Positions 1 through 64,000 of a stretch of 64,000 nt of DNA are shown piece by piece (position 1 is the stretch's first letter; every line of letters begins with the position of its first letter). The DNA comes from an uncultured Chlamydiae bacterium (GTDB taxonomy: Bacteria > Chlamydiota > Chlamydiia > Chlamydiales > SM23-39): positions 381,413 through 445,412 of the forward strand of contig CAWHDP010000001.1 in assembly GCA_963828125.1 (NCBI GenBank), written 5' to 3'. The translations under genes and the position numbers were made by a program. The notes under the pieces were generated by a model. It was not told where the DNA came from, made no database searches, and saw only the letters and a program-made list of their open reading frames with translations.

Positions 1-1349
1 TTCCGGATGGCGCTAAATTCAAAGGTTATTGCCATTATACAGTGCAAGACATCCTCCTTAAACCACACAATATCCAATACAAATTGGCTCGATGGGAACT
101 ACCTGATGGCACTTACGTAACAGGGCAACTCCCTAAAGATATCCATGGGCACTATGGCCCAGAATTGGTGACTTACATCCTTCACCAATACCATGCTTGC
201 CGTGTTACAGAGCATCTTCTATTAGACCAGCTACGCGCTATCGGTATTTTGATTTCCGCAGGCCAACTGAACAATATTTTAATTGAGAACAAGAACCCTT
301 TCATTGAAGAAGCTGCAGAGCTAATGCTTGCTGCCACAAGTGTAGAAAACCAGGTGCAAGTGGACGATACAGGCGGTCGGCATAATGGGCAAAATCAGTA
401 CACAACGGTCATAGGGAATCGTTGGTTCAGTATTTTTACAACGACAGAAAGTAAGAGCCGGAAAAATTTTCTCCAATTGCTTCAAAATGGAAAAGAAGAA
501 TATGTGATCAATCAAGATACCCTGGAATATCTGTCACATGTGAACGTTGCTGAGTATCTGCCTGGCTATGTCTCTCTGTCCTTAAATAGCAAATTTGCAA
601 CACTCGCAGAATGGGAGCAATTTTTAAGGGAACGTAATGTTACGAAGGAATCAGAAGTTCGTTTTCTCACAGAAGCAGCTTTGTATGCATCTGTGATACA
701 AAATGGAATCTCACGCGAACTGGGTGTGCATAGTGATGATGCAGGGCAGTTTTATGTATTTCAACATTCGCTATGCTGGATTCATGAAGATAGGCACTAT
801 AGAAAGCTCCTCATGACAACTGACAAGTCTCGATCTGAATTGGAACAAGTCAGAGAGCAAATATGGGATATCTATCAAGACCTTAAAACCTATAAAGAAT
901 CACCCTCTCAAGAAGTTGCAGAGAGCATAAGCAAAAAATTTGATGCCATTTTTCAGCAGAAAACGTCCAGTCCTACCTTGAATCACCAACTGGAGAAAAC
1001 TCGTGACAAAAAGCAAGAACTACTTATGGTTCTGCGGAGGCCGGAGACGCCTTTGCATAATAACAGTTCGGAAACATGTGCCCGTGCGGCAAAAATAAAG
1101 CTGAAAATTTCTGGGGGAACTCGTAGTGAAATGGGGCAGAAAGTTAGAGACACCTTTTTAAGTCTAAAACAGACATGCCGAAAACTCGAGATCAATTTTT
1201 TGTCCTTTTTACAGGACAGAGTACGTGGGAAATATGCGATTCCTCGTTTAGCAACCGTGATTTTTGACCGAGCGCTAGCGGCTGCTGCAGACCCACCCGC
1301 ACGAAACTCAAATGAAGCTGTAGAACATTGTTTGCCTCTCGTTGGGTAA
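1..1349 (+). CDS. IS66-family DDE transposase (5'-partial)
   Basis: Matches the C-terminal part of the 618-aa ORF at 40866; motifs QVDDTG, SDDAGQF, LCWIH, LHNNSSE, ISGGTRS. Confidence 0.88.
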   Translation, partial: PDGAKFKGYCHYTVQDILLKPHNIQYKLARWELPDGTYVTGQLPKDIHGHYGPELVTYILHQYHACRVTEHLLLDQLRAIGILISAGQLNNILIENKNPFIEEAAELMLAATSVENQVQVDDTGGRHNGQNQYTTVIGNRWFSIFTTTESKSRKNFLQLLQNGKEEYVINQDTLEYLSHVNVAEYLPGYVSLSLNSKFATLAEWEQFLRERNVTKESEVRFLTEAALYASVIQNGISRELGVHSDDAGQFYVFQHSLCWIHEDRHYRKLLMTTDKSRSELEQVREQIWDIYQDLKTYKESPSQEVAESISKKFDAIFQQKTSSPTLNHQLEKTRDKKQELLMVLRRPETPLHNNSSETCARAAKIKLKISGGTRSEMGQKVRDTFLSLKQTCRKLEINFLSFLQDRVRGKYAIPRLATVIFDRALAAAADPPARNSNEAVEHCLPLVG

Positions 1350-1439
1350 TTCGCTGCCAGGAGAAATCACATTGCAAGATGCTTGCCTCCTGGGCTAGAA
1401 TAATCCAGTTTTAGCAAGCTTTCAGAAGCGAATTAGAAA

Positions 1440-1916
1440 ATGTGTAAATGTAAAACAAGTTGTTCCACATATCGATGCGATTGTCTAAAAAACGGTCAAG
1501 GATGTACTGAGAAATGTCGTTGTGTTAATTGCCATAACCCTCTGAATGGACAAGACACGGAACATCTGGCATTGTGTGCTATACAAAATATTCGTATCGT
1601 CAAAGACCTTAAAGATAAAGAATTATCCAAAGAAATACTACTGCCGTGTGAATGCGAAAGCGTTCCCTTGAAATCCTTGCTGGGAGAATATGACTGTTCT
1701 AAATGCCAAGAAACTTATTGGTTTTCTTTTTGCTGGAACGATGTAGCTGCAGACAATTGTAGTTGGCATTGTGAGATTTGCAAAACATGTAGAGATTGGA
1801 GAGAGTGGCATTGTGACAAATGCAATAGGTGTACTTATGGTGTGTCACTTCCTTGTGAACATTGCGGCAAAAGGGTCCATATGCAGATTGGTAACCGAGT
1901 CCCATTTCTGGAGTGA
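1440..1916 (+). CDS. Cys-rich (24 Cys) CXC/tesmin-like zinc-binding passenger protein
   Basis: N-terminus [32 protein letters not shown]; identical protein in all three IS copies; stop codon lies in the right TIR. Confidence 0.8.
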
Positions 1917-1941
1917 TTACCTCAATTTTATGAGCACTTGC

Positions 1942-2010
1942 AATTTTTCCATCCTGAATAAGCCAGTATATAGTTGTATAGATGGGAGGGTTTTCATTGT
2001 TTTTTGGCAT
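1942..2010 (-). pseudogene. 5' stub of a putative immunity gene truncated by IS66
   Basis: ATG 9 nt after the toxin-tip stop (MPKNNENPPIYTTIYWLIQDGKI), then runs into the IS TIR. Confidence 0.45.
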
Positions 2011-2018
2011 TTCAGCTC

Positions 2019-2171
2019 CTATTTGCCTGTGGGAATTTCATCGGCTCTTGGTTCTCTAACGTTGGGATTTCCTGGTCTTGGACCACTAGGAGATGGATTG
2101 TTTTTATTTTCTTTCACATTTGGTCTAGGTATGGGCCCATGCGGCTTGCCAGATCCTCGATACTGTTTCCA
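2019..2171 (-). pseudogene. Orphan polymorphic-toxin C-terminal tip fused to a helicase remnant
   Basis: WKQYRGSGKPHGPIPRPNVKE...VREPRADEIP resembles Ntox24-type tips (from memory); similarity to the helicase paralog stops at about 2172. Confidence 0.55.
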
Positions 2172-2739
2172 TCTTGGTTTTTCATGAGTTGGGAGTCTCA
2201 TTGCTTGAGCTTTGTAAAATTCGGGATTTGGAAATGCTGCAAGGCGCATTCACCGATTCCTTAACCAGGGAGATAGCCCATTTTTGGGGATGTAGATCTC
2301 ATTTCCAACAACGATTTCCAAACTTTCTGGCAGGTCAATACTGGCAGGGACTGTTTTGTTGTGAGTAAATGGTCTATTCCATGGAGTAATATCGTCTTCC
2401 TCGCTCACCCTGAGATGCATTCCAACGACGCGGCCCTTCCTTTCAGCAAGCGAGACAATCGTCTCGGCTTCCTGACGAGAAATCTTTCGTAATCCCGACA
2501 GGAATGCCCATTGATGTCAAGCGACACCAGAAAGTGACCCACCGGCGACATTGAAAAGTGACCCACCCCCAATCTTTTCTTTAATGACTACGGCTGCCTA
2601 ACGACAGCCATATTGGTGCTTTAGCGGTAGTCAGAGGATATGCAAAGCTCTGAGTTGGTGCTGAGGCACAATACTTCTCTTCCACCGAAGGAGAGAGGAG
2701 GCCCCCTCCCCCATGGGGGAGGGGCGAAAACTAAATTTT

Positions 2740-3537
2740 TTACTTCCCTTCTAGAGTCTCCGATTGAAGGACTGTTGTTTTAACCAATCCAGATTTTCGT
2801 TTTTCTTTCAGCCGATAACTTTCTCCGCGAATAGTGACTACATGGCTGTGATGCAAGAGGCGATCTAAAATTGCTGTTGCAACTACAGTATCGCCAAAAA
2901 CTTCCCCCCATTCGCTGACTGAACGATTACTCGTAATTAAGGTACTTCCTTTCTCGTATCGTCGGGAGATCAACTGAAAAAATAAATGAGCCGCTTTCGG
3001 ATCAAAGGGAAGATATCCAAGTTCATCGATAATCAGCAATTTGGGTTTCGAATACCAAACAATCTTGTCTTCAAGACGACCTTCTTGGTGAGCCCGAGCG
3101 AGCTGGGTCAAAAGAGTGGTCGCCGGAGTAAAAAGAACTGTGTATCCTAACCGAATGGCTTCATTGCCAAGCGCAACAGCTAAATGAGTTTTCCCAACTC
3201 CAGGAGGGCCTAATAACAGAAGAGCATCTCCATTGGCAATCCAACGACAAGTTCCAAGTTCGCGTATTTGACCGGCATCCAATGATGGCTGCGCACTAAA
3301 ATCAAACTGTTCAAGAGTTCTTGCATAGGGGAATTTAGCCATCGAGAATCCACGGCGATTACGGGTGTGTTCTCTCTGCTGCATTTCTTGTTCGCAAAAA
3401 AAAGCTAGAGCTTCTCGTAAATTCATTTTCTTACGAGATGCTTCATCGAGAAGGTTGTCGAGTTTGTCTCGGATAGTTGAGAGTTTCAATCGGTGGAGTG
3501 TAGCTACAAGATTTTCATGATTGATGGTCATTACCAA
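2740..3537 (-). CDS. istB: IS21 helper ATPase IstB
   Basis: Walker A GPPGVGKT, LLIIDELGY, AILDRLLHH. Confidence 0.95.
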   Translation of the reverse strand: MVMTINHENLVATLHRLKLSTIRDKLDNLLDEASRKKMNLREALAFFCEQEMQQREHTRNRRGFSMAKFPYARTLEQFDFSAQPSLDAGQIRELGTCRWIANGDALLLLGPPGVGKTHLAVALGNEAIRLGYTVLFTPATTLLTQLARAHQEGRLEDKIVWYSKPKLLIIDELGYLPFDPKAAHLFFQLISRRYEKGSTLITSNRSVSEWGEVFGDTVVATAILDRLLHHSHVVTIRGESYRLKEKRKSGLVKTTVLQSETLEGK

Positions 3538-4832
3538 CCTCCTCCGGTAATAGCTTCATACTCGGTAAGAGGACGAAGCAGCTCGGCAGGTTTGATTGGA
3601 GCATTTGGAACTTCCATTTTCATGCACCAATTAGCCCCTACGATTCCCTTTAAATGATGAGGATTGATGGAGCGTTGCCTCTCTCCTATGCAGACAGGGT
3701 GACGGGCTATTTCGTCAGCATCATAGAGGATTTTGACTTCAGTTTCGGTTAATTGTACTGTGACCTCTTTTTTAATGAAGTGCCATGGCACACTGTAAAA
3801 ATTTGTATCCACCTCCACACAAGCATCCGTATGGACCGATCTTTGCATCTCTCTTCCCAAATAGAAAGGTGGCTTCCCATTTAGCGGTTGAAGAACAGCT
3901 TTTTCTTCTTTCTCAAAGCGATCGATTGGTTTTTCTCCAGTAGTCCCATGGATTCTGAGGTCTGAAATATCTCTCATCCACCAAACGATATGTTCGCCAA
4001 GAGCCTCCCAGCTTGAGAACTCCCTTCCGGCAATTCCATTATACTTAAAATATTTGACCGTGTTTTCGTCCTTCCCCTTCGTTCTTGCTCTATAAGGGGC
4101 GCATGCTTTGGGCTTGAATTTCCAATAGTTAGCAAACGCATGTAGGCGTTCATTGAACACCACTTCTCGTGTCTGCGGGTTGTGACTGATAACAAGTGGC
4201 TTTGGATTGTCCATTAAGACTTCTGATGGGATCCCTCCAAAATGGTTAAAGGCTCCTTCAAGCCCCTCAAACCAGGCCGATTGTCGTTCATGGATAAAGG
4301 CCTGTATATATTGGCGGCGTGAAAAACCAAGAACTGCCGCGAAAAAATAGATCTTCTTCGGCTCTCCTGCAATCTTGATAGTAATCGATCCAAAGTCAAT
4401 TTGCATCTGCTTGCCCGGCGGCGTCTCAAACCGAATCGTCGCCTTTGCTGAAGCAAAGGCCCTTTGTCTAAATAGTTTAACTGCTCTTTCGACAGTGCGT
4501 AGATCAGCTTGCAGATTGTGTTGACGAACCAACTCTTGGCGGATAACCTCTGCATTACCTTTATGGAGGTTAAACATTTCTTCGAGCCAGACATCTAATG
4601 CTTCCAGCCTCTTAATTCTTTTGGGAATATTATACGGGCGCCATTTCCCTTGTCGCCGGTAGTGTTTAACGGTATTGGCACTAATTCCAAGCTCTTTGGC
4701 AATCCGTCTTTTACCCCACCCTTCTGATGACAAATATAAAATTTTCTCTACGACATTAGGTGGTTCCATTCTCTCTTTACTGTCTCCTGTTACAACAGCA
4801 GAGATTTTATTGGGTTCCATGCTTACTCTCAC
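3531..4832 (-). CDS. istA: IS21 transposase IstA
   Basis: RFETPPGKQMQIDFG, DNPK, RARTKGKDE; overlaps istB. Confidence 0.95.
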   Translation of the reverse strand: MRVSMEPNKISAVVTGDSKERMEPPNVVEKILYLSSEGWGKRRIAKELGISANTVKHYRRQGKWRPYNIPKRIKRLEALDVWLEEMFNLHKGNAEVIRQELVRQHNLQADLRTVERAVKLFRQRAFASAKATIRFETPPGKQMQIDFGSITIKIAGEPKKIYFFAAVLGFSRRQYIQAFIHERQSAWFEGLEGAFNHFGGIPSEVLMDNPKPLVISHNPQTREVVFNERLHAFANYWKFKPKACAPYRARTKGKDENTVKYFKYNGIAGREFSSWEALGEHIVWWMRDISDLRIHGTTGEKPIDRFEKEEKAVLQPLNGKPPFYLGREMQRSVHTDACVEVDTNFYSVPWHFIKKEVTVQLTETEVKILYDADEIARHPVCIGERQRSINPHHLKGIVGANWCMKMEVPNAPIKPAELLRPLTEYEAITGGGW

Positions 4833-5820
4833 TTCAAATAGGGGGGTGGGTCACTTTTCAATGTCGAAAGGGGGTCATTTTACACTGTCGCCTGACAATT
4901 GATCCTCATAGGCAATCAAATCCTCATTTACGAATACGCTATTTCCAAGATCTCGAGCCTTTTTTTGCAAAGGGAGTGCGATGAGATTTCCAAATCCACC
5001 TTGAGGCAGTGTATCCTGATTTGGAAAGAATCGATCATAAGAATCTAGCCCGACATCTGGCCGATGTTCCATCGTTTCAGTGAGGATATGACATCCTAGT
5101 TTTCGTGCGAGTATTGCTGGGATTGCTTCAGTAAAAAATAGCCAGACGTGAGCGCCCTTGCCAGAGCGCGAGCGTTCCAGTGCTGCGGGTAAATTCAACT
5201 GATGACAGGTTTTGAGAAAAGCACGTGCATCCTCTTCCCAGCTGGATTTATCGAAATCAGCCGCCAGGAAGAAACAAGTTTCGTCCAACAACATTGGATA
5301 AAGCCCCATGACGAAGTCTTTCCCAAAATCATCTTGGCCAGAAAGATGCCATTTCACCACGTCATCAATCACGGGTAGAAATCTGCGATGTCTGCATTCA
5401 GAGCATTTGATTTTTGGCTTTTCGCAAATTCCTCGTACCCATTCATTGCCACATGCGGGTGAATAGCCTGATTTTCCTGTCTTTTTACTTTCAAACCGCC
5501 TGGGGTATAAGTCTTCACGGCCTCGGAAAAGGGATCGGAATAGGGCGATTTTGGTACAGGAGGATGATTTTTGGGTAAGCTGGAGTTTTTCTTCCATTTA
5601 AATGACCAATAATTTCAAGGAAAGTATAGAGGGTTTTGTCTGTCTTTACAAGTCCTTAAATATGATAGTATTGTATGCAGAAACGAATATATGTAGACAT
5701 TTTTTAAATCTTTGGCGGCTATGCTTATGGGATTTTTTCTCTTTAACCATTGCTATTTGGTCTGAAATCGGCTAATATAAGGTTATATTGAGAGAAATTA
5801 TCTCATAAAGGAGCCTCCTT

Positions 5821-7143
5821 ATGCTGATTCGATTTTCAATTGAAAATTGGATGTCCTTCCAGGCCAAAGCCACTTTCTCGCTAATAGCAAGCCGTGAGCG
5901 TCAACACGGAGAGCGCATTCCTAAAATAGTCAAACTAAAACTGGGGATTCTGCCTGTTGCGGCTGTATATGGCGGCAATGCATCCGGGAAAACCAATCTT
6001 TTTAAGGCCCTGCATTTTGCAAAAGGACTGATCGTTAAGGGGACCCAACCCTACAGCCTAATTGCTGTAGACAGTTTTAGGCTTGGGAACGCACAAAAAG
6101 TCGAACAGCCAGCCCAGTTTGAGTTTGAATTGCTAATTGACGAGACAGTTTATGCATTTAGTTTCTCTGTTAACCGAAAAACCATAATAGAGGAAAAATT
6201 GGTTCATATTTCTGGTAACAGCGAAAAGACGCTTTACCATCGAGTCTCAGGAGAACCTAATTTTGATTCATCTTTAAAGGGTAACCAATCGCTCCAGTTC
6301 GCTTTCAAAGGCACTCGCGATAATCAGCTCTTCCTCACTAATTCAGTTTCTCAAAAAATAGATGCCTTCAAGCCAGTGTACGACTGGTTTAAAGATACTT
6401 TGGAACTGATTGCGCCTGATTCAAGGTTTGAGCTTTTTGAGCAATTTTTGGATGAAGGACATCCTTTGTACGCAACGATGAATAAGATGTTGTCCCAATT
6501 AGATACCGGAATATCTCATCTTGGCGGTGAAGAAATTCCATTTGAAAATTTACCGCTGCCCGAACCGATAAAGATGAAGTTAAGAGAAGAATTGGCAGAA
6601 GATGCGACTGTCAGACTATTAGCCGAACCTGGGAATGAGCGTTTTGTAGTAACTCGAAAGAATGGCGAATTAATCTCAAAAAAACTAGTCACCTATCATT
6701 TAAGTTCTGATGGTTCAGAAACGAAGTTCGATATGAGACAAGAATCGGATGGTTCTCAGCGTGTTATCGACCTTCTTCCCGCTTTTTTAGAGTTATCTGC
6801 GGCTCAATCCAAAAAAGTCTATGTAATCGATGAAGTAGATAGGAGCTTACATACATTGTTGATCAGACGCCTTCTAGAAGGCTATCTAGCAAAATGTTCT
6901 CATAATAGTCGCTCTCAGTTACTATTTACCACTCACAATGTGTTGTTAATGGATCAAGACCTATTGCGACGAGATGAAATGTGGATTGCAGAACGAAATC
7001 CGGAAGGGATTTCTAGCTTGCTGTCTTTTAGCGAGTATAAAGATGTTCGCTATGACAAAGACATTCGAAAAAGCTATCTGCAAGGACGCTTAGGAGGCAT
7101 TCCTCGCATTCTTCTACAATCCCCAATTGTGGGGAGCGACTAA
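5821..7143 (+). CDS. AAA_21 / RloA-like ATPase
   Basis: [11 protein letters not shown]alker [25 protein letters not shown]. Confidence 0.88.
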
Positions 7144-7739
7144 TGGCTCAAAAGCCGCGCACTTTTCAAAGACCTCTAGGAGAGCGTCGATACAAAAAAC
7201 TATTTGTGGTCTCAGTGGAAGGTTCCAAAACTGAGCCCCAATATTTTGCCATTTTTAATCAGCCGCAATCGATCGTCCTAGTAAAATGTCTCAAAAGGCC
7301 ATCAACGGAAAGCTCGCCGATTCAGGTGCTCAAGAAGATGCAGGGATATTTGCGGAAGGAATCTTTAAGAAAAACGGATGAAGCTTGGATTGTGGTGGAC
7401 AAAGATGATTGGACAGAAGACCAGCTTAAAGAACTCTTGCAATGGGCAAAGAAAAGCGAAAACTACGGTTTTGCTCTTAGCAATCCCAACTTCGAATATT
7501 GGCTTTTGCTCCATTTTGAAGATGGAAAAGGGATTGCAAGCCCTCAAGAATGCCTGACTCGCCTGAAGAGACACTTGCCCAATTATAAAAAAGATATCGA
7601 TGGCAAGAAAATCACGCTGGATTTGATGACCAAAGCTATTGCGAGGGCAAAGCAGCGGGATACCGATCGATCCAGTGACCTTTCAAAAATATGGAGCACA
7701 ACTGTCTATAAGCTGGTAGAAAAAATTCTCGAGTTATAA
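7143..7739 (+). CDS. rloB: RloB-family protein
   Basis: VEGSKTEPQYF, VVDKD, SNPNFEYWLLLHF; coupled to the ATPase by a TAATG overlap. Confidence 0.85.
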   Translation: MAQKPRTFQRPLGERRYKKLFVVSVEGSKTEPQYFAIFNQPQSIVLVKCLKRPSTESSPIQVLKKMQGYLRKESLRKTDEAWIVVDKDDWTEDQLKELLQWAKKSENYGFALSNPNFEYWLLLHFEDGKGIASPQECLTRLKRHLPNYKKDIDGKKITLDLMTKAIARAKQRDTDRSSDLSKIWSTTVYKLVEKILEL

Positions 7740-7776
7740 GTGTATGTCATATAGCACAAATCATTGCCGAAAAAAT

Positions 7777-9724
7777 GGCCATTTTCATAACTTCATCATT
7801 CGCCACCCCATCGGTGGTGATCAAGCCGCTTGATTTCCCGATGTTTTTTGCACCCACGTCTGCACCCGCTTGCGCGGCCTGATGGAGGGTTCTTTCAAAA
7901 AATAGCTCGTTTATAGCAAATTCTTTGGTTGTTGAAGCTAAAGGGTTGCAAAAAACGAGCTATGGAAACAGCATCTTCGGTCGAGCCAAAAAATACAAGA
8001 ATATATCGCGTCATTGATCGGGCCAAGCAGGCGGAAGCCACCCGGAAAGTCATTGAGAAAAAAAGAACCCAGAGAGAAGTCGCGGAGGAATACGGCGTAT
8101 CAAGGCCCGCGGTCCAAGCTTGGGTCAGAAGGGTCAATCAACCCAAGGACAGTGTAGACCCCAAAGTGGTTCTCTTCTATGAGTCTCCCGAAGGGCTGGC
8201 CCATTTACACGGCATATTGGTAGGGGCCTATCTTGTATTCCACGCAACAGGTGGTTGTGGGCTGCCGTCCCTACAGAAGTTCTTGGAACTGAGCAAACTC
8301 AGTGCATTCGTCGGATCATCCATTGGCGCATTGCACGGTGTGTCCGCTCAGATTAACCAGCAATTGATTGAGTTCGGCAAACAGGAGCGCGTTCGCATGG
8401 CCGAGGGCATGTCTTTGAAGGAGATGACCGCTGCTGTTGATGAGAACTTCATCATGGAGAACATGACTCTTATTCTGATGGAACCAGATTCTGGTTTTAT
8501 CCTCGCAGAGCAACAGGAGGATAAGCGAGATGCAGCGACCTGGATGAGAGTGTCGCAAGCAGCCACCAATGGGCTGAATGTAAAAATCGTGCAGGTTACG
8601 GGCGATGAAGCAGGCGGTATTATAAAGTATGCCCAAGAGCTCTTAGGCGCGAGTAAGGCATCGGATTTATTCCACGTTCAGCAAGATATCACAAGAGGGC
8701 TAACAAGTGTGCTAGCCCGAAGAGTGCAGCATGCTGAAAAAGCTCTCAGCGACTCCACGGCAATGAAACAAGAGAGGTTCAAAAAACTCACAGAGGTCGT
8801 GCAGACAACGGGCGCTTCGCTCGACAACCCCACTCCGCAAGTTGCAAAGATCGGCAAACAATTGCTCGAGGAAGACAGCCATGAGCAAGAATGTCGGAAA
8901 GTCTTAGAGGAGGCTAAACAAGATTACCAGATCGTGAGGGATGCCAGAAGAGCCATTACTACCTGCTACCATCCTTACGATCTCAGCACGGGCACCACCC
9001 GATCTCCTGAACAGCTGCGGAAGGAATTAGTAGAGGTCCACGAGATCCTTGAGACAGTATCCGAACGGATCGACAGTACAGATGGTCAAAGGAAAAAGCT
9101 CGGGAAAGCCAAAGGCGCGACTGAATCAATGGTACAAACTCTGGCGTTTTTTTTCCGATGTTTACTCCAGGTCATGCAGGGACTCGCATTAGACGAGCAG
9201 GGCCGTCAGGCGTTCGAGTGCCTTGTCGCCATAGAGTATCTCCAGATGGTTTTGAAGCGATGCACAGACAAAAGCCAAAAGGTCGTGATTATTCAAAGCA
9301 TCTCGCGTTTAGTGGTCCGCCAAAGGGATGGTCCCTGGGCTAACCTTACTCCCCGCGAGCAAGCGGTTTGGGGCAAAAAGGCCAGGCAATGCGCTGCTCT
9401 ATTCCAAAGGTCAAGCTCGTGTGTCGAAGGGAGGAACGGGGTCTTATCACTGAAACATCACGCACTCCACAAACTGAGTGCCAACCAATTGCTAGCCCTC
9501 ACCGTGTTGCACAATTTTTTTACCTCACGAAAGGACGGCGGCACAGCTGCGGAGAGATTTTTTGGAAAAAAGCAACGAAATGTGTTCGAGTGGCTGCTGA
9601 GTACTATCGACTTGCCGGTCAGGCCGCGCAAGCGGGCACAGACGCAGGTGCAAAAAGCGCCGGAAAATCAAGCGGCTTGATCACCACCGATGGGGTGGCG
9701 AATGATGAAGTTATGAAAATGGCC
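7777..9724 (+). mobile_element. DUF6399-type IS with ~106-bp imperfect TIRs, copy 1
   Basis: Ends GGCCATTTTCATAACTTCATC...; same 1948-bp unit at 59525-61472; no TSD seen. Confidence 0.88.
7929..9680 (+). CDS. Putative transposase (HTH + DUF6399-like C-terminus); start may be ATG 7962
   Basis: N-terminal HTH, acidic motifs VDE/GDE/SDLFH, FQRSSSCVEGRNG, HNF, AAERFFG. Confidence 0.8.
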   Translation: MLKLKGCKKRAMETASSVEPKNTRIYRVIDRAKQAEATRKVIEKKRTQREVAEEYGVSRPAVQAWVRRVNQPKDSVDPKVVLFYESPEGLAHLHGILVGAYLVFHATGGCGLPSLQKFLELSKLSAFVGSSIGALHGVSAQINQQLIEFGKQERVRMAEGMSLKEMTAAVDENFIMENMTLILMEPDSGFILAEQQEDKRDAATWMRVSQAATNGLNVKIVQVTGDEAGGIIKYAQELLGASKASDLFHVQQDITRGLTSVLARRVQHAEKALSDSTAMKQERFKKLTEVVQTTGASLDNPTPQVAKIGKQLLEEDSHEQECRKVLEEAKQDYQIVRDARRAITTCYHPYDLSTGTTRSPEQLRKELVEVHEILETVSERIDSTDGQRKKLGKAKGATESMVQTLAFFFRCLLQVMQGLALDEQGRQAFECLVAIEYLQMVLKRCTDKSQKVVIIQSISRLVVRQRDGPWANLTPREQAVWGKKARQCAALFQRSSSCVEGRNGVLSLKHHALHKLSANQLLALTVLHNFFTSRKDGGTAAERFFGKKQRNVFEWLLSTIDLPVRPRKRAQTQVQKAPENQAA

Positions 9725-9740
9725 CTTTTTTGCATGCCAG

Positions 9741-9759
9741 TGGTCCACAAATGGTCCAC
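9741..9759. repeat. Arm-type doublet TGGTCCAC-N3-TGGTCCAC (orphaned element end)
   Basis: 9725-9759 matches 45271-45305 with one mismatch. Confidence 0.75.
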
Positions 9760-9847
9760 AGAAATTATACCAAAGTAAGTTTTCCCTTCTGAGGGAAAGG
9801 GGATTTTGGATAAGATCTTTTTTCTTTCTTATATGAAATGATCACTT

Positions 9848-12800
9848 ATGAAATGGCAGCGCTTTTTTCTTATTATCTTTCTTCTCCCCACCTTGATGTA
9901 TGCTCTTAACCAAGAAGAATGTGCGAACATCTTTCACAAAATTCTTCCCGAATGGAATCGACACACTGAACTAATCCAGCAATTTCAGAAAAAGCCGTAT
10001 ACTCAAGAAGGACTTCAGCTCCTTAAGGAATCGCTCGCATGTTGCCAAAGAGCCGTGGGGCACTGCGATGCCATTCTAAATGATATCGCCAGTAAGAAAA
10101 AAGATGATCGCAAAAAACAGTGGAGAGTGGATTTAAAAAGTCGATGTGAGAAAGAAAAACGGGGGTTAAATGCAGAGATTAATCAACTGCAGATCGACAT
10201 CGGCAGGGTTGAGGCGAATATTTCTGCCACAGCTCTTTATAATACAAGCCTGGAAAAAGCTGCAGTAGCAGGAAATAAAGGTAGAAGTTGTGAAAGGGGA
10301 TTCAATAATGCCGATGAGGTTGTGTCGGTTCTCAATGAAATAGCAAAACTCTATGAAGAAGCTTTTTCTCTTACAAATCAAGCTCTATCTCTTATCAATC
10401 CTTATCCTCAAGAAGAAGACAAGGCAGCCTTAAGGCGTCAGGCAGCAAATTATCAAGAACTAGCTGAGAAATACAAAAACGAAGCAGTTGAGTGGCGGTC
10501 TGCCGCGGCGAATAATAGAGCAGTCTGCAAAGAGAAAATAGCAGAAATCAAATCAGACTGCAGGCTTTTGACAGAAAAAGGATTAAAGCGAAGCTGCTAT
10601 GACTTACAAAAACACGCCCTTTTCCTATTAGAACAATTACTTGATGGAAATACCAGCGAGGAAGCTTCTGCTCTCAAACAGGAACAAGCGCAATTAGAGG
10701 AATTTGTTGCTGCTTTTGAGAAAGAAGCTGATGACAACCGATTAACAGATGTAAAACCAGTTTTTTCTAAAGAGGAATTCGAGGCTCGGGAAAAAGAGAG
10801 GAGAGAGTTATTTTTTAAAAGTGATTTCCTTTTAAACCCTGATCTTTATTTGCCTGAAACGGTTAAAAATGAGCCTCTTCCTAGAATAGTTCCACTAGAT
10901 GGGCAAACAGGGAAAAAGGAAGGGGATTTTTCTCTTTATACAGATCAGTTTTATCGATTTTTGATCCAAAGCCACACGTCCGAGCCCGAGCTCACCATCA
11001 AAGTTCTTGAAAATGGACAGGAAGTCCATACAGAAAAAATCGCTCTTCCTTTTAAAAATACCGATAGTTGGGAAGACTATCTAAAGAATGGAATGGTTTT
11101 CATTCCGGATACAAAACTGAAGTCGGACTTCGGTTTAGACCTGCGTCTAAGTTTTGCTGCTGATCCACACAACAAATTTTCTTTGATTGTTTCACAAAAA
11201 AGTACGGACTTGCGTTACCAATTTGTGATTTCCTTAGGGGAAGACTCGGCACACTATGTGTGTCAATTTTCAGCTCCTCCACCATGGCAGCTTGAAACTT
11301 TGAGAAAACCAGCTTCGGCTCAACCCAATAAACCTATAAATTCTACTTCACTACCCTCTATAGATGTAACGCTGAAAGAAGGGGAGCAACGGCTCATCAC
11401 TTCGTTAGAATCGATGGTTTATCCTGTATTGGATCAGCTCGTTGAAGAGCTGAGAAAAGACCCTCTAGCGTTGGCTAGCTTTGTCCAAAATGAAATTGCT
11501 CTCGTCGATGCATTTTTCCATCAAGAAAATGGTGTCATTCATCCAGTAAGTGTTTATAGAAATCCTTGTACAACATTTCTTGAAAAACAAGGATCCGCTT
11601 GGGAGCAATGTCAGCTACTCGTTTACCTTTTACGCAAAGCGGGTTTCAAAGCAGTCTATGCTTTAGGAGACTCTTGCTCACTTCCTAAGGATTTTGTAGA
11701 GCGAATGCTTTTAACCAAACTGCCGGAAGACAAACAGGAAGCTCTGCTTAAATATCCATGGGTCTTATTTTTTGACGGTAGGGAATGGATCTCTCTTTTT
11801 CCTTGGATGAAGGATATCCAAGTCCATGAAGGACATGACCTTTACAGCTTTTTACCAGAAAAATATGCGGGCGCCGATCAATGGATCTTACAGTACCTGA
11901 AAGGAGACCAAGAAATCTTCAAGCATATTGGACCTGACGGAGACGACACGGCCGGGGTGCTTTTTGTCCGTTTTGTGGAAGAGAATTTAAGAAAACAGGG
12001 GTTACACTTAAGCGATGTTGGGGTTCATCGAATCCAACTAAAAAAACAATACTCCTGTTGGGGCGATTTTCCCCATCCCAGCATCCAATCTCAACCTCAA
12101 ATTTATAACTCATTAGATGCGATTCCCCAAATATATGCTTGGATGAAAATAGATATAAATTCTCGTCAAAATCCTAAAAAATTAATCTCTCGTACATTCC
12201 CGGTACCTTTTTTCAATTCGGGAGCATCTTTTATTCGTTTTGATACCAATGGGAACAATCAGACTCTTTTCGCTCAATTGGCAGGAAAAGATTTATCTGC
12301 AGTTCAGCTGGATTCCTCAGATCGGGTTATTGATATCTCTATTCAAGTAGAATTTCTTCTTGGGAATCAGAGTCTTGCCCAAAAACAAACGTTCTGGATA
12401 GAGAAAGGGACTAGTGCAGCACTTTGTTCACATTTCGGTGGGGATAGTCCCAAAGTGACCTCCCAATATTTTGAGCAATTTAAAGTTCAAAAAGATGAGA
12501 AAAAGAAACTTTTATCTCTTTTGGCCTTTGTTGGAGCCTCATATTTCGAGAAATGCAGTAGATCAACCAATATTCTTGCTGCCTTGCATAAGGTCAATCC
12601 TACCTCCCCATTTGCTTTTGGACTTGCTAAGCTCTCTCCTGACCTTTCAAAAGGCCCTTTTAGAGGAGAGGAAGACCTAGTACTTCCTCAAGTCGATATG
12701 TTCCGCTTTCATGCGGGTCCTTCGGAGTTATCAACTCCTTCAGCCTGGCATCAGGAGCTGCATACAGCGAGGACTGGTTTTGAAGCGCTCTCTCTAATTG

Positions 12801-15800
12801 ACGGTTCTTCGAATGAACATCAGATTTTACGAGAAATTTTTAAAGACGACTATGCTGTTTCTACGGTGAAACTACTGCAGTTAGCTCATCTTGAGCAACA
12901 AAAGCAAGGATTAGAAGGAGCGGGGTTTTTGACTCTTACTCCAGCTAGTTTTGAAGCTGCCAATAAAAACCCTAAGTCCGCTCAAAGCCAGTATTTTTCT
13001 AATTTAAAAGACTTCAATCTTTCTGATTTAAAGACTGTATCGCCGTGGCAATGGAACATGCTGCAAACTCTTATGGATCCGAATCAACCATGTAGCAGTT
13101 GGACCTATGCTTATATGACTCCTGGATTGGTAACTAGCTTAGATGGAATGCGTAAGGAAATGGGGACTATCATCATAAGCCCTCATGCATGGTATGCCCT
13201 GATTTCTATTAACGACATCGTAACCAATGGAGGTCTGGGGACCCCACTTCCCAACTACTATCTTTCTCCCTGGGCGATTAGAAATTGGGATCTTGTCCCT
13301 ACATCTAGTAGCTATACGAATGGCTATGCACTCCAAGTTCCTGCGCAGACTAATTTCTCGAACCTTCCAGCTCATCCTGTTCCAACCATTGAAAAATCTA
13401 TACCAGGAAAGAGAGATTGGATTTCTGATGTAAGAGCAGGTTTTAGAGATAGCTGGAACTTTGTAGCAGACCCCATTGATATTGTATCAGGAGCGTTCTA
13501 TATCGATGAAATCGATCTGGTTCTTCCAGGACCTTTCCCTCTAACCATTCGCCGTAACTATAATAGCCAAAACCCACTCATTGGTGATCTCGGTTGCGGA
13601 TGGAAGCTCAGCTTAAATCCGTTTCTTGTAGACCAAGACGGTAAACGCTTTGCTGCTGAATTAGACGGAACGGTGATCGTTTACAGCTACAATCGGCAGA
13701 CCGATCGATGGGAAGTCTTCCCCGAAGAAAATCCAGAGCTCTCCAATTTTAATCAGCAGGGAATAGGCAGCTCTGCTAGCCCTTTCCATTCCTACATCGA
13801 AAATGATGTCTTATATGGAGCGGATGGATCAAAAAGATCCTACAAAGAGGGACTTCTTCAACAATGGTCAGATGCTAGAGGGCATACCCTCTCTTTCTCC
13901 TATAAAAATGATCGCTTATCCCGTATCGAAAGTTCCAATGGAGATTTCTGCGGGGTCCATTACAATCATGAAGGCAATATCTCTGAAATCTATGCAAAAG
14001 ACGGTCGGCGTATTTCTTACGATTATGATTCTCAAGGAGATCTTGTTAAAGTCACGCTCCCCAATACGGCTGAGATTAGCTACACATACGATCGGAACCA
14101 TCGGATCATTCGAGAAACAAAGCCTCATGGGAAAGTCCTAGAAAACGTCTATACCGATAAGGGACAAGTCAAAGAGCAAAGATCTCCCATGGGTTATAAC
14201 CAACAAATGATCACGACAGCTACATTTGAATATGTCGATGGGAAAACGATTGTCGCAGATGCCGAAGGAAATAAAACCACATATCAAATCCATGATAAAC
14301 AGATCTACAAAATCACCGATCCTCTTGGTTTTATCACGCTTCAAGCTTGGTTTATAGACAAAGAGTCGTGGTTTGATCCAGAAACTGAGCGAGTTGTGGA
14401 ATGGAATCAAAAGGGCGGAGCTATCCGAAGCCTACAGTCCATAACGGATAAACGAGGACTCATAACCTCTTACCTTTACGACGATCGTGGGAATCCTGAA
14501 TTCATCACGATTGAAGGTGAGGATCTCACAGGAAGAGGGGAATCAAAAGCTACCAAGAAACTTGCCTACAATGAGAGAAATCTCTGCATTAAAGAAGAAG
14601 TCTATGGGCAAAAAACGCTCACTTCCTATGACACTACATTTCCTTATTTACCAAAAAGAATCGAGAAATACAGCGAAAACACCCTGACTTCCTACGTTGA
14701 TTTCGATTACAACTCCTTGGGACAACTGGAAAAAGAAGACCGTTCTGGGGCGATCACTGTCTGGCATTATAACGATCGGGGTTTCCCAAAAGAGAAAATC
14801 CAAATGACGGGAACGGATGATCCAGATGTTGTCACCACTTATACCTACAATCATCAAGGGCAATGCATAGAAATCAGAGCCATCGACGGAACCCAAGAGA
14901 ATGACTACGATCTTATGGGGAATCAAATCGAATCAAAGGTATTTTCACCTTCGGGGGAGCTGATTGCTGCATCATATATCGGATACGATCTGAATAGCGC
15001 TCCTACATGGAAGCAGACAGAGAATTCTGAGAATATCGTCTACTTTGATTACCACGCCTCAGGCCTCGCCAAAGCAAAGAGACAATCTCTTACCCCCAGC
15101 CGTTCGATTGCCTATACCCTTTACGAATACAATTCTTGTGGATATCTCATCGAAGAAACAGATCCTAGAGGATATGTAACTTATAGAGACTACGATCCCC
15201 TTGGCCGAGTAAAATCGGAAACTAAAGAGGGACATACAGCTCTTTTTTCTTACGAAGCAGGGGGGCTCCTTGAAACTCTCACATCGCCATCTGGAGGTCA
15301 AACAACACGTCATTACACAACCAATGGCCTTCTCAAAGAGGAGATTTATCCAGATGGAACGAAGAATACGACAGTTTATGATGTTTTAGGGCGTCCGGTC
15401 TTAGAAACAAAGAAGGGAATTTCTTGGGAAATCACATACGACGACCCCCATCATCGAGTGATAAGAACTCATCTAGCGACGAAAAATTCTGAAATCAGCG
15501 AATTTGATCCGAGAGGAAATCTCATCAAATTTACTGATGCTGCAGGTTATACCTCAGAAAAAACCTATGACAGTCTTAATCGGCCTAAGACCGAGATAAG
15601 TCCTAGCGGCAAGCACACAAGCTGGAAGTATCAGGATAACCTTGTCGTTTGCACTCTTCCAAGCGGCGAGACCACCACCACTCAATATGCTGGGGCAAGA
15701 GCTATTAAATCAGAGACCAGCGACTCTAGAGGGACTTTTATTTCTGTCTCAGAACTCCAGGTTGACCTTGAGCATGACAAGGAAGAAGTCATTGAAGGAG

Positions 15801-18325
15801 ATGAAAGAACAGTCACTTGGCGAAATGCTCTTGGGGTGCCAATTAAGATTGAAAAAGGCGAAATCACAGTTAAGTACGAATATGACGCTTGTGGAAATCG
15901 CATTGTTTCAATCGACGGAGATGGAAGAATCACCCGCCAAGAATTCGATGGATTAGGCCGCTTGACCCAAAAATATTTACCCGATGGAACCGTTCTTGAA
16001 TTTGTCTATGATTTAGACTCTAACTTAGCCGAATACCACCTACCTAACGGCAATGTCTGGAAAGCTTCGTATGATTCAATGCATAGAAAGAAATCAGAGG
16101 AGCTTATCTCTTCAAGAGGTTCCTCTGAACGCTGGACCTTCTCTTATGAAAATGGCTACCTCAGAGAAGCTAGAGATCCTATGCAACGGACTCATACTTA
16201 TCTTTATGATGACTATGGAAGGGTCTTCCAAGATAGCGTTGAAGGCGGCAAGCGTACTTATACTTATGAGCCCAGGGGATTTCTAAGGGCAGCAAGTCAG
16301 ACTACAGATGTAGCCTCTTCCTGGCTATCTAGCTGGGTATATGGGTCGCAAAACGAAAATTCTCTAGTAGAGCGCTCGTATGATGCAGATGGTAATTTAG
16401 CTCTTGAGTCAGTCTATTTGAATTCCAATCTGATCCAAGAGACAAAGCAGAAATGGACGGCTAATAGTCGTTCTTTGCAGATTGGAAACCATGTTCGTGA
16501 TTTCTTCTATCAGAACAATCAGCTCATTCGGGTTTCAACTCAAGCTGTAGGAGTATCCTATTCGTATGAACTCAGCGGAGCTCTGAAGAGCAAAAATAGC
16601 CGACTGAGTTCTACTACGATCAATTATAATTCCTCAGGGTTACCAGAGACTGTTGTAACCAGTCTACCTGAAGGCTTTTATCAGGAGCAGCTCAATTGGT
16701 ACCCTTCAGGAAAAATCTATACCTATACTGCTCCAGGAAGAGATCAGAGTTTTTCTTACAATGAAAGAGGGCATTTAATATCGACAGGGTCGGAAAAATA
16801 CGATTTTGATTTTGGGTCTGCAGGCGCCGGCGTTCGAACAGCCGCCCCAGGTTGGTATGTGCCGCAAAACGGATTAGATGATTTCGGTAGAATTCTTGCT
16901 TCGGTGTTTGAAAAGACGTCTCTTTCAACAGGTTACAATGCAATAGGAGAGGTGATTACTCATGGTCAAAAACAATTGTCTTGGGATCCATGGGGCAAAT
17001 TGACCAAAGTGACCGACCCTTCTTATCTCTGGGAAGCCTCTTACGATGCTTTGGGTAGAAGACTCCAGACTCGCTATACAAAATCAGGAGAGCAAACTTT
17101 AATCACCCATTCTCTCTACGATCCTGAAGAAGAATTTCAAGAGATCGGGGTACAAATCGAAGGGAAAACCTTTTGGAAAATTTATGGGCCGGATGCTTGC
17201 GATGCGATCAGTGATGAAACAGGAGCATCCGTTACCCTAATGCACAATGCATTGAGGCAGCTGACAGGAGTTGTTTCTCACCAAGGGATTCTCTATAGCG
17301 AAACGCCCCCTTCCTTCTATGGGCCTCTTGAAATAAATCCTTCTGTTTCTTCAGATCTGATTTCTTATGCCCAGTCTTTGAATTGGCATAGTAAGGCCCA
17401 AGACCCAACAGGTTTCATCTGGATGGGGGATAGATACTATGATTCTAGAAGCGGTCAATTCTTAAGCCAAGATCCGGTGTCTTACCCGATGTGCCTAGAT
17501 CTATATGCTTATGCTAATGGGGATCCAGTTAATTACTTTGATCCAGATGGTCGATTTGCGTCTCCTGTGTATCAATCAGTCAAACCTGTTGTGATCGGTG
17601 CTTTACAGCCTTTCAACGGATTAAATCAAGCCATTCAAGGCTTTAACGCTATTCCCGCCTATCTTGCAAATCACGATCTGATGCGTTCAGGCTCTTTCCA
17701 GGTAGGTTCTTTTGATTTACCTTGTGGTGGAATAGGATTCATCAATGGGATTAACAATCAACAAACTAAATCTATAGCAAGTGCACAACAATTGAGCCAA
17801 TATGCAGGGGGAGCCAAAGTTTATGGGATTTATAATGCAACCAACTGGGATAGTATTCAGTGGGTATCAACAGTGATCGATGTCCTAGAATGCGGACTAG
17901 GACATATGAGAATGCATACTCCACCCGTTCAATTATTAAAAAATCAATGGAATCACTTTATTGCCACACATGAACCTGATGAAAAATTTCTACAGATTAG
18001 CCACAGCGGAGGAGCCCTTCAAGTCTACAATGCCCTTTTGACCTCGCCAAAATCAGTCCAGCAAAGAATCATTAGCCTAGCTCTTGCCCCCGCTGCCATT
18101 ATTCCAGAAGAACTATGCTTTAGGTCTTATAACTACATGAGTAGGCGGGATATTGTTACTCGTCTCGATGTCATAGGGAAGATAAAATATGGAAATCAGT
18201 TGCAAGTGCTAGAACCTCATCCTAACGCCAATTTTTGGGATCATGAGTTCTTAAGTCCTACTTTTGCACCAAAGATAAAAGATCATATTAAAGATTACAT
18301 TGAAAACTATGGGGGTAAAAAATGA
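9848..18325 (+). CDS. Giant RHS/YD-repeat toxin with signal peptide and alpha/beta-hydrolase tip
   Basis: Hydrophobic N-terminus, DUF6531-like DPIDIVSGAF, YD repeats, core end PVNYFDPDG, tip FINGINN...HSGG. Confidence 0.9.
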   Translation: MKWQRFFLIIFLLPTLMYALNQEECANIFHKILPEWNRHTELIQQFQKKPYTQEGLQLLKESLACCQRAVGHCDAILNDIASKKKDDRKKQWRVDLKSRCEKEKRGLNAEINQLQIDIGRVEANISATALYNTSLEKAAVAGNKGRSCERGFNNADEVVSVLNEIAKLYEEAFSLTNQALSLINPYPQEEDKAALRRQAANYQELAEKYKNEAVEWRSAAANNRAVCKEKIAEIKSDCRLLTEKGLKRSCYDLQKHALFLLEQLLDGNTSEEASALKQEQAQLEEFVAAFEKEADDNRLTDVKPVFSKEEFEAREKERRELFFKSDFLLNPDLYLPETVKNEPLPRIVPLDGQTGKKEGDFSLYTDQFYRFLIQSHTSEPELTIKVLENGQEVHTEKIALPFKNTDSWEDYLKNGMVFIPDTKLKSDFGLDLRLSFAADPHNKFSLIVSQKSTDLRYQFVISLGEDSAHYVCQFSAPPPWQLETLRKPASAQPNKPINSTSLPSIDVTLKEGEQRLITSLESMVYPVLDQLVEELRKDPLALASFVQNEIALVDAFFHQENGVIHPVSVYRNPCTTFLEKQGSAWEQCQLLVYLLRKAGFKAVYALGDSCSLPKDFVERMLLTKLPEDKQEALLKYPWVLFFDGREWISLFPWMKDIQVHEGHDLYSFLPEKYAGADQWILQYLKGDQEIFKHIGPDGDDTAGVLFVRFVEENLRKQGLHLSDVGVHRIQLKKQYSCWGDFPHPSIQSQPQIYNSLDAIPQIYAWMKIDINSRQNPKKLISRTFPVPFFNSGASFIRFDTNGNNQTLFAQLAGKDLSAVQLDSSDRVIDISIQVEFLLGNQSLAQKQTFWIEKGTSAALCSHFGGDSPKVTSQYFEQFKVQKDEKKKLLSLLAFVGASYFEKCSRSTNILAALHKVNPTSPFAFGLAKLSPDLSKGPFRGEEDLVLPQVDMFRFHAGPSELSTPSAWHQELHTARTGFEALSLIDGSSNEHQILREIFKDDYAVSTVKLLQLAHLEQQKQGLEGAGFLTLTPASFEAANKNPKSAQSQYFSNLKDFNLSDLKTVSPWQWNMLQTLMDPNQPCSSWTYAYMTPGLVTSLDGMRKEMGTIIISPHAWYALISINDIVTNGGLGTPLPNYYLSPWAIRNWDLVPTSSSYTNGYALQVPAQTNFSNLPAHPVPTIEKSIPGKRDWISDVRAGFRDSWNFVADPIDIVSGAFYIDEIDLVLPGPFPLTIRRNYNSQNPLIGDLGCGWKLSLNPFLVDQDGKRFAAELDGTVIVYSYNRQTDRWEVFPEENPELSNFNQQGIGSSASPFHSYIENDVLYGADGSKRSYKEGLLQQWSDARGHTLSFSYKNDRLSRIESSNGDFCGVHYNHEGNISEIYAKDGRRISYDYDSQGDLVKVTLPNTAEISYTYDRNHRIIRETKPHGKVLENVYTDKGQVKEQRSPMGYNQQMITTATFEYVDGKTIVADAEGNKTTYQIHDKQIYKITDPLGFITLQAWFIDKESWFDPETERVVEWNQKGGAIRSLQSITDKRGLITSYLYDDRGNPEFITIEGEDLTGRGESKATKKLAYNERNLCIKEEVYGQKTLTSYDTTFPYLPKRIEKYSENTLTSYVDFDYNSLGQLEKEDRSGAITVWHYNDRGFPKEKIQMTGTDDPDVVTTYTYNHQGQCIEIRAIDGTQENDYDLMGNQIESKVFSPSGELIAASYIGYDLNSAPTWKQTENSENIVYFDYHASGLAKAKRQSLTPSRSIAYTLYEYNSCGYLIEETDPRGYVTYRDYDPLGRVKSETKEGHTALFSYEAGGLLETLTSPSGGQTTRHYTTNGLLKEEIYPDGTKNTTVYDVLGRPVLETKKGISWEITYDDPHHRVIRTHLATKNSEISEFDPRGNLIKFTDAAGYTSEKTYDSLNRPKTEISPSGKHTSWKYQDNLVVCTLPSGETTTTQYAGARAIKSETSDSRGTFISVSELQVDLEHDKEEVIEGDERTVTWRNALGVPIKIEKGEITVKYEYDACGNRIVSIDGDGRITRQEFDGLGRLTQKYLPDGTVLEFVYDLDSNLAEYHLPNGNVWKASYDSMHRKKSEELISSRGSSERWTFSYENGYLREARDPMQRTHTYLYDDYGRVFQDSVEGGKRTYTYEPRGFLRAASQTTDVASSWLSSWVYGSQNENSLVERSYDADGNLALESVYLNSNLIQETKQKWTANSRSLQIGNHVRDFFYQNNQLIRVSTQAVGVSYSYELSGALKSKNSRLSSTTINYNSSGLPETVVTSLPEGFYQEQLNWYPSGKIYTYTAPGRDQSFSYNERGHLISTGSEKYDFDFGSAGAGVRTAAPGWYVPQNGLDDFGRILASVFEKTSLSTGYNAIGEVITHGQKQLSWDPWGKLTKVTDPSYLWEASYDALGRRLQTRYTKSGEQTLITHSLYDPEEEFQEIGVQIEGKTFWKIYGPDACDAISDETGASVTLMHNALRQLTGVVSHQGILYSETPPSFYGPLEINPSVSSDLISYAQSLNWHSKAQDPTGFIWMGDRYYDSRSGQFLSQDPVSYPMCLDLYAYANGDPVNYFDPDGRFASPVYQSVKPVVIGALQPFNGLNQAIQGFNAIPAYLANHDLMRSGSFQVGSFDLPCGGIGFINGINNQQTKSIASAQQLSQYAGGAKVYGIYNATNWDSIQWVSTVIDVLECGLGHMRMHTPPVQLLKNQWNHFIATHEPDEKFLQISHSGGALQVYNALLTSPKSVQQRIISLALAPAAIIPEELCFRSYNYMSRRDIVTRLDVIGKIKYGNQLQVLEPHPNANFWDHEFLSPTFAPKIKDHIKDYIENYGGKK

Positions 18326-18852
18326 AGTTATTTTTTAACATTGGAGTGATCCTAAGTATGTTCTCTTTTCTTTTTGGGTGTTCATCTTTTGGCTATCAGT
18401 CTCCTCGTTATGTAAAACTAGCTGATGAAATTACGGAAAAAACCGCGAAGAAATTGAAAGAACAAAAGAATCTATACCTTGCAGGAACAGGGGGGCAAAT
18501 GATGGATGACATACAGATGATGGCTATGAGCTTTGATTATTATCAAGAGGTCGACCTCAAAACAGCTCGAGAGCTTATTGTCCATGTCATCAATGAATAT
18601 CTGTCAGCAATCAATAGTAATAAAGAAATAAAACCTTACCTTCATGAATATCCATTTACCGCCAAAAACGTTGAAATAAGAATTTGGGTTTTTGAGCCAA
18701 ATGGTTCTAATCCACCTTTAGATAAAATCTATTATATCTCAGCTATTAATGGGAGCTTGGCTTATTATCTAGATCTCCCTGAAACGCACTCAAGACGAGC
18801 CATTTGTAAAGAGACTTATGAAGAAGCTTCTCGAGCAATTTCTTCTGAATAA
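18322..18852 (+). CDS. Putative immunity lipoprotein
   Basis: Overlaps the RHS stop; lipobox-like LFGC; similar to 28636-29289 (GG.M, PYL.EYPF). Confidence 0.75.
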   Translation: MKLFFNIGVILSMFSFLFGCSSFGYQSPRYVKLADEITEKTAKKLKEQKNLYLAGTGGQMMDDIQMMAMSFDYYQEVDLKTARELIVHVINEYLSAINSNKEIKPYLHEYPFTAKNVEIRIWVFEPNGSNPPLDKIYYISAINGSLAYYLDLPETHSRRAICKETYEEASRAISSE

Positions 18853-18934
18853 AAATTTTGTAGGGAAAAAGAATGTCAAAAACTGTGTTGCAAACTGAAG
18901 ATCAAAAGAAAATGAAAGGATACGCTCAAAATGC

Positions 18935-19344
18935 GGCCATTTTCATAACTTCATCATTCGCCACCCCATCGGTGGTGATCAAGCCGCTTGATTTTCCGGC
19001 GCTTTTTGCACCTGCGTCTGTGCCCGCTTGCGCGGCCTGACCGGCAAGTCGATAGTACTCAGCAGCCACTCGAACACATTTCGTTGCTTTTTTCCAAAAA
19101 ATCTCTCCGCAGCTGTGCCGCCGTCCTTTCGTGAGGTAAAAAAATTGTGCAACACGGTGAGGGCTAGCAATTGGTTGGCACTCAGTTTGTGGAGTGCGTG
19201 ATGTTTCAGTGATAAGACCCCGTTCCTCCCTTCGACACACGAGCTTGACCTTTGGAATAGAGCAGCGCATTGCCTGGCCTTTTTGCCCCAAACCGCTTGC
19301 TCGCGGGGAGTAAGGTTAGCCCAGGGACCATCCCTTTGGCGGAC
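18935..19344 (-). mobile_element. Right-end fragment of the DUF6399-type IS
   Basis: Reverse complement of about 9315-9724. Confidence 0.9.
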
Positions 19345-19912
19345 GGCCATTTTCATAACTTCATCATTCGCCACCCCATCGGTGGTGATCAAGCCGCTTG
19401 ATTTCCCGATGTTTTTTGCACCCACGTCTGCACCCGCTTGCGCGGCCTGATGGAGGGTTCTTTCAAAAAATAGCTCGTTTATAGCAAATTCTTTGGTTGT
19501 TGAAGCTAAAGGGTTGCAAAAAACGAGCTATGGAAACAGCATCTTCGGTCGCATGGCCGAGGGCATGTCTTTGAAGGAGATGACCGCTGCTGTTGATGAG
19601 AACTTCATCATGGAGAACATGACTCTTATTCTGATGGAACCAGATTCTGGTTTTATCCTCGCAGAGCAACAGGAGGATAAGCGAGATGCAGCGACCTGGA
19701 TGAGAGTGTCGCAAGCAGCCACCAATGGGCTGAATGTAAAAATCGTGCAGGTTACGGGCGATGAAGCAGGCTGTATAATAAAGTATGCCCAAGAGCTCTT
19801 AGGCGCGAGTAAGGCATCGGATTTATTCCACGTTCAGCAAGATATCACAAGAGGGCTAACAAGTGTGCTAGCCCGAAGAGTGCAGCATGCTGAAAAAGCT
19901 CTCAGCGACTCC
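19345..19912 (+). mobile_element. Left-end fragment of the DUF6399-type IS with an internal deletion
   Basis: Matches 7777-7983 joined through TCG microhomology to about 8393-8757. Confidence 0.88.
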
Positions 19913-19940
19913 TGTCAAGCGACACCAGAAAGTGACCCAC
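19913..19940. mobile_element. 28-bp IS21 terminal fragment
   Basis: Identical to 2515-2542. Confidence 0.85.
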
Positions 19941-20258
19941 TGACTATGCGCGAGAGCTAGACACGCTGATGACTTGGAATTTTCAGTCCTTCTAAAATTC
20001 CAAGGCATTGACCGACTTAGGTATACATCAGTTCTAGATCTTGCTCATTATGAATCTTGTCGCTCCTGGCGATGATTTCCGAAATTTGCTCATTTATCGC
20101 TTGAATTTTGGCGATGAGGCCTTTAGAATTCTGGGTTATGCCTAATTGCATTGATCTTCTCCTTGTCTTTTGCGATTCAAAGAGTATCAGTGCTTTAGGC
20201 ACTTTTTTTAAAGAAAAATTTTCATTTATGCGGCTACCCAGAAAATGGGAATGCGCCC
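19941..20258 (-). mobile_element. ISKra4/ISLre2-like left end with putative transposase N-terminal stub
   Basis: 29-bp sequence at 20230-20258 is the exact inverse of 24956-24984. Confidence 0.6.
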
Positions 20259-20729
20259 GATGCTGAGTATGCAGCTGATCTGGCTAATTTTGTAGAAGGG
20301 CGGAATGTAAAGTTCATATACATTGATCCGGCCGCCGCTAGCTTCAAGATTGAAATGAGAAGAGCTGGAATTGGCATTCCGATTCGCGATGCCGAAAATG
20401 ACGTAACCGAGGGTATTAAAACGCTCTCCTCGTATCTTTCAATGGGGGATTTAAAGATTTGTCGCAATTGCCGTAACTTGATTGGAGAGATACAAGGATA
20501 TTGCTGGGACCCAAAAGCAGCAGAACGGGGCGAAGACGCCCCCATCAAAAGGGCGGACCACGCGATTGATGCCTTGCGCTACAGTGTTTTCTCATACTTT
20601 GGGAACAGAATTTCCATGAAGGAGCCTATCGGATCGCTTGAAGGCGCATCTCTTGGACGCCTTAAGCATATCAATTCAATTGATCCTCGCCAATTCAAGG
20701 GTGCAGGGCAATTTCGGGGGAGTTTTTAG
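20259..20729 (+). pseudogene. Phage terminase large subunit, C-terminal nuclease fragment
   Basis: IYIDPAAASF, AENDVTEGI, EIQGYCWD, DHAIDALRY. Confidence 0.8.
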
Positions 20730-20848
20730 CATTGGTTACGTTTGATGTGAATAACGCTGGTTGTGAGGACTCTAGGACGTTTCTGCAAGCTTACCTTTAA
20801 CTCAAGGCCAAGCCGAAAACTCTTTTCTTACTGATTTGTTTTGTGCGC

Positions 20849-21193
20849 TCATTTATGGCTTCGTGGGCTTGCGGCGATTTGGATATTCCTTTCGCTTGGA
20901 AGAAGTTCGCCATTTTTTACGATGGGGCGAACATGTTCGTGTTCTTTCGCTTCAATCCACAAATCATAATTCGTTTGTAAGTTAATCCACAGCTGGGGCG
21001 TAGTGTCAAAAGCTTCTGCTAATGAAAGCGCAATAGCAGGAGTTACGCTTGCTAATCCGGTCCGAATCTTAAACAAAGTGTTGCGCGCGATCCCAAGTCT
21101 ATCTGCAAGTTTTTGCAAATTTAAATTAAGAGGTTTGATATACAGATCATCAAGGATTTCTCCGGGATGCGAAGGTTTTCTTTTTCTAATCAT
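20849..21193 (-). CDS. higA: HigA-family antitoxin (toxin absent)
   Basis: PSHPGEIL, HTH, FDTTPQLWINLQTNYDL. Confidence 0.88.
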   Translation of the reverse strand: MIRKRKPSHPGEILDDLYIKPLNLNLQKLADRLGIARNTLFKIRTGLASVTPAIALSLAEAFDTTPQLWINLQTNYDLWIEAKEHEHVRPIVKNGELLPSERNIQIAASPRSHK

Positions 21194-21202
21194 AAATCCT
21201 CG

Positions 21203-21985
21203 TTCTCAGGTTGACTACCCGGCGCACCGCACTCTCGATAGCACCACTCCCTATCGGCATCTTGAGAGCAGCGACCGCCTTATAAGCTAGCCGTTCTCGG
21301 TTGTTGACGAAGTACATCAGTTCTCGTTGAAGAAGTTTGCTTTTCGCCCCCTTCGCTGCCAACTGTAAATTTTCTATCACTTGCTTGGTATCTCCATCCT
21401 TGAGAAACCCTTTTTGCCGTGATACCCATTGTTTGCGCTTCTTGTTAGACCACTGATGTTTCAGCTCGGCGAATGCGTGCAGGTGTTGTGCCACATGATA
21501 AAAATCAATTAGCTCGAGGATCTTACAGTGAACTCCGCCCAAGGGGAGCATTTTCCGAGCCAGCTGGATCGAGTCCCATATCCAGTGGGCGCCATCAGCG
21601 ACGAATAGGATCTGATTTACCGAGCTGAGATTTAGCGATCGGAGGTAAATGTGCATGAGGGCGAATAGTGCGTCGGTTCCTTTCAAGGTACCATCTATCA
21701 ATGGCAGGATCTTGCTGTCGACTCTTCCTCCAGAGAATCGGATCCAAACGAGAACACGTCCCTTATTGACAAGCAACTTACGAACCCGGTGAGCAAGTAC
21801 GTCGAGGGAAGTGGTGAATCATTGACCCATTGGCTGGGTGTGGTCAAATCCAAGCCTTACGTTTACGACAAGCATCTAGCCCCGCATGATGTACTCGCTC
21901 ACGAATACACCAGTGGCATGACCCGTCAGGCATCGGCCCGAAAGATGGGGATCAACCTCATCGATGAGTGTCGGACGTAGTTTTT
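21203..21985 (-). pseudogene. ISKra4/ISLre2-like transposase central fragment (right limit approximate)
   Basis: ADGAHWIW, IDFYH, PIGSGAIESAVRRVVNLR. Confidence 0.78.
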
Positions 21986-22013
21986 TTCTGAACAATCATA
22001 CAATGCAGTGCTT

Positions 22014-22868
22014 TTATGATCTGGGTAGCTTCCCAGAACTTACGATCAATTTTTTCTCCTCGGATTTTACTCGGCGTTCGAGTTTTTTTAAGTCTTCTTC
22101 AGGAGGAAGATTTTCTGGTTTGATCCCTCGTTGTCCCAGCATAGCGCGGACACTTTGATTGTTTTGAATGTGCTCATCCGTTATGACTATTTCTCCCTGT
22201 AAATCATCCTGAGACACGTTGTGATTGGTCATCTCTGTCGCCAGATTCTTTGCAGCAATGGTCAGGGTGGGCAAAAAATCTGCGAGCGGGCGACTTTCAG
22301 TGATTCCATATTTGGTTTTCATGGTCTGCGTACAGTGGCCTCCGAACAAGGCTTGATCGCCTTTGGAGCGGATGCGTCCGAAGCCGGGTTCATCTACACC
22401 TCGTTCGTAAATATTTTGGGAAAGGGTCTTTTCAGACTCTCTCAATCTTTCTCTGGCTTCTAACCTCGCCTGTAAGAGCATACGGTTTTCGATTAGTTCC
22501 TGCTTGCGTGTTTGAATGGCAAAGTAGCTCTGGGCAAAGGCAATGGGTTCTTTTCGGGGGTCACCGTTTTGGGCAATCAGATAGCAGGCATAGCGGGTCA
22601 GCATAAAGTCTTCAATGGATCGCTCAGCACCGCTTCCCAAACGGACCATTTTCCTGACGCCACGAAAATGGTCATTAGGATCACATCCTGTTGTTTTACA
22701 AGACTCTACAGCGCGCATAATCGTGGTCAGAAAGTTTTCCCACTTCGCGTATCCGAGTGGCTCTTGTAAGTCCCGAGCAAACCAAAATTCAATTCCTTCT
22801 TCAGGTGTGATCTGAGCAAGGCTGTCAAAGTGACTTTGCAGCTTCTTAATGATATCGCTATTAGACAT
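22014..22868 (-). CDS. dinD: DNA damage-inducible protein D (BRO-N domain)
   Basis: EFWFARDLQEPLGY, LTRYACYLIAQNGDPRKEPIAFAQSYFAIQTRKQE. Confidence 0.88.
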   Translation of the reverse strand: MSNSDIIKKLQSHFDSLAQITPEEGIEFWFARDLQEPLGYAKWENFLTTIMRAVESCKTTGCDPNDHFRGVRKMVRLGSGAERSIEDFMLTRYACYLIAQNGDPRKEPIAFAQSYFAIQTRKQELIENRMLLQARLEARERLRESEKTLSQNIYERGVDEPGFGRIRSKGDQALFGGHCTQTMKTKYGITESRPLADFLPTLTIAAKNLATEMTNHNVSQDDLQGEIVITDEHIQNNQSVRAMLGQRGIKPENLPPEEDLKKLERRVKSEEKKLIVSSGKLPRS

Positions 22869-22989
22869 GAGCGCCTCTTGAAGAGAATTTTTTTGAGGAA
22901 ATCATAACTGAAGACAATAGCGGATTCCAGTCAAAAGGTCTGAATGGGTTCATGCATCTTCGGGAGTCGATGCATTGACCCTCTTAGCG

Positions 22990-23285
22990 AACAATTAGGT
23001 CATGGAAACGAGGATGATGCGGATAGGGGCGCAAATAGGTGCCATACTGTCCGTGAACCACAACTGCAAAAAGTTTATGAGCTTCTGCTGTGCAATGGCT
23101 TGTGCGCGGGTGAGCCATTTCTGTACACAATCCGCAGTTTGTACTAGAAATTCTGTGGCTTTGTGTTTTAAGAATTTCACTCCAACAACTTTATCTGGCA
23201 TAGATTCAAATTTTTCATCGCCTGGATACCAGCCTTCACAGCGTTGGATAGCGTTGAGCAATTTCTCGTATTCTTCTCCTGTGAA
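22990..23285 (-). pseudogene. Fragment of a paralog of the 485-aa protein at 45652-47109
   Basis: LLNAIQRCEGWYPGDE, WLTRAQAI and (shifted frame) HKLFAVVVHGQYGTYLRP parallel LLISLEKLCGY, LSKKEAI and HRLDGVIVHEHNGAVHLRS. Confidence 0.5.
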
Positions 23286-23289
23286 TGAA

Positions 23290-23600
23290 CGGATTTTACG
23301 CTCACGTGTCTTTCGATCTTCGTGTGTTGTGCCAGAGTGAGAAGAATACGGGATTCTTGTTTTCCCGCTTTCACCTTCGAGTAGAAGCACCACTTTCTGA
23401 GTCCCAAGGTAGTGTAATACCTTTTCCGGATCCAGGATGCCCCCCTGTTCTGATGTCGCCTTTTGGCCCACTTCCAAACTATCCAGAATATGCTATTGTC
23501 TAAGTAGTTAAACATCGCTTTTGCTACGCAGTGACGTAATAATTGACCCACCCCTGAATTTTCACATTCAGGTATTTGATCAGGTTTTCCGTTTGGACCG
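23290..23600 (-). pseudogene. Group II intron maturase (domain X) fragment
   Basis: LNVKIQGWVNYY, WKWAKRRHQNRGASWIRKRYY. Confidence 0.8.
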
Positions 23601-23619
23601 CGCGCATAAGGAGTGGTCT

Positions 23620-23870
23620 CATGATAGAGACAATTCCCTCCAGCGACCTCGTGTCGCACGTTCTGAATCCGTCCAGCCGCCCCCATTCTTTCGGACGATT
23701 CTTAAAATCCATCATCGTTAAGAACGGTTCTCTCACTGAAAATGAGAGACTTCCGTCTTTCAATTGCAAGTTCTGAAATACTAAATCTAAAAGTTGACGT
23801 TTTTCGTCCACTTCAGAACTTTTAAAGATTTCCCTAGCTCTTGTGGCCAGGTTCATAACCATATTGGCAC
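23620..23870 (-). pseudogene. C-terminal fragment of a large serine recombinase
   Basis: AREIFKSSEVDEKRQLLDLVFQNLQL...REPF...WGRLDGFRT resembles LSR C-termini. Confidence 0.55.
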
Positions 23871-23947
23871 GCACATATCTCCTGCCTTTTAATCCGATCA
23901 AGACTTTCTTTTGCCAGAAAAATCTAATAGATATACCATGATCCACT

Positions 23948-24427
23948 ATGAAGCCCATTATTTTCATTTTAGGAGTTTTCACCTTTATGTGTTCTTCCTT
24001 AACTGCTAGCCCAAACACGTCTGAAAAAAAGCCACGAATTGGGGTAGCATGTGTTGTTCAAAAAGACGGGAAAGTTCTCCTTGGGCAAAGAAAAGGAGCT
24101 CATGGTGTGGGATCGTGGGCTACCCCTGGGGGGCATCTAGAATTTGGGGAAAGCGTTGAAGCTTGTGCAACACGAGAATTATTAGAAGAAACAGGCTTAA
24201 AGCCGCTTTCTTTACGTTTAGGTCCATGGGTAGAAAATGTTATGGAAAATGGTCAAAAACATTACATCACTATATTTGTTTTTATAGACGATTTTGTAGG
24301 TGATCCAGCTTTGCTTGAACCTGATAAATGTGAAGCATGGGAATGGTTTACTTGGGATAATCTCCCTCAACCACTATTCCCTACAATCTCCTCAGTCATT
24401 ACCAAGGAACCCAACTTATTTTTTTGA
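23948..24427 (+). CDS. NUDIX hydrolase (MutT/NUDT15-like)
   Basis: Nudix box GGHLEFGESVEACATRELLEETG; EPDKCEAWEWF. Confidence 0.9.
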   Translation: MKPIIFILGVFTFMCSSLTASPNTSEKKPRIGVACVVQKDGKVLLGQRKGAHGVGSWATPGGHLEFGESVEACATRELLEETGLKPLSLRLGPWVENVMENGQKHYITIFVFIDDFVGDPALLEPDKCEAWEWFTWDNLPQPLFPTISSVITKEPNLFF

Positions 24428-24524
24428 CACCCCCCTTCCTAAAGGTGGTTACGAATACTTAGATGGGAAGGGAAATCCAGTTCCGAAAGGCCACGATAAA
24501 GCTCATATTTATACAGGTGAATGA
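24428..24524 (+). pseudogene. Orphan RHS tip stub
   Basis: EYLDGKGNPVPKGHDKAHIY parallels the 52485 RHS end EYLDGKGNPTRDQSDPSHIY. Confidence 0.7.
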
Positions 24525-24934
24525 TTTTTAGAGGAAGAATGGATATAGGACGTTATACTTCGTATTTTCATGATGGAGAAATTTTAGATATTACACACAC
24601 AAATAACAACATTGAGATGGTTTTGAAAAGTGCTGAAGTTGATGTAACTTCTGTGACAGATATTATATTGTCTGCGGATAATAGAATAAAAGGAAAGTTA
24701 CATATTGTCGGGGCGGACTTTATATTAAATAATGTGGTTAAATGTAATGGAAAAATGAAACTAATATTTCCTGATAACGATTTATTGCATCTAAAAATTC
24801 ATAAAAATGTTGTGTTTTGTGAAGTTGGCTGGAGAGGCGGAAGCTTAGGGCAAAATGATTTTTCTGATTTAGAAATTCACGCAACGAGCATATGGTGGGA
24901 GAATATTCCTGATCTACCTGATCCGTTTGCTTGA
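24521..24934 (+). CDS. Putative immunity protein, paralog of 57080-57496
   Basis: Shared FHDG, SAE.D, IKGKLH, IWWENIPDL.DPF. Confidence 0.8.
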   Translation: MIFRGRMDIGRYTSYFHDGEILDITHTNNNIEMVLKSAEVDVTSVTDIILSADNRIKGKLHIVGADFILNNVVKCNGKMKLIFPDNDLLHLKIHKNVVFCEVGWRGGSLGQNDFSDLEIHATSIWWENIPDLPDPFA

Positions 24935-24955
24935 GCAAATGTGCCGAAAATTATA

Positions 24956-25154
24956 GGGCGCATTCCCATTTTCTGGGTAGCCGCCTAAAAAGCTACGCTG
25001 CATAGGACAAACCTCCCTCATAAGCCATCTTTTTTAACAGATTCCAATGCCCGCTCTTGTAATAAGCCCGTAGAAGCAGCATTTCCTCTGCAGTATCCTC
25101 TTTCCCAAAGATGCACGGACTTTTCAACCTCAGGTTGACCACCCGGCGCACCGC
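24956..25154 (-). mobile_element. ISKra4-like right end and transposase C-terminus
   Basis: Minus strand reads AVRRVVNLRLKSPCIFGKEDTAEEMLLLRAYYKSG...; TIR at 24956-24984. Confidence 0.75.
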
Positions 25155-25395
25155 AAAAAACTACGGACCTCCAATGGGATCGAGCGGGTGAACAAGGAGA
25201 TTAAGCGGCGTACGAGAGTGGCTGTGTTGTTTCCGAATCCTGCATCAGCACTCCGGTTAGTGACCGGTGTGATAATCGAAATCCACGAAGAGTGGATAAC
25301 GGGAAAGCAATATTTGGATATGAGTCCATTGCTAAACCAGAATTTGAAAAACGAATAAATTGGGGGAGAAAAGAAGAAGGAGATTGGAATTTACA

Positions 25396-26253
25396 GTGCG
25401 CCGCAGGCGCACGAAGGGGTTCTATGAACTAAACTTTGTGCATCACAGCTTTATAGGAGATGAAGGAAGACCCTTCGGAATCGACTTCCAAGAGTAGGTC
25501 CCAAATCACTCGAAGCTGCTGCGGTAAAGAGCCGTGGTGGTGAGCGTTCGAGTTGAGTGCTGAGAGATACTCAGGCGGATAAGGATCAGAAAGACGAATG
25601 AACCTGAACCTCTGTCGACCACCTCAGAACGGAACGAGAAGCACAAGAAATGCTTCTCGCGCTCAAAAAGCGTTTTGAGGAATGTGGTTTGGAACTGCAT
25701 CCTGTAAAGACAAGAATCGTATACTGCAAAGATGAGAAAAGGAACGGTGAATATCCCTATAAGTCGTTTGATTTTCTGGGATTCACTTTTCAGCCAAGGC
25801 TGTGCAAGAATCGTACAACCAATGAAATGTTTGTAAATTTCACGCCAGCCGTGAGCAAAACATCTCTGAAGGCAATGCGAGCCAAGACGAGACGAGACAA
25901 TGTGCGCAATAGAGTAGATCTCAATCTGGAAGAAATAGCAAAATGGTATAATCCAATCTTACAAGGCTGGCTTAATTACTATGGAAGCTATTGTCGCTCA
26001 GCGTTGTATCCACTCTGGCGACACTTTAACATGACGCTAGCAGCCTGGGTAAGGATGAAATACAAGACGTTCTGGAAAAAGAAGACCAAAGCCGTAATCT
26101 TTGTAGAAAAGATAGCACGACAGAGGCCAGGACTATTTGCACACTGGAGAACTGGAATGCGTGGAGCGTTTGCTTAATGGAAGCGGAGTGGCTGAGAGGT
26201 TCACGCTCCGTTTTGCGAGGGGCCAGAGGGGAAGTTCCTCTGGTCTACTCACC
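25396..26253 (+). ncRNA. Internally deleted group II intron
   Basis: 5' GTGCG; domain V-like GAAGCGGAGTG...CACGCTCCGTTTT at about 26180; domain VI hairpin ending CTACTCACC. Confidence 0.8.
25628..26177 (+). pseudogene. Intron-encoded RT/maturase, C-terminal part only
   Basis: GLELHPVKT, FDFLGF, NPILQGWLNYY, LFAHW; no YADD motif. Confidence 0.85.
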
Positions 26254-26297
26254 GAAAATGTGTTGCTTTACCCTTGGAATTGCGTCATTTATAAAAA

Positions 26298-26346
26298 TGG
26301 GGCAACCTGGACTTGATACCTAAGGCCCGACGGGTTATGAGTCCGT
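26298..26346 (-). repeat. att core: tRNA(CAU) 3' half, aberrant T-arm version
   Basis: Minus strand ACGGACTCATAACCCGTCGGGCCTTAGGTATCAAGTCCAGGTTGCCCCA; identical core at 45130 and 63027. Confidence 0.85.
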
Positions 26347-26461
26347 TAACCCTTGTAACTCTGAATAAAAGAGATTAAACCAGAACAGCATTTTCATAGG
26401 CAAGGGGATTGAGCATTTGTTCTGATTGATGCTGGACCCCCTCCAGTTCGTTCAGGTCACT

Positions 26462-26480
26462 TGCGGAAAAAATGCGGAAA
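26462..26480. repeat. Arm-type doublet TGCGGAAA x2 (11-bp period)
   Basis: About 115 bp from the att core, like the other element ends. Confidence 0.6.
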
Positions 26481-26582
26481 TTCTGAGTGGGATCATCATT
26501 AGCGGAAGTCGTAAGAGCATTGAGAAATATTTTCAGTCAGTTTATCCTGGGTCTCTAAAAAGCTCTTACGCGGCAGTTCCCA

Positions 26583-27117
26583 ATGGAAAATTCAGATAAC
26601 AAGCAAGTCACGAACACTAATCTCTCTTTTGAGGCCCTGAAAAAAACTCAACCAACATGGGATAGAATACTGGAGTGCAAGAGATTTGCAAGCTTGCCTT
26701 GGCTATTCTCAATGGCGCTATTTTGAGAACGCCCTGAAAAAGGCGGTTATTTCCTGTAAAAAATCGGGCAATGATCCTCAAAACCATTTTGCGGGCGTGC
26801 GCAAAATGGTCAGTATTGGAAGCCAAACAGAAAGAGAAGTTGAGGACTGGCACCTCTCCCGCTTTGCTCCTTTTCAAACCGTTAGGAATGAAGCCACGGT
26901 AATCAACAATAGAACTTACGTGGGACATGCTCTTGATAGGATGCAAGATCGAGGATTTATGCCATCTGTTATTGAAAATGCGATAGAAACTGGGAAAGTA
27001 TCTCCGACGATAGTCCCTGGACGAGTCGAATACTATGACCCGGTAAATAATTTAAGGGTTATTGTACAAGACAACGAAAGAATAATATCTGTTATTCCAA
27101 AAAGGAGTAAACCATGA
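26583..27117 (+). pseudogene. Chimera: frameshifted dinD 5' fragment fused to a putative RNase toxin tip
   Basis: DinD-like up to HLSRFA (about 26868), then YVGHALDRMQDRGFMPSVIENAI...ISVI (DUF4258-like). Confidence 0.7.
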
Positions 27118-27428
27118 ACAAAATCAGCGAATATGATGAACGACAACTAAATTTGATGCTGAATCAATTAGATGCTTTTGAGAATAAAAAGTTAGATCTT
27201 AGCTCTTTGGTTGGAAGATTAGAAGGCTTACTACATGCTATGGAACATGTGACTGATGAATGGGAAGAAAAGTTTCTCGATGAATTTTCAACGTTGGAGT
27301 CCATTAATGCAGAAGCACCAAAATTGAAAGAAGAAGAAATAGAAAAATTGATCAAAAGCAGTGTTTGCAATTTAAAAAAATTAGTTAAAGGACAACTAAA
27401 CGATTTAACAGAGCATGAAAACAACTAA
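27114..27428 (+). CDS. Putative immunity protein
   Basis: Acidic 104 aa; overlaps the toxin-tip stop. Confidence 0.6.
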   Translation: MNKISEYDERQLNLMLNQLDAFENKKLDLSSLVGRLEGLLHAMEHVTDEWEEKFLDEFSTLESINAEAPKLKEEEIEKLIKSSVCNLKKLVKGQLNDLTEHENN

Positions 27429-27493
27429 AAATCTATGCTTCTGGACTTATTTACCTTTAATTCATAATTATTCAACAAACTTGAAATATTTTT

Positions 27494-27763
27494 ATGGTCA
27501 ATAAAATCAATAAGCTAGCTTGTAGAGTATGTGGAAAAATTCAGGATGATCCTCCATGGGGAGAAGATGGACAATCCCCAACATATGATATATGCGATTG
27601 TTGTGGAACTGAATTTGGATATGGGGACGGCACATTAAAGGCTATTCAAGCTTCGAGAGAGCGTTGGTTAGCCAAAGATGCTGATTGGAGATGTCCGGAA
27701 GAAAAACCAAAGAATTGGTCATTGGAAGAGCAGATGAAAAATATTCCTCAAGAGTACAGGTAA
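27494..27763 (+). CDS. Small Cys-motif protein, immunity-like
   Basis: CRVCG...ICDCCGTEFGY. Confidence 0.6.
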   Translation: MVNKINKLACRVCGKIQDDPPWGEDGQSPTYDICDCCGTEFGYGDGTLKAIQASRERWLAKDADWRCPEEKPKNWSLEEQMKNIPQEYR

Positions 27764-27785
27764 GTTTTCTAGAGAGGAACTAAAA

Positions 27786-28011
27786 ATGGAAAACAATGAA
27801 AAATATTGCCCTTGTCCATGCTGTGGTTTTTTGACTAGATCTGAACCAGATCATGGCACATTTGAAATTTGTCCTGTGTGTAATTGGGAGGATGATGATG
27901 TGCAATTTAACAACCCAGACTTTCGCGGTGGGGCTAACCAAGAAAGCCTTAATGAAGCCAAAGAAAATTATAAAAAATTCGGGGTTTCAGCTCAAAAATA
28001 TATAAAAGCGG
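27786..28011 (+). pseudogene. CPCC-family Cys-rich protein, 3' end cut by an IS
   Basis: CPCCGFLT...FEICPVCNWEDD...GGANQESL. Confidence 0.75.
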
Positions 28012-28574
28012 CAGCAGTTCCCGCCAGCGTCTCTGTGTTCTTTTTTGCAACATTGTTCACAGCACACTTTACTGGAAGAAAATTCACCGGTGCCATCTAC
28101 AGACAAAAGATAGCGACCATCAAAAAACTCAAATTCCTCCAGGCATTTCCCTCTTTGTAGTTCAGCGAATATCTTCTTGAACGCGGGTCGGATAAACCTT
28201 GGATCGAGTTCATCCAAGCGTTCTCTTAGATATGTATCTGAAGGTGGACGATTAATGTGGTAGAGAGTCTGGAGATTCCCATCAAGGACCTCGCGGTGTT
28301 GGTCGTATTTAAGAAGAGATGGGAATTTGAGTCCAAAAACAGCAAGACCGGACATGAGTACATCAGTGAACAAAATGGGTGCGGTTTTTGGCAACTTTCT
28401 GGGATCTGGAATTTTTTGGAACTGGTGATAGACAGATGCAACCAATGCGTCTGCACAAAGAGATTTTCTTACGGGAATGCTCATAACAAGGACCTTCAAA
28501 CAAAAATGGAGGCCCGAAAGTTTACGAAAGAAATAGTTTATTTACACGAGAAAAAGTGCTGGCGGGAACTGCTG
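28012..28574 (-). mobile_element. Internally deleted ISNCY/IS4-like element retaining both TIRs
   Basis: 17-bp IR CAGCAGTTCCCGCCAGC at both ends; ORF paralogous to the transposase at 63332. Confidence 0.8.
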
Positions 28575-28635
28575 AGGCATGCCGAGATTTGGGCTTTCCA
28601 TAGAAAAACGAAGTATATTTTTTTGTTTGGATTCA

Positions 28636-29289
28636 TTACCGCTTCTGATTTAGGTAAGGTGTTATTCCTGCGATTTTTAGAGCTTCCTCGTATGTCTCTT
28701 CCAAAAGAGGAATCAAGGTCTCTTTGAGTTCTCCGGGTTGGACTTCCGTTGTCCACTCATTGTTTTTATTAATGCGGGTGAGTGGAATTGGGGCTGACAT
28801 TTTCATTTCGGCGGCTTTATAAAAGATTTTATTTCTTGCTAAAAAGACAAGTGCAACGGACCCGTCAAAAGGACGGTCATCAGTTTTTGTTCTGAATGAA
28901 ATAGAAACTCCCACTCTGCCTTGATGAAACGGATACTCTCTTAGATAGGGTCTGATTTTTTCATGACTATTAATTCGTCGAATTAAATCTTGGACAGCAT
29001 TTATTTCAATTTTTCTAGCTTCATCTACTGTCATATGGCTATAAGAAATAAACATTGCTTCAATTTCTTCAACATCTGTAGGCATACTTCCTCCACTCCC
29101 GTAGCAATGAAGTCCATATTTTGTTTTCATATCTTTGGCAAAATCTTCGATGATTTCATCAACATATTTTAAATAATCACAGGATTTGGATTCTTTATAG
29201 TATACAGGTGGTGCTGTTAATAATGTTGTGATTAAAAAAATAATCAACCTAACGTATTTGATCATTGCTAGCCCCTTGATAAAATCCAA
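28636..29289 (-). CDS. Putative immunity protein (likely start 29265)
   Basis: Overlaps the RHS stop; similar to 18322-18852. Confidence 0.75.
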   Translation of the reverse strand: MDFIKGLAMIKYVRLIIFLITTLLTAPPVYYKESKSCDYLKYVDEIIEDFAKDMKTKYGLHCYGSGGSMPTDVEEIEAMFISYSHMTVDEARKIEINAVQDLIRRINSHEKIRPYLREYPFHQGRVGVSISFRTKTDDRPFDGSVALVFLARNKIFYKAAEMKMSAPIPLTRINKNNEWTTEVQPGELKETLIPLLEETYEEALKIAGITPYLNQKR

Positions 29290-32200
29290 ATTTATCTTTT
29301 AAATAACTAATGTGATCGCTCCAAGCTTTCTGATAGGTTGGTTTCAGAAATCCATGATCGGCTATCCAGAGATTTTTGTCATTCCTGGTTGATATACAAG
29401 GTAATATGCGAACGTCGTAGTCAGGATTGTTCATATAATGTTTAGCACGCCCCAAAGGGCCAAATCCAGTTACAAAGTCTTTGTCTGAAAAGGCATTAAT
29501 TACAGAAGCTCCTTGGTTTTTTGATAGGCACTCTGCAGGTCCTACAGCATATATGTGTAAGATTTTTTGAAGGATTTGCTTTTGGTGATCAGTCATACCT
29601 TCGATCGCCCTTTTTGTGATTACTCCGCCTTCGCTGTGAGGAGTAGAGAGCCACATACACAGGGGATTGATACTGTACATTCTTTCTCCTGTAATGGACA
29701 AGAATTGACGATTCAAACAAACAATTGGAATTTCGATTCCTTCTCTCTCTTGCCTCGCCCTATCGGGGTCAATGCCTGATCCTCTGCCATACGCACAAAG
29801 ACCTGTAGGGTTATACAAGCCCATTAGAAGTGTTCCTCCGGCCTCTTCCCCTACTTTTGTAGACATTTGAAAGAATTCTTCTATACTGGTATAGATTCCG
29901 TTTCCAGGTGTTATCAATCCAATATACCTTCCTGAAGTTGGAAGTAGCTCATGTAGATGACCCATTATATCGACTTGGTCTAATTTCATCTCTTCTGGGG
30001 TAAACTGAAGTTGATGCCAATGTCCACAACAGAGGGTAACATCAACTTCAATACCATTAATAGAACCTTTCGCCAAAAAACCGTTAAAGCCCGGTAGGCG
30101 TGGAATGACGGGGATTGGCATGTATATGTGAACTTGTCCAAAGGGATCTTCAGAGATTAAGCCAAATAGGTCCAATCGATTCAGTGGGCTATTCTGCACA
30201 AAGACATAGAGGTTAGCCCCATCTACGAATCCCGCGGGGTCTGGATTCAGCCAACGCCCAAGTGTTGGGTCATAGAAACGAAGGCCGAAGAAGAAGAGCC
30301 TCTCTTCACTCCGTTTGGATGAAAAGCGCCAAGGATTGAGACAAGCAGAGGATTTTTCTTTGCCAAATGCGTCCATTTCATATTTTTCAGCAATGTTCCC
30401 ATCAGGAGAGATGATGGCAACGATATTCCCATTGAAATCATGCAATGGAGCGTAAGTCTTCCCCCCGATTTCAAGTGCAACCGCGGCGCCGATGTCCCCA
30501 CGTATTCCTAGGCCAAGAATTTTCAGCTCAAGGGGATAGCCTCTTTCATCTTGGGTTCCTATCTCCCGGTCTCGATCGTAGAGATAAAAAACTTTTTTCT
30601 CCTTTTCCCAGGAATTGGCGGTGTAGGTGTAGGTCTCTTTTGCAAATAGCCTGGATAAAGGGTCATAGAAATAAAGTACCTTTCTCTGCCCTGAGGTAGT
30701 GATTTCGATCAACCTGCCGAGAGGGTCAAACTGGTACTCGATCAATCCATCAGCGACCGTTCTTTCTTTTGGATTGCCGTTGTCGTCATAAGTTAAAGCG
30801 CATTCAGGTGTGGTAGAGATCTGATTTAAATCATTGACCTCAAACTTCCTCGGATTCCCCAGGGAATCAAAGTCATAGACCTGATCTCCTTCCTCCTTGA
30901 GTTGGTTCAAAGCGTCGTGTTTGTAAAGTTTCTCCCCAAAAAGGGAGTTGTAGGTCTTGCTGACCAGCCCAGAGGGTCCGTAAGCAATCGAAAGCTCCAT
31001 TTGAGAACAACTCTGGCTGCTTGGGCGTTCTCATAGGTCGTGGGAGGTTTGAATAGCGCCCAAGTTGAAAATGCGATCTTCCTCAGCGACATGCCCATTG
31101 CAATCGAATTGGCGGTAGCTATGCTCGTACAGGAGAGTTCCTCGAGGATCTTTTCTCTGGACACCGCTGATGTGAACGCCTTGAGTGGGGTAAGCAACTG
31201 TTGAGCCATCCGGTAGTGTGAACAAGACGCAGCGGCCTATCGAGTCATATTCCCACTTGCTCGATAGCCCTCTCTCATTTGTCTCGGAAATCACTTGCCC
31301 GAATAGATTATATCGGCGCGTTACAGTCATTCCATGGACTAAATCGGAAATTTGAACGGGATCTGGGCCAGTTTCGTAGGAGTAGTGATAGTGGATTTTT
31401 CCATCTGAACTGGTTAACTCCTCTAAACGGCTTATGCCATCATAGGCATAGTGAAGACGAACCCCATTGGGCAGGGTTTTCCATTCGAGTCGCCCCTTTG
31501 GATCATAATCATAAAAAGTGGTCTTTTGCTCACTTTCTGTCTCTTCTTTCACTCGCCCCATCGCATCATATTTCCAGGTGATGGAAACATCCTTGATCAG
31601 CATGCCATCCGCATAAATAGAGGAGATCCTTTTTGCCTGATTTCCTGAAACGTCATAGAGAAACCTTTCTTTGAATACAGTCTGTCCTTGGGGATTTTTC
31701 TTCTCTCGAGATACGATCCTCTCCCCCGCATCATAGGTCTCAATAGTCGCTTGGCCAAGAGGGTCGGTCGTTGTTTTTTGCAATACATTTTGGCTTAAGT
31801 CATTTTTAAAAAACTCATTCCAAACGAATGTCGTGATGTAGCCATTAGGATCAGTATGACTGGAGAGTTTACCATCTGTGTAGCTGAATAGATCGACAGA
31901 TTCTCCTTGGGAGGTTTTGCGGAGGGCTTTTTCTTTGCGATTTTCTTCTGTATAGAAGAATTTCATCCAGTTTTCAATGCGTCCCGACGATTCTTCTTCC
32001 CACTGCTCTTCAACGAGTCCTTCGACGTTGTGTTTTTGAATAAGGGCGATTACGCCGTTATCCGTCTTCTCCAAGAATCCAAGAGAATCATAGACAAAAG
32101 TGACTTTTCGATCGCTTGCTTCTTCCGCGATTTTTCGCCCCGCTCCGTCATAGGTGAATGTTGTTTTCAGGCCCCTTGCATCTGTATAGGAAAGAAGCTG

Positions 32201-34693
32201 AAAGGAATTATACTCCCACTCTTCAGAAAGGAGAATTTTCCCTTCCCGAGAATAAATGGTCTGAGCGGTCTGCCTTTTAAAGAGGTCATAACCATAACAG
32301 ATCTCAGTTCCATCTGGATAAAGAGTTTTTTCGAGAGTGCCGGTTTTATTGTAGAAATGACGAATTTGGGTCCCGTCAGCTTGGATGACCAGAGTGGGCT
32401 TTCTGAAAAGGTTATAAGTGTTTTGAGTCTTCTCCCTAAGCGGCATTTCAGCTAAAACGAGATTCCCGTGTATGTCATAATCGAACTTCAGGACGGGGCT
32501 ATATTTTCGCTCTTCTTCATCCTTGCATTCAGGGAGTCCTGTTGTCTTTCTATTCCCGAACAAGTCATAGGTGTGAGTTGTTTTATTCCCTCTGAAATCT
32601 GTTTGCGTGAGAATCCTCCCTTTTAGGTCATAAGAGGTAGTTGTGATTTTTCCAGTGTTGGGTTCTTCACAGGATTTAAGGCGGTTTGCCTGATCGTAAG
32701 CAAAAATCTTTTTAGAAGAGCCGACTTCTTTAGATTCTTCGAGGTTATCTTGAGCGTTATAACGATAAATATTTTCTCGGCCTAATGGGGTTGTTTTTCG
32801 TTTGACTGAACCAAAATCATTGTAGTCGGTCGTAATCGTGTACCGACTGATCCCTAATGCATCAAAAACCTCCTCAGTATGAACTCTCTGATTCAGGTAG
32901 GTGTACTTGGTGGTTTTCAACGGCTTTAGAGTTTGTGTATTGAGGTCCAAGTAAGACTCAGAAAGAGATTCCGGCAAGCCAGTGGTAGTATTGCGCTCAT
33001 ATCGTTTTTCTAGCCGCTGTGTTACGCCTCTTATGTCATTTGGTTCAAGAGAAGAACCGTCATCAACGATTTCATGAACGATCAGGTTGTCGTCATTATA
33101 AAACGAAAATTCTCGAATGAGAATGGCCCCTTTTTTGTCCTTGGTTAGTTTTGCTGTACAGAGGTCGGTACCGCCTTTGTAAAAATACTCAAAGTTAAGC
33201 CCATCTTCCTCATTTTCAGTTTTGAGGAGATTAGACTGGTCTTTATAGTAAGAATAGGTCTTTCGATAGCTCTCCCCACCGCTGCATCGCCCAGATGCAT
33301 CGATTTGGAGAGGTACTGTTTCATTTCCCGTCAGATATCCCCATAACACCTCTTCCACAACATTGCCTGCATCAAACCTAAATGTTTTTGCGAATAGGGG
33401 TTGATGGCTCTCATTAAACATTGCCTTGCAGCGCAACTCTGTCCCTTCCCAATAGAATTTTTGAAACGAACGAAGGCGACCCTTTTCATCAAAATACTCG
33501 ATAAGGTTCAAACGCTCTGAATCGTGATGGTATCGAGTGAGGAGTCCCTCAGCATCCCGCGCATCTGTTCTGTTAGGGGAGTAAGAAAAACTGGCGATCG
33601 CGATTTTTTCGCCGTTAGGTCCCACGGGGGCTATGATTTTTGCCACTTTGTCTATGTGGAATTCTTTTTTTCCTGGTTTTTTGGCCCATTTTCTCTCTTG
33701 GTCGATATTGGCTGGTAAGTGGTATTGAACGGAAAAGGGTTCTTTCCCCGCTAAATTGATCGAAGCGAGTCGAGCGCCAATACCCTTTCGTCCAGGAGTG
33801 AAATTAAACCGTTCATGAGGGCGGCAGTTGCTTTGCATCTCATTGAGGTAGTCCCGATCTTCATGGCGGGTTGTTTTATAGTGGAGTAGTTTCCCATCGG
33901 AGCCTTTGAACTTGAGTTCGAAAAACTTTCGTTTCTCTAAAGAAAAATAATCGATGTCTACCGCTGCATAAACCCTTTGGCCTCCAGGATTTGTCGATTC
34001 AATTCTTTTTAGGTGAGTTGTTTTCTTGTCATGAAAATAGCGAAGTTGGTGGCCACTTGGCCACCTCTCTACTTCGAGAAGATAAAAGGCCTTGCCTAGA
34101 CCTCCCTCCCTATTTTTATGCAAATCGGGTCCTCGATATGTTCTTTTCCCACCATCAGGGAGGAACAAAGTGGCAACTCCCGCTTTTAGGTCTAGCTGGA
34201 GAAGGTTGTTTTGCGGATTTGTCCGATTACTGAGCTTCCCTGAAGATTGGCTGATGCTCCGCGTGGGTTTTAGGAAAATCGTATGTTTTCCCCCACCCTG
34301 ATTATGACTGTAAGAATAGGGGAGCATACTTCCGTTTGGCTCGGATAGGTATGCTTTAAATTCCTTTCTATCCTGAGAGATCTCTATGAGAAGGCTGGTA
34401 TGCGGAAGCAAATTCCATCCCCCCTGCATCAACCACCCCCCGCGTATGGCCCTTAAGAGGAGATCGAAGTCTTGAGGGGTTCGCTCTAACGCCCCCGAAC
34501 TCGAGTAGGTCCTCAGAATGGGAATAGGTTGCGCCCCCTGAATCAGGGCATCTTGGAAAGAGATGTTGAGATTGCCCGTGATGACATTGACGTGATGGAA
34601 GATTGTAGGATCTTCATTTTCAGAAAATGACTGATTTGCATCGGCGAATACCAACAGAGGAACGAGTAGCAGAAGTAAGAAAATTCTCACCAT
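29249..34693 (-). pseudogene. Signal-peptide RHS toxin with alpha/beta-hydrolase tip, split by one in-frame TGA at 31031-31033
   Basis: The 1220-aa and 583-aa ORFs share a frame; core end PLNRLDLFG; tip PGNGI...HSEGG. Confidence 0.85.
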
Positions 34694-35386
34694 TTTTTTG
34701 CCCCATTAAAGGGGAGGCATTCTAAATTAGGGTCCAAGGGGTGCCTGAAGAGGGAATAGCTCAACAGAATCGATTTATACCCTTTTCCTTCTTCCCAGAA
34801 ATCAGCAGATCCTTCATCTCTTTCGCCCACTCTTCTTTCTCTTCCTCGTGTACAAAAGTGAGCTCTCTTAAATGAACCTATCTCTGTATTCTTATTCAAA
34901 TCTTAACAATGATCATTTTTGGGCAAACAAAAAACAGGATGCACAAGATCAGGCATGATGCACAGGATGCAGGGAAGCCCTGCATCCCAAAAATATTAAA
35001 TTATCCTTTGCATCATGCCGCTTGCGATCATGCATATCCTGCTATGTCATTTCGTCAAGTCATAAGACTTCTCCAGTTGTTTTGTCCTACTCGACCGTTT
35101 GATGCTGTTCGTTATTTCGGCCTTTAAAAAAAATTTAAGACCAACCTGCTATTCGAGGTCACACCCGTAAGTGCGCGCCCAAGTTGTTTATTCGAACATT
35201 AAAAAACGGGGCGCCCTGAACTGTTCTGCGTGGTCCATTTGCATGGCCACAAGGATATTGCACAAGGTCACCCCAAACTTCATCAAATCGGCTTTACGGA
35301 CATTGCCTTAATTTACTATTTTGTCTGTACTACCTTGTTTAACTTTTTAGTCTCTCGTTGGGCAAGTGCTCATAAAATTGAGGTAA

Positions 35387-35863
35387 TCACTCCAGAAATG
35401 GGACTCGGTTACCAATCTGCATATGGACCCTTTTGCCGCAATGTTCACAAGGAAGTGACACACCATAAGTACACCTATTGCATTTGTCACAATGCCACTC
35501 TCTCCAATCTCTACATGTTTTGCAAATCTCACAATGCCAACTACAATTGTCTGCAGCTACATCGTTCCAGCAAAAAGAAAACCAATAAGTTTCTTGGCAT
35601 TTAGAACAGTCATATTCTCCCAGCAAGGATTTCAAGGGAACGCTTTCGCATTCACACGGCAGTAGTATTTCTTTGGATAATTCTTTATCTTTAAGGTCTT
35701 TGACGATACGAATATTTTGTATAGCACACAATGCCAGATGTTCCGTGTCTTGTCCATTCAGAGGGTTATGGCAATTAACACAACGACATTTCTCAGTACA
35801 TCCTTGACCGTTTTTTAGACAATCGCATCGATATGTGGAACAACTTGTTTTACATTTACACAT
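35387..35863 (-). CDS. Cys-rich CXC passenger protein
   Basis: Same protein as 1440-1916. Confidence 0.8.
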
Positions 35864-35953
35864 TTTCTAATTCGCTTCTGAAAGCTTGCTAAAACTGGAT
35901 TATTCTAGCCCAGGAGGCAAGCATCTTGCAATATGATTTCTCCTGGCAGCGAA

Positions 35954-37810
35954 TTACCCAACGAGAGGCAAACAATGTTCTACAGCTTCATTTGAGTTTC
36001 GTGCGGGTGGGTCTGCAGCAGCCGCTAGCGCTCGGTCAAAAATCACGGTTGCTAAACGAGGAATCGCATATTTCCCACGTACTCTGTCCTGTAAAAAGGA
36101 CAAAAAATTGATCTCGAGTTTTCGGCATGTCTGTTTTAGACTTAAAAAGGTGTCTCTAACTTTCTGCCCCATTTCACTACGAGTTCCCCCAGAAATTTTC
36201 AGCTTTATTTTTGCCGCACGGGCACATGTTTCCGAACTGTTATTATGCAAAGGCGTCTCCGGCCTCCGCAGAACCATAAGTAGTTCTTGCTTTTTGTCAC
36301 GAGTTTTCTCCAGTTGGTGATTCAAGGTAGGACTGGACGTTTTCTGCTGAAAAATGGCATCAAATTTTTTGCTTATGCTCTCTGCAACTTCTTGAGAGGG
36401 TGATTCTTTATAGGTTTTAAGGTCTTGATAGATATCCCATATTTGCTCTCTGACTTGTTCCAATTCAGATCGAGACTTGTCAGTTGTCATGAGGAGCTTT
36501 CTATAGTGCCTATCTTCATGAATCCAGCATAGCGAATGTTGAAATACATAAAACTGCCCTGCATCATCACTATGCACACCCAGTTCGCGTGAGATTCCAT
36601 TTTGTATCACAGATGCATACAAAGCTGCTTCTGTGAGAAAACGAACTTCTGATTCCTTCGTAACATTACGTTCCCTTAAAAATTGCTCCCATTCTGCGAG
36701 TGTTGCAAATTTGCTATTTAAGGACAGAGAGACATAGCCAGGCAGATACTCAGCAACGTTCACATGTGACAGATATTCCAGGGTATCTTGATTGATCACA
36801 TATTCTTCTTTTCCATTTTGAAGCAATTGGAGAAAATTTTTCCGGCTCTTACTTTCTGTCGTTGTAAAAATACTGAACCAACGATTCCCTATGACCGTTG
36901 TGTACTGATTTTGCCCATTATGCCGACCGCCTGTATCGTCCACTTGCACCTGGTTTTCTACACTTGTGGCAGCAAGCATTAGCTCTGCAGCTTCTTCAAT
37001 GAAAGGGTTCTTGTTCTCAATTAAAATATTGTTCAGTTGGCCTGCGGAAATCAAAATATCGATAGCGCGTAGCTGGTCTAATAGAAGATGCTCTGTAACA
37101 CGGCAAGCATGGTATTGGTGAAGGATGTAAGTCACCAATTCTGGGCCATAGTGCCCATGGATATCTTTAGGGAGTTGCCCTGTTACGTAAGTGCCATCAG
37201 GTAGTTCCCATCGAGCCAATTTGTATTGGATATTGTGTGGTTTAAGGAGGATGTCTTGCACTGTATAATGGCAATAACCTTTGAATTTAGCGCCATCCGG
37301 AATATTTTCAGGCTGAATTTCCAATTTGGTGTGGATTTCTAGTACTGTTTTTTTCTTTTTACGTTTCTTGCCTCTTGGTTGCCCAGGTTTTCCAATTCTC
37401 CTAATATTTTTGATCATCAGTCTAGCTAATCGAGAAAGTTCAACTGTTCGTTCTTGCAACAAAGGTGAAGTGATTATGAAAAAATCGCGAGACGACAATG
37501 AAACATCAAAACTCGTTGTGAATTGCGCGGGTGAAATGAACAAAACGCGCATCTCGTGGACATCGATGAGGCTAATTCGTTTATATAGATCGGGCTTGTT
37601 CTTTTTCCCTTCCAGGTTATTGGGGGGAATGTCCGGTTTTGGCTTCTGTCCTTTGAGGCGAGCAATTTCATCTTTGAGTTGCTGGATCAGTTCTTTTTGT
37701 GCAGCCAAGGCATTGGTCATTGTATCAATTTGTTGACGGAGTTGGAAGTTTTCGTTAGAAAGCTGATCGATAAGAGAAGAGGAAATTTGAACTTTTGAGG
37801 AATCTTGCAT
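35954..37810 (-). CDS. IS66-family transposase
   Basis: N-terminal coiled coil plus IS66-type DDE motifs. Confidence 0.9.
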   Translation of the reverse strand: MQDSSKVQISSSLIDQLSNENFQLRQQIDTMTNALAAQKELIQQLKDEIARLKGQKPKPDIPPNNLEGKKNKPDLYKRISLIDVHEMRVLFISPAQFTTSFDVSLSSRDFFIITSPLLQERTVELSRLARLMIKNIRRIGKPGQPRGKKRKKKKTVLEIHTKLEIQPENIPDGAKFKGYCHYTVQDILLKPHNIQYKLARWELPDGTYVTGQLPKDIHGHYGPELVTYILHQYHACRVTEHLLLDQLRAIDILISAGQLNNILIENKNPFIEEAAELMLAATSVENQVQVDDTGGRHNGQNQYTTVIGNRWFSIFTTTESKSRKNFLQLLQNGKEEYVINQDTLEYLSHVNVAEYLPGYVSLSLNSKFATLAEWEQFLRERNVTKESEVRFLTEAALYASVIQNGISRELGVHSDDAGQFYVFQHSLCWIHEDRHYRKLLMTTDKSRSELEQVREQIWDIYQDLKTYKESPSQEVAESISKKFDAIFQQKTSSPTLNHQLEKTRDKKQELLMVLRRPETPLHNNSSETCARAAKIKLKISGGTRSEMGQKVRDTFLSLKQTCRKLEINFLSFLQDRVRGKYAIPRLATVIFDRALAAAADPPARNSNEAVEHCLPLVG

Positions 37811-38044
37811 TTGTGCATGCCTTGTATGGCTGGATACAATAGCAAATGTTTAGAAAACAATCACCTAAATTTTTTATTCAACGAACACAGATTAGACGGT
37901 GAAAAACAGTGCCCATGAAATCGAGGTAATCGGGGCCCCGCTTCGGGGTGATTACCTCAGTTTTATGAGCAGTTGCCTCGTTGGCAAGAGTTCAATTACA
38001 TTTTTTTCCTCGAGAGCAAAGCGGAGTAAATTGCTCTTCGCAAT

Positions 38045-39145
38045 TTACGGAGTCACGTTAGCCAGCTGAGATTCTTGGACAGCCACGCTTTTCTCTTCTG
38101 CTTTTCCATTTTTAGTTGATGGGATACGATACAATTCGCCCGTTCTAAAACAAGCGTGGATGCGACCAATCAATCGCCTTGCTATGCCTATAATCGCCCT
38201 TTTCTTTCCAATTCTGGTTGAAAGCCTCAGAAAAATTTCTTCGAGAGAAGAGTCTATGCCAATCGCTTTCCAAGCTGTCTGTACCAATATTTTTCGCAAA
38301 ATAGGTTTCCCGTGCCGAGTAATATGGCCTTGGCGAACGTGTTCGCCAGATGAGTATTCGCTCGGAGTAAGTCCCGTATAGCTAAAGAGTGTTTTCTCAT
38401 TGCTAAATTGTAAAGTGTCTTCAAGCTCATTGGCCAAAACTCGAGCGGACACCTCTCCTATTCCTGGAACGCTCCTGTAAATCGCCTCTATAGCCCCATC
38501 TTTCTGTGCTTGAACAGCCAGTTCCCGATTTATTTCCTTGATTTTTGCGGTCATTTGGCGCCATTGGGCGAGATAATTTGCAATAGCAAATTTTAGCCCT
38601 GCAGATAGTGGCATTGTCTCGAGAACTTTTGCCCACTTTTCGGAGATTTTTTTCTTGTCATCAGCGCGAATCAAGCCGTGTTGAAAAAGCAATGATTTTA
38701 ACTGGCAAGCAAAACGTGATCGTTGCCGAGTAAAGGTTTCTCGTAGTCGTGTTACAGCCCTATAGTCCTCGCGCTCGACCGAAGGAACGCGTATTCCACG
38801 CAACCTTCCGACTGAAAGATGAGTGGCTAATTTCAGAGAGTCTCGTTTATCTGTTTTTACTCGATCTCCGACAGCAACCTCCATTCCAGCTGCGTCTACC
38901 ACTATATTTGTAATGCCCTGCGCTTTTAAACATCGATGTAAATAAAAGCCGCAAAACCCAGCTTCATAAGCGCTCTCGATTTTGGCTCCAATAAAATATT
39001 TTTTGCAGTAAGCTACCAAAATGGCAGGGTCTGCTTTTAAGGTGTCTTTCTTCACGACCTGACCATCACAAATTGCAGTCACGGCGTAAGTTTTTTTATG
39101 CACGTCCATTCCCAAATAAACAGTTTTGTTTGTATAGTTCCTCAT
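38045..39145 (-). CDS. IS110-family transposase
   Basis: GMDVHK, YEAG, KTDKRDS, GLTPSEYSSG. Confidence 0.93.
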   Translation of the reverse strand: MRNYTNKTVYLGMDVHKKTYAVTAICDGQVVKKDTLKADPAILVAYCKKYFIGAKIESAYEAGFCGFYLHRCLKAQGITNIVVDAAGMEVAVGDRVKTDKRDSLKLATHLSVGRLRGIRVPSVEREDYRAVTRLRETFTRQRSRFACQLKSLLFQHGLIRADDKKKISEKWAKVLETMPLSAGLKFAIANYLAQWRQMTAKIKEINRELAVQAQKDGAIEAIYRSVPGIGEVSARVLANELEDTLQFSNEKTLFSYTGLTPSEYSSGEHVRQGHITRHGKPILRKILVQTAWKAIGIDSSLEEIFLRLSTRIGKKRAIIGIARRLIGRIHACFRTGELYRIPSTKNGKAEEKSVAVQESQLANVTP

Positions 39146-39319
39146 AAGCGGACCTCCGGTTGGTTTGTTTCTAGTTAAAACATCTTTTAACCGGAGTGTT
39201 CGCCCTTTTCAAGGGGAGAGGTCCCTTGGGGGGCGCTTATTTAGAAATGAGCATAGCAACTGTTCCTTGTATTGGTTATCAGACAATTGCAACTAAAGTT
39301 AATATCATGTTAAGAATGA

Positions 39320-39570
39320 GGAGATAGACTCATGGTGTGCATTGCATAGAGCATGGATAGCTTGATTATAGGAAAAATAGGGAAACCAGTGATCATGCAC
39401 GGCAAATCCATTGAATTTCGGCAAAATGCCTGCGGCATCCATAGCCTCCTGTCCCCGTTTCGGATGCAGTGTATAAAGTGTTGCCATTTGAGAAGAGGCC
39501 ACGTGGACCCAATGCAACTTTTTCTCACATCGCATCCCACTTTCGTCAAAATGCAGAACTCGGCCAGCGA
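39320..39570 (-). pseudogene. Canonical IS66 TnpC fragment
   Basis: [27 protein letters not shown]. Confidence 0.8.
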
Positions 39571-40678
39571 TCAGGTACAATTTGACACTCCTGAAGAATT
39601 AATGAGATTATTACTTGTTTTTTGTAGAATCTTGGCGTTATGCCCCTTGGTGAAGTGAGCGTAACGGCGGGTCATTGCTGGTGAATCATGGCCAAGGATT
39701 TCCATTAGTTCGCTTTGGGTTGGCTCCGTTCATCGCTAGATGTGAGGCGCAGGTATGTCGGAGGTCATGATATTTAAAGTCTTGTAGGCCAGTTTTTTTG
39801 ACTGCTTTTTGAAAGGCTTTTCTGATCATGGAATAGGGGTGACGCTTGGCTGCGTTTTTGGGTGGAAATACAAATTCTTCTGGAGTCTTTTGTCTGTCTA
39901 TCCCTTTGAGATAGGTTGTTATTTGAGTAGGCAGCGGCACGAAGCGTGTATTGCCATTTTTCGTCATTTCGAGCATGACAAAACCGTTATCGAAATCAAT
40001 GTGTTTCCAGCGGAGGTCGGCGACTTCACCAAAACGTAGCCCCATTGATGCAGCAATGAGTACCATGCCATACAGATGGGGGTTTTTACTCTCTTTGCAG
40101 GATTCAAGGAGGGCGTTTAGTTCTGGGCGGGCTAGAAAACGGGTTCGTCCCTTAGTTTCTTTTAGCTTGGACACTCGCCGGAAGGGGTTGTCATTGATCC
40201 ACTGCCATTCCTGAAAGGCTAGGGTGAAGGCTCTGCTTAAGGAGGAAAAATAGCGGTTTACAGTGGAATTTGAGCGAGGTTTTTTGTGGAAGGTAATGCC
40301 ATTGCGAAGGATTTCCTTTGCCTCGGCGAGAAGGGATGGAGTGATGTCCCCGAGTACTTTGTTTCCATAGTTTTCTTTCCACCAATCTAGGTGTGAGGTC
40401 TGATCTTTAAGGCGGCGGGGGAATTTACTGAGGTGAAGGCGTGTATATTGGTCGATTAAGTCGGAGAGGGTATGCTTACGGGCCTTATTGTCCTGTATGT
40501 GGTTTCCTTCCAAAAGGGAGCTTTCAACCTTGCGTACCCAGTTTTTAGCATCTGTCAGGGTGCGGAACGATTCTCGGAGGGGTTTAGCGTTCTTGCGACG
40601 GACTTCAGCATGATAGCTGATAGATCCATCTTTTTTTACATATTTGCGAATACATCTGATATTGTCGGAGCTTTTCAT
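39571..40678 (-). pseudogene. Tyrosine integrase with a +1 frameshift near 39720
   Basis: GLRFGE and HDLRH in frame; LGHDSPAMTRRYAH lies in the shifted frame. Confidence 0.88.
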
Positions 40679-40865
40679 AATATTTTGGAACCAAGTAATG
40701 CAACTGCTCATAAAACTGAGGTAATCACCCCGAAGCGGGGCCCCGATTACCTCGATTTCATGGGCACTGTTTTTCACCGTCTAATCTGTGTTCGTTGAAT
40801 AAAAAATTTAGGTGATTGTTTTCTAAACATTTGCTATTGTATCCAGCCATACAAGGCATGCACAA

Positions 40866-42722
40866 ATGCAAGATTCCTCAAAAGTTCAAATTTCCTCTTC
40901 TCTTATCGATCAGCTTTCTAACGAAAACTTCCAACTCCGTCAACAAATTGATACAATGACCAATGCCTTGGCTGCACAAAAAGAACTGATCCAGCAACTC
41001 AAAGATGAAATTGCTCGCCTCAAAGGACAGAAGCCAAAACCGGACATTCCCCCCAATAACCTGGAAGGGAAAAAGAACAAGCCCGATCTATATAAACGAA
41101 TTAGCCTCATCGATGTCCACGAGATGCGCGTTTTGTTCATTTCACCCGCGCAATTCACAACGAGTTTTGATGTTTCATTGTCGTCTCGCGATTTTTTCAT
41201 AATCACTTCACCTTTGTTGCAAGAACGAACAGTTGAACTTTCTCGATTAGCTAGACTGATGATCAAAAATATTAGGAGAATTGGAAAACCTGGGCAACCA
41301 AGAGGCAAGAAACGTAAAAAGAAAAAAACAGTACTAGAAATCCACACCAAATTGGAAATTCAGCCTGAAAATATTCCGGATGGCGCTAAATTCAAAGGTT
41401 ATTGCCATTATACAGTGCAAGACATCCTCCTTAAACCACACAATATCCAATACAAATTGGCTCGATGGGAACTACCTGATGGCACTTACGTAACAGGGCA
41501 ACTCCCTAAAGATATCCATGGGCACTATGGCCCAGAATTGGTGACTTACATCCTTCACCAATACCATGCTTGCCGTGTTACAGAGCATCTTCTATTAGAC
41601 CAGCTACGCGCTATCGGTATTTTGATTTCCGCAGGCCAACTGAACAATATTTTAATTGAGAACAAGAACCCTTTCATTGAAGAAGCTGCAGAGCTAATGC
41701 TTGCTGCCACAAGTGTAGAAAACCAGGTGCAAGTGGACGATACAGGCGGTCGGCATAATGGGCAAAATCAGTACACAACGGTCATAGGGAATCGTTGGTT
41801 CAGTATTTTTACAACGACAGAAAGTAAGAGCCGGAAAAATTTTCTCCAATTGCTTCAAAATGGAAAAGAAGAATATGTGATCAATCAAGATACCCTGGAA
41901 TATCTGTCACATGTGAACGTTGCTGAGTATCTGCCTGGCTATGTCTCTCTGTCCTTAAATAGCAAATTTGCAACACTCGCAGAATGGGAGCAATTTTTAA
42001 GGGAACGTAATGTTACGAAGGAATCAGAAGTTCGTTTTCTCACAGAAGCAGCTTTGTATGCATCTGTGATACAAAATGGAATCTCACGCGAACTGGGTGT
42101 GCATAGTGATGATGCAGGGCAGTTTTATGTATTTCAACATTCGCTATGCTGGATTCATGAAGATAGGCACTATAGAAAGCTCCTCATGACAACTGACAAG
42201 TCTCGATCTGAATTGGAACAAGTCAGAGAGCAAATATGGGATATCTATCAAGACCTTAAAACCTATAAAGAATCACCCTCTCAAGAAGTTGCAGAGAGCA
42301 TAAGCAAAAAATTTGATGCCATTTTTCAGCAGAAAACGTCCAGTCCTACCTTGAATCACCAACTGGAGAAAACTCGTGACAAAAAGCAAGAACTACTTAT
42401 GGTTCTGCGGAGGCCGGAGACGCCTTTGCATAATAACAGTTCGGAAACATGTGCCCGTGCGGCAAAAATAAAGCTGAAAATTTCTGGGGGAACTCGTAGT
42501 GAAATGGGGCAGAAAGTTAGAGACACCTTTTTAAGTCTAAAACAGACATGCCGAAAACTCGAGATCAATTTTTTGTCCTTTTTACAGGACAGAGTACGTG
42601 GGAAATATGCGATTCCTCGTTTAGCAACCGTGATTTTTGACCGAGCGCTAGCGGCTGCTGCAGACCCACCCGCACGAAACTCAAATGAAGCTGTAGAACA
42701 TTGTTTGCCTCTCGTTGGGTAA
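40866..42722 (+). CDS. IS66-family transposase
   Basis: Near-identical to copy 2. Confidence 0.9.
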   Translation: MQDSSKVQISSSLIDQLSNENFQLRQQIDTMTNALAAQKELIQQLKDEIARLKGQKPKPDIPPNNLEGKKNKPDLYKRISLIDVHEMRVLFISPAQFTTSFDVSLSSRDFFIITSPLLQERTVELSRLARLMIKNIRRIGKPGQPRGKKRKKKKTVLEIHTKLEIQPENIPDGAKFKGYCHYTVQDILLKPHNIQYKLARWELPDGTYVTGQLPKDIHGHYGPELVTYILHQYHACRVTEHLLLDQLRAIGILISAGQLNNILIENKNPFIEEAAELMLAATSVENQVQVDDTGGRHNGQNQYTTVIGNRWFSIFTTTESKSRKNFLQLLQNGKEEYVINQDTLEYLSHVNVAEYLPGYVSLSLNSKFATLAEWEQFLRERNVTKESEVRFLTEAALYASVIQNGISRELGVHSDDAGQFYVFQHSLCWIHEDRHYRKLLMTTDKSRSELEQVREQIWDIYQDLKTYKESPSQEVAESISKKFDAIFQQKTSSPTLNHQLEKTRDKKQELLMVLRRPETPLHNNSSETCARAAKIKLKISGGTRSEMGQKVRDTFLSLKQTCRKLEINFLSFLQDRVRGKYAIPRLATVIFDRALAAAADPPARNSNEAVEHCLPLVG

Positions 42723-42812
42723 TTCGCTGCCAGGAGAAATCACATTGCAAGATGCTTGCCTCCTGGGCTAGAATAATCCAGTTTTAGCAAGCTTTCAGAA
42801 GCGAATTAGAAA

Positions 42813-43289
42813 ATGTGTAAATGTAAAACAAGTTGTTCCACATATCGATGCGATTGTCTAAAAAACGGTCAAGGATGTACTGAGAAATGTCGTTGTGTTA
42901 ATTGCCATAACCCTCTGAATGGACAAGACACGGAACATCTGGCATTGTGTGCTATACAAAATATTCGTATCGTCAAAGACCTTAAAGATAAAGAATTATC
43001 CAAAGAAATACTACTGCCGTGTGAATGCGAAAGCGTTCCCTTGAAATCCTTGCTGGGAGAATATGACTGTTCTAAATGCCAAGAAACTTATTGGTTTTCT
43101 TTTTGCTGGAACGATGTAGCTGCAGACAATTGTAGTTGGCATTGTGAGATTTGCAAAACATGTAGAGATTGGAGAGAGTGGCATTGTGACAAATGCAATA
43201 GGTGTACTTATGGTGTGTCACTTCCTTGTGAACATTGCGGCAAAAGGGTCCATATGCAGATTGGTAACCGAGTCCCATTTCTGGAGTGA
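42813..43289 (+). CDS. Cys-rich CXC passenger protein
   Basis: Same protein as 1440-1916. Confidence 0.8.
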
Positions 43290-43314
43290 TTACCTCAATT
43301 TTATGAGCACTTGC

Positions 43315-43611
43315 TGTGAACGTGCGGGTATTTCAAGGAATACATTTTACGAGTGGCTTAAAGAACCTCAATTTAAATCAGAGCTAGAGAGGTTACGCAA
43401 CGAGATTGTAAACGAAGCCGTGAATCATTTGAAGATCACGTCAACCAAGGCAGCAAAAACTCTAGGTGATTTATTAGAACGTAACGACAGCCCTGCTGTG
43501 CAAAGAGCCGCTGCAAACGATGTTTTGGGGCACGTTATGAAATTTATGGAGTTGAAAGAATTAGAGGATCGTCTTGCCGATATAGAAAGACATATGGGCA
43601 GGCAACAATAA
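43315..43611 (+). pseudogene. 5'-truncated HTH protein, terminase-small-subunit-like
   Basis: CERAGISRNTFYEWLKEPQFKSEL followed by helical tail ELEDRLADIE. Confidence 0.55.
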
Positions 43612-43636
43612 AAATCGCAGAAAGTGGGAGGTAACC

Positions 43637-43924
43637 ATGCGAATGAAAGAAAGAATCAAACGTATTGAAAAATCTTGTCCTTGTGACTTGATTGCTTTTT
43701 TCTCTGTTCCGAATCGGTATTCTGAATCAGAGCGAGCTAAAATTGAAAAACAGCTTTGGGATGAATATTTAGAACAGGGAGGCTCTCCGAGAGCACACCC
43801 TGCCTTTATTGCTGGCTTAACAGGGGAAAATCTGCCTATGTTTCTTTGTGTGAAAAGTAAACGAGAAGTTCTGGCAGAAATAGAAGAGGCTGGAAGACAG
43901 CGAATGGCCTCTCTGAAAAGATAG
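43637..43924 (+). CDS. Hypothetical protein
   Basis: RBS GGAGG; converges on the integrase stop. Confidence 0.6.
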   Translation: MRMKERIKRIEKSCPCDLIAFFSVPNRYSESERAKIEKQLWDEYLEQGGSPRAHPAFIAGLTGENLPMFLCVKSKREVLAEIEEAGRQRMASLKR

Positions 43925-43926
43925 CA

Positions 43927-44988
43927 TCATTTCCCCTGAAAAGCTTTGTCCACATCATCCACAATATGTTTAAGGCGGGCTCCTTCGATGTGGGTATAGC
44001 GAGAAAGCTGCTGAAGGGTTTGATGTCCTGTAATGGCTTTAATCTGAAGAATAGACGCGCCAGATTGAGCAGCTGTTGTACAGAATAAATGCCTGAAATC
44101 ATGAATGTGCAGATCATCAATAGCTGCCAAAGCGAGAGCTTTATAAAAGGCTTTGTGTATAGAGACTTTACCGCCAGAGAGTTTACTCCGAAAGACGAGA
44201 CCCTTTCTATCCTGGATGGGAGCAACGTTTTCTAAAACCGCTTTTGCTTCGTTGCTTAACGGAACTGAACGTGGAAGACTATTTTTAGTATCTCTTAAAA
44301 AGACCACATTCTGGCTTAAGTTTACATCCACCCATTCTAGCTTTTGCAATTCACCAAGCCTCATTCCTGAGCGCATAGCTAAGAAAATCATGGGGTAGAG
44401 ATTTTTTGATTTGCTTTTCTTGCAAGCTTCAAGGAGCCTGTCGATCTCTTCATTGCTTAACAATCGATTGCGTGATGGCCCTTCGTTGAATTTGGAAACA
44501 AGAAGGCAGGGATTAGTGTGTAACCACCCACATTCTTCGACACCGTATGTAAGAGCCACCGAAAGAGATGCCAGATAGCGGTTAGCAGTTTTAGGAGAGA
44601 GGGGTTTACCATATCTGTTAGGTTTATCTAGAAGCAAATCCCTGGTCTGAGCAATGACATCAGCAGATATTTTATTAAGCGAGAGATTGCCTAACTGGGT
44701 TTTCCACCAGAGAAGGTGCTGCTCAGTATTTCGTGCGTTTTTTGGCTTTGAAGGGAGAACCTTTGCGATGTAGCGATCAATGAGCTCATCAAGTTTGTTC
44801 TGCTTGGAGGTCATGGTAGGAAAGTACATGCCCTGCCTACGCTTTGTTTCTTCTTGAGCCTTCCAAGTCCTGGCTTCCATTAGGGTCGGGAAGCTTTTTG
44901 ATTGTGGGGGCAAGCCATCGTTTAATCTGACTTGAGCTCTGTAGCTATAGCCGCCATGTTTGTTTTTGATTTTCTGTATTCCACGCAT
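43927..44988 (-). CDS. Tyrosine integrase (intact; likely start 44988)
   Basis: GMRLGE, TKN, HDFRH, TGH, RYTH. Confidence 0.92.
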   Translation of the reverse strand: MRGIQKIKNKHGGYSYRAQVRLNDGLPPQSKSFPTLMEARTWKAQEETKRRQGMYFPTMTSKQNKLDELIDRYIAKVLPSKPKNARNTEQHLLWWKTQLGNLSLNKISADVIAQTRDLLLDKPNRYGKPLSPKTANRYLASLSVALTYGVEECGWLHTNPCLLVSKFNEGPSRNRLLSNEEIDRLLEACKKSKSKNLYPMIFLAMRSGMRLGELQKLEWVDVNLSQNVVFLRDTKNSLPRSVPLSNEAKAVLENVAPIQDRKGLVFRSKLSGGKVSIHKAFYKALALAAIDDLHIHDFRHLFCTTAAQSGASILQIKAITGHQTLQQLSRYTHIEGARLKHIVDDVDKAFQGK

Positions 44989-45038
44989 CTCAGCACCTTT
45001 TGGTTTGCTGCTGCGTGCTGTGCTTTTTAGTGAAACTG

Positions 45039-45056
45039 TGTGCATTATTTGTGCAT
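45039..45056. repeat. Arm-type doublet TGTGCAT x2
   Basis: 11-bp period; lies between att core and integrase start. Confidence 0.6.
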
Positions 45057-45129
45057 CGACAGTTTTTTCGTCTTTAACATGATCCACTAAATCACACCTA
45101 ACTTGTTAAGGATAAGCGTATTGAGAAAA

Positions 45130-45177
45130 TGGGGCAACCTGGACTTGATACCTAAGGCCCGACGGGTTATGAGTCCG
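45130..45177 (-). repeat. att core: tRNA(CAU) 3' half, aberrant T-arm version
   Basis: Identical to 26298-26345. Confidence 0.88.
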
Positions 45178-45349
45178 CAGCACCCGCGCCGCTTCCCAGC
45201 AGCTAACTCCCCAAAATCATAGCGGAAAGCATCCCTTTCCAGCTACTGTGAACTGTCGTGAATTATCGCTCTTTTTTGTATGCCAGTGGTCCACAAATGG
45301 TCCACGAGATTTTAGCGGAAAAGAGCTGGTAGTACATCAAGTGCAAGTT

Positions 45350-45655
45350 TTATATTGCTCTAATGGCTGCATTCACGACTAAAAAAGTGGCAAAAGCAAG
45401 CAACGGCAATGCACAGGAAATGATAGTGTGTTTATATTTCCCAGTTCGATATTTAGACCATATTAAATAGATGCTGAATGGTATAGAGATAGGGACCCAA
45501 AACCATGAAAATATAATAAAAAACTCCAGTGTTTTATCAGAGTCAGAAGCGGCGCCCCATAATAAAGCCATCCAGGTGAAAACAGGGAAAAGCATTACAT
45601 ATGCTACCGTCGAAATAACGGCAAAATATTTGGCACGGGCCTGGTTGGCATTCAT
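45350..45655 (-). CDS. Small membrane protein (immunity candidate)
   Basis: Three hydrophobic segments; overlaps the upstream gene's stop. Confidence 0.65.
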   Translation of the reverse strand: MNANQARAKYFAVISTVAYVMLFPVFTWMALLWGAASDSDKTLEFFIIFSWFWVPISIPFSIYLIWSKYRTGKYKHTIISCALPLLAFATFLVVNAAIRAI

Positions 45656-47109
45656 GGACGCCCGTATTTTTTCGTGATCATTTGAACTGCGGCTTGGTAA
45701 CAGCTACTGCTAAATCGGTGCTTCCATTTGGGATCAGGGTCTAATACAGTAACATTGCTGATTTTTGAGAATTCCTTTTCATAGTGTTTCATTCGTTGTT
45801 TCGTATAAGTCTCAATCGTTTTGGGATTGGTAGAATCCAAATCTAACATCGCATCGTATAAAGCTAATTGGTAGATCACTTCTTGTTCACTGCGGCCTTC
45901 TTTACTGCCGAAGTATCGTTGTAATGCAAGGTATTGAACATTGGGAGATCCCAAACGACAAACGAAATCTGCTGCACTGGCATAATTATGTGAATCTGGA
46001 TGACTTTTTCCTGCTGCAATAAATGACCCACCACCAAAAGTAAAAATGATGAGTTGCTCTCTTTCTTTTTTACTCAGAATTTCAAGAGCATGTTCAGTGA
46101 TAATAGCTCCCTGACTATGAGCCATGATAATCACAAGGGGATGAGTCTCATCTTTTTTCGATTCACTGAGGAGATATCGAAAAAATTTAGCTGCCCATTG
46201 GACAATCGGGGTGTCAGCAGTAAGTTTTAAGGCTACACAGACCAATGCGTCTTTTACTCCATACAGCACGGTATCGTTCGGCATAGAGTAAACGCGTTCT
46301 CCTCTTGCAGCCAGGGAAATTTTCTCGGCTGATTCTAGAGCTTCGTCTTTAGTGTTGTTAATTCCATTGATAAATCCCCAAATGCATTGGCCAGGTTTGC
46401 CAGTGCCCACAGTACGGATTAATGTATCGATTTTTCCCTCAGATGGGAGTAACTCTGTTTCGCGTACTTTTAGATTTTGGATACAGTGGTTTGGTCTCGA
46501 ACGTAAGTGGACGGCGCCATTGTGTTCGTGTACAATAACACCATCCAAGCGGTGCGATTGAATCCACTCAATGGCTTCTTTTTTAGAGAGAACAATATTA
46601 TTTCCGATCAGATAGGTATCTTCTTTTCCTTTGACGTTTTCAATTTTGGCAATAATTTTAGGGAGAAGAGAAAACGCTTCGTTGCCTGTAGAGGCATACC
46701 CGCATAGCTTTTCAAGGCTGATGAGCAGACTGCTTAATTCCTGCTGATTTAGGAGCTTGATTTTTGTCTCTGGGGATATTTTGCTTAAAGAAGACAACTG
46801 ACTAATGAAAACATCTGGACTTTTGGGCTGGTAATGTTCCGCAAGAGCTTTAAAGGATGAGTTGAAATATTTCTTGGAGTGAATCCATGCTGCTAATGCT
46901 TTGCGACCTTCTTGCGGTTGAGAGAAAATTGCATAAGGGCCAAAGCTTCCTATGGAACCAAGTCTCCGAGAGAAGTGAGTATGACTATGTACTAATCCAG
47001 GATTATTGATGCGCCAAGCTAAGCTGCCGCCTGTGGCGACATATTTGTTTCCAGCAGAATCAAAATAAAAAACGACTTCGTCGTTATATTTATAGGCAGA
47101 TTTATACAT
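45652..47109 (-). CDS. Multidomain protein: RxNNPG module + DUF3892-like segment + alpha/beta-hydrolase
   Basis: AWRINNPGL; HLRSRPN; FINGINN...AHSQG. Confidence 0.7.
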   Translation of the reverse strand: MYKSAYKYNDEVVFYFDSAGNKYVATGGSLAWRINNPGLVHSHTHFSRRLGSIGSFGPYAIFSQPQEGRKALAAWIHSKKYFNSSFKALAEHYQPKSPDVFISQLSSLSKISPETKIKLLNQQELSSLLISLEKLCGYASTGNEAFSLLPKIIAKIENVKGKEDTYLIGNNIVLSKKEAIEWIQSHRLDGVIVHEHNGAVHLRSRPNHCIQNLKVRETELLPSEGKIDTLIRTVGTGKPGQCIWGFINGINNTKDEALESAEKISLAARGERVYSMPNDTVLYGVKDALVCVALKLTADTPIVQWAAKFFRYLLSESKKDETHPLVIIMAHSQGAIITEHALEILSKKEREQLIIFTFGGGSFIAAGKSHPDSHNYASAADFVCRLGSPNVQYLALQRYFGSKEGRSEQEVIYQLALYDAMLDLDSTNPKTIETYTKQRMKHYEKEFSKISNVTVLDPDPKWKHRFSSSCYQAAVQMITKKYGRP

Positions 47110-47118
47110 ACATATCTT

Positions 47119-47562
47119 TTACTTCTCTTTCTTTGCTAAGCCAAGCAAATGTGACATGCCCGCCTTGAAGTTATAAAGGGCTTTCGATTTTTTAAGTACC
47201 TTCTGTGCATTTCGCAATAATGCGTCATCTTCTTCAAGAACTTTCTGCATGATCTGGAGATGGCGGTCTGCTTGCTCAACATCCCCTGTTTCGCAAAAAT
47301 ATCTAACCATAAAGTATTCAAAAGCCCTAACTTCTGAAATATGAAAGACAGTTCGATGCGGGTACAATTGTCTCAACGTATAGGCCCCTTTGAAAATTTC
47401 AAGAGCTTTTTCAGGAAAGCCATCTCTAAGGTAGATATTTGCTTGTGCTGTTTGGGCGAATAGATAATCGGGAAATTTTTCATATGTCTTAGCGATGAGT
47501 TTTTCTACTTGATCTTGTTGCCCTAAATGGTCGTACCCATTTGCTATGTAATTAAGGATCAC
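47119..47562 (-). CDS. TPR-like protein, probably 5'-truncated
   Basis: Helical repeats, FPDYLFAQ, LYPHRTVFHISE. Confidence 0.55.
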   Translation of the reverse strand: MILNYIANGYDHLGQQDQVEKLIAKTYEKFPDYLFAQTAQANIYLRDGFPEKALEIFKGAYTLRQLYPHRTVFHISEVRAFEYFMVRYFCETGDVEQADRHLQIMQKVLEEDDALLRNAQKVLKKSKALYNFKAGMSHLLGLAKKEK

Positions 47563-47718
47563 TTGAAGGATTTAGTTCGATTTCCTCTTCTTGATCCATT
47601 GCGACCTCTTTTTCTCACCTTTGGATTATTCAATAGCGTCATGACAAAAAAAATTGAAACGAGGCATGGCCGGTCTCTCTTGCAATGGAGACATTTTAAA
47701 GAGAAGATCAATTTTAAT

Positions 47719-50553
47719 CTATCGCAAATGAAGGCTGTTGGTTGTCTTGTTCTCTAGGTGTTTGCTCAAAACGCGAAGAATAGAATCCAAGACATCATCA
47801 AGGCGTTTACCCACATCTTCGGCTAGGAATCGCAAAACTGTATAGCCATTTTCTTGTAATAAGGCATCTTTGCGCCGGTCTCGACGATAAGCCTCGGCAT
47901 TGCCAAGATGCTGAGCGCCATCAAGTTCAATCGCGAGATGAGCATTCATACAGAGCAGATCTACTTCCATTTGGCCCCACCCATCGAAAGGAATACCAAG
48001 TTCTGCATTCAGTCGAAATTGCCCAGCTGTTTGAGCGATTGTCTCTAGGCGGCGGAATAAAAAACGTTCTGTTGCACTACGCGCGCGGTCAGCTCCTTCC
48101 GCTTCAGGAGGAAAATGTGAAGCGACCTGAACAAAAAGGTGGGCTAGGGGCATGTCCATGCCGTCGCGAATCAGTCTTTTCACACTGCTCGCATAATCTG
48201 CTTTCCAGGCTGGGTCAACTGGAAGAGGCACTTCCACTGGCCATCCAGGAATAGCGCTGGCGGGGAGAAGGATCTTATATCCCACTGCTTCATATCCCTG
48301 GCATCTCCGATTAAACATTCTTTCCAACATAGGCACGCCAAGATCTGCATAATCATAGACCTGTGCTTCTTGTTTTTGTGCATACAGACGGTGGAGTCTA
48401 CCAACATACTGTGCGATGGTTCCTTTCCATGAAATGGGCATGGTGAGAAATAGGGTATCTAGACGTGCATCGTCAAACCCTTCGCCGACGAATTTGCCTG
48501 TTGCAAGTAGAACTCTAGCCTCATTTGCTGGAATAGTAGCTAAACGGCTGGTCGCTTGAGCAATTTCTTTTGAACTCATGCCTCCACGAAGCACTATCAG
48601 ATGATGGATATGAGGGGAAAGCTTTTCAAACAAACAATCAAGATGATCGTTTCGTTCAGTGAGTATGATGGGGGATCTGCCTCTTTGGACTGCACTCACC
48701 ACATCATTAAAAATCAACCGATTGCGTTCTTCATCTCGGATGATTTCCTCATATAAATCATGGAATCGAAGGCGTGTATCTTCATTAGCGGGCTTCACTG
48801 GAGTGAAAGAAGTAGGTCTGACAAAAACAGTATGTTCGAAAGGGCGCAACATGGCAGCCGTTTTGGCATCGACTCGATATCTTACAGGTCCGCATCGCAT
48901 GAGGATAATCGGGTGATGACCATCCTTTCGAGTTACAGTGGCGGTCAAACCTGTGATGAATTTTGCTTTTGAGTGGCGAGCAACTTGCTCAAAGCTGAAC
49001 GCTGGCAAATGGTGGCATTCATCAACGATCAGATGTCCATATTGAGAGACTACATCATCCACAATATTTTTACGCACAAGACTCTGAATCACTGCTATAT
49101 CGATTAGCCCGGTTGGTTTCTTTCTCCCGCCACCAATACGGCCTATGGCATTTTTTGGCAATTCGAGAAATGTGGATAACCGCTCTATCCACTGCTCTTG
49201 CAGTTGCTTGCGGTGTACAAGAATCAAGGTATTTACTTTTCGTTTTGAGATAAGCCATGCACCAATCACAGTTTTTCCGAAGGCTGTAGTCGTTGACAAC
49301 ACGCCAAAATCTGTTTTCAGCATGGTCACTGCAGCTGTTTTTTGTTCCCCTCTGAGCTCCCCTAGAAATTTTGTATTGAGCAACGTCCCTGACTGGAGCT
49401 CATTTCGAATCGTTAAATTGATTTTCAACTCTGAAAACAAGTGATAGACATCTTCAAGGCAGCCTCGTGGTAGTCCTATGTGATCTTGGTAATCCGCGAC
49501 ACAAGAAATCATTCTGGGTGTTTCATGCGTGGGAAGTCGCATTGCCTGGGCTTTATAAAACTCGGGATTTGGAAACGCCGCAAGACGGATTAATCGGTTT
49601 CTTAGACCTGGAGACAACCCATTTTTAGGGATGTAAATTTCATTCCCAATAATGATCTCTAAACTTTCTGGTAAATCTGTAGATGGAAGAAGGATTTTGC
49701 TGGGAATGAATTGCCTGTTCCAGGGGGTGAGATCATCTTCTTCGTTCACTATTCTTAGGTGAGTTCCAACAATACGCCCCTTTCCTTCAGCGCGATGGAC
49801 AATTATCTCAGCTTCCTGACGAGTGATTTTGCTTAAAGATGAAAGAAATGCCCACTGGTCCTCGTAAGCAATCAAATCCTCATTCACAAACACGCTATTT
49901 CCAAGATCTCGAGCTTTCTTTTGTAGGGGCAGGGCAATTAGATTTCCAAATCCTCCTTGAGGCAACGTGTCTTGGTTGGGAAAGAATCGGTCATAGGAAT
50001 CAAGTCCGACATCCGGGCGATGTTCCATCGTTTCAGTAAGAATATGACATCCCAATTTTCGAGCGAGTATGGCTGGAATTGCTTCAGCAAAAAATAACCA
50101 GACATGGGCCCCTTTTCCCGAGCGAGAGCGCTCCAAAGCCGCGGGCAAGTTCAACTCTTGACAGGTTTTTAGAAAAGCCCTGGCGTCCTCTTTCCAGCTG
50201 GACTTATCAAAATCGGCAGCTAGAAAGAAGCAGGTTTCGTTGAGCAGCATCGGATAAATGCCCATGACGAAATCTTTTCCAAAATCATCGTGACCGGAAA
50301 GGTGCCATCGTACCACATCGTAGGCTACGGGTAGAAGCTTGCGGTGTCTGCATTCAGAGCATTTGATTTTTGACTTTTCGCAAATTCCTCGGACCCATTC
50401 GTTGCCGCATGCGGGTGAGTAGCCCGATTTTCCCGTTTTTTTACTTTCGAATCGACGAGGATATAGATCTTCGCGTCCTCGGAAAAGGGAACGGAATAGA
50501 GCGATTTTGGCACAAGAAGTTGATTTTTGGGTGGCTTGAAGTTTCTCTTCCAT
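47719..50553 (-). CDS. TOTE-type primase-like domain + SF2 helicase + DUF559 nuclease
   Basis: DFD, ERSRSGKGAHVW, GNLIALPLQ; AFGKT, DECHH, TAT, QYVGRLHR; ELDGAQH...RDRRKD. Confidence 0.85.
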   Translation of the reverse strand: MEEKLQATQKSTSCAKIALFRSLFRGREDLYPRRFESKKTGKSGYSPACGNEWVRGICEKSKIKCSECRHRKLLPVAYDVVRWHLSGHDDFGKDFVMGIYPMLLNETCFFLAADFDKSSWKEDARAFLKTCQELNLPAALERSRSGKGAHVWLFFAEAIPAILARKLGCHILTETMEHRPDVGLDSYDRFFPNQDTLPQGGFGNLIALPLQKKARDLGNSVFVNEDLIAYEDQWAFLSSLSKITRQEAEIIVHRAEGKGRIVGTHLRIVNEEDDLTPWNRQFIPSKILLPSTDLPESLEIIIGNEIYIPKNGLSPGLRNRLIRLAAFPNPEFYKAQAMRLPTHETPRMISCVADYQDHIGLPRGCLEDVYHLFSELKINLTIRNELQSGTLLNTKFLGELRGEQKTAAVTMLKTDFGVLSTTTAFGKTVIGAWLISKRKVNTLILVHRKQLQEQWIERLSTFLELPKNAIGRIGGGRKKPTGLIDIAVIQSLVRKNIVDDVVSQYGHLIVDECHHLPAFSFEQVARHSKAKFITGLTATVTRKDGHHPIILMRCGPVRYRVDAKTAAMLRPFEHTVFVRPTSFTPVKPANEDTRLRFHDLYEEIIRDEERNRLIFNDVVSAVQRGRSPIILTERNDHLDCLFEKLSPHIHHLIVLRGGMSSKEIAQATSRLATIPANEARVLLATGKFVGEGFDDARLDTLFLTMPISWKGTIAQYVGRLHRLYAQKQEAQVYDYADLGVPMLERMFNRRCQGYEAVGYKILLPASAIPGWPVEVPLPVDPAWKADYASSVKRLIRDGMDMPLAHLFVQVASHFPPEAEGADRARSATERFLFRRLETIAQTAGQFRLNAELGIPFDGWGQMEVDLLCMNAHLAIELDGAQHLGNAEAYRRDRRKDALLQENGYTVLRFLAEDVGKRLDDVLDSILRVLSKHLENKTTNSLHLR

Positions 50554-50667
50554 TTAGGGCCAATAAATTTCAAGGAAAGTATAGAGGGTTCGACCCATCT
50601 TTACAAGTCCTTAAATATGACGATATTGCGCATGCAGCAGTAAGTTTCTGCGGACCAAGACAATGTA

Positions 50668-50985
50668 TTGGTTATCGCAAGAGCCTTTGGAGGTGCTGTG
50701 ATCAACCTAGAAAAGTTGGGTTTCATGGATAGAATTAACAATGGAATCCTGGAGCTTCTGACTGAGAGAACCGCATATGTCAAGCGAGCGGGTGATTTAA
50801 AATCTCGTACCACTAAAATTGCCGATGATAGACAAAGAGTAGCTGATCAAGAGAGGAAAATTATCGATAAGTCGATTGAATTAGGGCTTCCTATAGAAAT
50901 TAGCCTTCCTGCTTTTAGAGCGATAATGGAGACTTCGATGCAATTTCAGCAGGGATACATCGATCATTTACCTTTGCAAAACTGA
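50668..50985 (+). CDS. Chorismate mutase type II-like protein (start uncertain)
   Basis: DRINNGILELLTERTAYVKRAGDLK...DRQR. Confidence 0.65.
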   Translation: MVIARAFGGAVINLEKLGFMDRINNGILELLTERTAYVKRAGDLKSRTTKIADDRQRVADQERKIIDKSIELGLPIEISLPAFRAIMETSMQFQQGYIDHLPLQN

Positions 50986-50994
50986 GTGTAAATT

Positions 50995-52083
50995 CTATCT
51001 TGGAATAATTTTTTCATTCAGAATTGTCGCAGTTTTGTAAACGTGTGCATCAGAAAGATGGGCATATCTCCTGGTCATTTGGATCGTTTTATGGCCGAGC
51101 AGAGTCCCGATTTCTAGGAGGCTCGCTTGATTCATGGCTAAGTAGGAAGCAGCTGTATGCCGAAGGTCGTGAAAGCGGAAGTTGGAAATGTTGGCTTTAC
51201 TTAGAGCAGTTTCCCAAGCAGAGCGGATGTCAATAGGTTTACATGGAGAATGTGGAGCGGGAAATACGAGAGAGTCAATGACTTGATTGACGTATTTTGA
51301 ACGCAAAAGATCTAGAGCTGTTCCGACGAGAGGGATAAAACGCCGCTCACCATTCTTTGTGATTTGTAAGAGGATTGAACCTCGAGCTAGATCGATATCG
51401 CTCCATTTGAGATTCATGATTTCGCCTCTTCTCATGCCTGTCGAAAGAGCCAGTATAACAATTGGGTAGAGTCCTTTTGATTCGCTTTTTTTACAAACTT
51501 GGAGCAGTCTTTCTTTTTCATCATCGTTGAGAAATCGTGTTCTCCCGTTGGATATTTTCGGCTTTGAGATTTTCATAATGGGATTTTCCTGGATCCATTC
51601 CCAATCCTTAATCGCAATAGAGAAGGCATGAGACAAACTGGCAAGGTAGCGAACTACGGTTGTGGAAGAACGGATTGTGCCTTTACAAGTTAGCCCTGAG
51701 AGCAGCTCATCCCGTTTCTGCGCGATGAGGCTTGGTTTGATGTCGGAAAGTAGGCAGTGTCCCAGTTCCTGTTTCCACCAGAGAAGATGTTGACGGACGT
51801 TTCTTGCATTTTTTGGTTTTGACGGAAGAACTCTGTCGATATAGCGATCGATCAGCTCCGCTAAAGTATTTCTGCTGCCAGGTTGGTCATATGCATATTT
51901 GCCTTGTTCAACAGCTGATTCAGTGTCGCGTTTCCATTTCATGGCGAGAGTTTTGGAGGTGAATGATTGGATGAGGACTGGATGTTCTTTGATGCGAACG
52001 CGGGCGCGGTAAGAAACCGTCCCGTCTTTGTGGGTGCGTTTGTCGATGCCTTTCATGAAGCTACCTTTGGTTTTAATTTTCAA
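50995..52083 (-). CDS. Tyrosine integrase (intact; likely start 52056)
   Basis: GMRRGE, TKN, FHDLRH, LGHKTIQMTRRYAH. Confidence 0.93.
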   Translation of the reverse strand: MKIKTKGSFMKGIDKRTHKDGTVSYRARVRIKEHPVLIQSFTSKTLAMKWKRDTESAVEQGKYAYDQPGSRNTLAELIDRYIDRVLPSKPKNARNVRQHLLWWKQELGHCLLSDIKPSLIAQKRDELLSGLTCKGTIRSSTTVVRYLASLSHAFSIAIKDWEWIQENPIMKISKPKISNGRTRFLNDDEKERLLQVCKKSESKGLYPIVILALSTGMRRGEIMNLKWSDIDLARGSILLQITKNGERRFIPLVGTALDLLRSKYVNQVIDSLVFPAPHSPCKPIDIRSAWETALSKANISNFRFHDLRHTAASYLAMNQASLLEIGTLLGHKTIQMTRRYAHLSDAHVYKTATILNEKIIPR

Positions 52084-52224
52084 AGGTTAGCTGCTAGGCT
52101 TATCGCCAATTGTTGTAGGCGAGTGGTCCATAAGTGGTCCACGGATGTGAACCGCGCTTTGGGCTGATTTTGGTGCTGTATCGCAACCAGCTCAGTTTCA
52201 GCCTTATGAAACCAAAAAGAAATA

Positions 52225-52273
52225 TGGGGCAGCCTGGGATTGAACCAGGGACCGACGGGTTATGAGTCCGTCG
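52225..52273 (-). repeat. att core: canonical 3' half of tRNA-Met/Ile2(CAU)
   Basis: Minus strand GACGGACTCATAACCCGTCGGTCCCTGGTTCAATCCCAGGCTGCCCCA with a normal T-arm; no matching 5' acceptor strand. Confidence 0.9.
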
Positions 52274-52292
52274 TACTTGCTACCATCGGCAG

Positions 52293-52442
52293 CACTCATT
52301 CGCTGCTCACAGCAGTAGAGTAACCCATCCGCCGCCTTCCTTTCAACTGCTGACTGTTGACCAGGCATGTCCAAAATAGGGTCGAACTGTGTCTCAACTG
52401 TGTCGCGATTGTGTCTGAAAAAAGGGTTATTTTTCGGATATC
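52293..52442. repeat. 150-bp element-end repeat, copy 1
   Basis: Near-identical to 58188-58337. Confidence 0.9.
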
Positions 52443-52484
52443 TCTAGTTGGTCGCTCTTTACACAATTTCTTGACTATCTTAGG

Positions 52485-55400
52485 ATGGCTTCTTTTTTAG
52501 GAATTTTTATGCGCTGGTTTTTCATTTTAGGTTTTGGAGTTCGTCTCTTTGCGAGTTCCTTTGATGAAGTTATGCCTTCCTCATCTGAGGAAATTTTTTC
52601 TCTGACTTCTGATCTTTTAATCGATGGATATGTTTCTGCTTCGTCTGGTCAGATTTCTATCAGCGAAATAGATCTGCAAGTAAGGGGAGCTCAAGATCTT
52701 CTTTTGAAAAGAACCTATGTGCCTCCTCAGATCCTGGGGCGTTATGAAGACAAAGATAAGTTAGATCAGCTCATGCTGGGAAAAGCCCTTCATCAGCTTG
52801 AAACGAAGAGATGGGTGGTCAATCCTCATCTCTGGGCTGGCTACAACCGAAATTCTTCCTACTTTCAAGTGCGCGATCCACAGGGATTCGTTTTAGAATT
52901 TCAGATTCAAGGGAACAAGGGTATTTTAAAAACCAATTCCTATGGGTGCAGCAACCTAAAAGGCGAGAATCCAACTAGTTCAGCCGATATTCGCAATATA
53001 GAGCTTTCGATAGATGGGGATTTAGTCAAAGTTGTTTGGCCTGATGGGATTCAACGCCAATATTTCAAATGTTATCCAGGAGTTTATCGGCTTGAAAAAG
53101 AGCTTCTCTCAAATGGGAAGATGATACGGTATGAATATAATAGTCAGGGACTTGCCAAAATTTCATCTTGTGATCCAGCTGGACAATTTGTTTATGCCTC
53201 AATAACGAGAGTCAGTGGCAATCATTATCTAGGTTCAGATGGCAGAGAAGTTGATCTCGTGTATGAAACCCGAGAGATTAAAGGCGAGTATAAAAAAGAT
53301 GGCTATAAGGAGAAGGCTAGTTTTCAATTTCCAGTAATGACTAGAAGCTCAAATCCTACCTATACAAATACAGTTGGGTACAACGAAAGGACCCTTCTCA
53401 ATTCCTATGATGCAAAAGACTATCCTGTCTCATGTACCTATTTTCAAAATAAAAATGTGTCTTCTCGTATTCAAACTTTTTCGAACCCTTCAGGCTCTTT
53501 TTCTTTTTCCTATGACCCAGTTATTGCAGGGCAAAAAAGCGGTTCTACGACTGTCACTCATCCCGATGGTGTGCAAACAGTGTATCGCTTCAACAAACTC
53601 TTTTTGCTAGCAGCTATTGAGAATTGGTTTGGAGCCAAGTTAGTCAACAAGAAAACCTTTGAATATGATCATAAGCAACACATCAAAAGCATAGAGACTT
53701 TGGATGGAAACGGAAAGCTTCTCATTGCAAAACGATTCGAGTGCGATCCTGCTGGGAATGCGACTGTAGAAAAAACAGAAGGAGATTTCGGGGTCTTTTG
53801 CATAAAGCGTAAATTCGATAAAAACCGCGTCATCCATGAAGAATATGATGATGGTTTGGAATACGAATTTACCTATTTAGGCGATACGCGGCTAGTCACC
53901 TCTAAAACGACTTTGGAATCAGGAAAAGAGCTTCGAAGGACAATCTATTCTTATGATAATGCCAACAATCTCATTCAAAAAGAGGAAGAAGGGAAGACAA
54001 GAACAACCTATACCCTTTATCAGAGCAATCCTTATTTGCATCGAGTTGAGTGGGAGGAAAAAAGCGATTGGAAGGGCGAACTTATCCATAAAATTCACTA
54101 TGGATACGATATTTGGGGGAATACGAATAGGGAAGAGCATTTTGGTTCAGATGGAAAAATCGGTTACACTATTGAGCGAACCTATAATAAAAAGGGGGAG
54201 CTCCTTAATCAAACTAACCCCATTGGAGAGCTGGCTTCCTATCAATATGACTCAAGAGGCAGATGTTTTTATGAAGAACCCGTTTCAAACGGCCTCATCA
54301 TTAGACGCACATTCGATGCTAAAGGTCGCCTTAAAGTACTCAATGAGGGCGACCATGAAACCCGATTTGACTACAATGCATCCGATGAGATGATCGAGAA
54401 AACCGATTATCTGGGTTATAAAATAACGTACCACTATGACCCTGTTCATGGGAAACCAGACCGGATTGAAGAGCCCTCTGCCATTACAGAAATTGTGTAT
54501 GACGCCTTTGGCAGAGAACAAGAGAGGACCGATCCGTATAAGGCCAAAACTCTAAAAACTTATAACAGTTACGGCGACGTTGCCAAAATCATTCATCCTG
54601 ATGGGGGAGAAGAGGTTTTTGATTATTTTCCCAATGGGCTGCTTCAATCTCATACAGATGCAGATGGGTTAGTAACCGCTTACACCTATGATGCTCTTAG
54701 CCGCACAAAAGAAAAAACTATAGGGACGTCCACTATCACCTTCCTCTATGATGGCTACGATCTCAATAAAACAATTGATGCAGCGGGTTTTGCTACTGAA
54801 TATCAATACGACCTTGCTGGCAAAAAAACTCAAGAAAAACGAGAAACCCGAGTAATTCGTTATGGCTACGATGCACTGGGTTTTTTAGCTTGGGAGGAAA
54901 AGGGAGGGCGTCGAATCGAATATACGAACGACTTTTTAGGAAGGGTGTGCGAAAAATCAATAGATGGGGTTTTGAGTACCGCATGGACTTATGATGGAGG
55001 AGGTAATGTCTCTACCATTCAACAGGGCGATAGTCTCACCAGATATACATATGACCCGTATGATCGCTTAGTAGAGAAAATCGATGCAGAAGATTATAGA
55101 ACTACAATATCGTATGAAATAGGGCCTCAGATTCTTTTAAAAAGAAGTACGGACCCGATGGGTACTGTAACACTAGAGACGTACAATCCGAAGCTACAGC
55201 TACTGAAAAAGGAAGTAGCTGGCCAGTCAGTTGAAGAATTTGAGTACGACAAGCTATTTCGTCTGAAAAAACAAGATCATATCACCTTTGATTATACGCT
55301 AAATGGCAAAAGACAATCGATTAAAGAAGCGAATCTTAGGATTACGCAATACACCTACACTCCGGGGGATCTGCTTTTGACCAAACAAAAGCCCGATGGA

Positions 55401-57092
55401 ACTGTGTTGCTTCACGAATATAATACCCAAGGACGTCTTGCAAAAGTGGGAACTCGAGAGCTTCAATACGATGCCCTGGATCGAGTGATCGGGGGAACTG
55501 AATTTTCGAGAAAACTCGACGCGTTTGGGAATGTCATTAGAGAAGAATGGTCTAACGGCTTATGGCAAGAGAGCGATTATGATGATTGGGATCGCCCTCT
55601 AATCCGAAAGCTACCGGACCAAAGCCAAATCGAATATGAGTATGAAGGACCTTTCTTGAAAAAAATCACAAGGATTTCAAGTGAAGGGAAACAGCTCTAT
55701 TCTCACGCCTATGATCAATATGATGAAAAAGGAAATCTTCGCTTGGAAAAGGGACTTTTCCTTTGTACTTATGATTATGACCGAACCGGAAGAAGAGTTT
55801 CTCAGAATAGTCCCTATTATAACGAAGCGACCGTTTACGACCCATCCGGCCATCTGATTCAACGAGGAGATCGACTCTATACTTACGACGCAACTTCCCA
55901 AATGACCTCAGAGTCTGGACGATTTAGCGCTCGATATGATGCTCATTACAACCTACAAGTCTTAAATGGTGAGTCAATTGCTGTTGATCCATTGAATCAA
56001 ATCGAAGGACTGGAATACGATCTGAATGGCAATCTACTTAAACCTGGATTTGTCTATGATGAATTTGATCAGCTGATCGAATCCACTGGAGAAAAGCATG
56101 TATACGATGCTCTGGGGAGGAGAATTCAAAGAGGTCAAACCTCCTTTATTTATATTGGGGATGAAGAAATAGGCGCTTTTGAAAATGGAGAACTCAAAGA
56201 GCTTAAAATTCCAGGCTTCTCCACTCATGTAGCCATCGAAATAGATTGCACACCGTATGCTCCGATCATAGATGTTCAGGGTGTCACCCGTCTTCTGATT
56301 GATTGGGAGACAAAAGAGATCTTCAAGGAGAATGATTGCGATGCTTTTGGAGTGGGTCTTTCTGAAGACGTTCCCTATGCTTACTCCGGGAAAAGATACG
56401 ATTCCAAAACAGGACTTGTCTACTTTGGAAAACGCTATTATGATTCTTCTTTGAGACGCTGGTTAACGCCAGATCCAGTTGGATCTTCTAATCATTCAAA
56501 TTTATATCAGTATCTTTTTAATAACCCTTATTTATACCAAGATAGCAATGGAGAGTTCGCTTTCGCAATTCCTCTTTTATTTTGGGGGGCAGAATTGGCT
56601 GTTCCAGCGATATCAGCTTGTGTGACAGCAATGATTTATGGAACAGCAGCAGGTGCTGTTGCATATGGTGGATATAAACTTGTAGAAACATTCAATGACC
56701 GTGGCCATTCGCCCATGGGAGATTATTACTCTGGAAATCTAACTTCTTCTCCGAATTCCTTAAACTGGACCATGAAGAGCGGTAGCGTAGATCCAACTTT
56801 GCCAGCAAATCCAGATGATTTATTAAAGAGACCAGGTTGGAAAGAAACTACCCATCCAGAAGCCGGAAAGAAAGGACATAGAACATTTGAAAATGGAAAA
56901 ACAGGTGAAAAATTAAGACACGATAAAGGAAAGCCTTGGGAAACAGGCCACAAAGCTCATGATCATTATCATCGGCCTAATCCGAATGCAACAGGGAGAC
57001 ATGATGAATATTTAGATGGAAAAGGAAATCCAACAAGAGATCAAAGCGATCCATCCCATATTTATTCTCCAGAGGGGATATGGTGGAACTGA
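52485..57092 (+). CDS. RHS toxin with hydrophobic N-terminus and His-rich putative nuclease tip
   Basis: YD repeats, core end NNPYLYQDSNG, tip LRHDKG...HDHYH. Confidence 0.9.
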   Translation: MASFLGIFMRWFFILGFGVRLFASSFDEVMPSSSEEIFSLTSDLLIDGYVSASSGQISISEIDLQVRGAQDLLLKRTYVPPQILGRYEDKDKLDQLMLGKALHQLETKRWVVNPHLWAGYNRNSSYFQVRDPQGFVLEFQIQGNKGILKTNSYGCSNLKGENPTSSADIRNIELSIDGDLVKVVWPDGIQRQYFKCYPGVYRLEKELLSNGKMIRYEYNSQGLAKISSCDPAGQFVYASITRVSGNHYLGSDGREVDLVYETREIKGEYKKDGYKEKASFQFPVMTRSSNPTYTNTVGYNERTLLNSYDAKDYPVSCTYFQNKNVSSRIQTFSNPSGSFSFSYDPVIAGQKSGSTTVTHPDGVQTVYRFNKLFLLAAIENWFGAKLVNKKTFEYDHKQHIKSIETLDGNGKLLIAKRFECDPAGNATVEKTEGDFGVFCIKRKFDKNRVIHEEYDDGLEYEFTYLGDTRLVTSKTTLESGKELRRTIYSYDNANNLIQKEEEGKTRTTYTLYQSNPYLHRVEWEEKSDWKGELIHKIHYGYDIWGNTNREEHFGSDGKIGYTIERTYNKKGELLNQTNPIGELASYQYDSRGRCFYEEPVSNGLIIRRTFDAKGRLKVLNEGDHETRFDYNASDEMIEKTDYLGYKITYHYDPVHGKPDRIEEPSAITEIVYDAFGREQERTDPYKAKTLKTYNSYGDVAKIIHPDGGEEVFDYFPNGLLQSHTDADGLVTAYTYDALSRTKEKTIGTSTITFLYDGYDLNKTIDAAGFATEYQYDLAGKKTQEKRETRVIRYGYDALGFLAWEEKGGRRIEYTNDFLGRVCEKSIDGVLSTAWTYDGGGNVSTIQQGDSLTRYTYDPYDRLVEKIDAEDYRTTISYEIGPQILLKRSTDPMGTVTLETYNPKLQLLKKEVAGQSVEEFEYDKLFRLKKQDHITFDYTLNGKRQSIKEANLRITQYTYTPGDLLLTKQKPDGTVLLHEYNTQGRLAKVGTRELQYDALDRVIGGTEFSRKLDAFGNVIREEWSNGLWQESDYDDWDRPLIRKLPDQSQIEYEYEGPFLKKITRISSEGKQLYSHAYDQYDEKGNLRLEKGLFLCTYDYDRTGRRVSQNSPYYNEATVYDPSGHLIQRGDRLYTYDATSQMTSESGRFSARYDAHYNLQVLNGESIAVDPLNQIEGLEYDLNGNLLKPGFVYDEFDQLIESTGEKHVYDALGRRIQRGQTSFIYIGDEEIGAFENGELKELKIPGFSTHVAIEIDCTPYAPIIDVQGVTRLLIDWETKEIFKENDCDAFGVGLSEDVPYAYSGKRYDSKTGLVYFGKRYYDSSLRRWLTPDPVGSSNHSNLYQYLFNNPYLYQDSNGEFAFAIPLLFWGAELAVPAISACVTAMIYGTAAGAVAYGGYKLVETFNDRGHSPMGDYYSGNLTSSPNSLNWTMKSGSVDPTLPANPDDLLKRPGWKETTHPEAGKKGHRTFENGKTGEKLRHDKGKPWETGHKAHDHYHRPNPNATGRHDEYLDGKGNPTRDQSDPSHIYSPEGIWWN

Positions 57093-57496
57093 TTATAATT
57101 AAAAAGTATCTTCATGAATTTCACGACGGGGCTCTCCTCAATATTGAGCATAACGGACATACATATATTTTCACTTTAGAGAGCGCAGAAATAGATCCCT
57201 TAGATATGAAAGATAAAATTATTCTTTCGCGACGAGGAACAATTAAAGGTAAATTGCATCTTGAAGATGTTCAATATGTAAAAATCAATGAATTAATGTT
57301 TCAGGATGAATTGAAAATGCAATATGATTATGGGTCTATTTTTGATTTAAATATTAAAAATGATATTGTTGAAATGCAAGTTAGTTGGAGAAATTCTCCA
57401 AAAAAACCCTATGTTAATGATTTTTCTACAATTATTCTAAAAGTCAAAAATATATGGTGGGAAAATATCCCTGATTTGCTAGACCCATTTTGGTGA
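57080..57496 (+). CDS. Putative cognate immunity protein
   Basis: Overlaps the RHS stop; paralog at 24521. Confidence 0.8.
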   Translation: MVELIIIKKYLHEFHDGALLNIEHNGHTYIFTLESAEIDPLDMKDKIILSRRGTIKGKLHLEDVQYVKINELMFQDELKMQYDYGSIFDLNIKNDIVEMQVSWRNSPKKPYVNDFSTIILKVKNIWWENIPDLLDPFW

Positions 57497-57548
57497 TATT
57501 TATTTTTGTGAGTTTAGTGTTTATAAACATAGCAATTTAAAATGGTTT

Positions 57549-58118
57549 TTGAACATGCTTTTTCTGTATATATTTTTTGTGTTTATTTTAGGCATTTTTC
57601 TTAAAAGTATCGCGTTTTTTATCGTTTCTAGAAGTAGAAAAGAAAGGAAATGGAGTGAGAAGTTTTATAATTGTATAGAGGTATGTGAGGATTCTCATAT
57701 AGATCCTGCGATCTTTTGCTCTTTCTTGACTGATTCTGGAAAAATCATGCAACTTAACTATAAAAACAAAATCAAATCGATAGAATTCAAAGAGCCTTTA
57801 GAGTCTGGTAGCATGATTAAAATAAAAATAAGAAAAAGATATGGTTTTAAGGGTGTTGTATCACATTTTAATCCGGAATCTAAGATTGTCTTTGAATATC
57901 ATGTATGGCCGAATGCGACAAGATACATCTGTGAATTAGAAATGGTGCGGATAGAAAATAAAACAAGATATATTTTGCGTATGAAAGCTAAGAATCTTTT
58001 AGTGCCTGTATTAGCCCCTCTGACTAGTAGAATCTTTCGCAGGATTAATGAAAGAATAGTGAATGGGGTATCGGAGCTGCTGCATAACTGCCTTCTTGTT
58101 TGTGAGAAAAGTCTTTAG
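57549..58118 (+). CDS. Hypothetical membrane-anchored protein
   Basis: 189-aa AT-rich ORF with an N-terminal hydrophobic segment. Confidence 0.55.
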   Translation: MNMLFLYIFFVFILGIFLKSIAFFIVSRSRKERKWSEKFYNCIEVCEDSHIDPAIFCSFLTDSGKIMQLNYKNKIKSIEFKEPLESGSMIKIKIRKRYGFKGVVSHFNPESKIVFEYHVWPNATRYICELEMVRIENKTRYILRMKAKNLLVPVLAPLTSRIFRRINERIVNGVSELLHNCLLVCEKSL

Positions 58119-58187
58119 AAAAAAGATCGAAAAAATAAGAAAACTAGTGGTGCTCGATGAGGAGGCGTTTTTCTAAGGATCAAGTAA

Positions 58188-58337
58188 CACTCACTCGCTG
58201 CTCACAGCAGTAGAGTAACCCATCCGCCGCCTTCTTTTCAACTGCCGACTGCTGGCCAGTCACGCCCAAAATAGGGCCGAATTGTGTCTCAACTGTATCG
58301 CGATTGTGTCTGAAAAAAGGGTTATTTTTCGGATATC
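58188..58337. repeat. 150-bp element-end repeat, copy 2
   Basis: Near-identical to 52293-52442; no tRNA core beside it. Confidence 0.9.
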
Positions 58338-58569
58338 CTTTCTTGAGCTGATCAAAGGGCGTTTGAGCCGAAACTCAATGAATAGAAATTGCTTTTAAGG
58401 AGAATCTTTCGCTATGATGTGGGCGTGCTTGTGGCAAGCCTGCTCGTTCGTGCAAAGATTTCATCAGCCAACAGATGATATAAACCTTATACCAAGTTTA
58501 TCGTCTAACACAGATTACGAACGCGAGATATTTGGATGATAAACCTGGTAGCACAACAAGGATTATATT

Positions 58570-59016
58570 ATGTCCCACATTGCGTATTTCAAACGCCAAG
58601 CAAAAAATCTTCACAAAGATTACAAAACCAAAACGCCTCACACCGATTTTTCAGATGGTAGCTCTTCTTGGAAGTATGCTCCCAAGTATTTTGATATAGA
58701 GAGCCTTCTATTCGACTATGAGTGCGATGAGAATGATTTTAGCCTAATGAAGGCTCAGCATGTCATTGCGCGCATGATCGGATTTTATAAATGGACGGAG
58801 TTATTGAAAGCTTCTGAACCTGAGTTAGAGCTTGCGAAGCTGTTGTTTGATAATCAAGATAAAATCCATATAGAAGATTGGCGGATGTACATCGCTGGTG
58901 TAGAGCGTGATAACAACACCGCTTTTGATCCTGAATCAAGATTAGAAATCTTCAAACATGTTTTTCTTGGCAAGGAAGGCTTCGAAAGTTCATTCCCAGA
59001 TTATCGCTTAAAATAA
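58570..59016 (+). CDS. Hypothetical protein
   Basis: 148-aa ORF with AAGGA RBS. Confidence 0.65.
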   Translation: MSHIAYFKRQAKNLHKDYKTKTPHTDFSDGSSSWKYAPKYFDIESLLFDYECDENDFSLMKAQHVIARMIGFYKWTELLKASEPELELAKLLFDNQDKIHIEDWRMYIAGVERDNNTAFDPESRLEIFKHVFLGKEGFESSFPDYRLK

Positions 59017-59131
59017 CTTGGATTTCGTAATCGAAAAATAAGGAGCTATAGCAAAAAACGAGGCCCGATCCAGGGTATGCAAATTATATCGTTTCCTCCA
59101 TAAAAACGATCAGTCGTGATGGAGGAATCAT

Positions 59132-59482
59132 ATGGATTTGGATACAATTCAAGCGTTTCGGGCCTTATGTGGAAAAGTCAGAGAGATGACTTATATTTTG
59201 GACTCATGGCTTGCTCTACAATCGAAGCAAAGCGATTCGATAGAGTCAAGGCAGTCTAAAGAAGCGAAAGCTCAACAGAATCGATTTATACCCCTAATCA
59301 AATGGCCGCATGACTGGCCAACACTCGGAGCATTGAGGCATTTAGCTAAAAACCGTCACAAAAACGGTCTAAAGGAAATATTCCTTAAGGTTGGGAAACG
59401 GGTGGTGATTGATGAAAAAGCATTCTTTCAGTGGATCAAGGAGCATTCCAAAAATAAAGCTCATTCCCTGCATCGCCAGTAG
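59132..59482 (+). CDS. Excisionase-like DNA-binding protein
   Basis: WPTLGALRHL...NGL...KVGKRVVIDEKAFFQW; RBS GGAGG. Confidence 0.65.
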   Translation: MDLDTIQAFRALCGKVREMTYILDSWLALQSKQSDSIESRQSKEAKAQQNRFIPLIKWPHDWPTLGALRHLAKNRHKNGLKEIFLKVGKRVVIDEKAFFQWIKEHSKNKAHSLHRQ

Positions 59483-59524
59483 AAATTACCTTACAAGCGA
59501 TTCTTGCCCTTGGTTGATTTCGTC

Positions 59525-61472
59525 GGCCATTTTCATAACTTCATCATTCGCCACCCCATCGGTGGTGATCAAGCCGCTTGATTTTCCGGCGCTTTTTGCA
59601 CCTGCGTCTGTGCCCGCTTGCGCGGCCTGACCGGCAAGTCGATAGTACTCAGCAGCCACTCGAACACATTTCGTTGCTTTTTTCCAAAAAATCTCTCCGC
59701 AGCTGTGCCGCCGTCCTTTCGTGAGGTAAAAAAATTGTGCAACACGGTGAGGGCTAGCAATTTGTTGGCACTCAGTTTGTGGAGTGCGTGATGTTTCAGT
59801 GATAAGACCCCGTTCCTCCCTTCGACACACGAGCTTGACCTTTGGAATAGAGCAGCGCATTGCCTGGCCTTTTTGCCCCAAACCGCTTGCTCGCGGGGAG
59901 TAAGGTTAGCCCAGGGACCATCCCTTTAGCGGACCACTAAACGCGAGATGCTTTGAATCATCACGACCTTTTGGCTTTTGTCTGTGCATCGCTTCAAAAC
60001 CATCTGGAGATACTCTATGGCGACAAGGCACTCGAACGCCTGACGGCTCTGCTCGTCTAATGCGAGTCCCTGCATGACCTGGAGTAAACATCGGGAAAAA
60101 AACGCCAGAGTTTGTACCATTGATTCAGTCGCGCCTTTGGCTTTCCCGAGCTTTTTCCTTTGGCCATCTGTACTGTCGATCCGTTCGGATACTGTCTCAA
60201 GGATCTCGTGGACCTCTACTAATTCCTTCCGCAGCTGTTCAGGAGATCGGGTGGTGCCCGTGCTGAGATCGTAAGGATGGTAGCAGGTAGTAATGGCTCT
60301 TCTGGCATCCCTCACGATCTGGTAATCTTGTTTAGCCTCCTCTCAGACTTTCCGACATTCTTGCTCATGGCTGTCTTCCTCGAGCAACTGTTTGCCGATC
60401 TTTGCAACTTGCGGAGTGGGGTTGTCGAGCGAAGAGCCCGTTGTCTGCACGACCTCTGTGAGTTTTTTGAACCTCTCTTGTTTCATTGCCGTGGAGTCGC
60501 TGAGAGCTTTTTCAGCATGCTGCACTCTTCGGGCTAGCACACTTGTTAGCCCTCTTGTGATATCTTGCTGAACGTGGAATAAATCCGATGCCTTACTCGC
60601 GCCTAAGAGCTCTTGGGCATACTTTATAATACCGCCTGCTTCATCGCCCGTAACCTGCACGATTTTTACATTCAGCCCATTGGTGGCTGCTTGCGACACT
60701 CTCATCCAGGTCGCTGCATCTCGCTTATCCTCCTGTTGCTCTGCGAGGATAAAACCAGAATCTGGTTCCATCAGAATAAGAGTCATGTTCTCCATGATGA
60801 AGTTCTCATCAACAGCACCGGTCATCTCCTTCAAAGACATGCCCTCGGCCATGCGAACGCGCTCCTGTTTGCCGAACTCAATCAATTGCTGGTTAATCTG
60901 AGCGGACACACCGTGCAATGCGCCAATGGATGATCCGACGAATGCACTGAGTTTGCTCAGTTCCAGGAACTTCTGTAGGGACGGCAGCCCACAACCACCT
61001 GTTGCGTGGAATACAAGATAGGCCCCTACCAATATGCCGTGTAAATGGGCCAGCCCTTCGGGAGACTCATAGAAGAGAACCACTTTGGGGTCTACACTGT
61101 CCTTGGGTTGATTGACCCTTCTGACCCAAGCTTGGACCGCGGGCCTTGATACGCCGTATTCCTCCGCGACTTCTCTCTGGGTTCTTTTTTTCTCAATGAC
61201 TTTCCGGGTGGCTTCCGCCTGCTTGGCCCGATCAATGACGCGATATATTCTTGTATTTTTTGGCTCGACCGAAGATGCTGTTTCCATAGCTCGTTTTTTG
61301 CAACCCTTTAGCTTCAACAACCAAAGAATTTGCTATAAACGAGCTATTTTTTGAAAGAACCCTCCATCAGGCCGCGCAAGCGGGTGCAGACGTGGGTGCA
61401 AAAAACATCGGGAAATCAAGCGGCTTGATCACCACTGATGGGGCGGCGAATGATGAAGTTATGAAAATGGCC
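59525..61472 (-). mobile_element. DUF6399-type IS copy 2, transposase inactivated
   Basis: Same ends and length as 7777-9724; nonsense codons at 60343 and 59926. Confidence 0.9.
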
Positions 61473-62299
61473 GGTTCGATAACTCCCATTCGATAACGTA
61501 ACGACTGAACCAGTCGATGATTGCAAACAGATATCCAAATCCAGCAATCAGAGGGATATACGTGATATCTCCTGCCCATGCCTGATCGGGATGATCCACG
61601 CTTACACTCCTCAGCAAATACGGGAACTTTTTGTGTTCCCGATTTGCCGTGCTCAAATTTGGCTTCGGATAAATCGCTTCTAGTCCCATCTTCTGCATCG
61701 CGCTTCGAACCCGTTTGGGTCCGACTAAAAATCCCTGGATTCTCAGCGCTATCGTCATGCGCCTTCTCCCATAGAAGGGAGTTTTAAGGTACTGCTCATC
61801 AATAGCACGCATAAGCAGGAGATCTTCTTCTGTCGGCTTGCGAGGATCATAATACACTCCCGATCGGCTGAGTCCAAGAAGCCCGCATTGTCTGACGAGC
61901 GAAAACTTCCCGTCCTGCTCAATGAGGGCTCTCCGCTGGTTCAGGTCAAAGCACCCAATTTTTTTTTAAGCCACTCGACTTCCATCTTCAGTCGGCCAAT
62001 TTGTTCAAACAGCTCAGCTTTTTCCTGAACGTCTGTATTCGATTGATTCGCCTTGCCTCGCTTGGCGAAAATTTGTGCTCCCGTTTCCAAAAATTGTTTT
62101 TTCCATTCGGTGAGTACCAAGGGGTGAGTACCTAATTCTCCCGCAATCTGGGTGGCTGTCTTTTCTCCCTTTAGAATTTCTATCACCGCCTTCAATTTAA
62201 ACTCCGGTGAGTATTGCTTCCTAGTCTTGGCCATATAGACCCTCCTTTTGATTGGAGGTACTAGCTTAAACACCTGTCCGAATTTCTGGGACCATTATA
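61473..62299 (-). mobile_element. IS3-family element, 3'-truncated
   Basis: OrfA RKQYSPEFK...EVEWLKKK; A9 run at the OrfA/OrfB overlap; OrfB PFYGRRRM, WAGDITY. Confidence 0.88.
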
Positions 62300-62839
62300 T
62301 TCTTCGCTGGTTGGAATCCGCTCGCGTCCCCTTGATTCTCGGAGCTTGCTGAAGCGGAGGAGAGGGTTTTCTTTGAGCCAGCCTCGTTGCTTAAACCCGT
62401 AGGTGAAGACGACTGATATAGCGGCCATATATCGGTTGACGGTGGCGGGATTGCGCTGGGTGCCCTTCATTGTTGTTCCTTGAGCCAATTTCTTTCGGCA
62501 ATTGTCGATGAGGTCGTATGAAATGAGATTGAGTGCATACTGGCCGATCTCGTTTCTCCACCAGAGAAGGAGACGTCTAGTATCTTTTGCGTTCTTTGGT
62601 TTGGAGGGGAGAATCTCTTCGAGATAGAGATCAATGAGTTCGGCGAGGGTGCGTTTCTTTTTGGTTTGTTCAGGAAAGTAGGTTTCTTGACGGCGGCGGG
62701 CCTCTTCTTGCTTTGCCCAGTCCCTGGCTTCTTGTAGAGTAGGAAAACTTTTGCCTCCTGGAGCGTGGCCATCTTTGGCTCGGATTTGGACTTGGTAGCT
62801 AATTCCTCTTTTGTTTTTGCGGCGCTTGATGCTTGCCAT
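62300..62839 (-). pseudogene. Tyrosine integrase N-terminal half, cut by IS3
   Basis: Paralogous to the other integrases (LPSKPKNA, ATVNRY); catalytic domain absent. Confidence 0.88.
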
Positions 62840-63026
62840 TGTTTAATCTCCACTTTTTAGGGTTAAAAAGTGAGCAACGATGGCAATCGCCGAGAGGCTA
62901 TTGTTGTGGAGTGCTGTGGGTGATAGGGCCTCACTGTGTCTGGAGTGTGTCGCGCCAGCGACAATCGCTGTTTGGGCACACTCTGATAGGACACATAAAG
63001 CTTTGTAAATCACGCCTTTAAAAGTT

Positions 63027-63070
63027 TGGGGCAACCTGGACTTGATACCTAAGGCCCGACGGGTTATGAG
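63027..63070 (-). repeat. att core: tRNA(CAU) 3' half, aberrant T-arm version
   Basis: Identical 44 nt; identity stops at the end of TTATGAG (anticodon loop). Confidence 0.85.
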
Positions 63071-63189
63071 GGAGGGAGATTTGCCTCATATCCAGCACCA
63101 TCCAGCCGCTTTCCGAGTAATCATAGAGAAATCTTCAGCAAAAAGCTACTGGATTTTATCGGATGTTGATGGAAAAGTGGGTGGCTCAC

Positions 63190-63206
63190 TGCACCGCTAG
63201 TGCACC
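63190..63206. repeat. Arm-type doublet TGCACC x2
   Basis: 11-bp period, 120 bp from the core. Confidence 0.55.
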
Positions 63207-63250
63207 CTGATTAAGGGGGGCTTCTGGTTGCGTCATCTTAGCTAACTTTT

Positions 63251-64000
63251 CAGCAATTCCCGTTAAATAAATTTTCGCAATGAGGTAGACTCTTTTTTTA
63301 ACTATTTTTTCGCAAAGGTTAAGAAAAGGCTATGGGTATTCATTCCGTTGAGAAAAAGCAACTCTCCGCAACCGGGATGTTGCAAAAAGTGCGTTCTATT
63401 TTCGAAGAAGTTCCAGAACCACAAAAAAGTCCACGGGGCGTGAAAGCACGGATTCCCCTGTCAGACTGTTTGATGTCTGGGTTGGCTGTTTTCGGATTAA
63501 AATTCCCTTCCCTTCTTCAATTCGATGATTCTCAGGAAGAGGCAGCACTCAGACATAACCTCAAAACCCTTTACGGCGTCAATGACGCACCCTGCGACAC
63601 CTCTATGAGAGCGAGATTGGATGAGGTGGACCCAAGAGCTCTCAGGCCGGCTTTTACTTCTGTTTTTTCTCTCCTTCAACGAGGGAAGGTGTTGGATGAT
63701 TATAAAATCCTAGGTAAATATCTGGTGATTGCTTGCGATGGCACAGGAATGTTTTCCTCCAACACCGTTCATTGTGAGAACTGCTGTGAAAAACATCATA
63801 AGGATGGGCAGATCACCTATTATCACCAAATGCTGGGGGCTGTTGTAGTACATCCCGACCAGAAAGAAGTTTTTCCTCTATGTCCAGAACCCATTTCAAA
63901 AGCCGATGGATCTAGTAAGAACGATTGTGAACAGAATGCTATGAAACGACTTTTAGTAGACTTTCAGCGAGAACATCCTCGCCTCGAGGCGATTTTTACG
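63251..64000 (+). mobile_element. ISNCY/IS4-like element, transposase from 63332 (3'-partial)
   Basis: End CAGCAATTCCCG resembles the 28012 TIR; LMSGLAVFGLKFPSLL, DGTG, KNDCE. Confidence 0.82.

Follow-up and report, generated by a model that had tools for sequence, protein, structure and literature searches.

How did displaced fragments of one tRNA gene, tyrosine integrases, and large RHS genes come to be stacked in a single chlamydial locus, away from any matching tRNA gene? Integrative elements are generally regarded as scarce in chlamydiae. Here, we analyzed a 64,000-nt stretch of DNA (the window) from an uncultured environmental chlamydia, the genome of which is 95% complete with a contamination estimate of 0.94%. 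In the first-pass annotation, positions 9725–63206 were read as at least five or six small elements that had accumulated at one tRNA(CAU) site to form an ordered archive of weapons. The accretion itself was borne out, in that at least six integrative elements lie in tandem and a crossover in the 7-nt anticodon loop was supported. The ordered archive was not, because the stack is not attached to the tRNA gene and most of its units are broken; since the stack is not on the tRNA gene, its order is not a simple time series. The locus is likely a tandem stack of six or seven genomic islands that target tRNA(CAU), ectopic and in decay. The accretion of islands is already known, and what is unusual here is the detached position of the stack, its shared damaged tRNA copy, and its toxin load.

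Structure of the stack

IS DNA makes up approximately 23% and RHS genes approximately 35% of positions 9725–63206 (the IS limits were listed by hand). An integrase and a tRNA fragment of its own are present in each of units A (integrase truncated), B, and C; island C2 has no left core, unit D has no integrase, and unit B (7,093 bp) is the only fully intact island. From right to left, the stretch begins with an IS cut by the contig end (63251–64000, plus strand), which is completed by contig C2:17737–18550. Next comes a clade-G right end (63071–63207, minus strand; arm GGTGCA ×2 at 63190–63206), which belongs to an upstream island whose integrase and left end were not found in the continuation (no integrase in contig C2:17737–50000). 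The flank at 63071–63175 was also considered as a chromosomal secondary site, and this was rejected because it is a clade-G right end present in many genomes. Unit A contains two ISs (59525–62299), namely a DUF6399-type transposase element at 59525–61472 and an IS3-type remnant. The right end of unit A occurs a second time, without a core, at 58188–58337 (minus strand, 93% to 52293–52442). The cargo of unit B (45350–50553, minus strand) comprises an AEP-TOTE primase/helicase/DUF559 nuclease (944 aa), a TPR protein, a 485-aa protein with an HSQG hydrolase motif, and a small membrane protein. At 40700–43314 (plus strand), an IS66-like element without a target repeat forms the fusion point between island C2 and the left part of island C, and an IS pile (IS110, IS66-like, and a remnant) occupies 34872–39270. 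In the remnant of unit D (18934–26297), the relic of a group II intron interrupts the short left end; the remnant also contains NUDIX, a BRO/PDC-S13-like gene, higA, a terminase fragment (20355–20729), and IS pieces. Finally, a B-type right end (9719–9759, minus strand; arm GTGGACCA ×2) lacks its core and lies beside an IS at 7777–9724, and an AbiL/RloAB-like defence pair (5821–7739, plus strand) is located just outside the limits first proposed, in the same low-GC zone.

The cargo had been described as RHS toxins with immunity genes, a helicase-nuclease, and packaging-like genes. RHS genes with a small downstream gene and the primase-helicase-nuclease were found as described, whereas the packaging-like genes reduced to one 124-aa C-terminal terminase fragment. 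The reported lack of conjugation and capsid genes was upheld: PF19044 (conjugation ATPase) and PF08751 (TrwC relaxase) had no match in the 95%-complete genome, and no capsid family was found among the window proteins scanned (49 in Pfam, 13 in PHROGs). Likewise, of the prophage and PICI traits looked for in the scanned window proteins (capsid, portal, small terminase, primase-replication module), none was found, the large-terminase fragment being the only related feature. Because no conjugation or capsid module was found, transfer between cells would need a helper or DNA uptake; islands with an origin of transfer and no relaxase are described, in part of one source, as iOriT islands (10.64898/2026.01.13.699239).

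Displaced tRNA fragments and the crossover site

All four tRNA(CAU) 3′-half cores that had been noted, starting at 26298, 45130, 52225, and 63027 on one strand, were recovered, with matches of 44–52 nt and E-values of 1e−9 to 1e−21 against the whole genome. Core 1 (63027–63070, minus strand) comprises the loop and the 3′ half, and its identity, as previously remarked, is lost at the first base of the loop CTCATAA. Core 2, with the right end of unit A (52225–52442, minus strand; arm GACACA ×3), has a normal T-arm and two substitutions. As tRNA copies, the other three cores are unfaithful and share a changed T-arm (variant V): core 1, core 3 with the right end of unit B (45130–45305, minus strand; arm GTGGACCA ×2), and core 4 with the right end of island C2 (26298–26479, minus strand; arm TTCCGCA ×2). 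Identity also starts at the loop in clade-G right ends of many genomes, and two secondary sites in this genome (C1:122.7 kb and C2:579.7 kb) show identity that stops precisely at the 7-nt loop. Judged from these alignments, the crossover probably lies within the 7-nt anticodon loop.

In the mechanism that we propose, integration would cross over in this loop, and every junction would thereby acquire a duplicate of the tRNA 3′ half; the junction cores, besides the tRNA gene itself, would accept further islands of other clades. The stack may then have been moved by IS activity, or it may have begun at a secondary site, with growth or decay of its own thereafter.

Of 70 cores, 8 carried the T-arm-damaged allele V, and these came from five genomes or contigs; none of 35 tRNA genes had it. 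A sequencing error was rejected as its source, as V was also present in G052, G006, three metagenome contigs, and contigs of run X1; in G052, G006, and L046, the core that comes first after the single tRNA gene carries it. The idea that core alleles are tied to the left or right island ends was rejected by allele-sharing counts: with hosts chosen to differ, members of a pair had an allele in common in 8 of 65 pairs with similar left ends and in 0 of 26 pairs with similar right ends. The core matched the host's own tRNA sequence in 27 of 59 cases. Because the alleles follow neither island end, unlike in the textbook model, an extra exchange process is needed.

Three CAU tRNA genes are present in the genome. 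The one that matches the cores, labeled Met by ARAGORN, is probably tRNA-Ile2: the comparison of the target tRNA with Ile(GAU) gave 51 versus 46 matches, a small margin, and a PF01171 gene is present, the point at issue being a CAU tRNA modified by TilS. The other two CAU genes we take, by identity rules, to resemble initiator and elongator Met.

Integrases and arm repeats

Four co-oriented tyrosine integrase ORFs (PF00589/PF24624) are indeed present, sharing 33–48% pairwise identity, although two of them, intA and intC2, are broken. Three begin 142–188 bp from a core (ATG at 62839, 52056, and 44988), in agreement with the 140–190 bp first estimated. The intA gene (62261–62839, minus strand; left arm GACACA ×2 at 62935–62951) is truncated at residue 180 by the IS3-type element and lacks the catalytic domain. 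Both intB (50995–52083, minus strand; left arm TGGACCA ×2 at 52123–52141) and intC (43927–45087, minus strand; left arm TGCACA ×2) are full-length, and intC2 (39580–40678, minus strand) has a frame change near residue 314 and, lying next to an IS, has lost its core and left end. In other genomes, relatives of these integrases are found at the tRNA itself: a close relative of intB lies directly behind the intact tRNA in G094, a 91% identical relative of intC is directly behind the intact tRNA(CAU) in L015, and a 78% relative of intC2 follows tRNA(CAU) in G003. Altogether, seven or more integrase clades use this one tRNA. The integrase closest to these among named species is that of Legionella adelaidensis (51%); it lies 4 kb beyond a tRNA(CAT), and a search ahead of it gave no core.

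The islands have the tyrosine integrase just inside the left end, and both of their ends bear two short direct repeats, spaced 11 bp apart, of a sequence specific to the clade. In the window, units A and B match at both ends. Among 45 units examined, 19 had both ends classed, and the arm repeats agreed in 14 of these 19 (shuffle mean 5.2, maximum 11); two of the five mismatches were B-type left ends that the classifier had filed as E. The end repeats probably represent the arm-type sites of the integrases. A 116-aa ORF (59132–59482, plus strand), homologues of which recur within islands of other genomes, is a possible excisionase, a lead given by its nearest named clusters (score 0.87–0.89).

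Position in the genome

An intact tRNA(CAU) had been expected to the right of the window, but a tRNA search detected no tRNA in the window and no tRNA(CAU) in the continuation as rebuilt, of which the first tRNA, approximately 32 kb on, is a tRNA-Leu. The contig of the window ends in the IS, and the join was rebuilt exactly, with a matching 9-bp target repeat. The stack is ectopic because the sole matching tRNA gene lies approximately 547 kb away, where a separate stack of related islands is attached to it in native synteny. That tRNA-linked stack keeps its native flanks as in G006, and both flanks of the window zone have other neighbors in G006 and G010; the stack lies at a lineage-specific rearrangement junction. 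A single giant array split by inversion about the terminus, which orientation and GC skew allowed, was rejected, as the tRNA stack of G006 is followed by the same genes as on contig C2 and the repeats of the window-end IS are intact.

Residence of both contigs in one cell is supported by IS copies that are 99–100% identical between them and by a flat contig depth (12.7–14.7) over unique sequence in run X1, possibly the sample from which the assembly came; a foreign 17.7-kb piece is present elsewhere in the assembly. The circular attP junctions that had been proposed were sought in the contigs of four runs, and no core-to-core circle joint was found; no empty site was seen in the contigs either. 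A 58279–52396 joint in X2 was considered as a circle and set aside because it fits an internal repeat. At least three stacks of this kind are present in this genome, and displaced fragments also occur at other tRNAs (seven others at tRNA-Asn, and more at Thr, Phe, Leu, and Tyr). Two or more core copies were found in 45 of 103 genomes; thus, stacks are family-wide, whereas the RHS cargo inside them mostly is not.

RHS proteins and candidate immunity genes

The RHS core (TIGR03696) scored above the cut-off in three window proteins and had 18 matches in this genome, the highest number among 103. The largest, of 2,825 aa (9848–18852, plus strand), has a signal-peptide-like N-terminus and an alpha/beta-hydrolase tip (SHSGG, DUF687-related), is followed by a 176-aa lipobox protein, and shares 98.5% identity with its counterpart in the tRNA-linked stack of contig C2. 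The predicted model of this tip (pLDDT 89) matches alpha/beta hydrolases with Ser, Asp, and His conserved, and the tip is predicted to fold as an alpha/beta hydrolase related to chlamydial DUF687. A split RHS gene (28636–34693, minus strand) forms two reading frames near 31.0 kb (1,220 + 583 aa), and has a hydrolase-like tip; the next gene is a paralogue from the lipoprotein family of candidate immunity genes. The 1,535-aa RHS protein, encoded with a 138-aa candidate immunity gene at 52485–57496 (plus strand), has a variable 174-aa tip with no assigned family; within this 1,500-aa class, body identity is 75–77%, the tips are unrelated, and the partners differ. Neither tips nor partners reached a curated toxin or immunity family. 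An atlas search with the tip of the 1,535-aa protein gave unnamed clusters (best 0.89) and Ntox37 at 0.85 as a lead, a fold search with the lipoprotein was not above background (best Z 8.2), and the predicted complex of the hydrolase tip and lipoprotein scored 0.02, a value that counts neither in favor of nor against their pairing.

The RHS proteins are most likely Sec-exported contact toxins with adjacent immunity genes, toxicity and immunity being suggested by the gene layout, and they most likely fall into two classes, one with variable tips and one with a lipase-like tip and a lipoprotein partner. The islands are a main vehicle for RHS proteins in this genome and also carry anti-phage genes. 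Around such cores in other genomes, just 1 of the 58 stretches fetched contained an RHS core, so toxin cargo does not define the family.

Alternative explanations

As first formulated, with an intact tRNA just right of the window and the newest unit beside it, the time-ordered weapon archive fits the layout of cores and integrases, and the other stack, on contig C2, has such a form. The exactly rebuilt continuation with its matching target repeat has no tRNA(CAU), however, and the gene has its own stack in native synteny while most window units are broken, which makes this version extremely improbable. It is also very unlikely that the stack is an assembly artefact, brought in from another strain or species by joining through repeats. 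No run contig spans the whole stretch, the units are 82–98% like those of the contig C2 stack, and contig C2 starts with a 63% GC nif segment of alphaproteobacterial type; yet depth is even across the units, the ISs have identical copies in other parts of the genome, the contig-end IS has matching repeats, and estimated contamination is low. Within our preferred reading of a displaced, decaying stack, a more specific origin can be envisaged, in which the zone is one excised composite circle that IS activity reinserted in circularly permuted form. In that case, the clade-G right end at 63071 would once have formed a single attP with the clade-G-like left end at 26297, and islands A, B, C, and C2 would have been inserted into it later. 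The stack does open with a clade-G right end, a clade-G-like left end follows the last core, pieces of unit D are 98–99.6% identical to the distal part of the contig C2 stack, and the left end of the upstream island was not found; nevertheless, no repeat marks the limits of the zone, and since the left end at 26297 has neither arm repeat nor integrase, its pairing with 63071 cannot be shown. We regard this origin as rather unlikely.

The stack might alternatively be a neutral pile-up at a high-traffic site in an IS-rich genome, with RHS proteins that are relics or directed at the eukaryotic host rather than antibacterial weapons. Displaced fragments do occur at other tRNAs, one RHS gene is split, RHS genes are rare in the other stacks fetched, and DUF687 proteins of Chlamydiaceae are listed, in part of PMC3048545, as putative inclusion membrane proteins. 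In contrast, two window RHS genes (4.6 and 8.5 kb) are intact amid heavy decay, a small partner gene adjoins each intact RHS gene, and tips and partners have been swapped jointly in the 1,500-aa class, whereas the host-directed toxins of amoebal symbionts are described, in part of PMC3482391, as having no immunity genes. A neutral pile-up accordingly seems a minority possibility. We hold as still more doubtful the joint reading that V is a maintained, tRNA-inactivating attachment allele that makes the stacks a locked, exchangeable arsenal with an active lipase toxin. If this were so, islands with V at the left end would insert into junction cores only, never into the gene, and such confinement would produce tRNA-independent stacks such as that in the window. 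Loop-site excision of the first island in G052, G006, and L046 would leave the 5′ half attached to V, at the cost of an essential tRNA, so that the island would be locked in. The arsenal would serve competition among chlamydiae in one host cell, and its active lipase toxin would be related to the dead DUF687 inclusion proteins of Chlamydiaceae.

Comparison with known systems and implications

The structure is of a known kind, although for chlamydiae the literature searched yielded no published description of such stacks. In the parts of the sources considered here, a close likeness is to the tandem tDNA arrays of Islander, with tyrosine integrases, displaced 3′ tRNA fragments as end marks, an anticodon-loop subsite, and, for units A (integrase truncated), B, and C, one fragment and integrase per member; four tandems of three or more were counted there in 2,168 genomes (PMC4383910), compared with at least three such stacks in this genome. 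Islander, however, needs the tRNA beside the array, whereas that of the window stack is 547 kb away, and its "damage" is a small deletion near the discriminator rather than a T-arm allele (PMC4383910). CIME/IME accretion is similar in its distantly related integrases on one target, insertion into the att sites of residents, decayed members, and chimeric internal att sites, but here no TrwC relaxase or conjugation ATPase was found in the genome and the host is an intracellular-type chlamydia (PMC5704250). The tycheposons of Prochlorococcus are likewise small tRNA-targeted cargo elements without conjugation genes, with an inward-facing integrase and insertion beside partial tRNA copies; they have a specific integrase per tRNA, whereas seven or more clades share one tRNA here, the cargo consists of conflict genes, and a replication module is absent from most window units (10.1101/2020.12.28.424599). 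Pam100G of Protochlamydia amoebophila is also a modular, tRNA-linked island of approximately 100 kb in an environmental chlamydia, but it differs in its Gly-tRNA, short repeats, and F-like tra unit, and its modules are set by GC content, not by per-unit integrases and cores (PMC548262).

The RHS core, variable tip, adjacent small gene, and orphan tip-partner modules resemble those of RHS polymorphic toxins, as outlined in the portion of PMC3482391 considered; chlamydiae are among the carriers listed there, and its Additional File 1 may list chlamydial RHS tips. Unlike those toxins, the tips and partners found here matched no curated toxin or immunity family. DUF687 is described, in part of PMC11878206, as catalytically dead in Chlamydia, whereas the related main tip here keeps its Ser motif.

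The detached stack indicates that no tRNA gene is needed for an array to be carried on displaced tRNA fragments, and such an array would be missed by island finders anchored on tRNAs. The V allele poses a testable question, namely by what means core alleles travel and whether an island can be locked in by a damaged fragment. With seven or more clades and readable att sites, the tRNA hot spot also offers candidates for site-specific integration tools. Furthermore, the presence of 18 RHS cores, together with partner genes, in the genome of an intracellular-type bacterium points to conflict between bacteria within their hosts and suggests where DUF687 may have arisen, and the shared hot spot gives a concrete route of gene flow within one chlamydial family.

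Composition of the stack and its host

The window, the final 64 kb of contig C1 of the studied genome (G000; 2.37 Mb, two contigs, C1 and C2), carries four tRNA(CAU) 3′-half cores, that is, displaced copies of the anticodon loop and 3′ half, all in one orientation, as the first-pass annotation had described. The four tyrosine integrase ORFs it reported are also present, with 33–48% mutual identity; however, only intB and intC are complete and keep their catalytic motifs, and intA stops at residue 180, at an insertion sequence (IS), while the reading frame of intC2 shifts near residue 314. The cargo was likewise recovered in part: there are three RHS genes, of which one is split, with a small gene downstream of each, and a 944-aa primase-helicase-nuclease, but the supposed packaging genes amount to a single terminase fragment. 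The remaining cargo includes higA, BRO, and NUDIX genes and group II intron relics, and IS DNA makes up ~23% of the stack region.

Read from the arm repeats (clade-specific short direct repeats at island ends), the stack appears to hold six or seven islands. From right to left, we recognized the right end of a lost clade-G island, assigned by its arm repeats; unit A, with both ends present and a dead integrase; unit B, intact at 7093 bp; the left part of C and the right part of C2, fused by an IS without a target repeat; the remnant D; and, leftmost at 9719, a B-type right end without a core. A group II intron relic (window 25650–26260 and 23177–23902), split by later insertions, is inserted in unit D, ~35 bp in from the left end. 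At window 4875–7739, a second AEP-TOTE gene, matching that of unit B at 82%, is cut by IS21 and adjoins an AbiL/RloAB-like pair; further decayed units probably lie in this area, left of the stack.

The host is identified as a chlamydia by a DUF1207 gene, of a chlamydial type, near the tRNA(CAU) gene of G000, by the named intC relatives, whose records are titled Chlamydiae or Parachlamydiales, and by the named relatives of the RHS partner lipoprotein, which come from Rhabdochlamydia and Simkania. Its family comprises 53 genera and 103 species genomes.

Position of the stack relative to the matching tRNA gene

ARAGORN found no tRNA in the window. The last 750 window bases are part of a 1563-bp IS, which was rebuilt exactly by joining the window end to C2:17737–18550, flanked by identical 9-bp repeats. 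The initial 17.7 kb of C2 (1–17736, L008; 63% GC) are foreign and represent a chimeric join. The genes there, which are close to Roseiarcus, include nifB, a nifA-like gene, and GGDEF/EAL genes, and the join lies mid-IS; once this segment is removed, the two contigs close into one circle. The tRNA(CAU) gene predicted to the right of the window was absent; the rebuilt continuation contained neither tRNA(CAU) nor an integrase. Genes read by eye at C2:18779–21945 (L010) are thiamine-phosphate-synthase-like, MFS, apparently mitochondrial-carrier-like, and NUDIX genes.

The sole matching tRNA(CAU) gene (C2:563979), probably tRNA-Ile2 by elimination under tRNA identity rules, with a direct test giving a weak signal, is ~547 kb away on the opposite strand. 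A separate stack of three cores accompanies it, and the units there are 82–98% identical to those of the window. Both flanks of this tRNA-linked stack match the congeneric genome G006. When the locus was compared across relatives, as had been proposed, both flanks of the window's low-GC zone had other neighbors in G006 and in G010, and those sites lacked a tRNA. The absence of the tRNA from the continuation, its location in conserved flanks 547 kb away, and the rearranged window flanks together indicate that the window stack is ectopic, at a rearrangement junction. The original observation is real but was partly misread.

The tRNA-linked region (C2:563979–632000, L001–L004) also contains four RHS genes, two AbiE pairs, an Hsp70-like gene, and IS-broken type I-E CRISPR genes (cse1, cas3). 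At C2:1289312 (L005), another detached core links a B-type right end, which carries a 2823-aa RHS gene, to an A-type left end and integrase; the core is nested in opposite orientation in the tRNA-Thr stack.

Window units were covered, at contig level, in four runs of one soil study, and depth was even over the unique parts in run X1, possibly the source sample of G000. The circle junctions that had been suggested as a check did not appear in the contigs of these four runs. The even X1 depth and absent junctions are consistent with a single chromosomal copy.

Attachment sites and core alleles

Short direct repeats with a period of 11 bp, specific to each integrase clade, lie ~135 bp ahead of the loop and ~120 bp beyond it. 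Of the 45 units lying between neighboring cores, both ends could be classed in 19, and in 14 of these they agreed in clade (shuffle mean 5.2, maximum 11). At clade-G ends, tRNA identity starts at the first loop base, in agreement with the identity edge noted earlier, and at two secondary sites in G000 it stops at the last; these limits would bracket the crossover within the 7-nt anticodon loop. The secondary sites (C1:122626–122760 and C2:579694–579775) are two different island right ends, both ending at CTCATAA, that run on into a common non-tRNA sequence, which marks a secondary attachment site that they share. Integrases closely related to intB, intC, and intC2 lie directly behind an intact tRNA in G094, L015, and G003, respectively. 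At C2:1390154, a clade-G-type left end with an arm repeat and integrase remnant immediately follows tRNA-Lys(TTT), and appears to be a related clade with a different tRNA target. A Legionella adelaidensis integrase (L139:3916–9080), 51% identical to intB, is 4 kb behind tRNA(CAT), with rpoD adjacent.

A variant, V, that differs by two insertions and two substitutions across the variable loop and T-arm occurs in three cores of the window and in one on C2. A 28-letter search allowing at most one difference found V in two of 400 further genomes from the order, of which only 49 belong to this family, and in three metagenome contigs, two of them near duplicates. After removal of one duplicate contig and three duplicate loci, V occurred in 8/70 cores versus 0/35 tRNA genes, and ARAGORN, even with relaxed thresholds, did not recognize a tRNA built with the V 3′ half. 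V is found behind right ends of three types and left ends of several, and this damaged allele seems to be common to different genera.

Core and host tRNA alleles agreed in 27 of 59 cores (shuffle mean 5.4, with kinship uncontrolled) and differed in 32. Replacement at the loop site would account for cases such as G094, in which two B-type islands share an allele foreign to its other cores. Near-identical island ends carry differing core alleles. A second exchange route also seems to be required, perhaps recombination inside the 45-bp repeat or a crossover farther 3′.

RHS cargo

In the 1500-aa RHS class, a common body (75–77%) is combined with differing C-terminal tips and partner genes, which is the polymorphic-toxin pattern. 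The terminal domain of the 2825-aa class and others matches DUF687 above the cut-off. Its model (pLDDT 89) matched alpha/beta hydrolases in 450 of 500 matches (E ≤ 0.001, TM 0.35–0.52), and Ser, Asp, and His positions were ≥90% conserved in 53 sequences, whereas Chlamydia DUF687 proteins are described as lacking catalytic residues (PMC11878206). The partner is a lipobox protein with ~10 paralogues in G000 and 261 relatives, of which those named are chlamydial, including Rhabdochlamydia and Simkania. The pair is most likely a secreted lipase toxin with periplasmic immunity. RHS bodies, orphan tips, and putative immunity genes form a large cluster at C1:108000–149000, around the C1 secondary site, with no tRNA nearby.

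Distribution and significance

The tRNA(CAU) 3′-half pattern matched 80 of 103 family genomes and none of the reversed controls; by the match table, in which some copies are duplicate whole genes, 45 genomes had at least two copies and 24 at least three. G094 has five cores across 111 kb. At L062 (G015:C1:31314 and 35251), a second complete tRNA(CAU) gene, in place of a fragment, lies 3.9 kb from the first. G000 has further stacks at tRNA-Asn (seven fragments), Thr, Phe, and Leu; at C1:263153–317045, tRNA-Asn(GTT) is followed by its seven displaced 3′ fragments over 54 kb, longer than the studied stack. RHS cores occur in 74/103 family genomes, with the most (18) in G000, but in only 1 of 58 stretches around tRNA(CAU) cores of other genomes (668 kb total, many short); four more genomes have an RHS core 2–11 kb from a tRNA(CAU) core on one contig. 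Since the pattern is widespread and RHS genes are rare near cores elsewhere, the islands themselves are a general feature, and their heavy toxin load is for the most part a peculiarity of G000.

The stack works like a tandem tDNA island array formed by accretion (PMC4383910, PMC5704250), and shares with tycheposons the lack of transfer genes and the use of partial tRNA copies (10.1101/2020.12.28.424599). In contrast, it lacks the adjacent tRNA that Islander requires and falls outside the ICE/IME and satellite criteria tested. For specialists, it is notable as a stack without its tRNA, with a damaged allele found across genera and putative RHS-lipase pairs in an intracellular-type bacterium.
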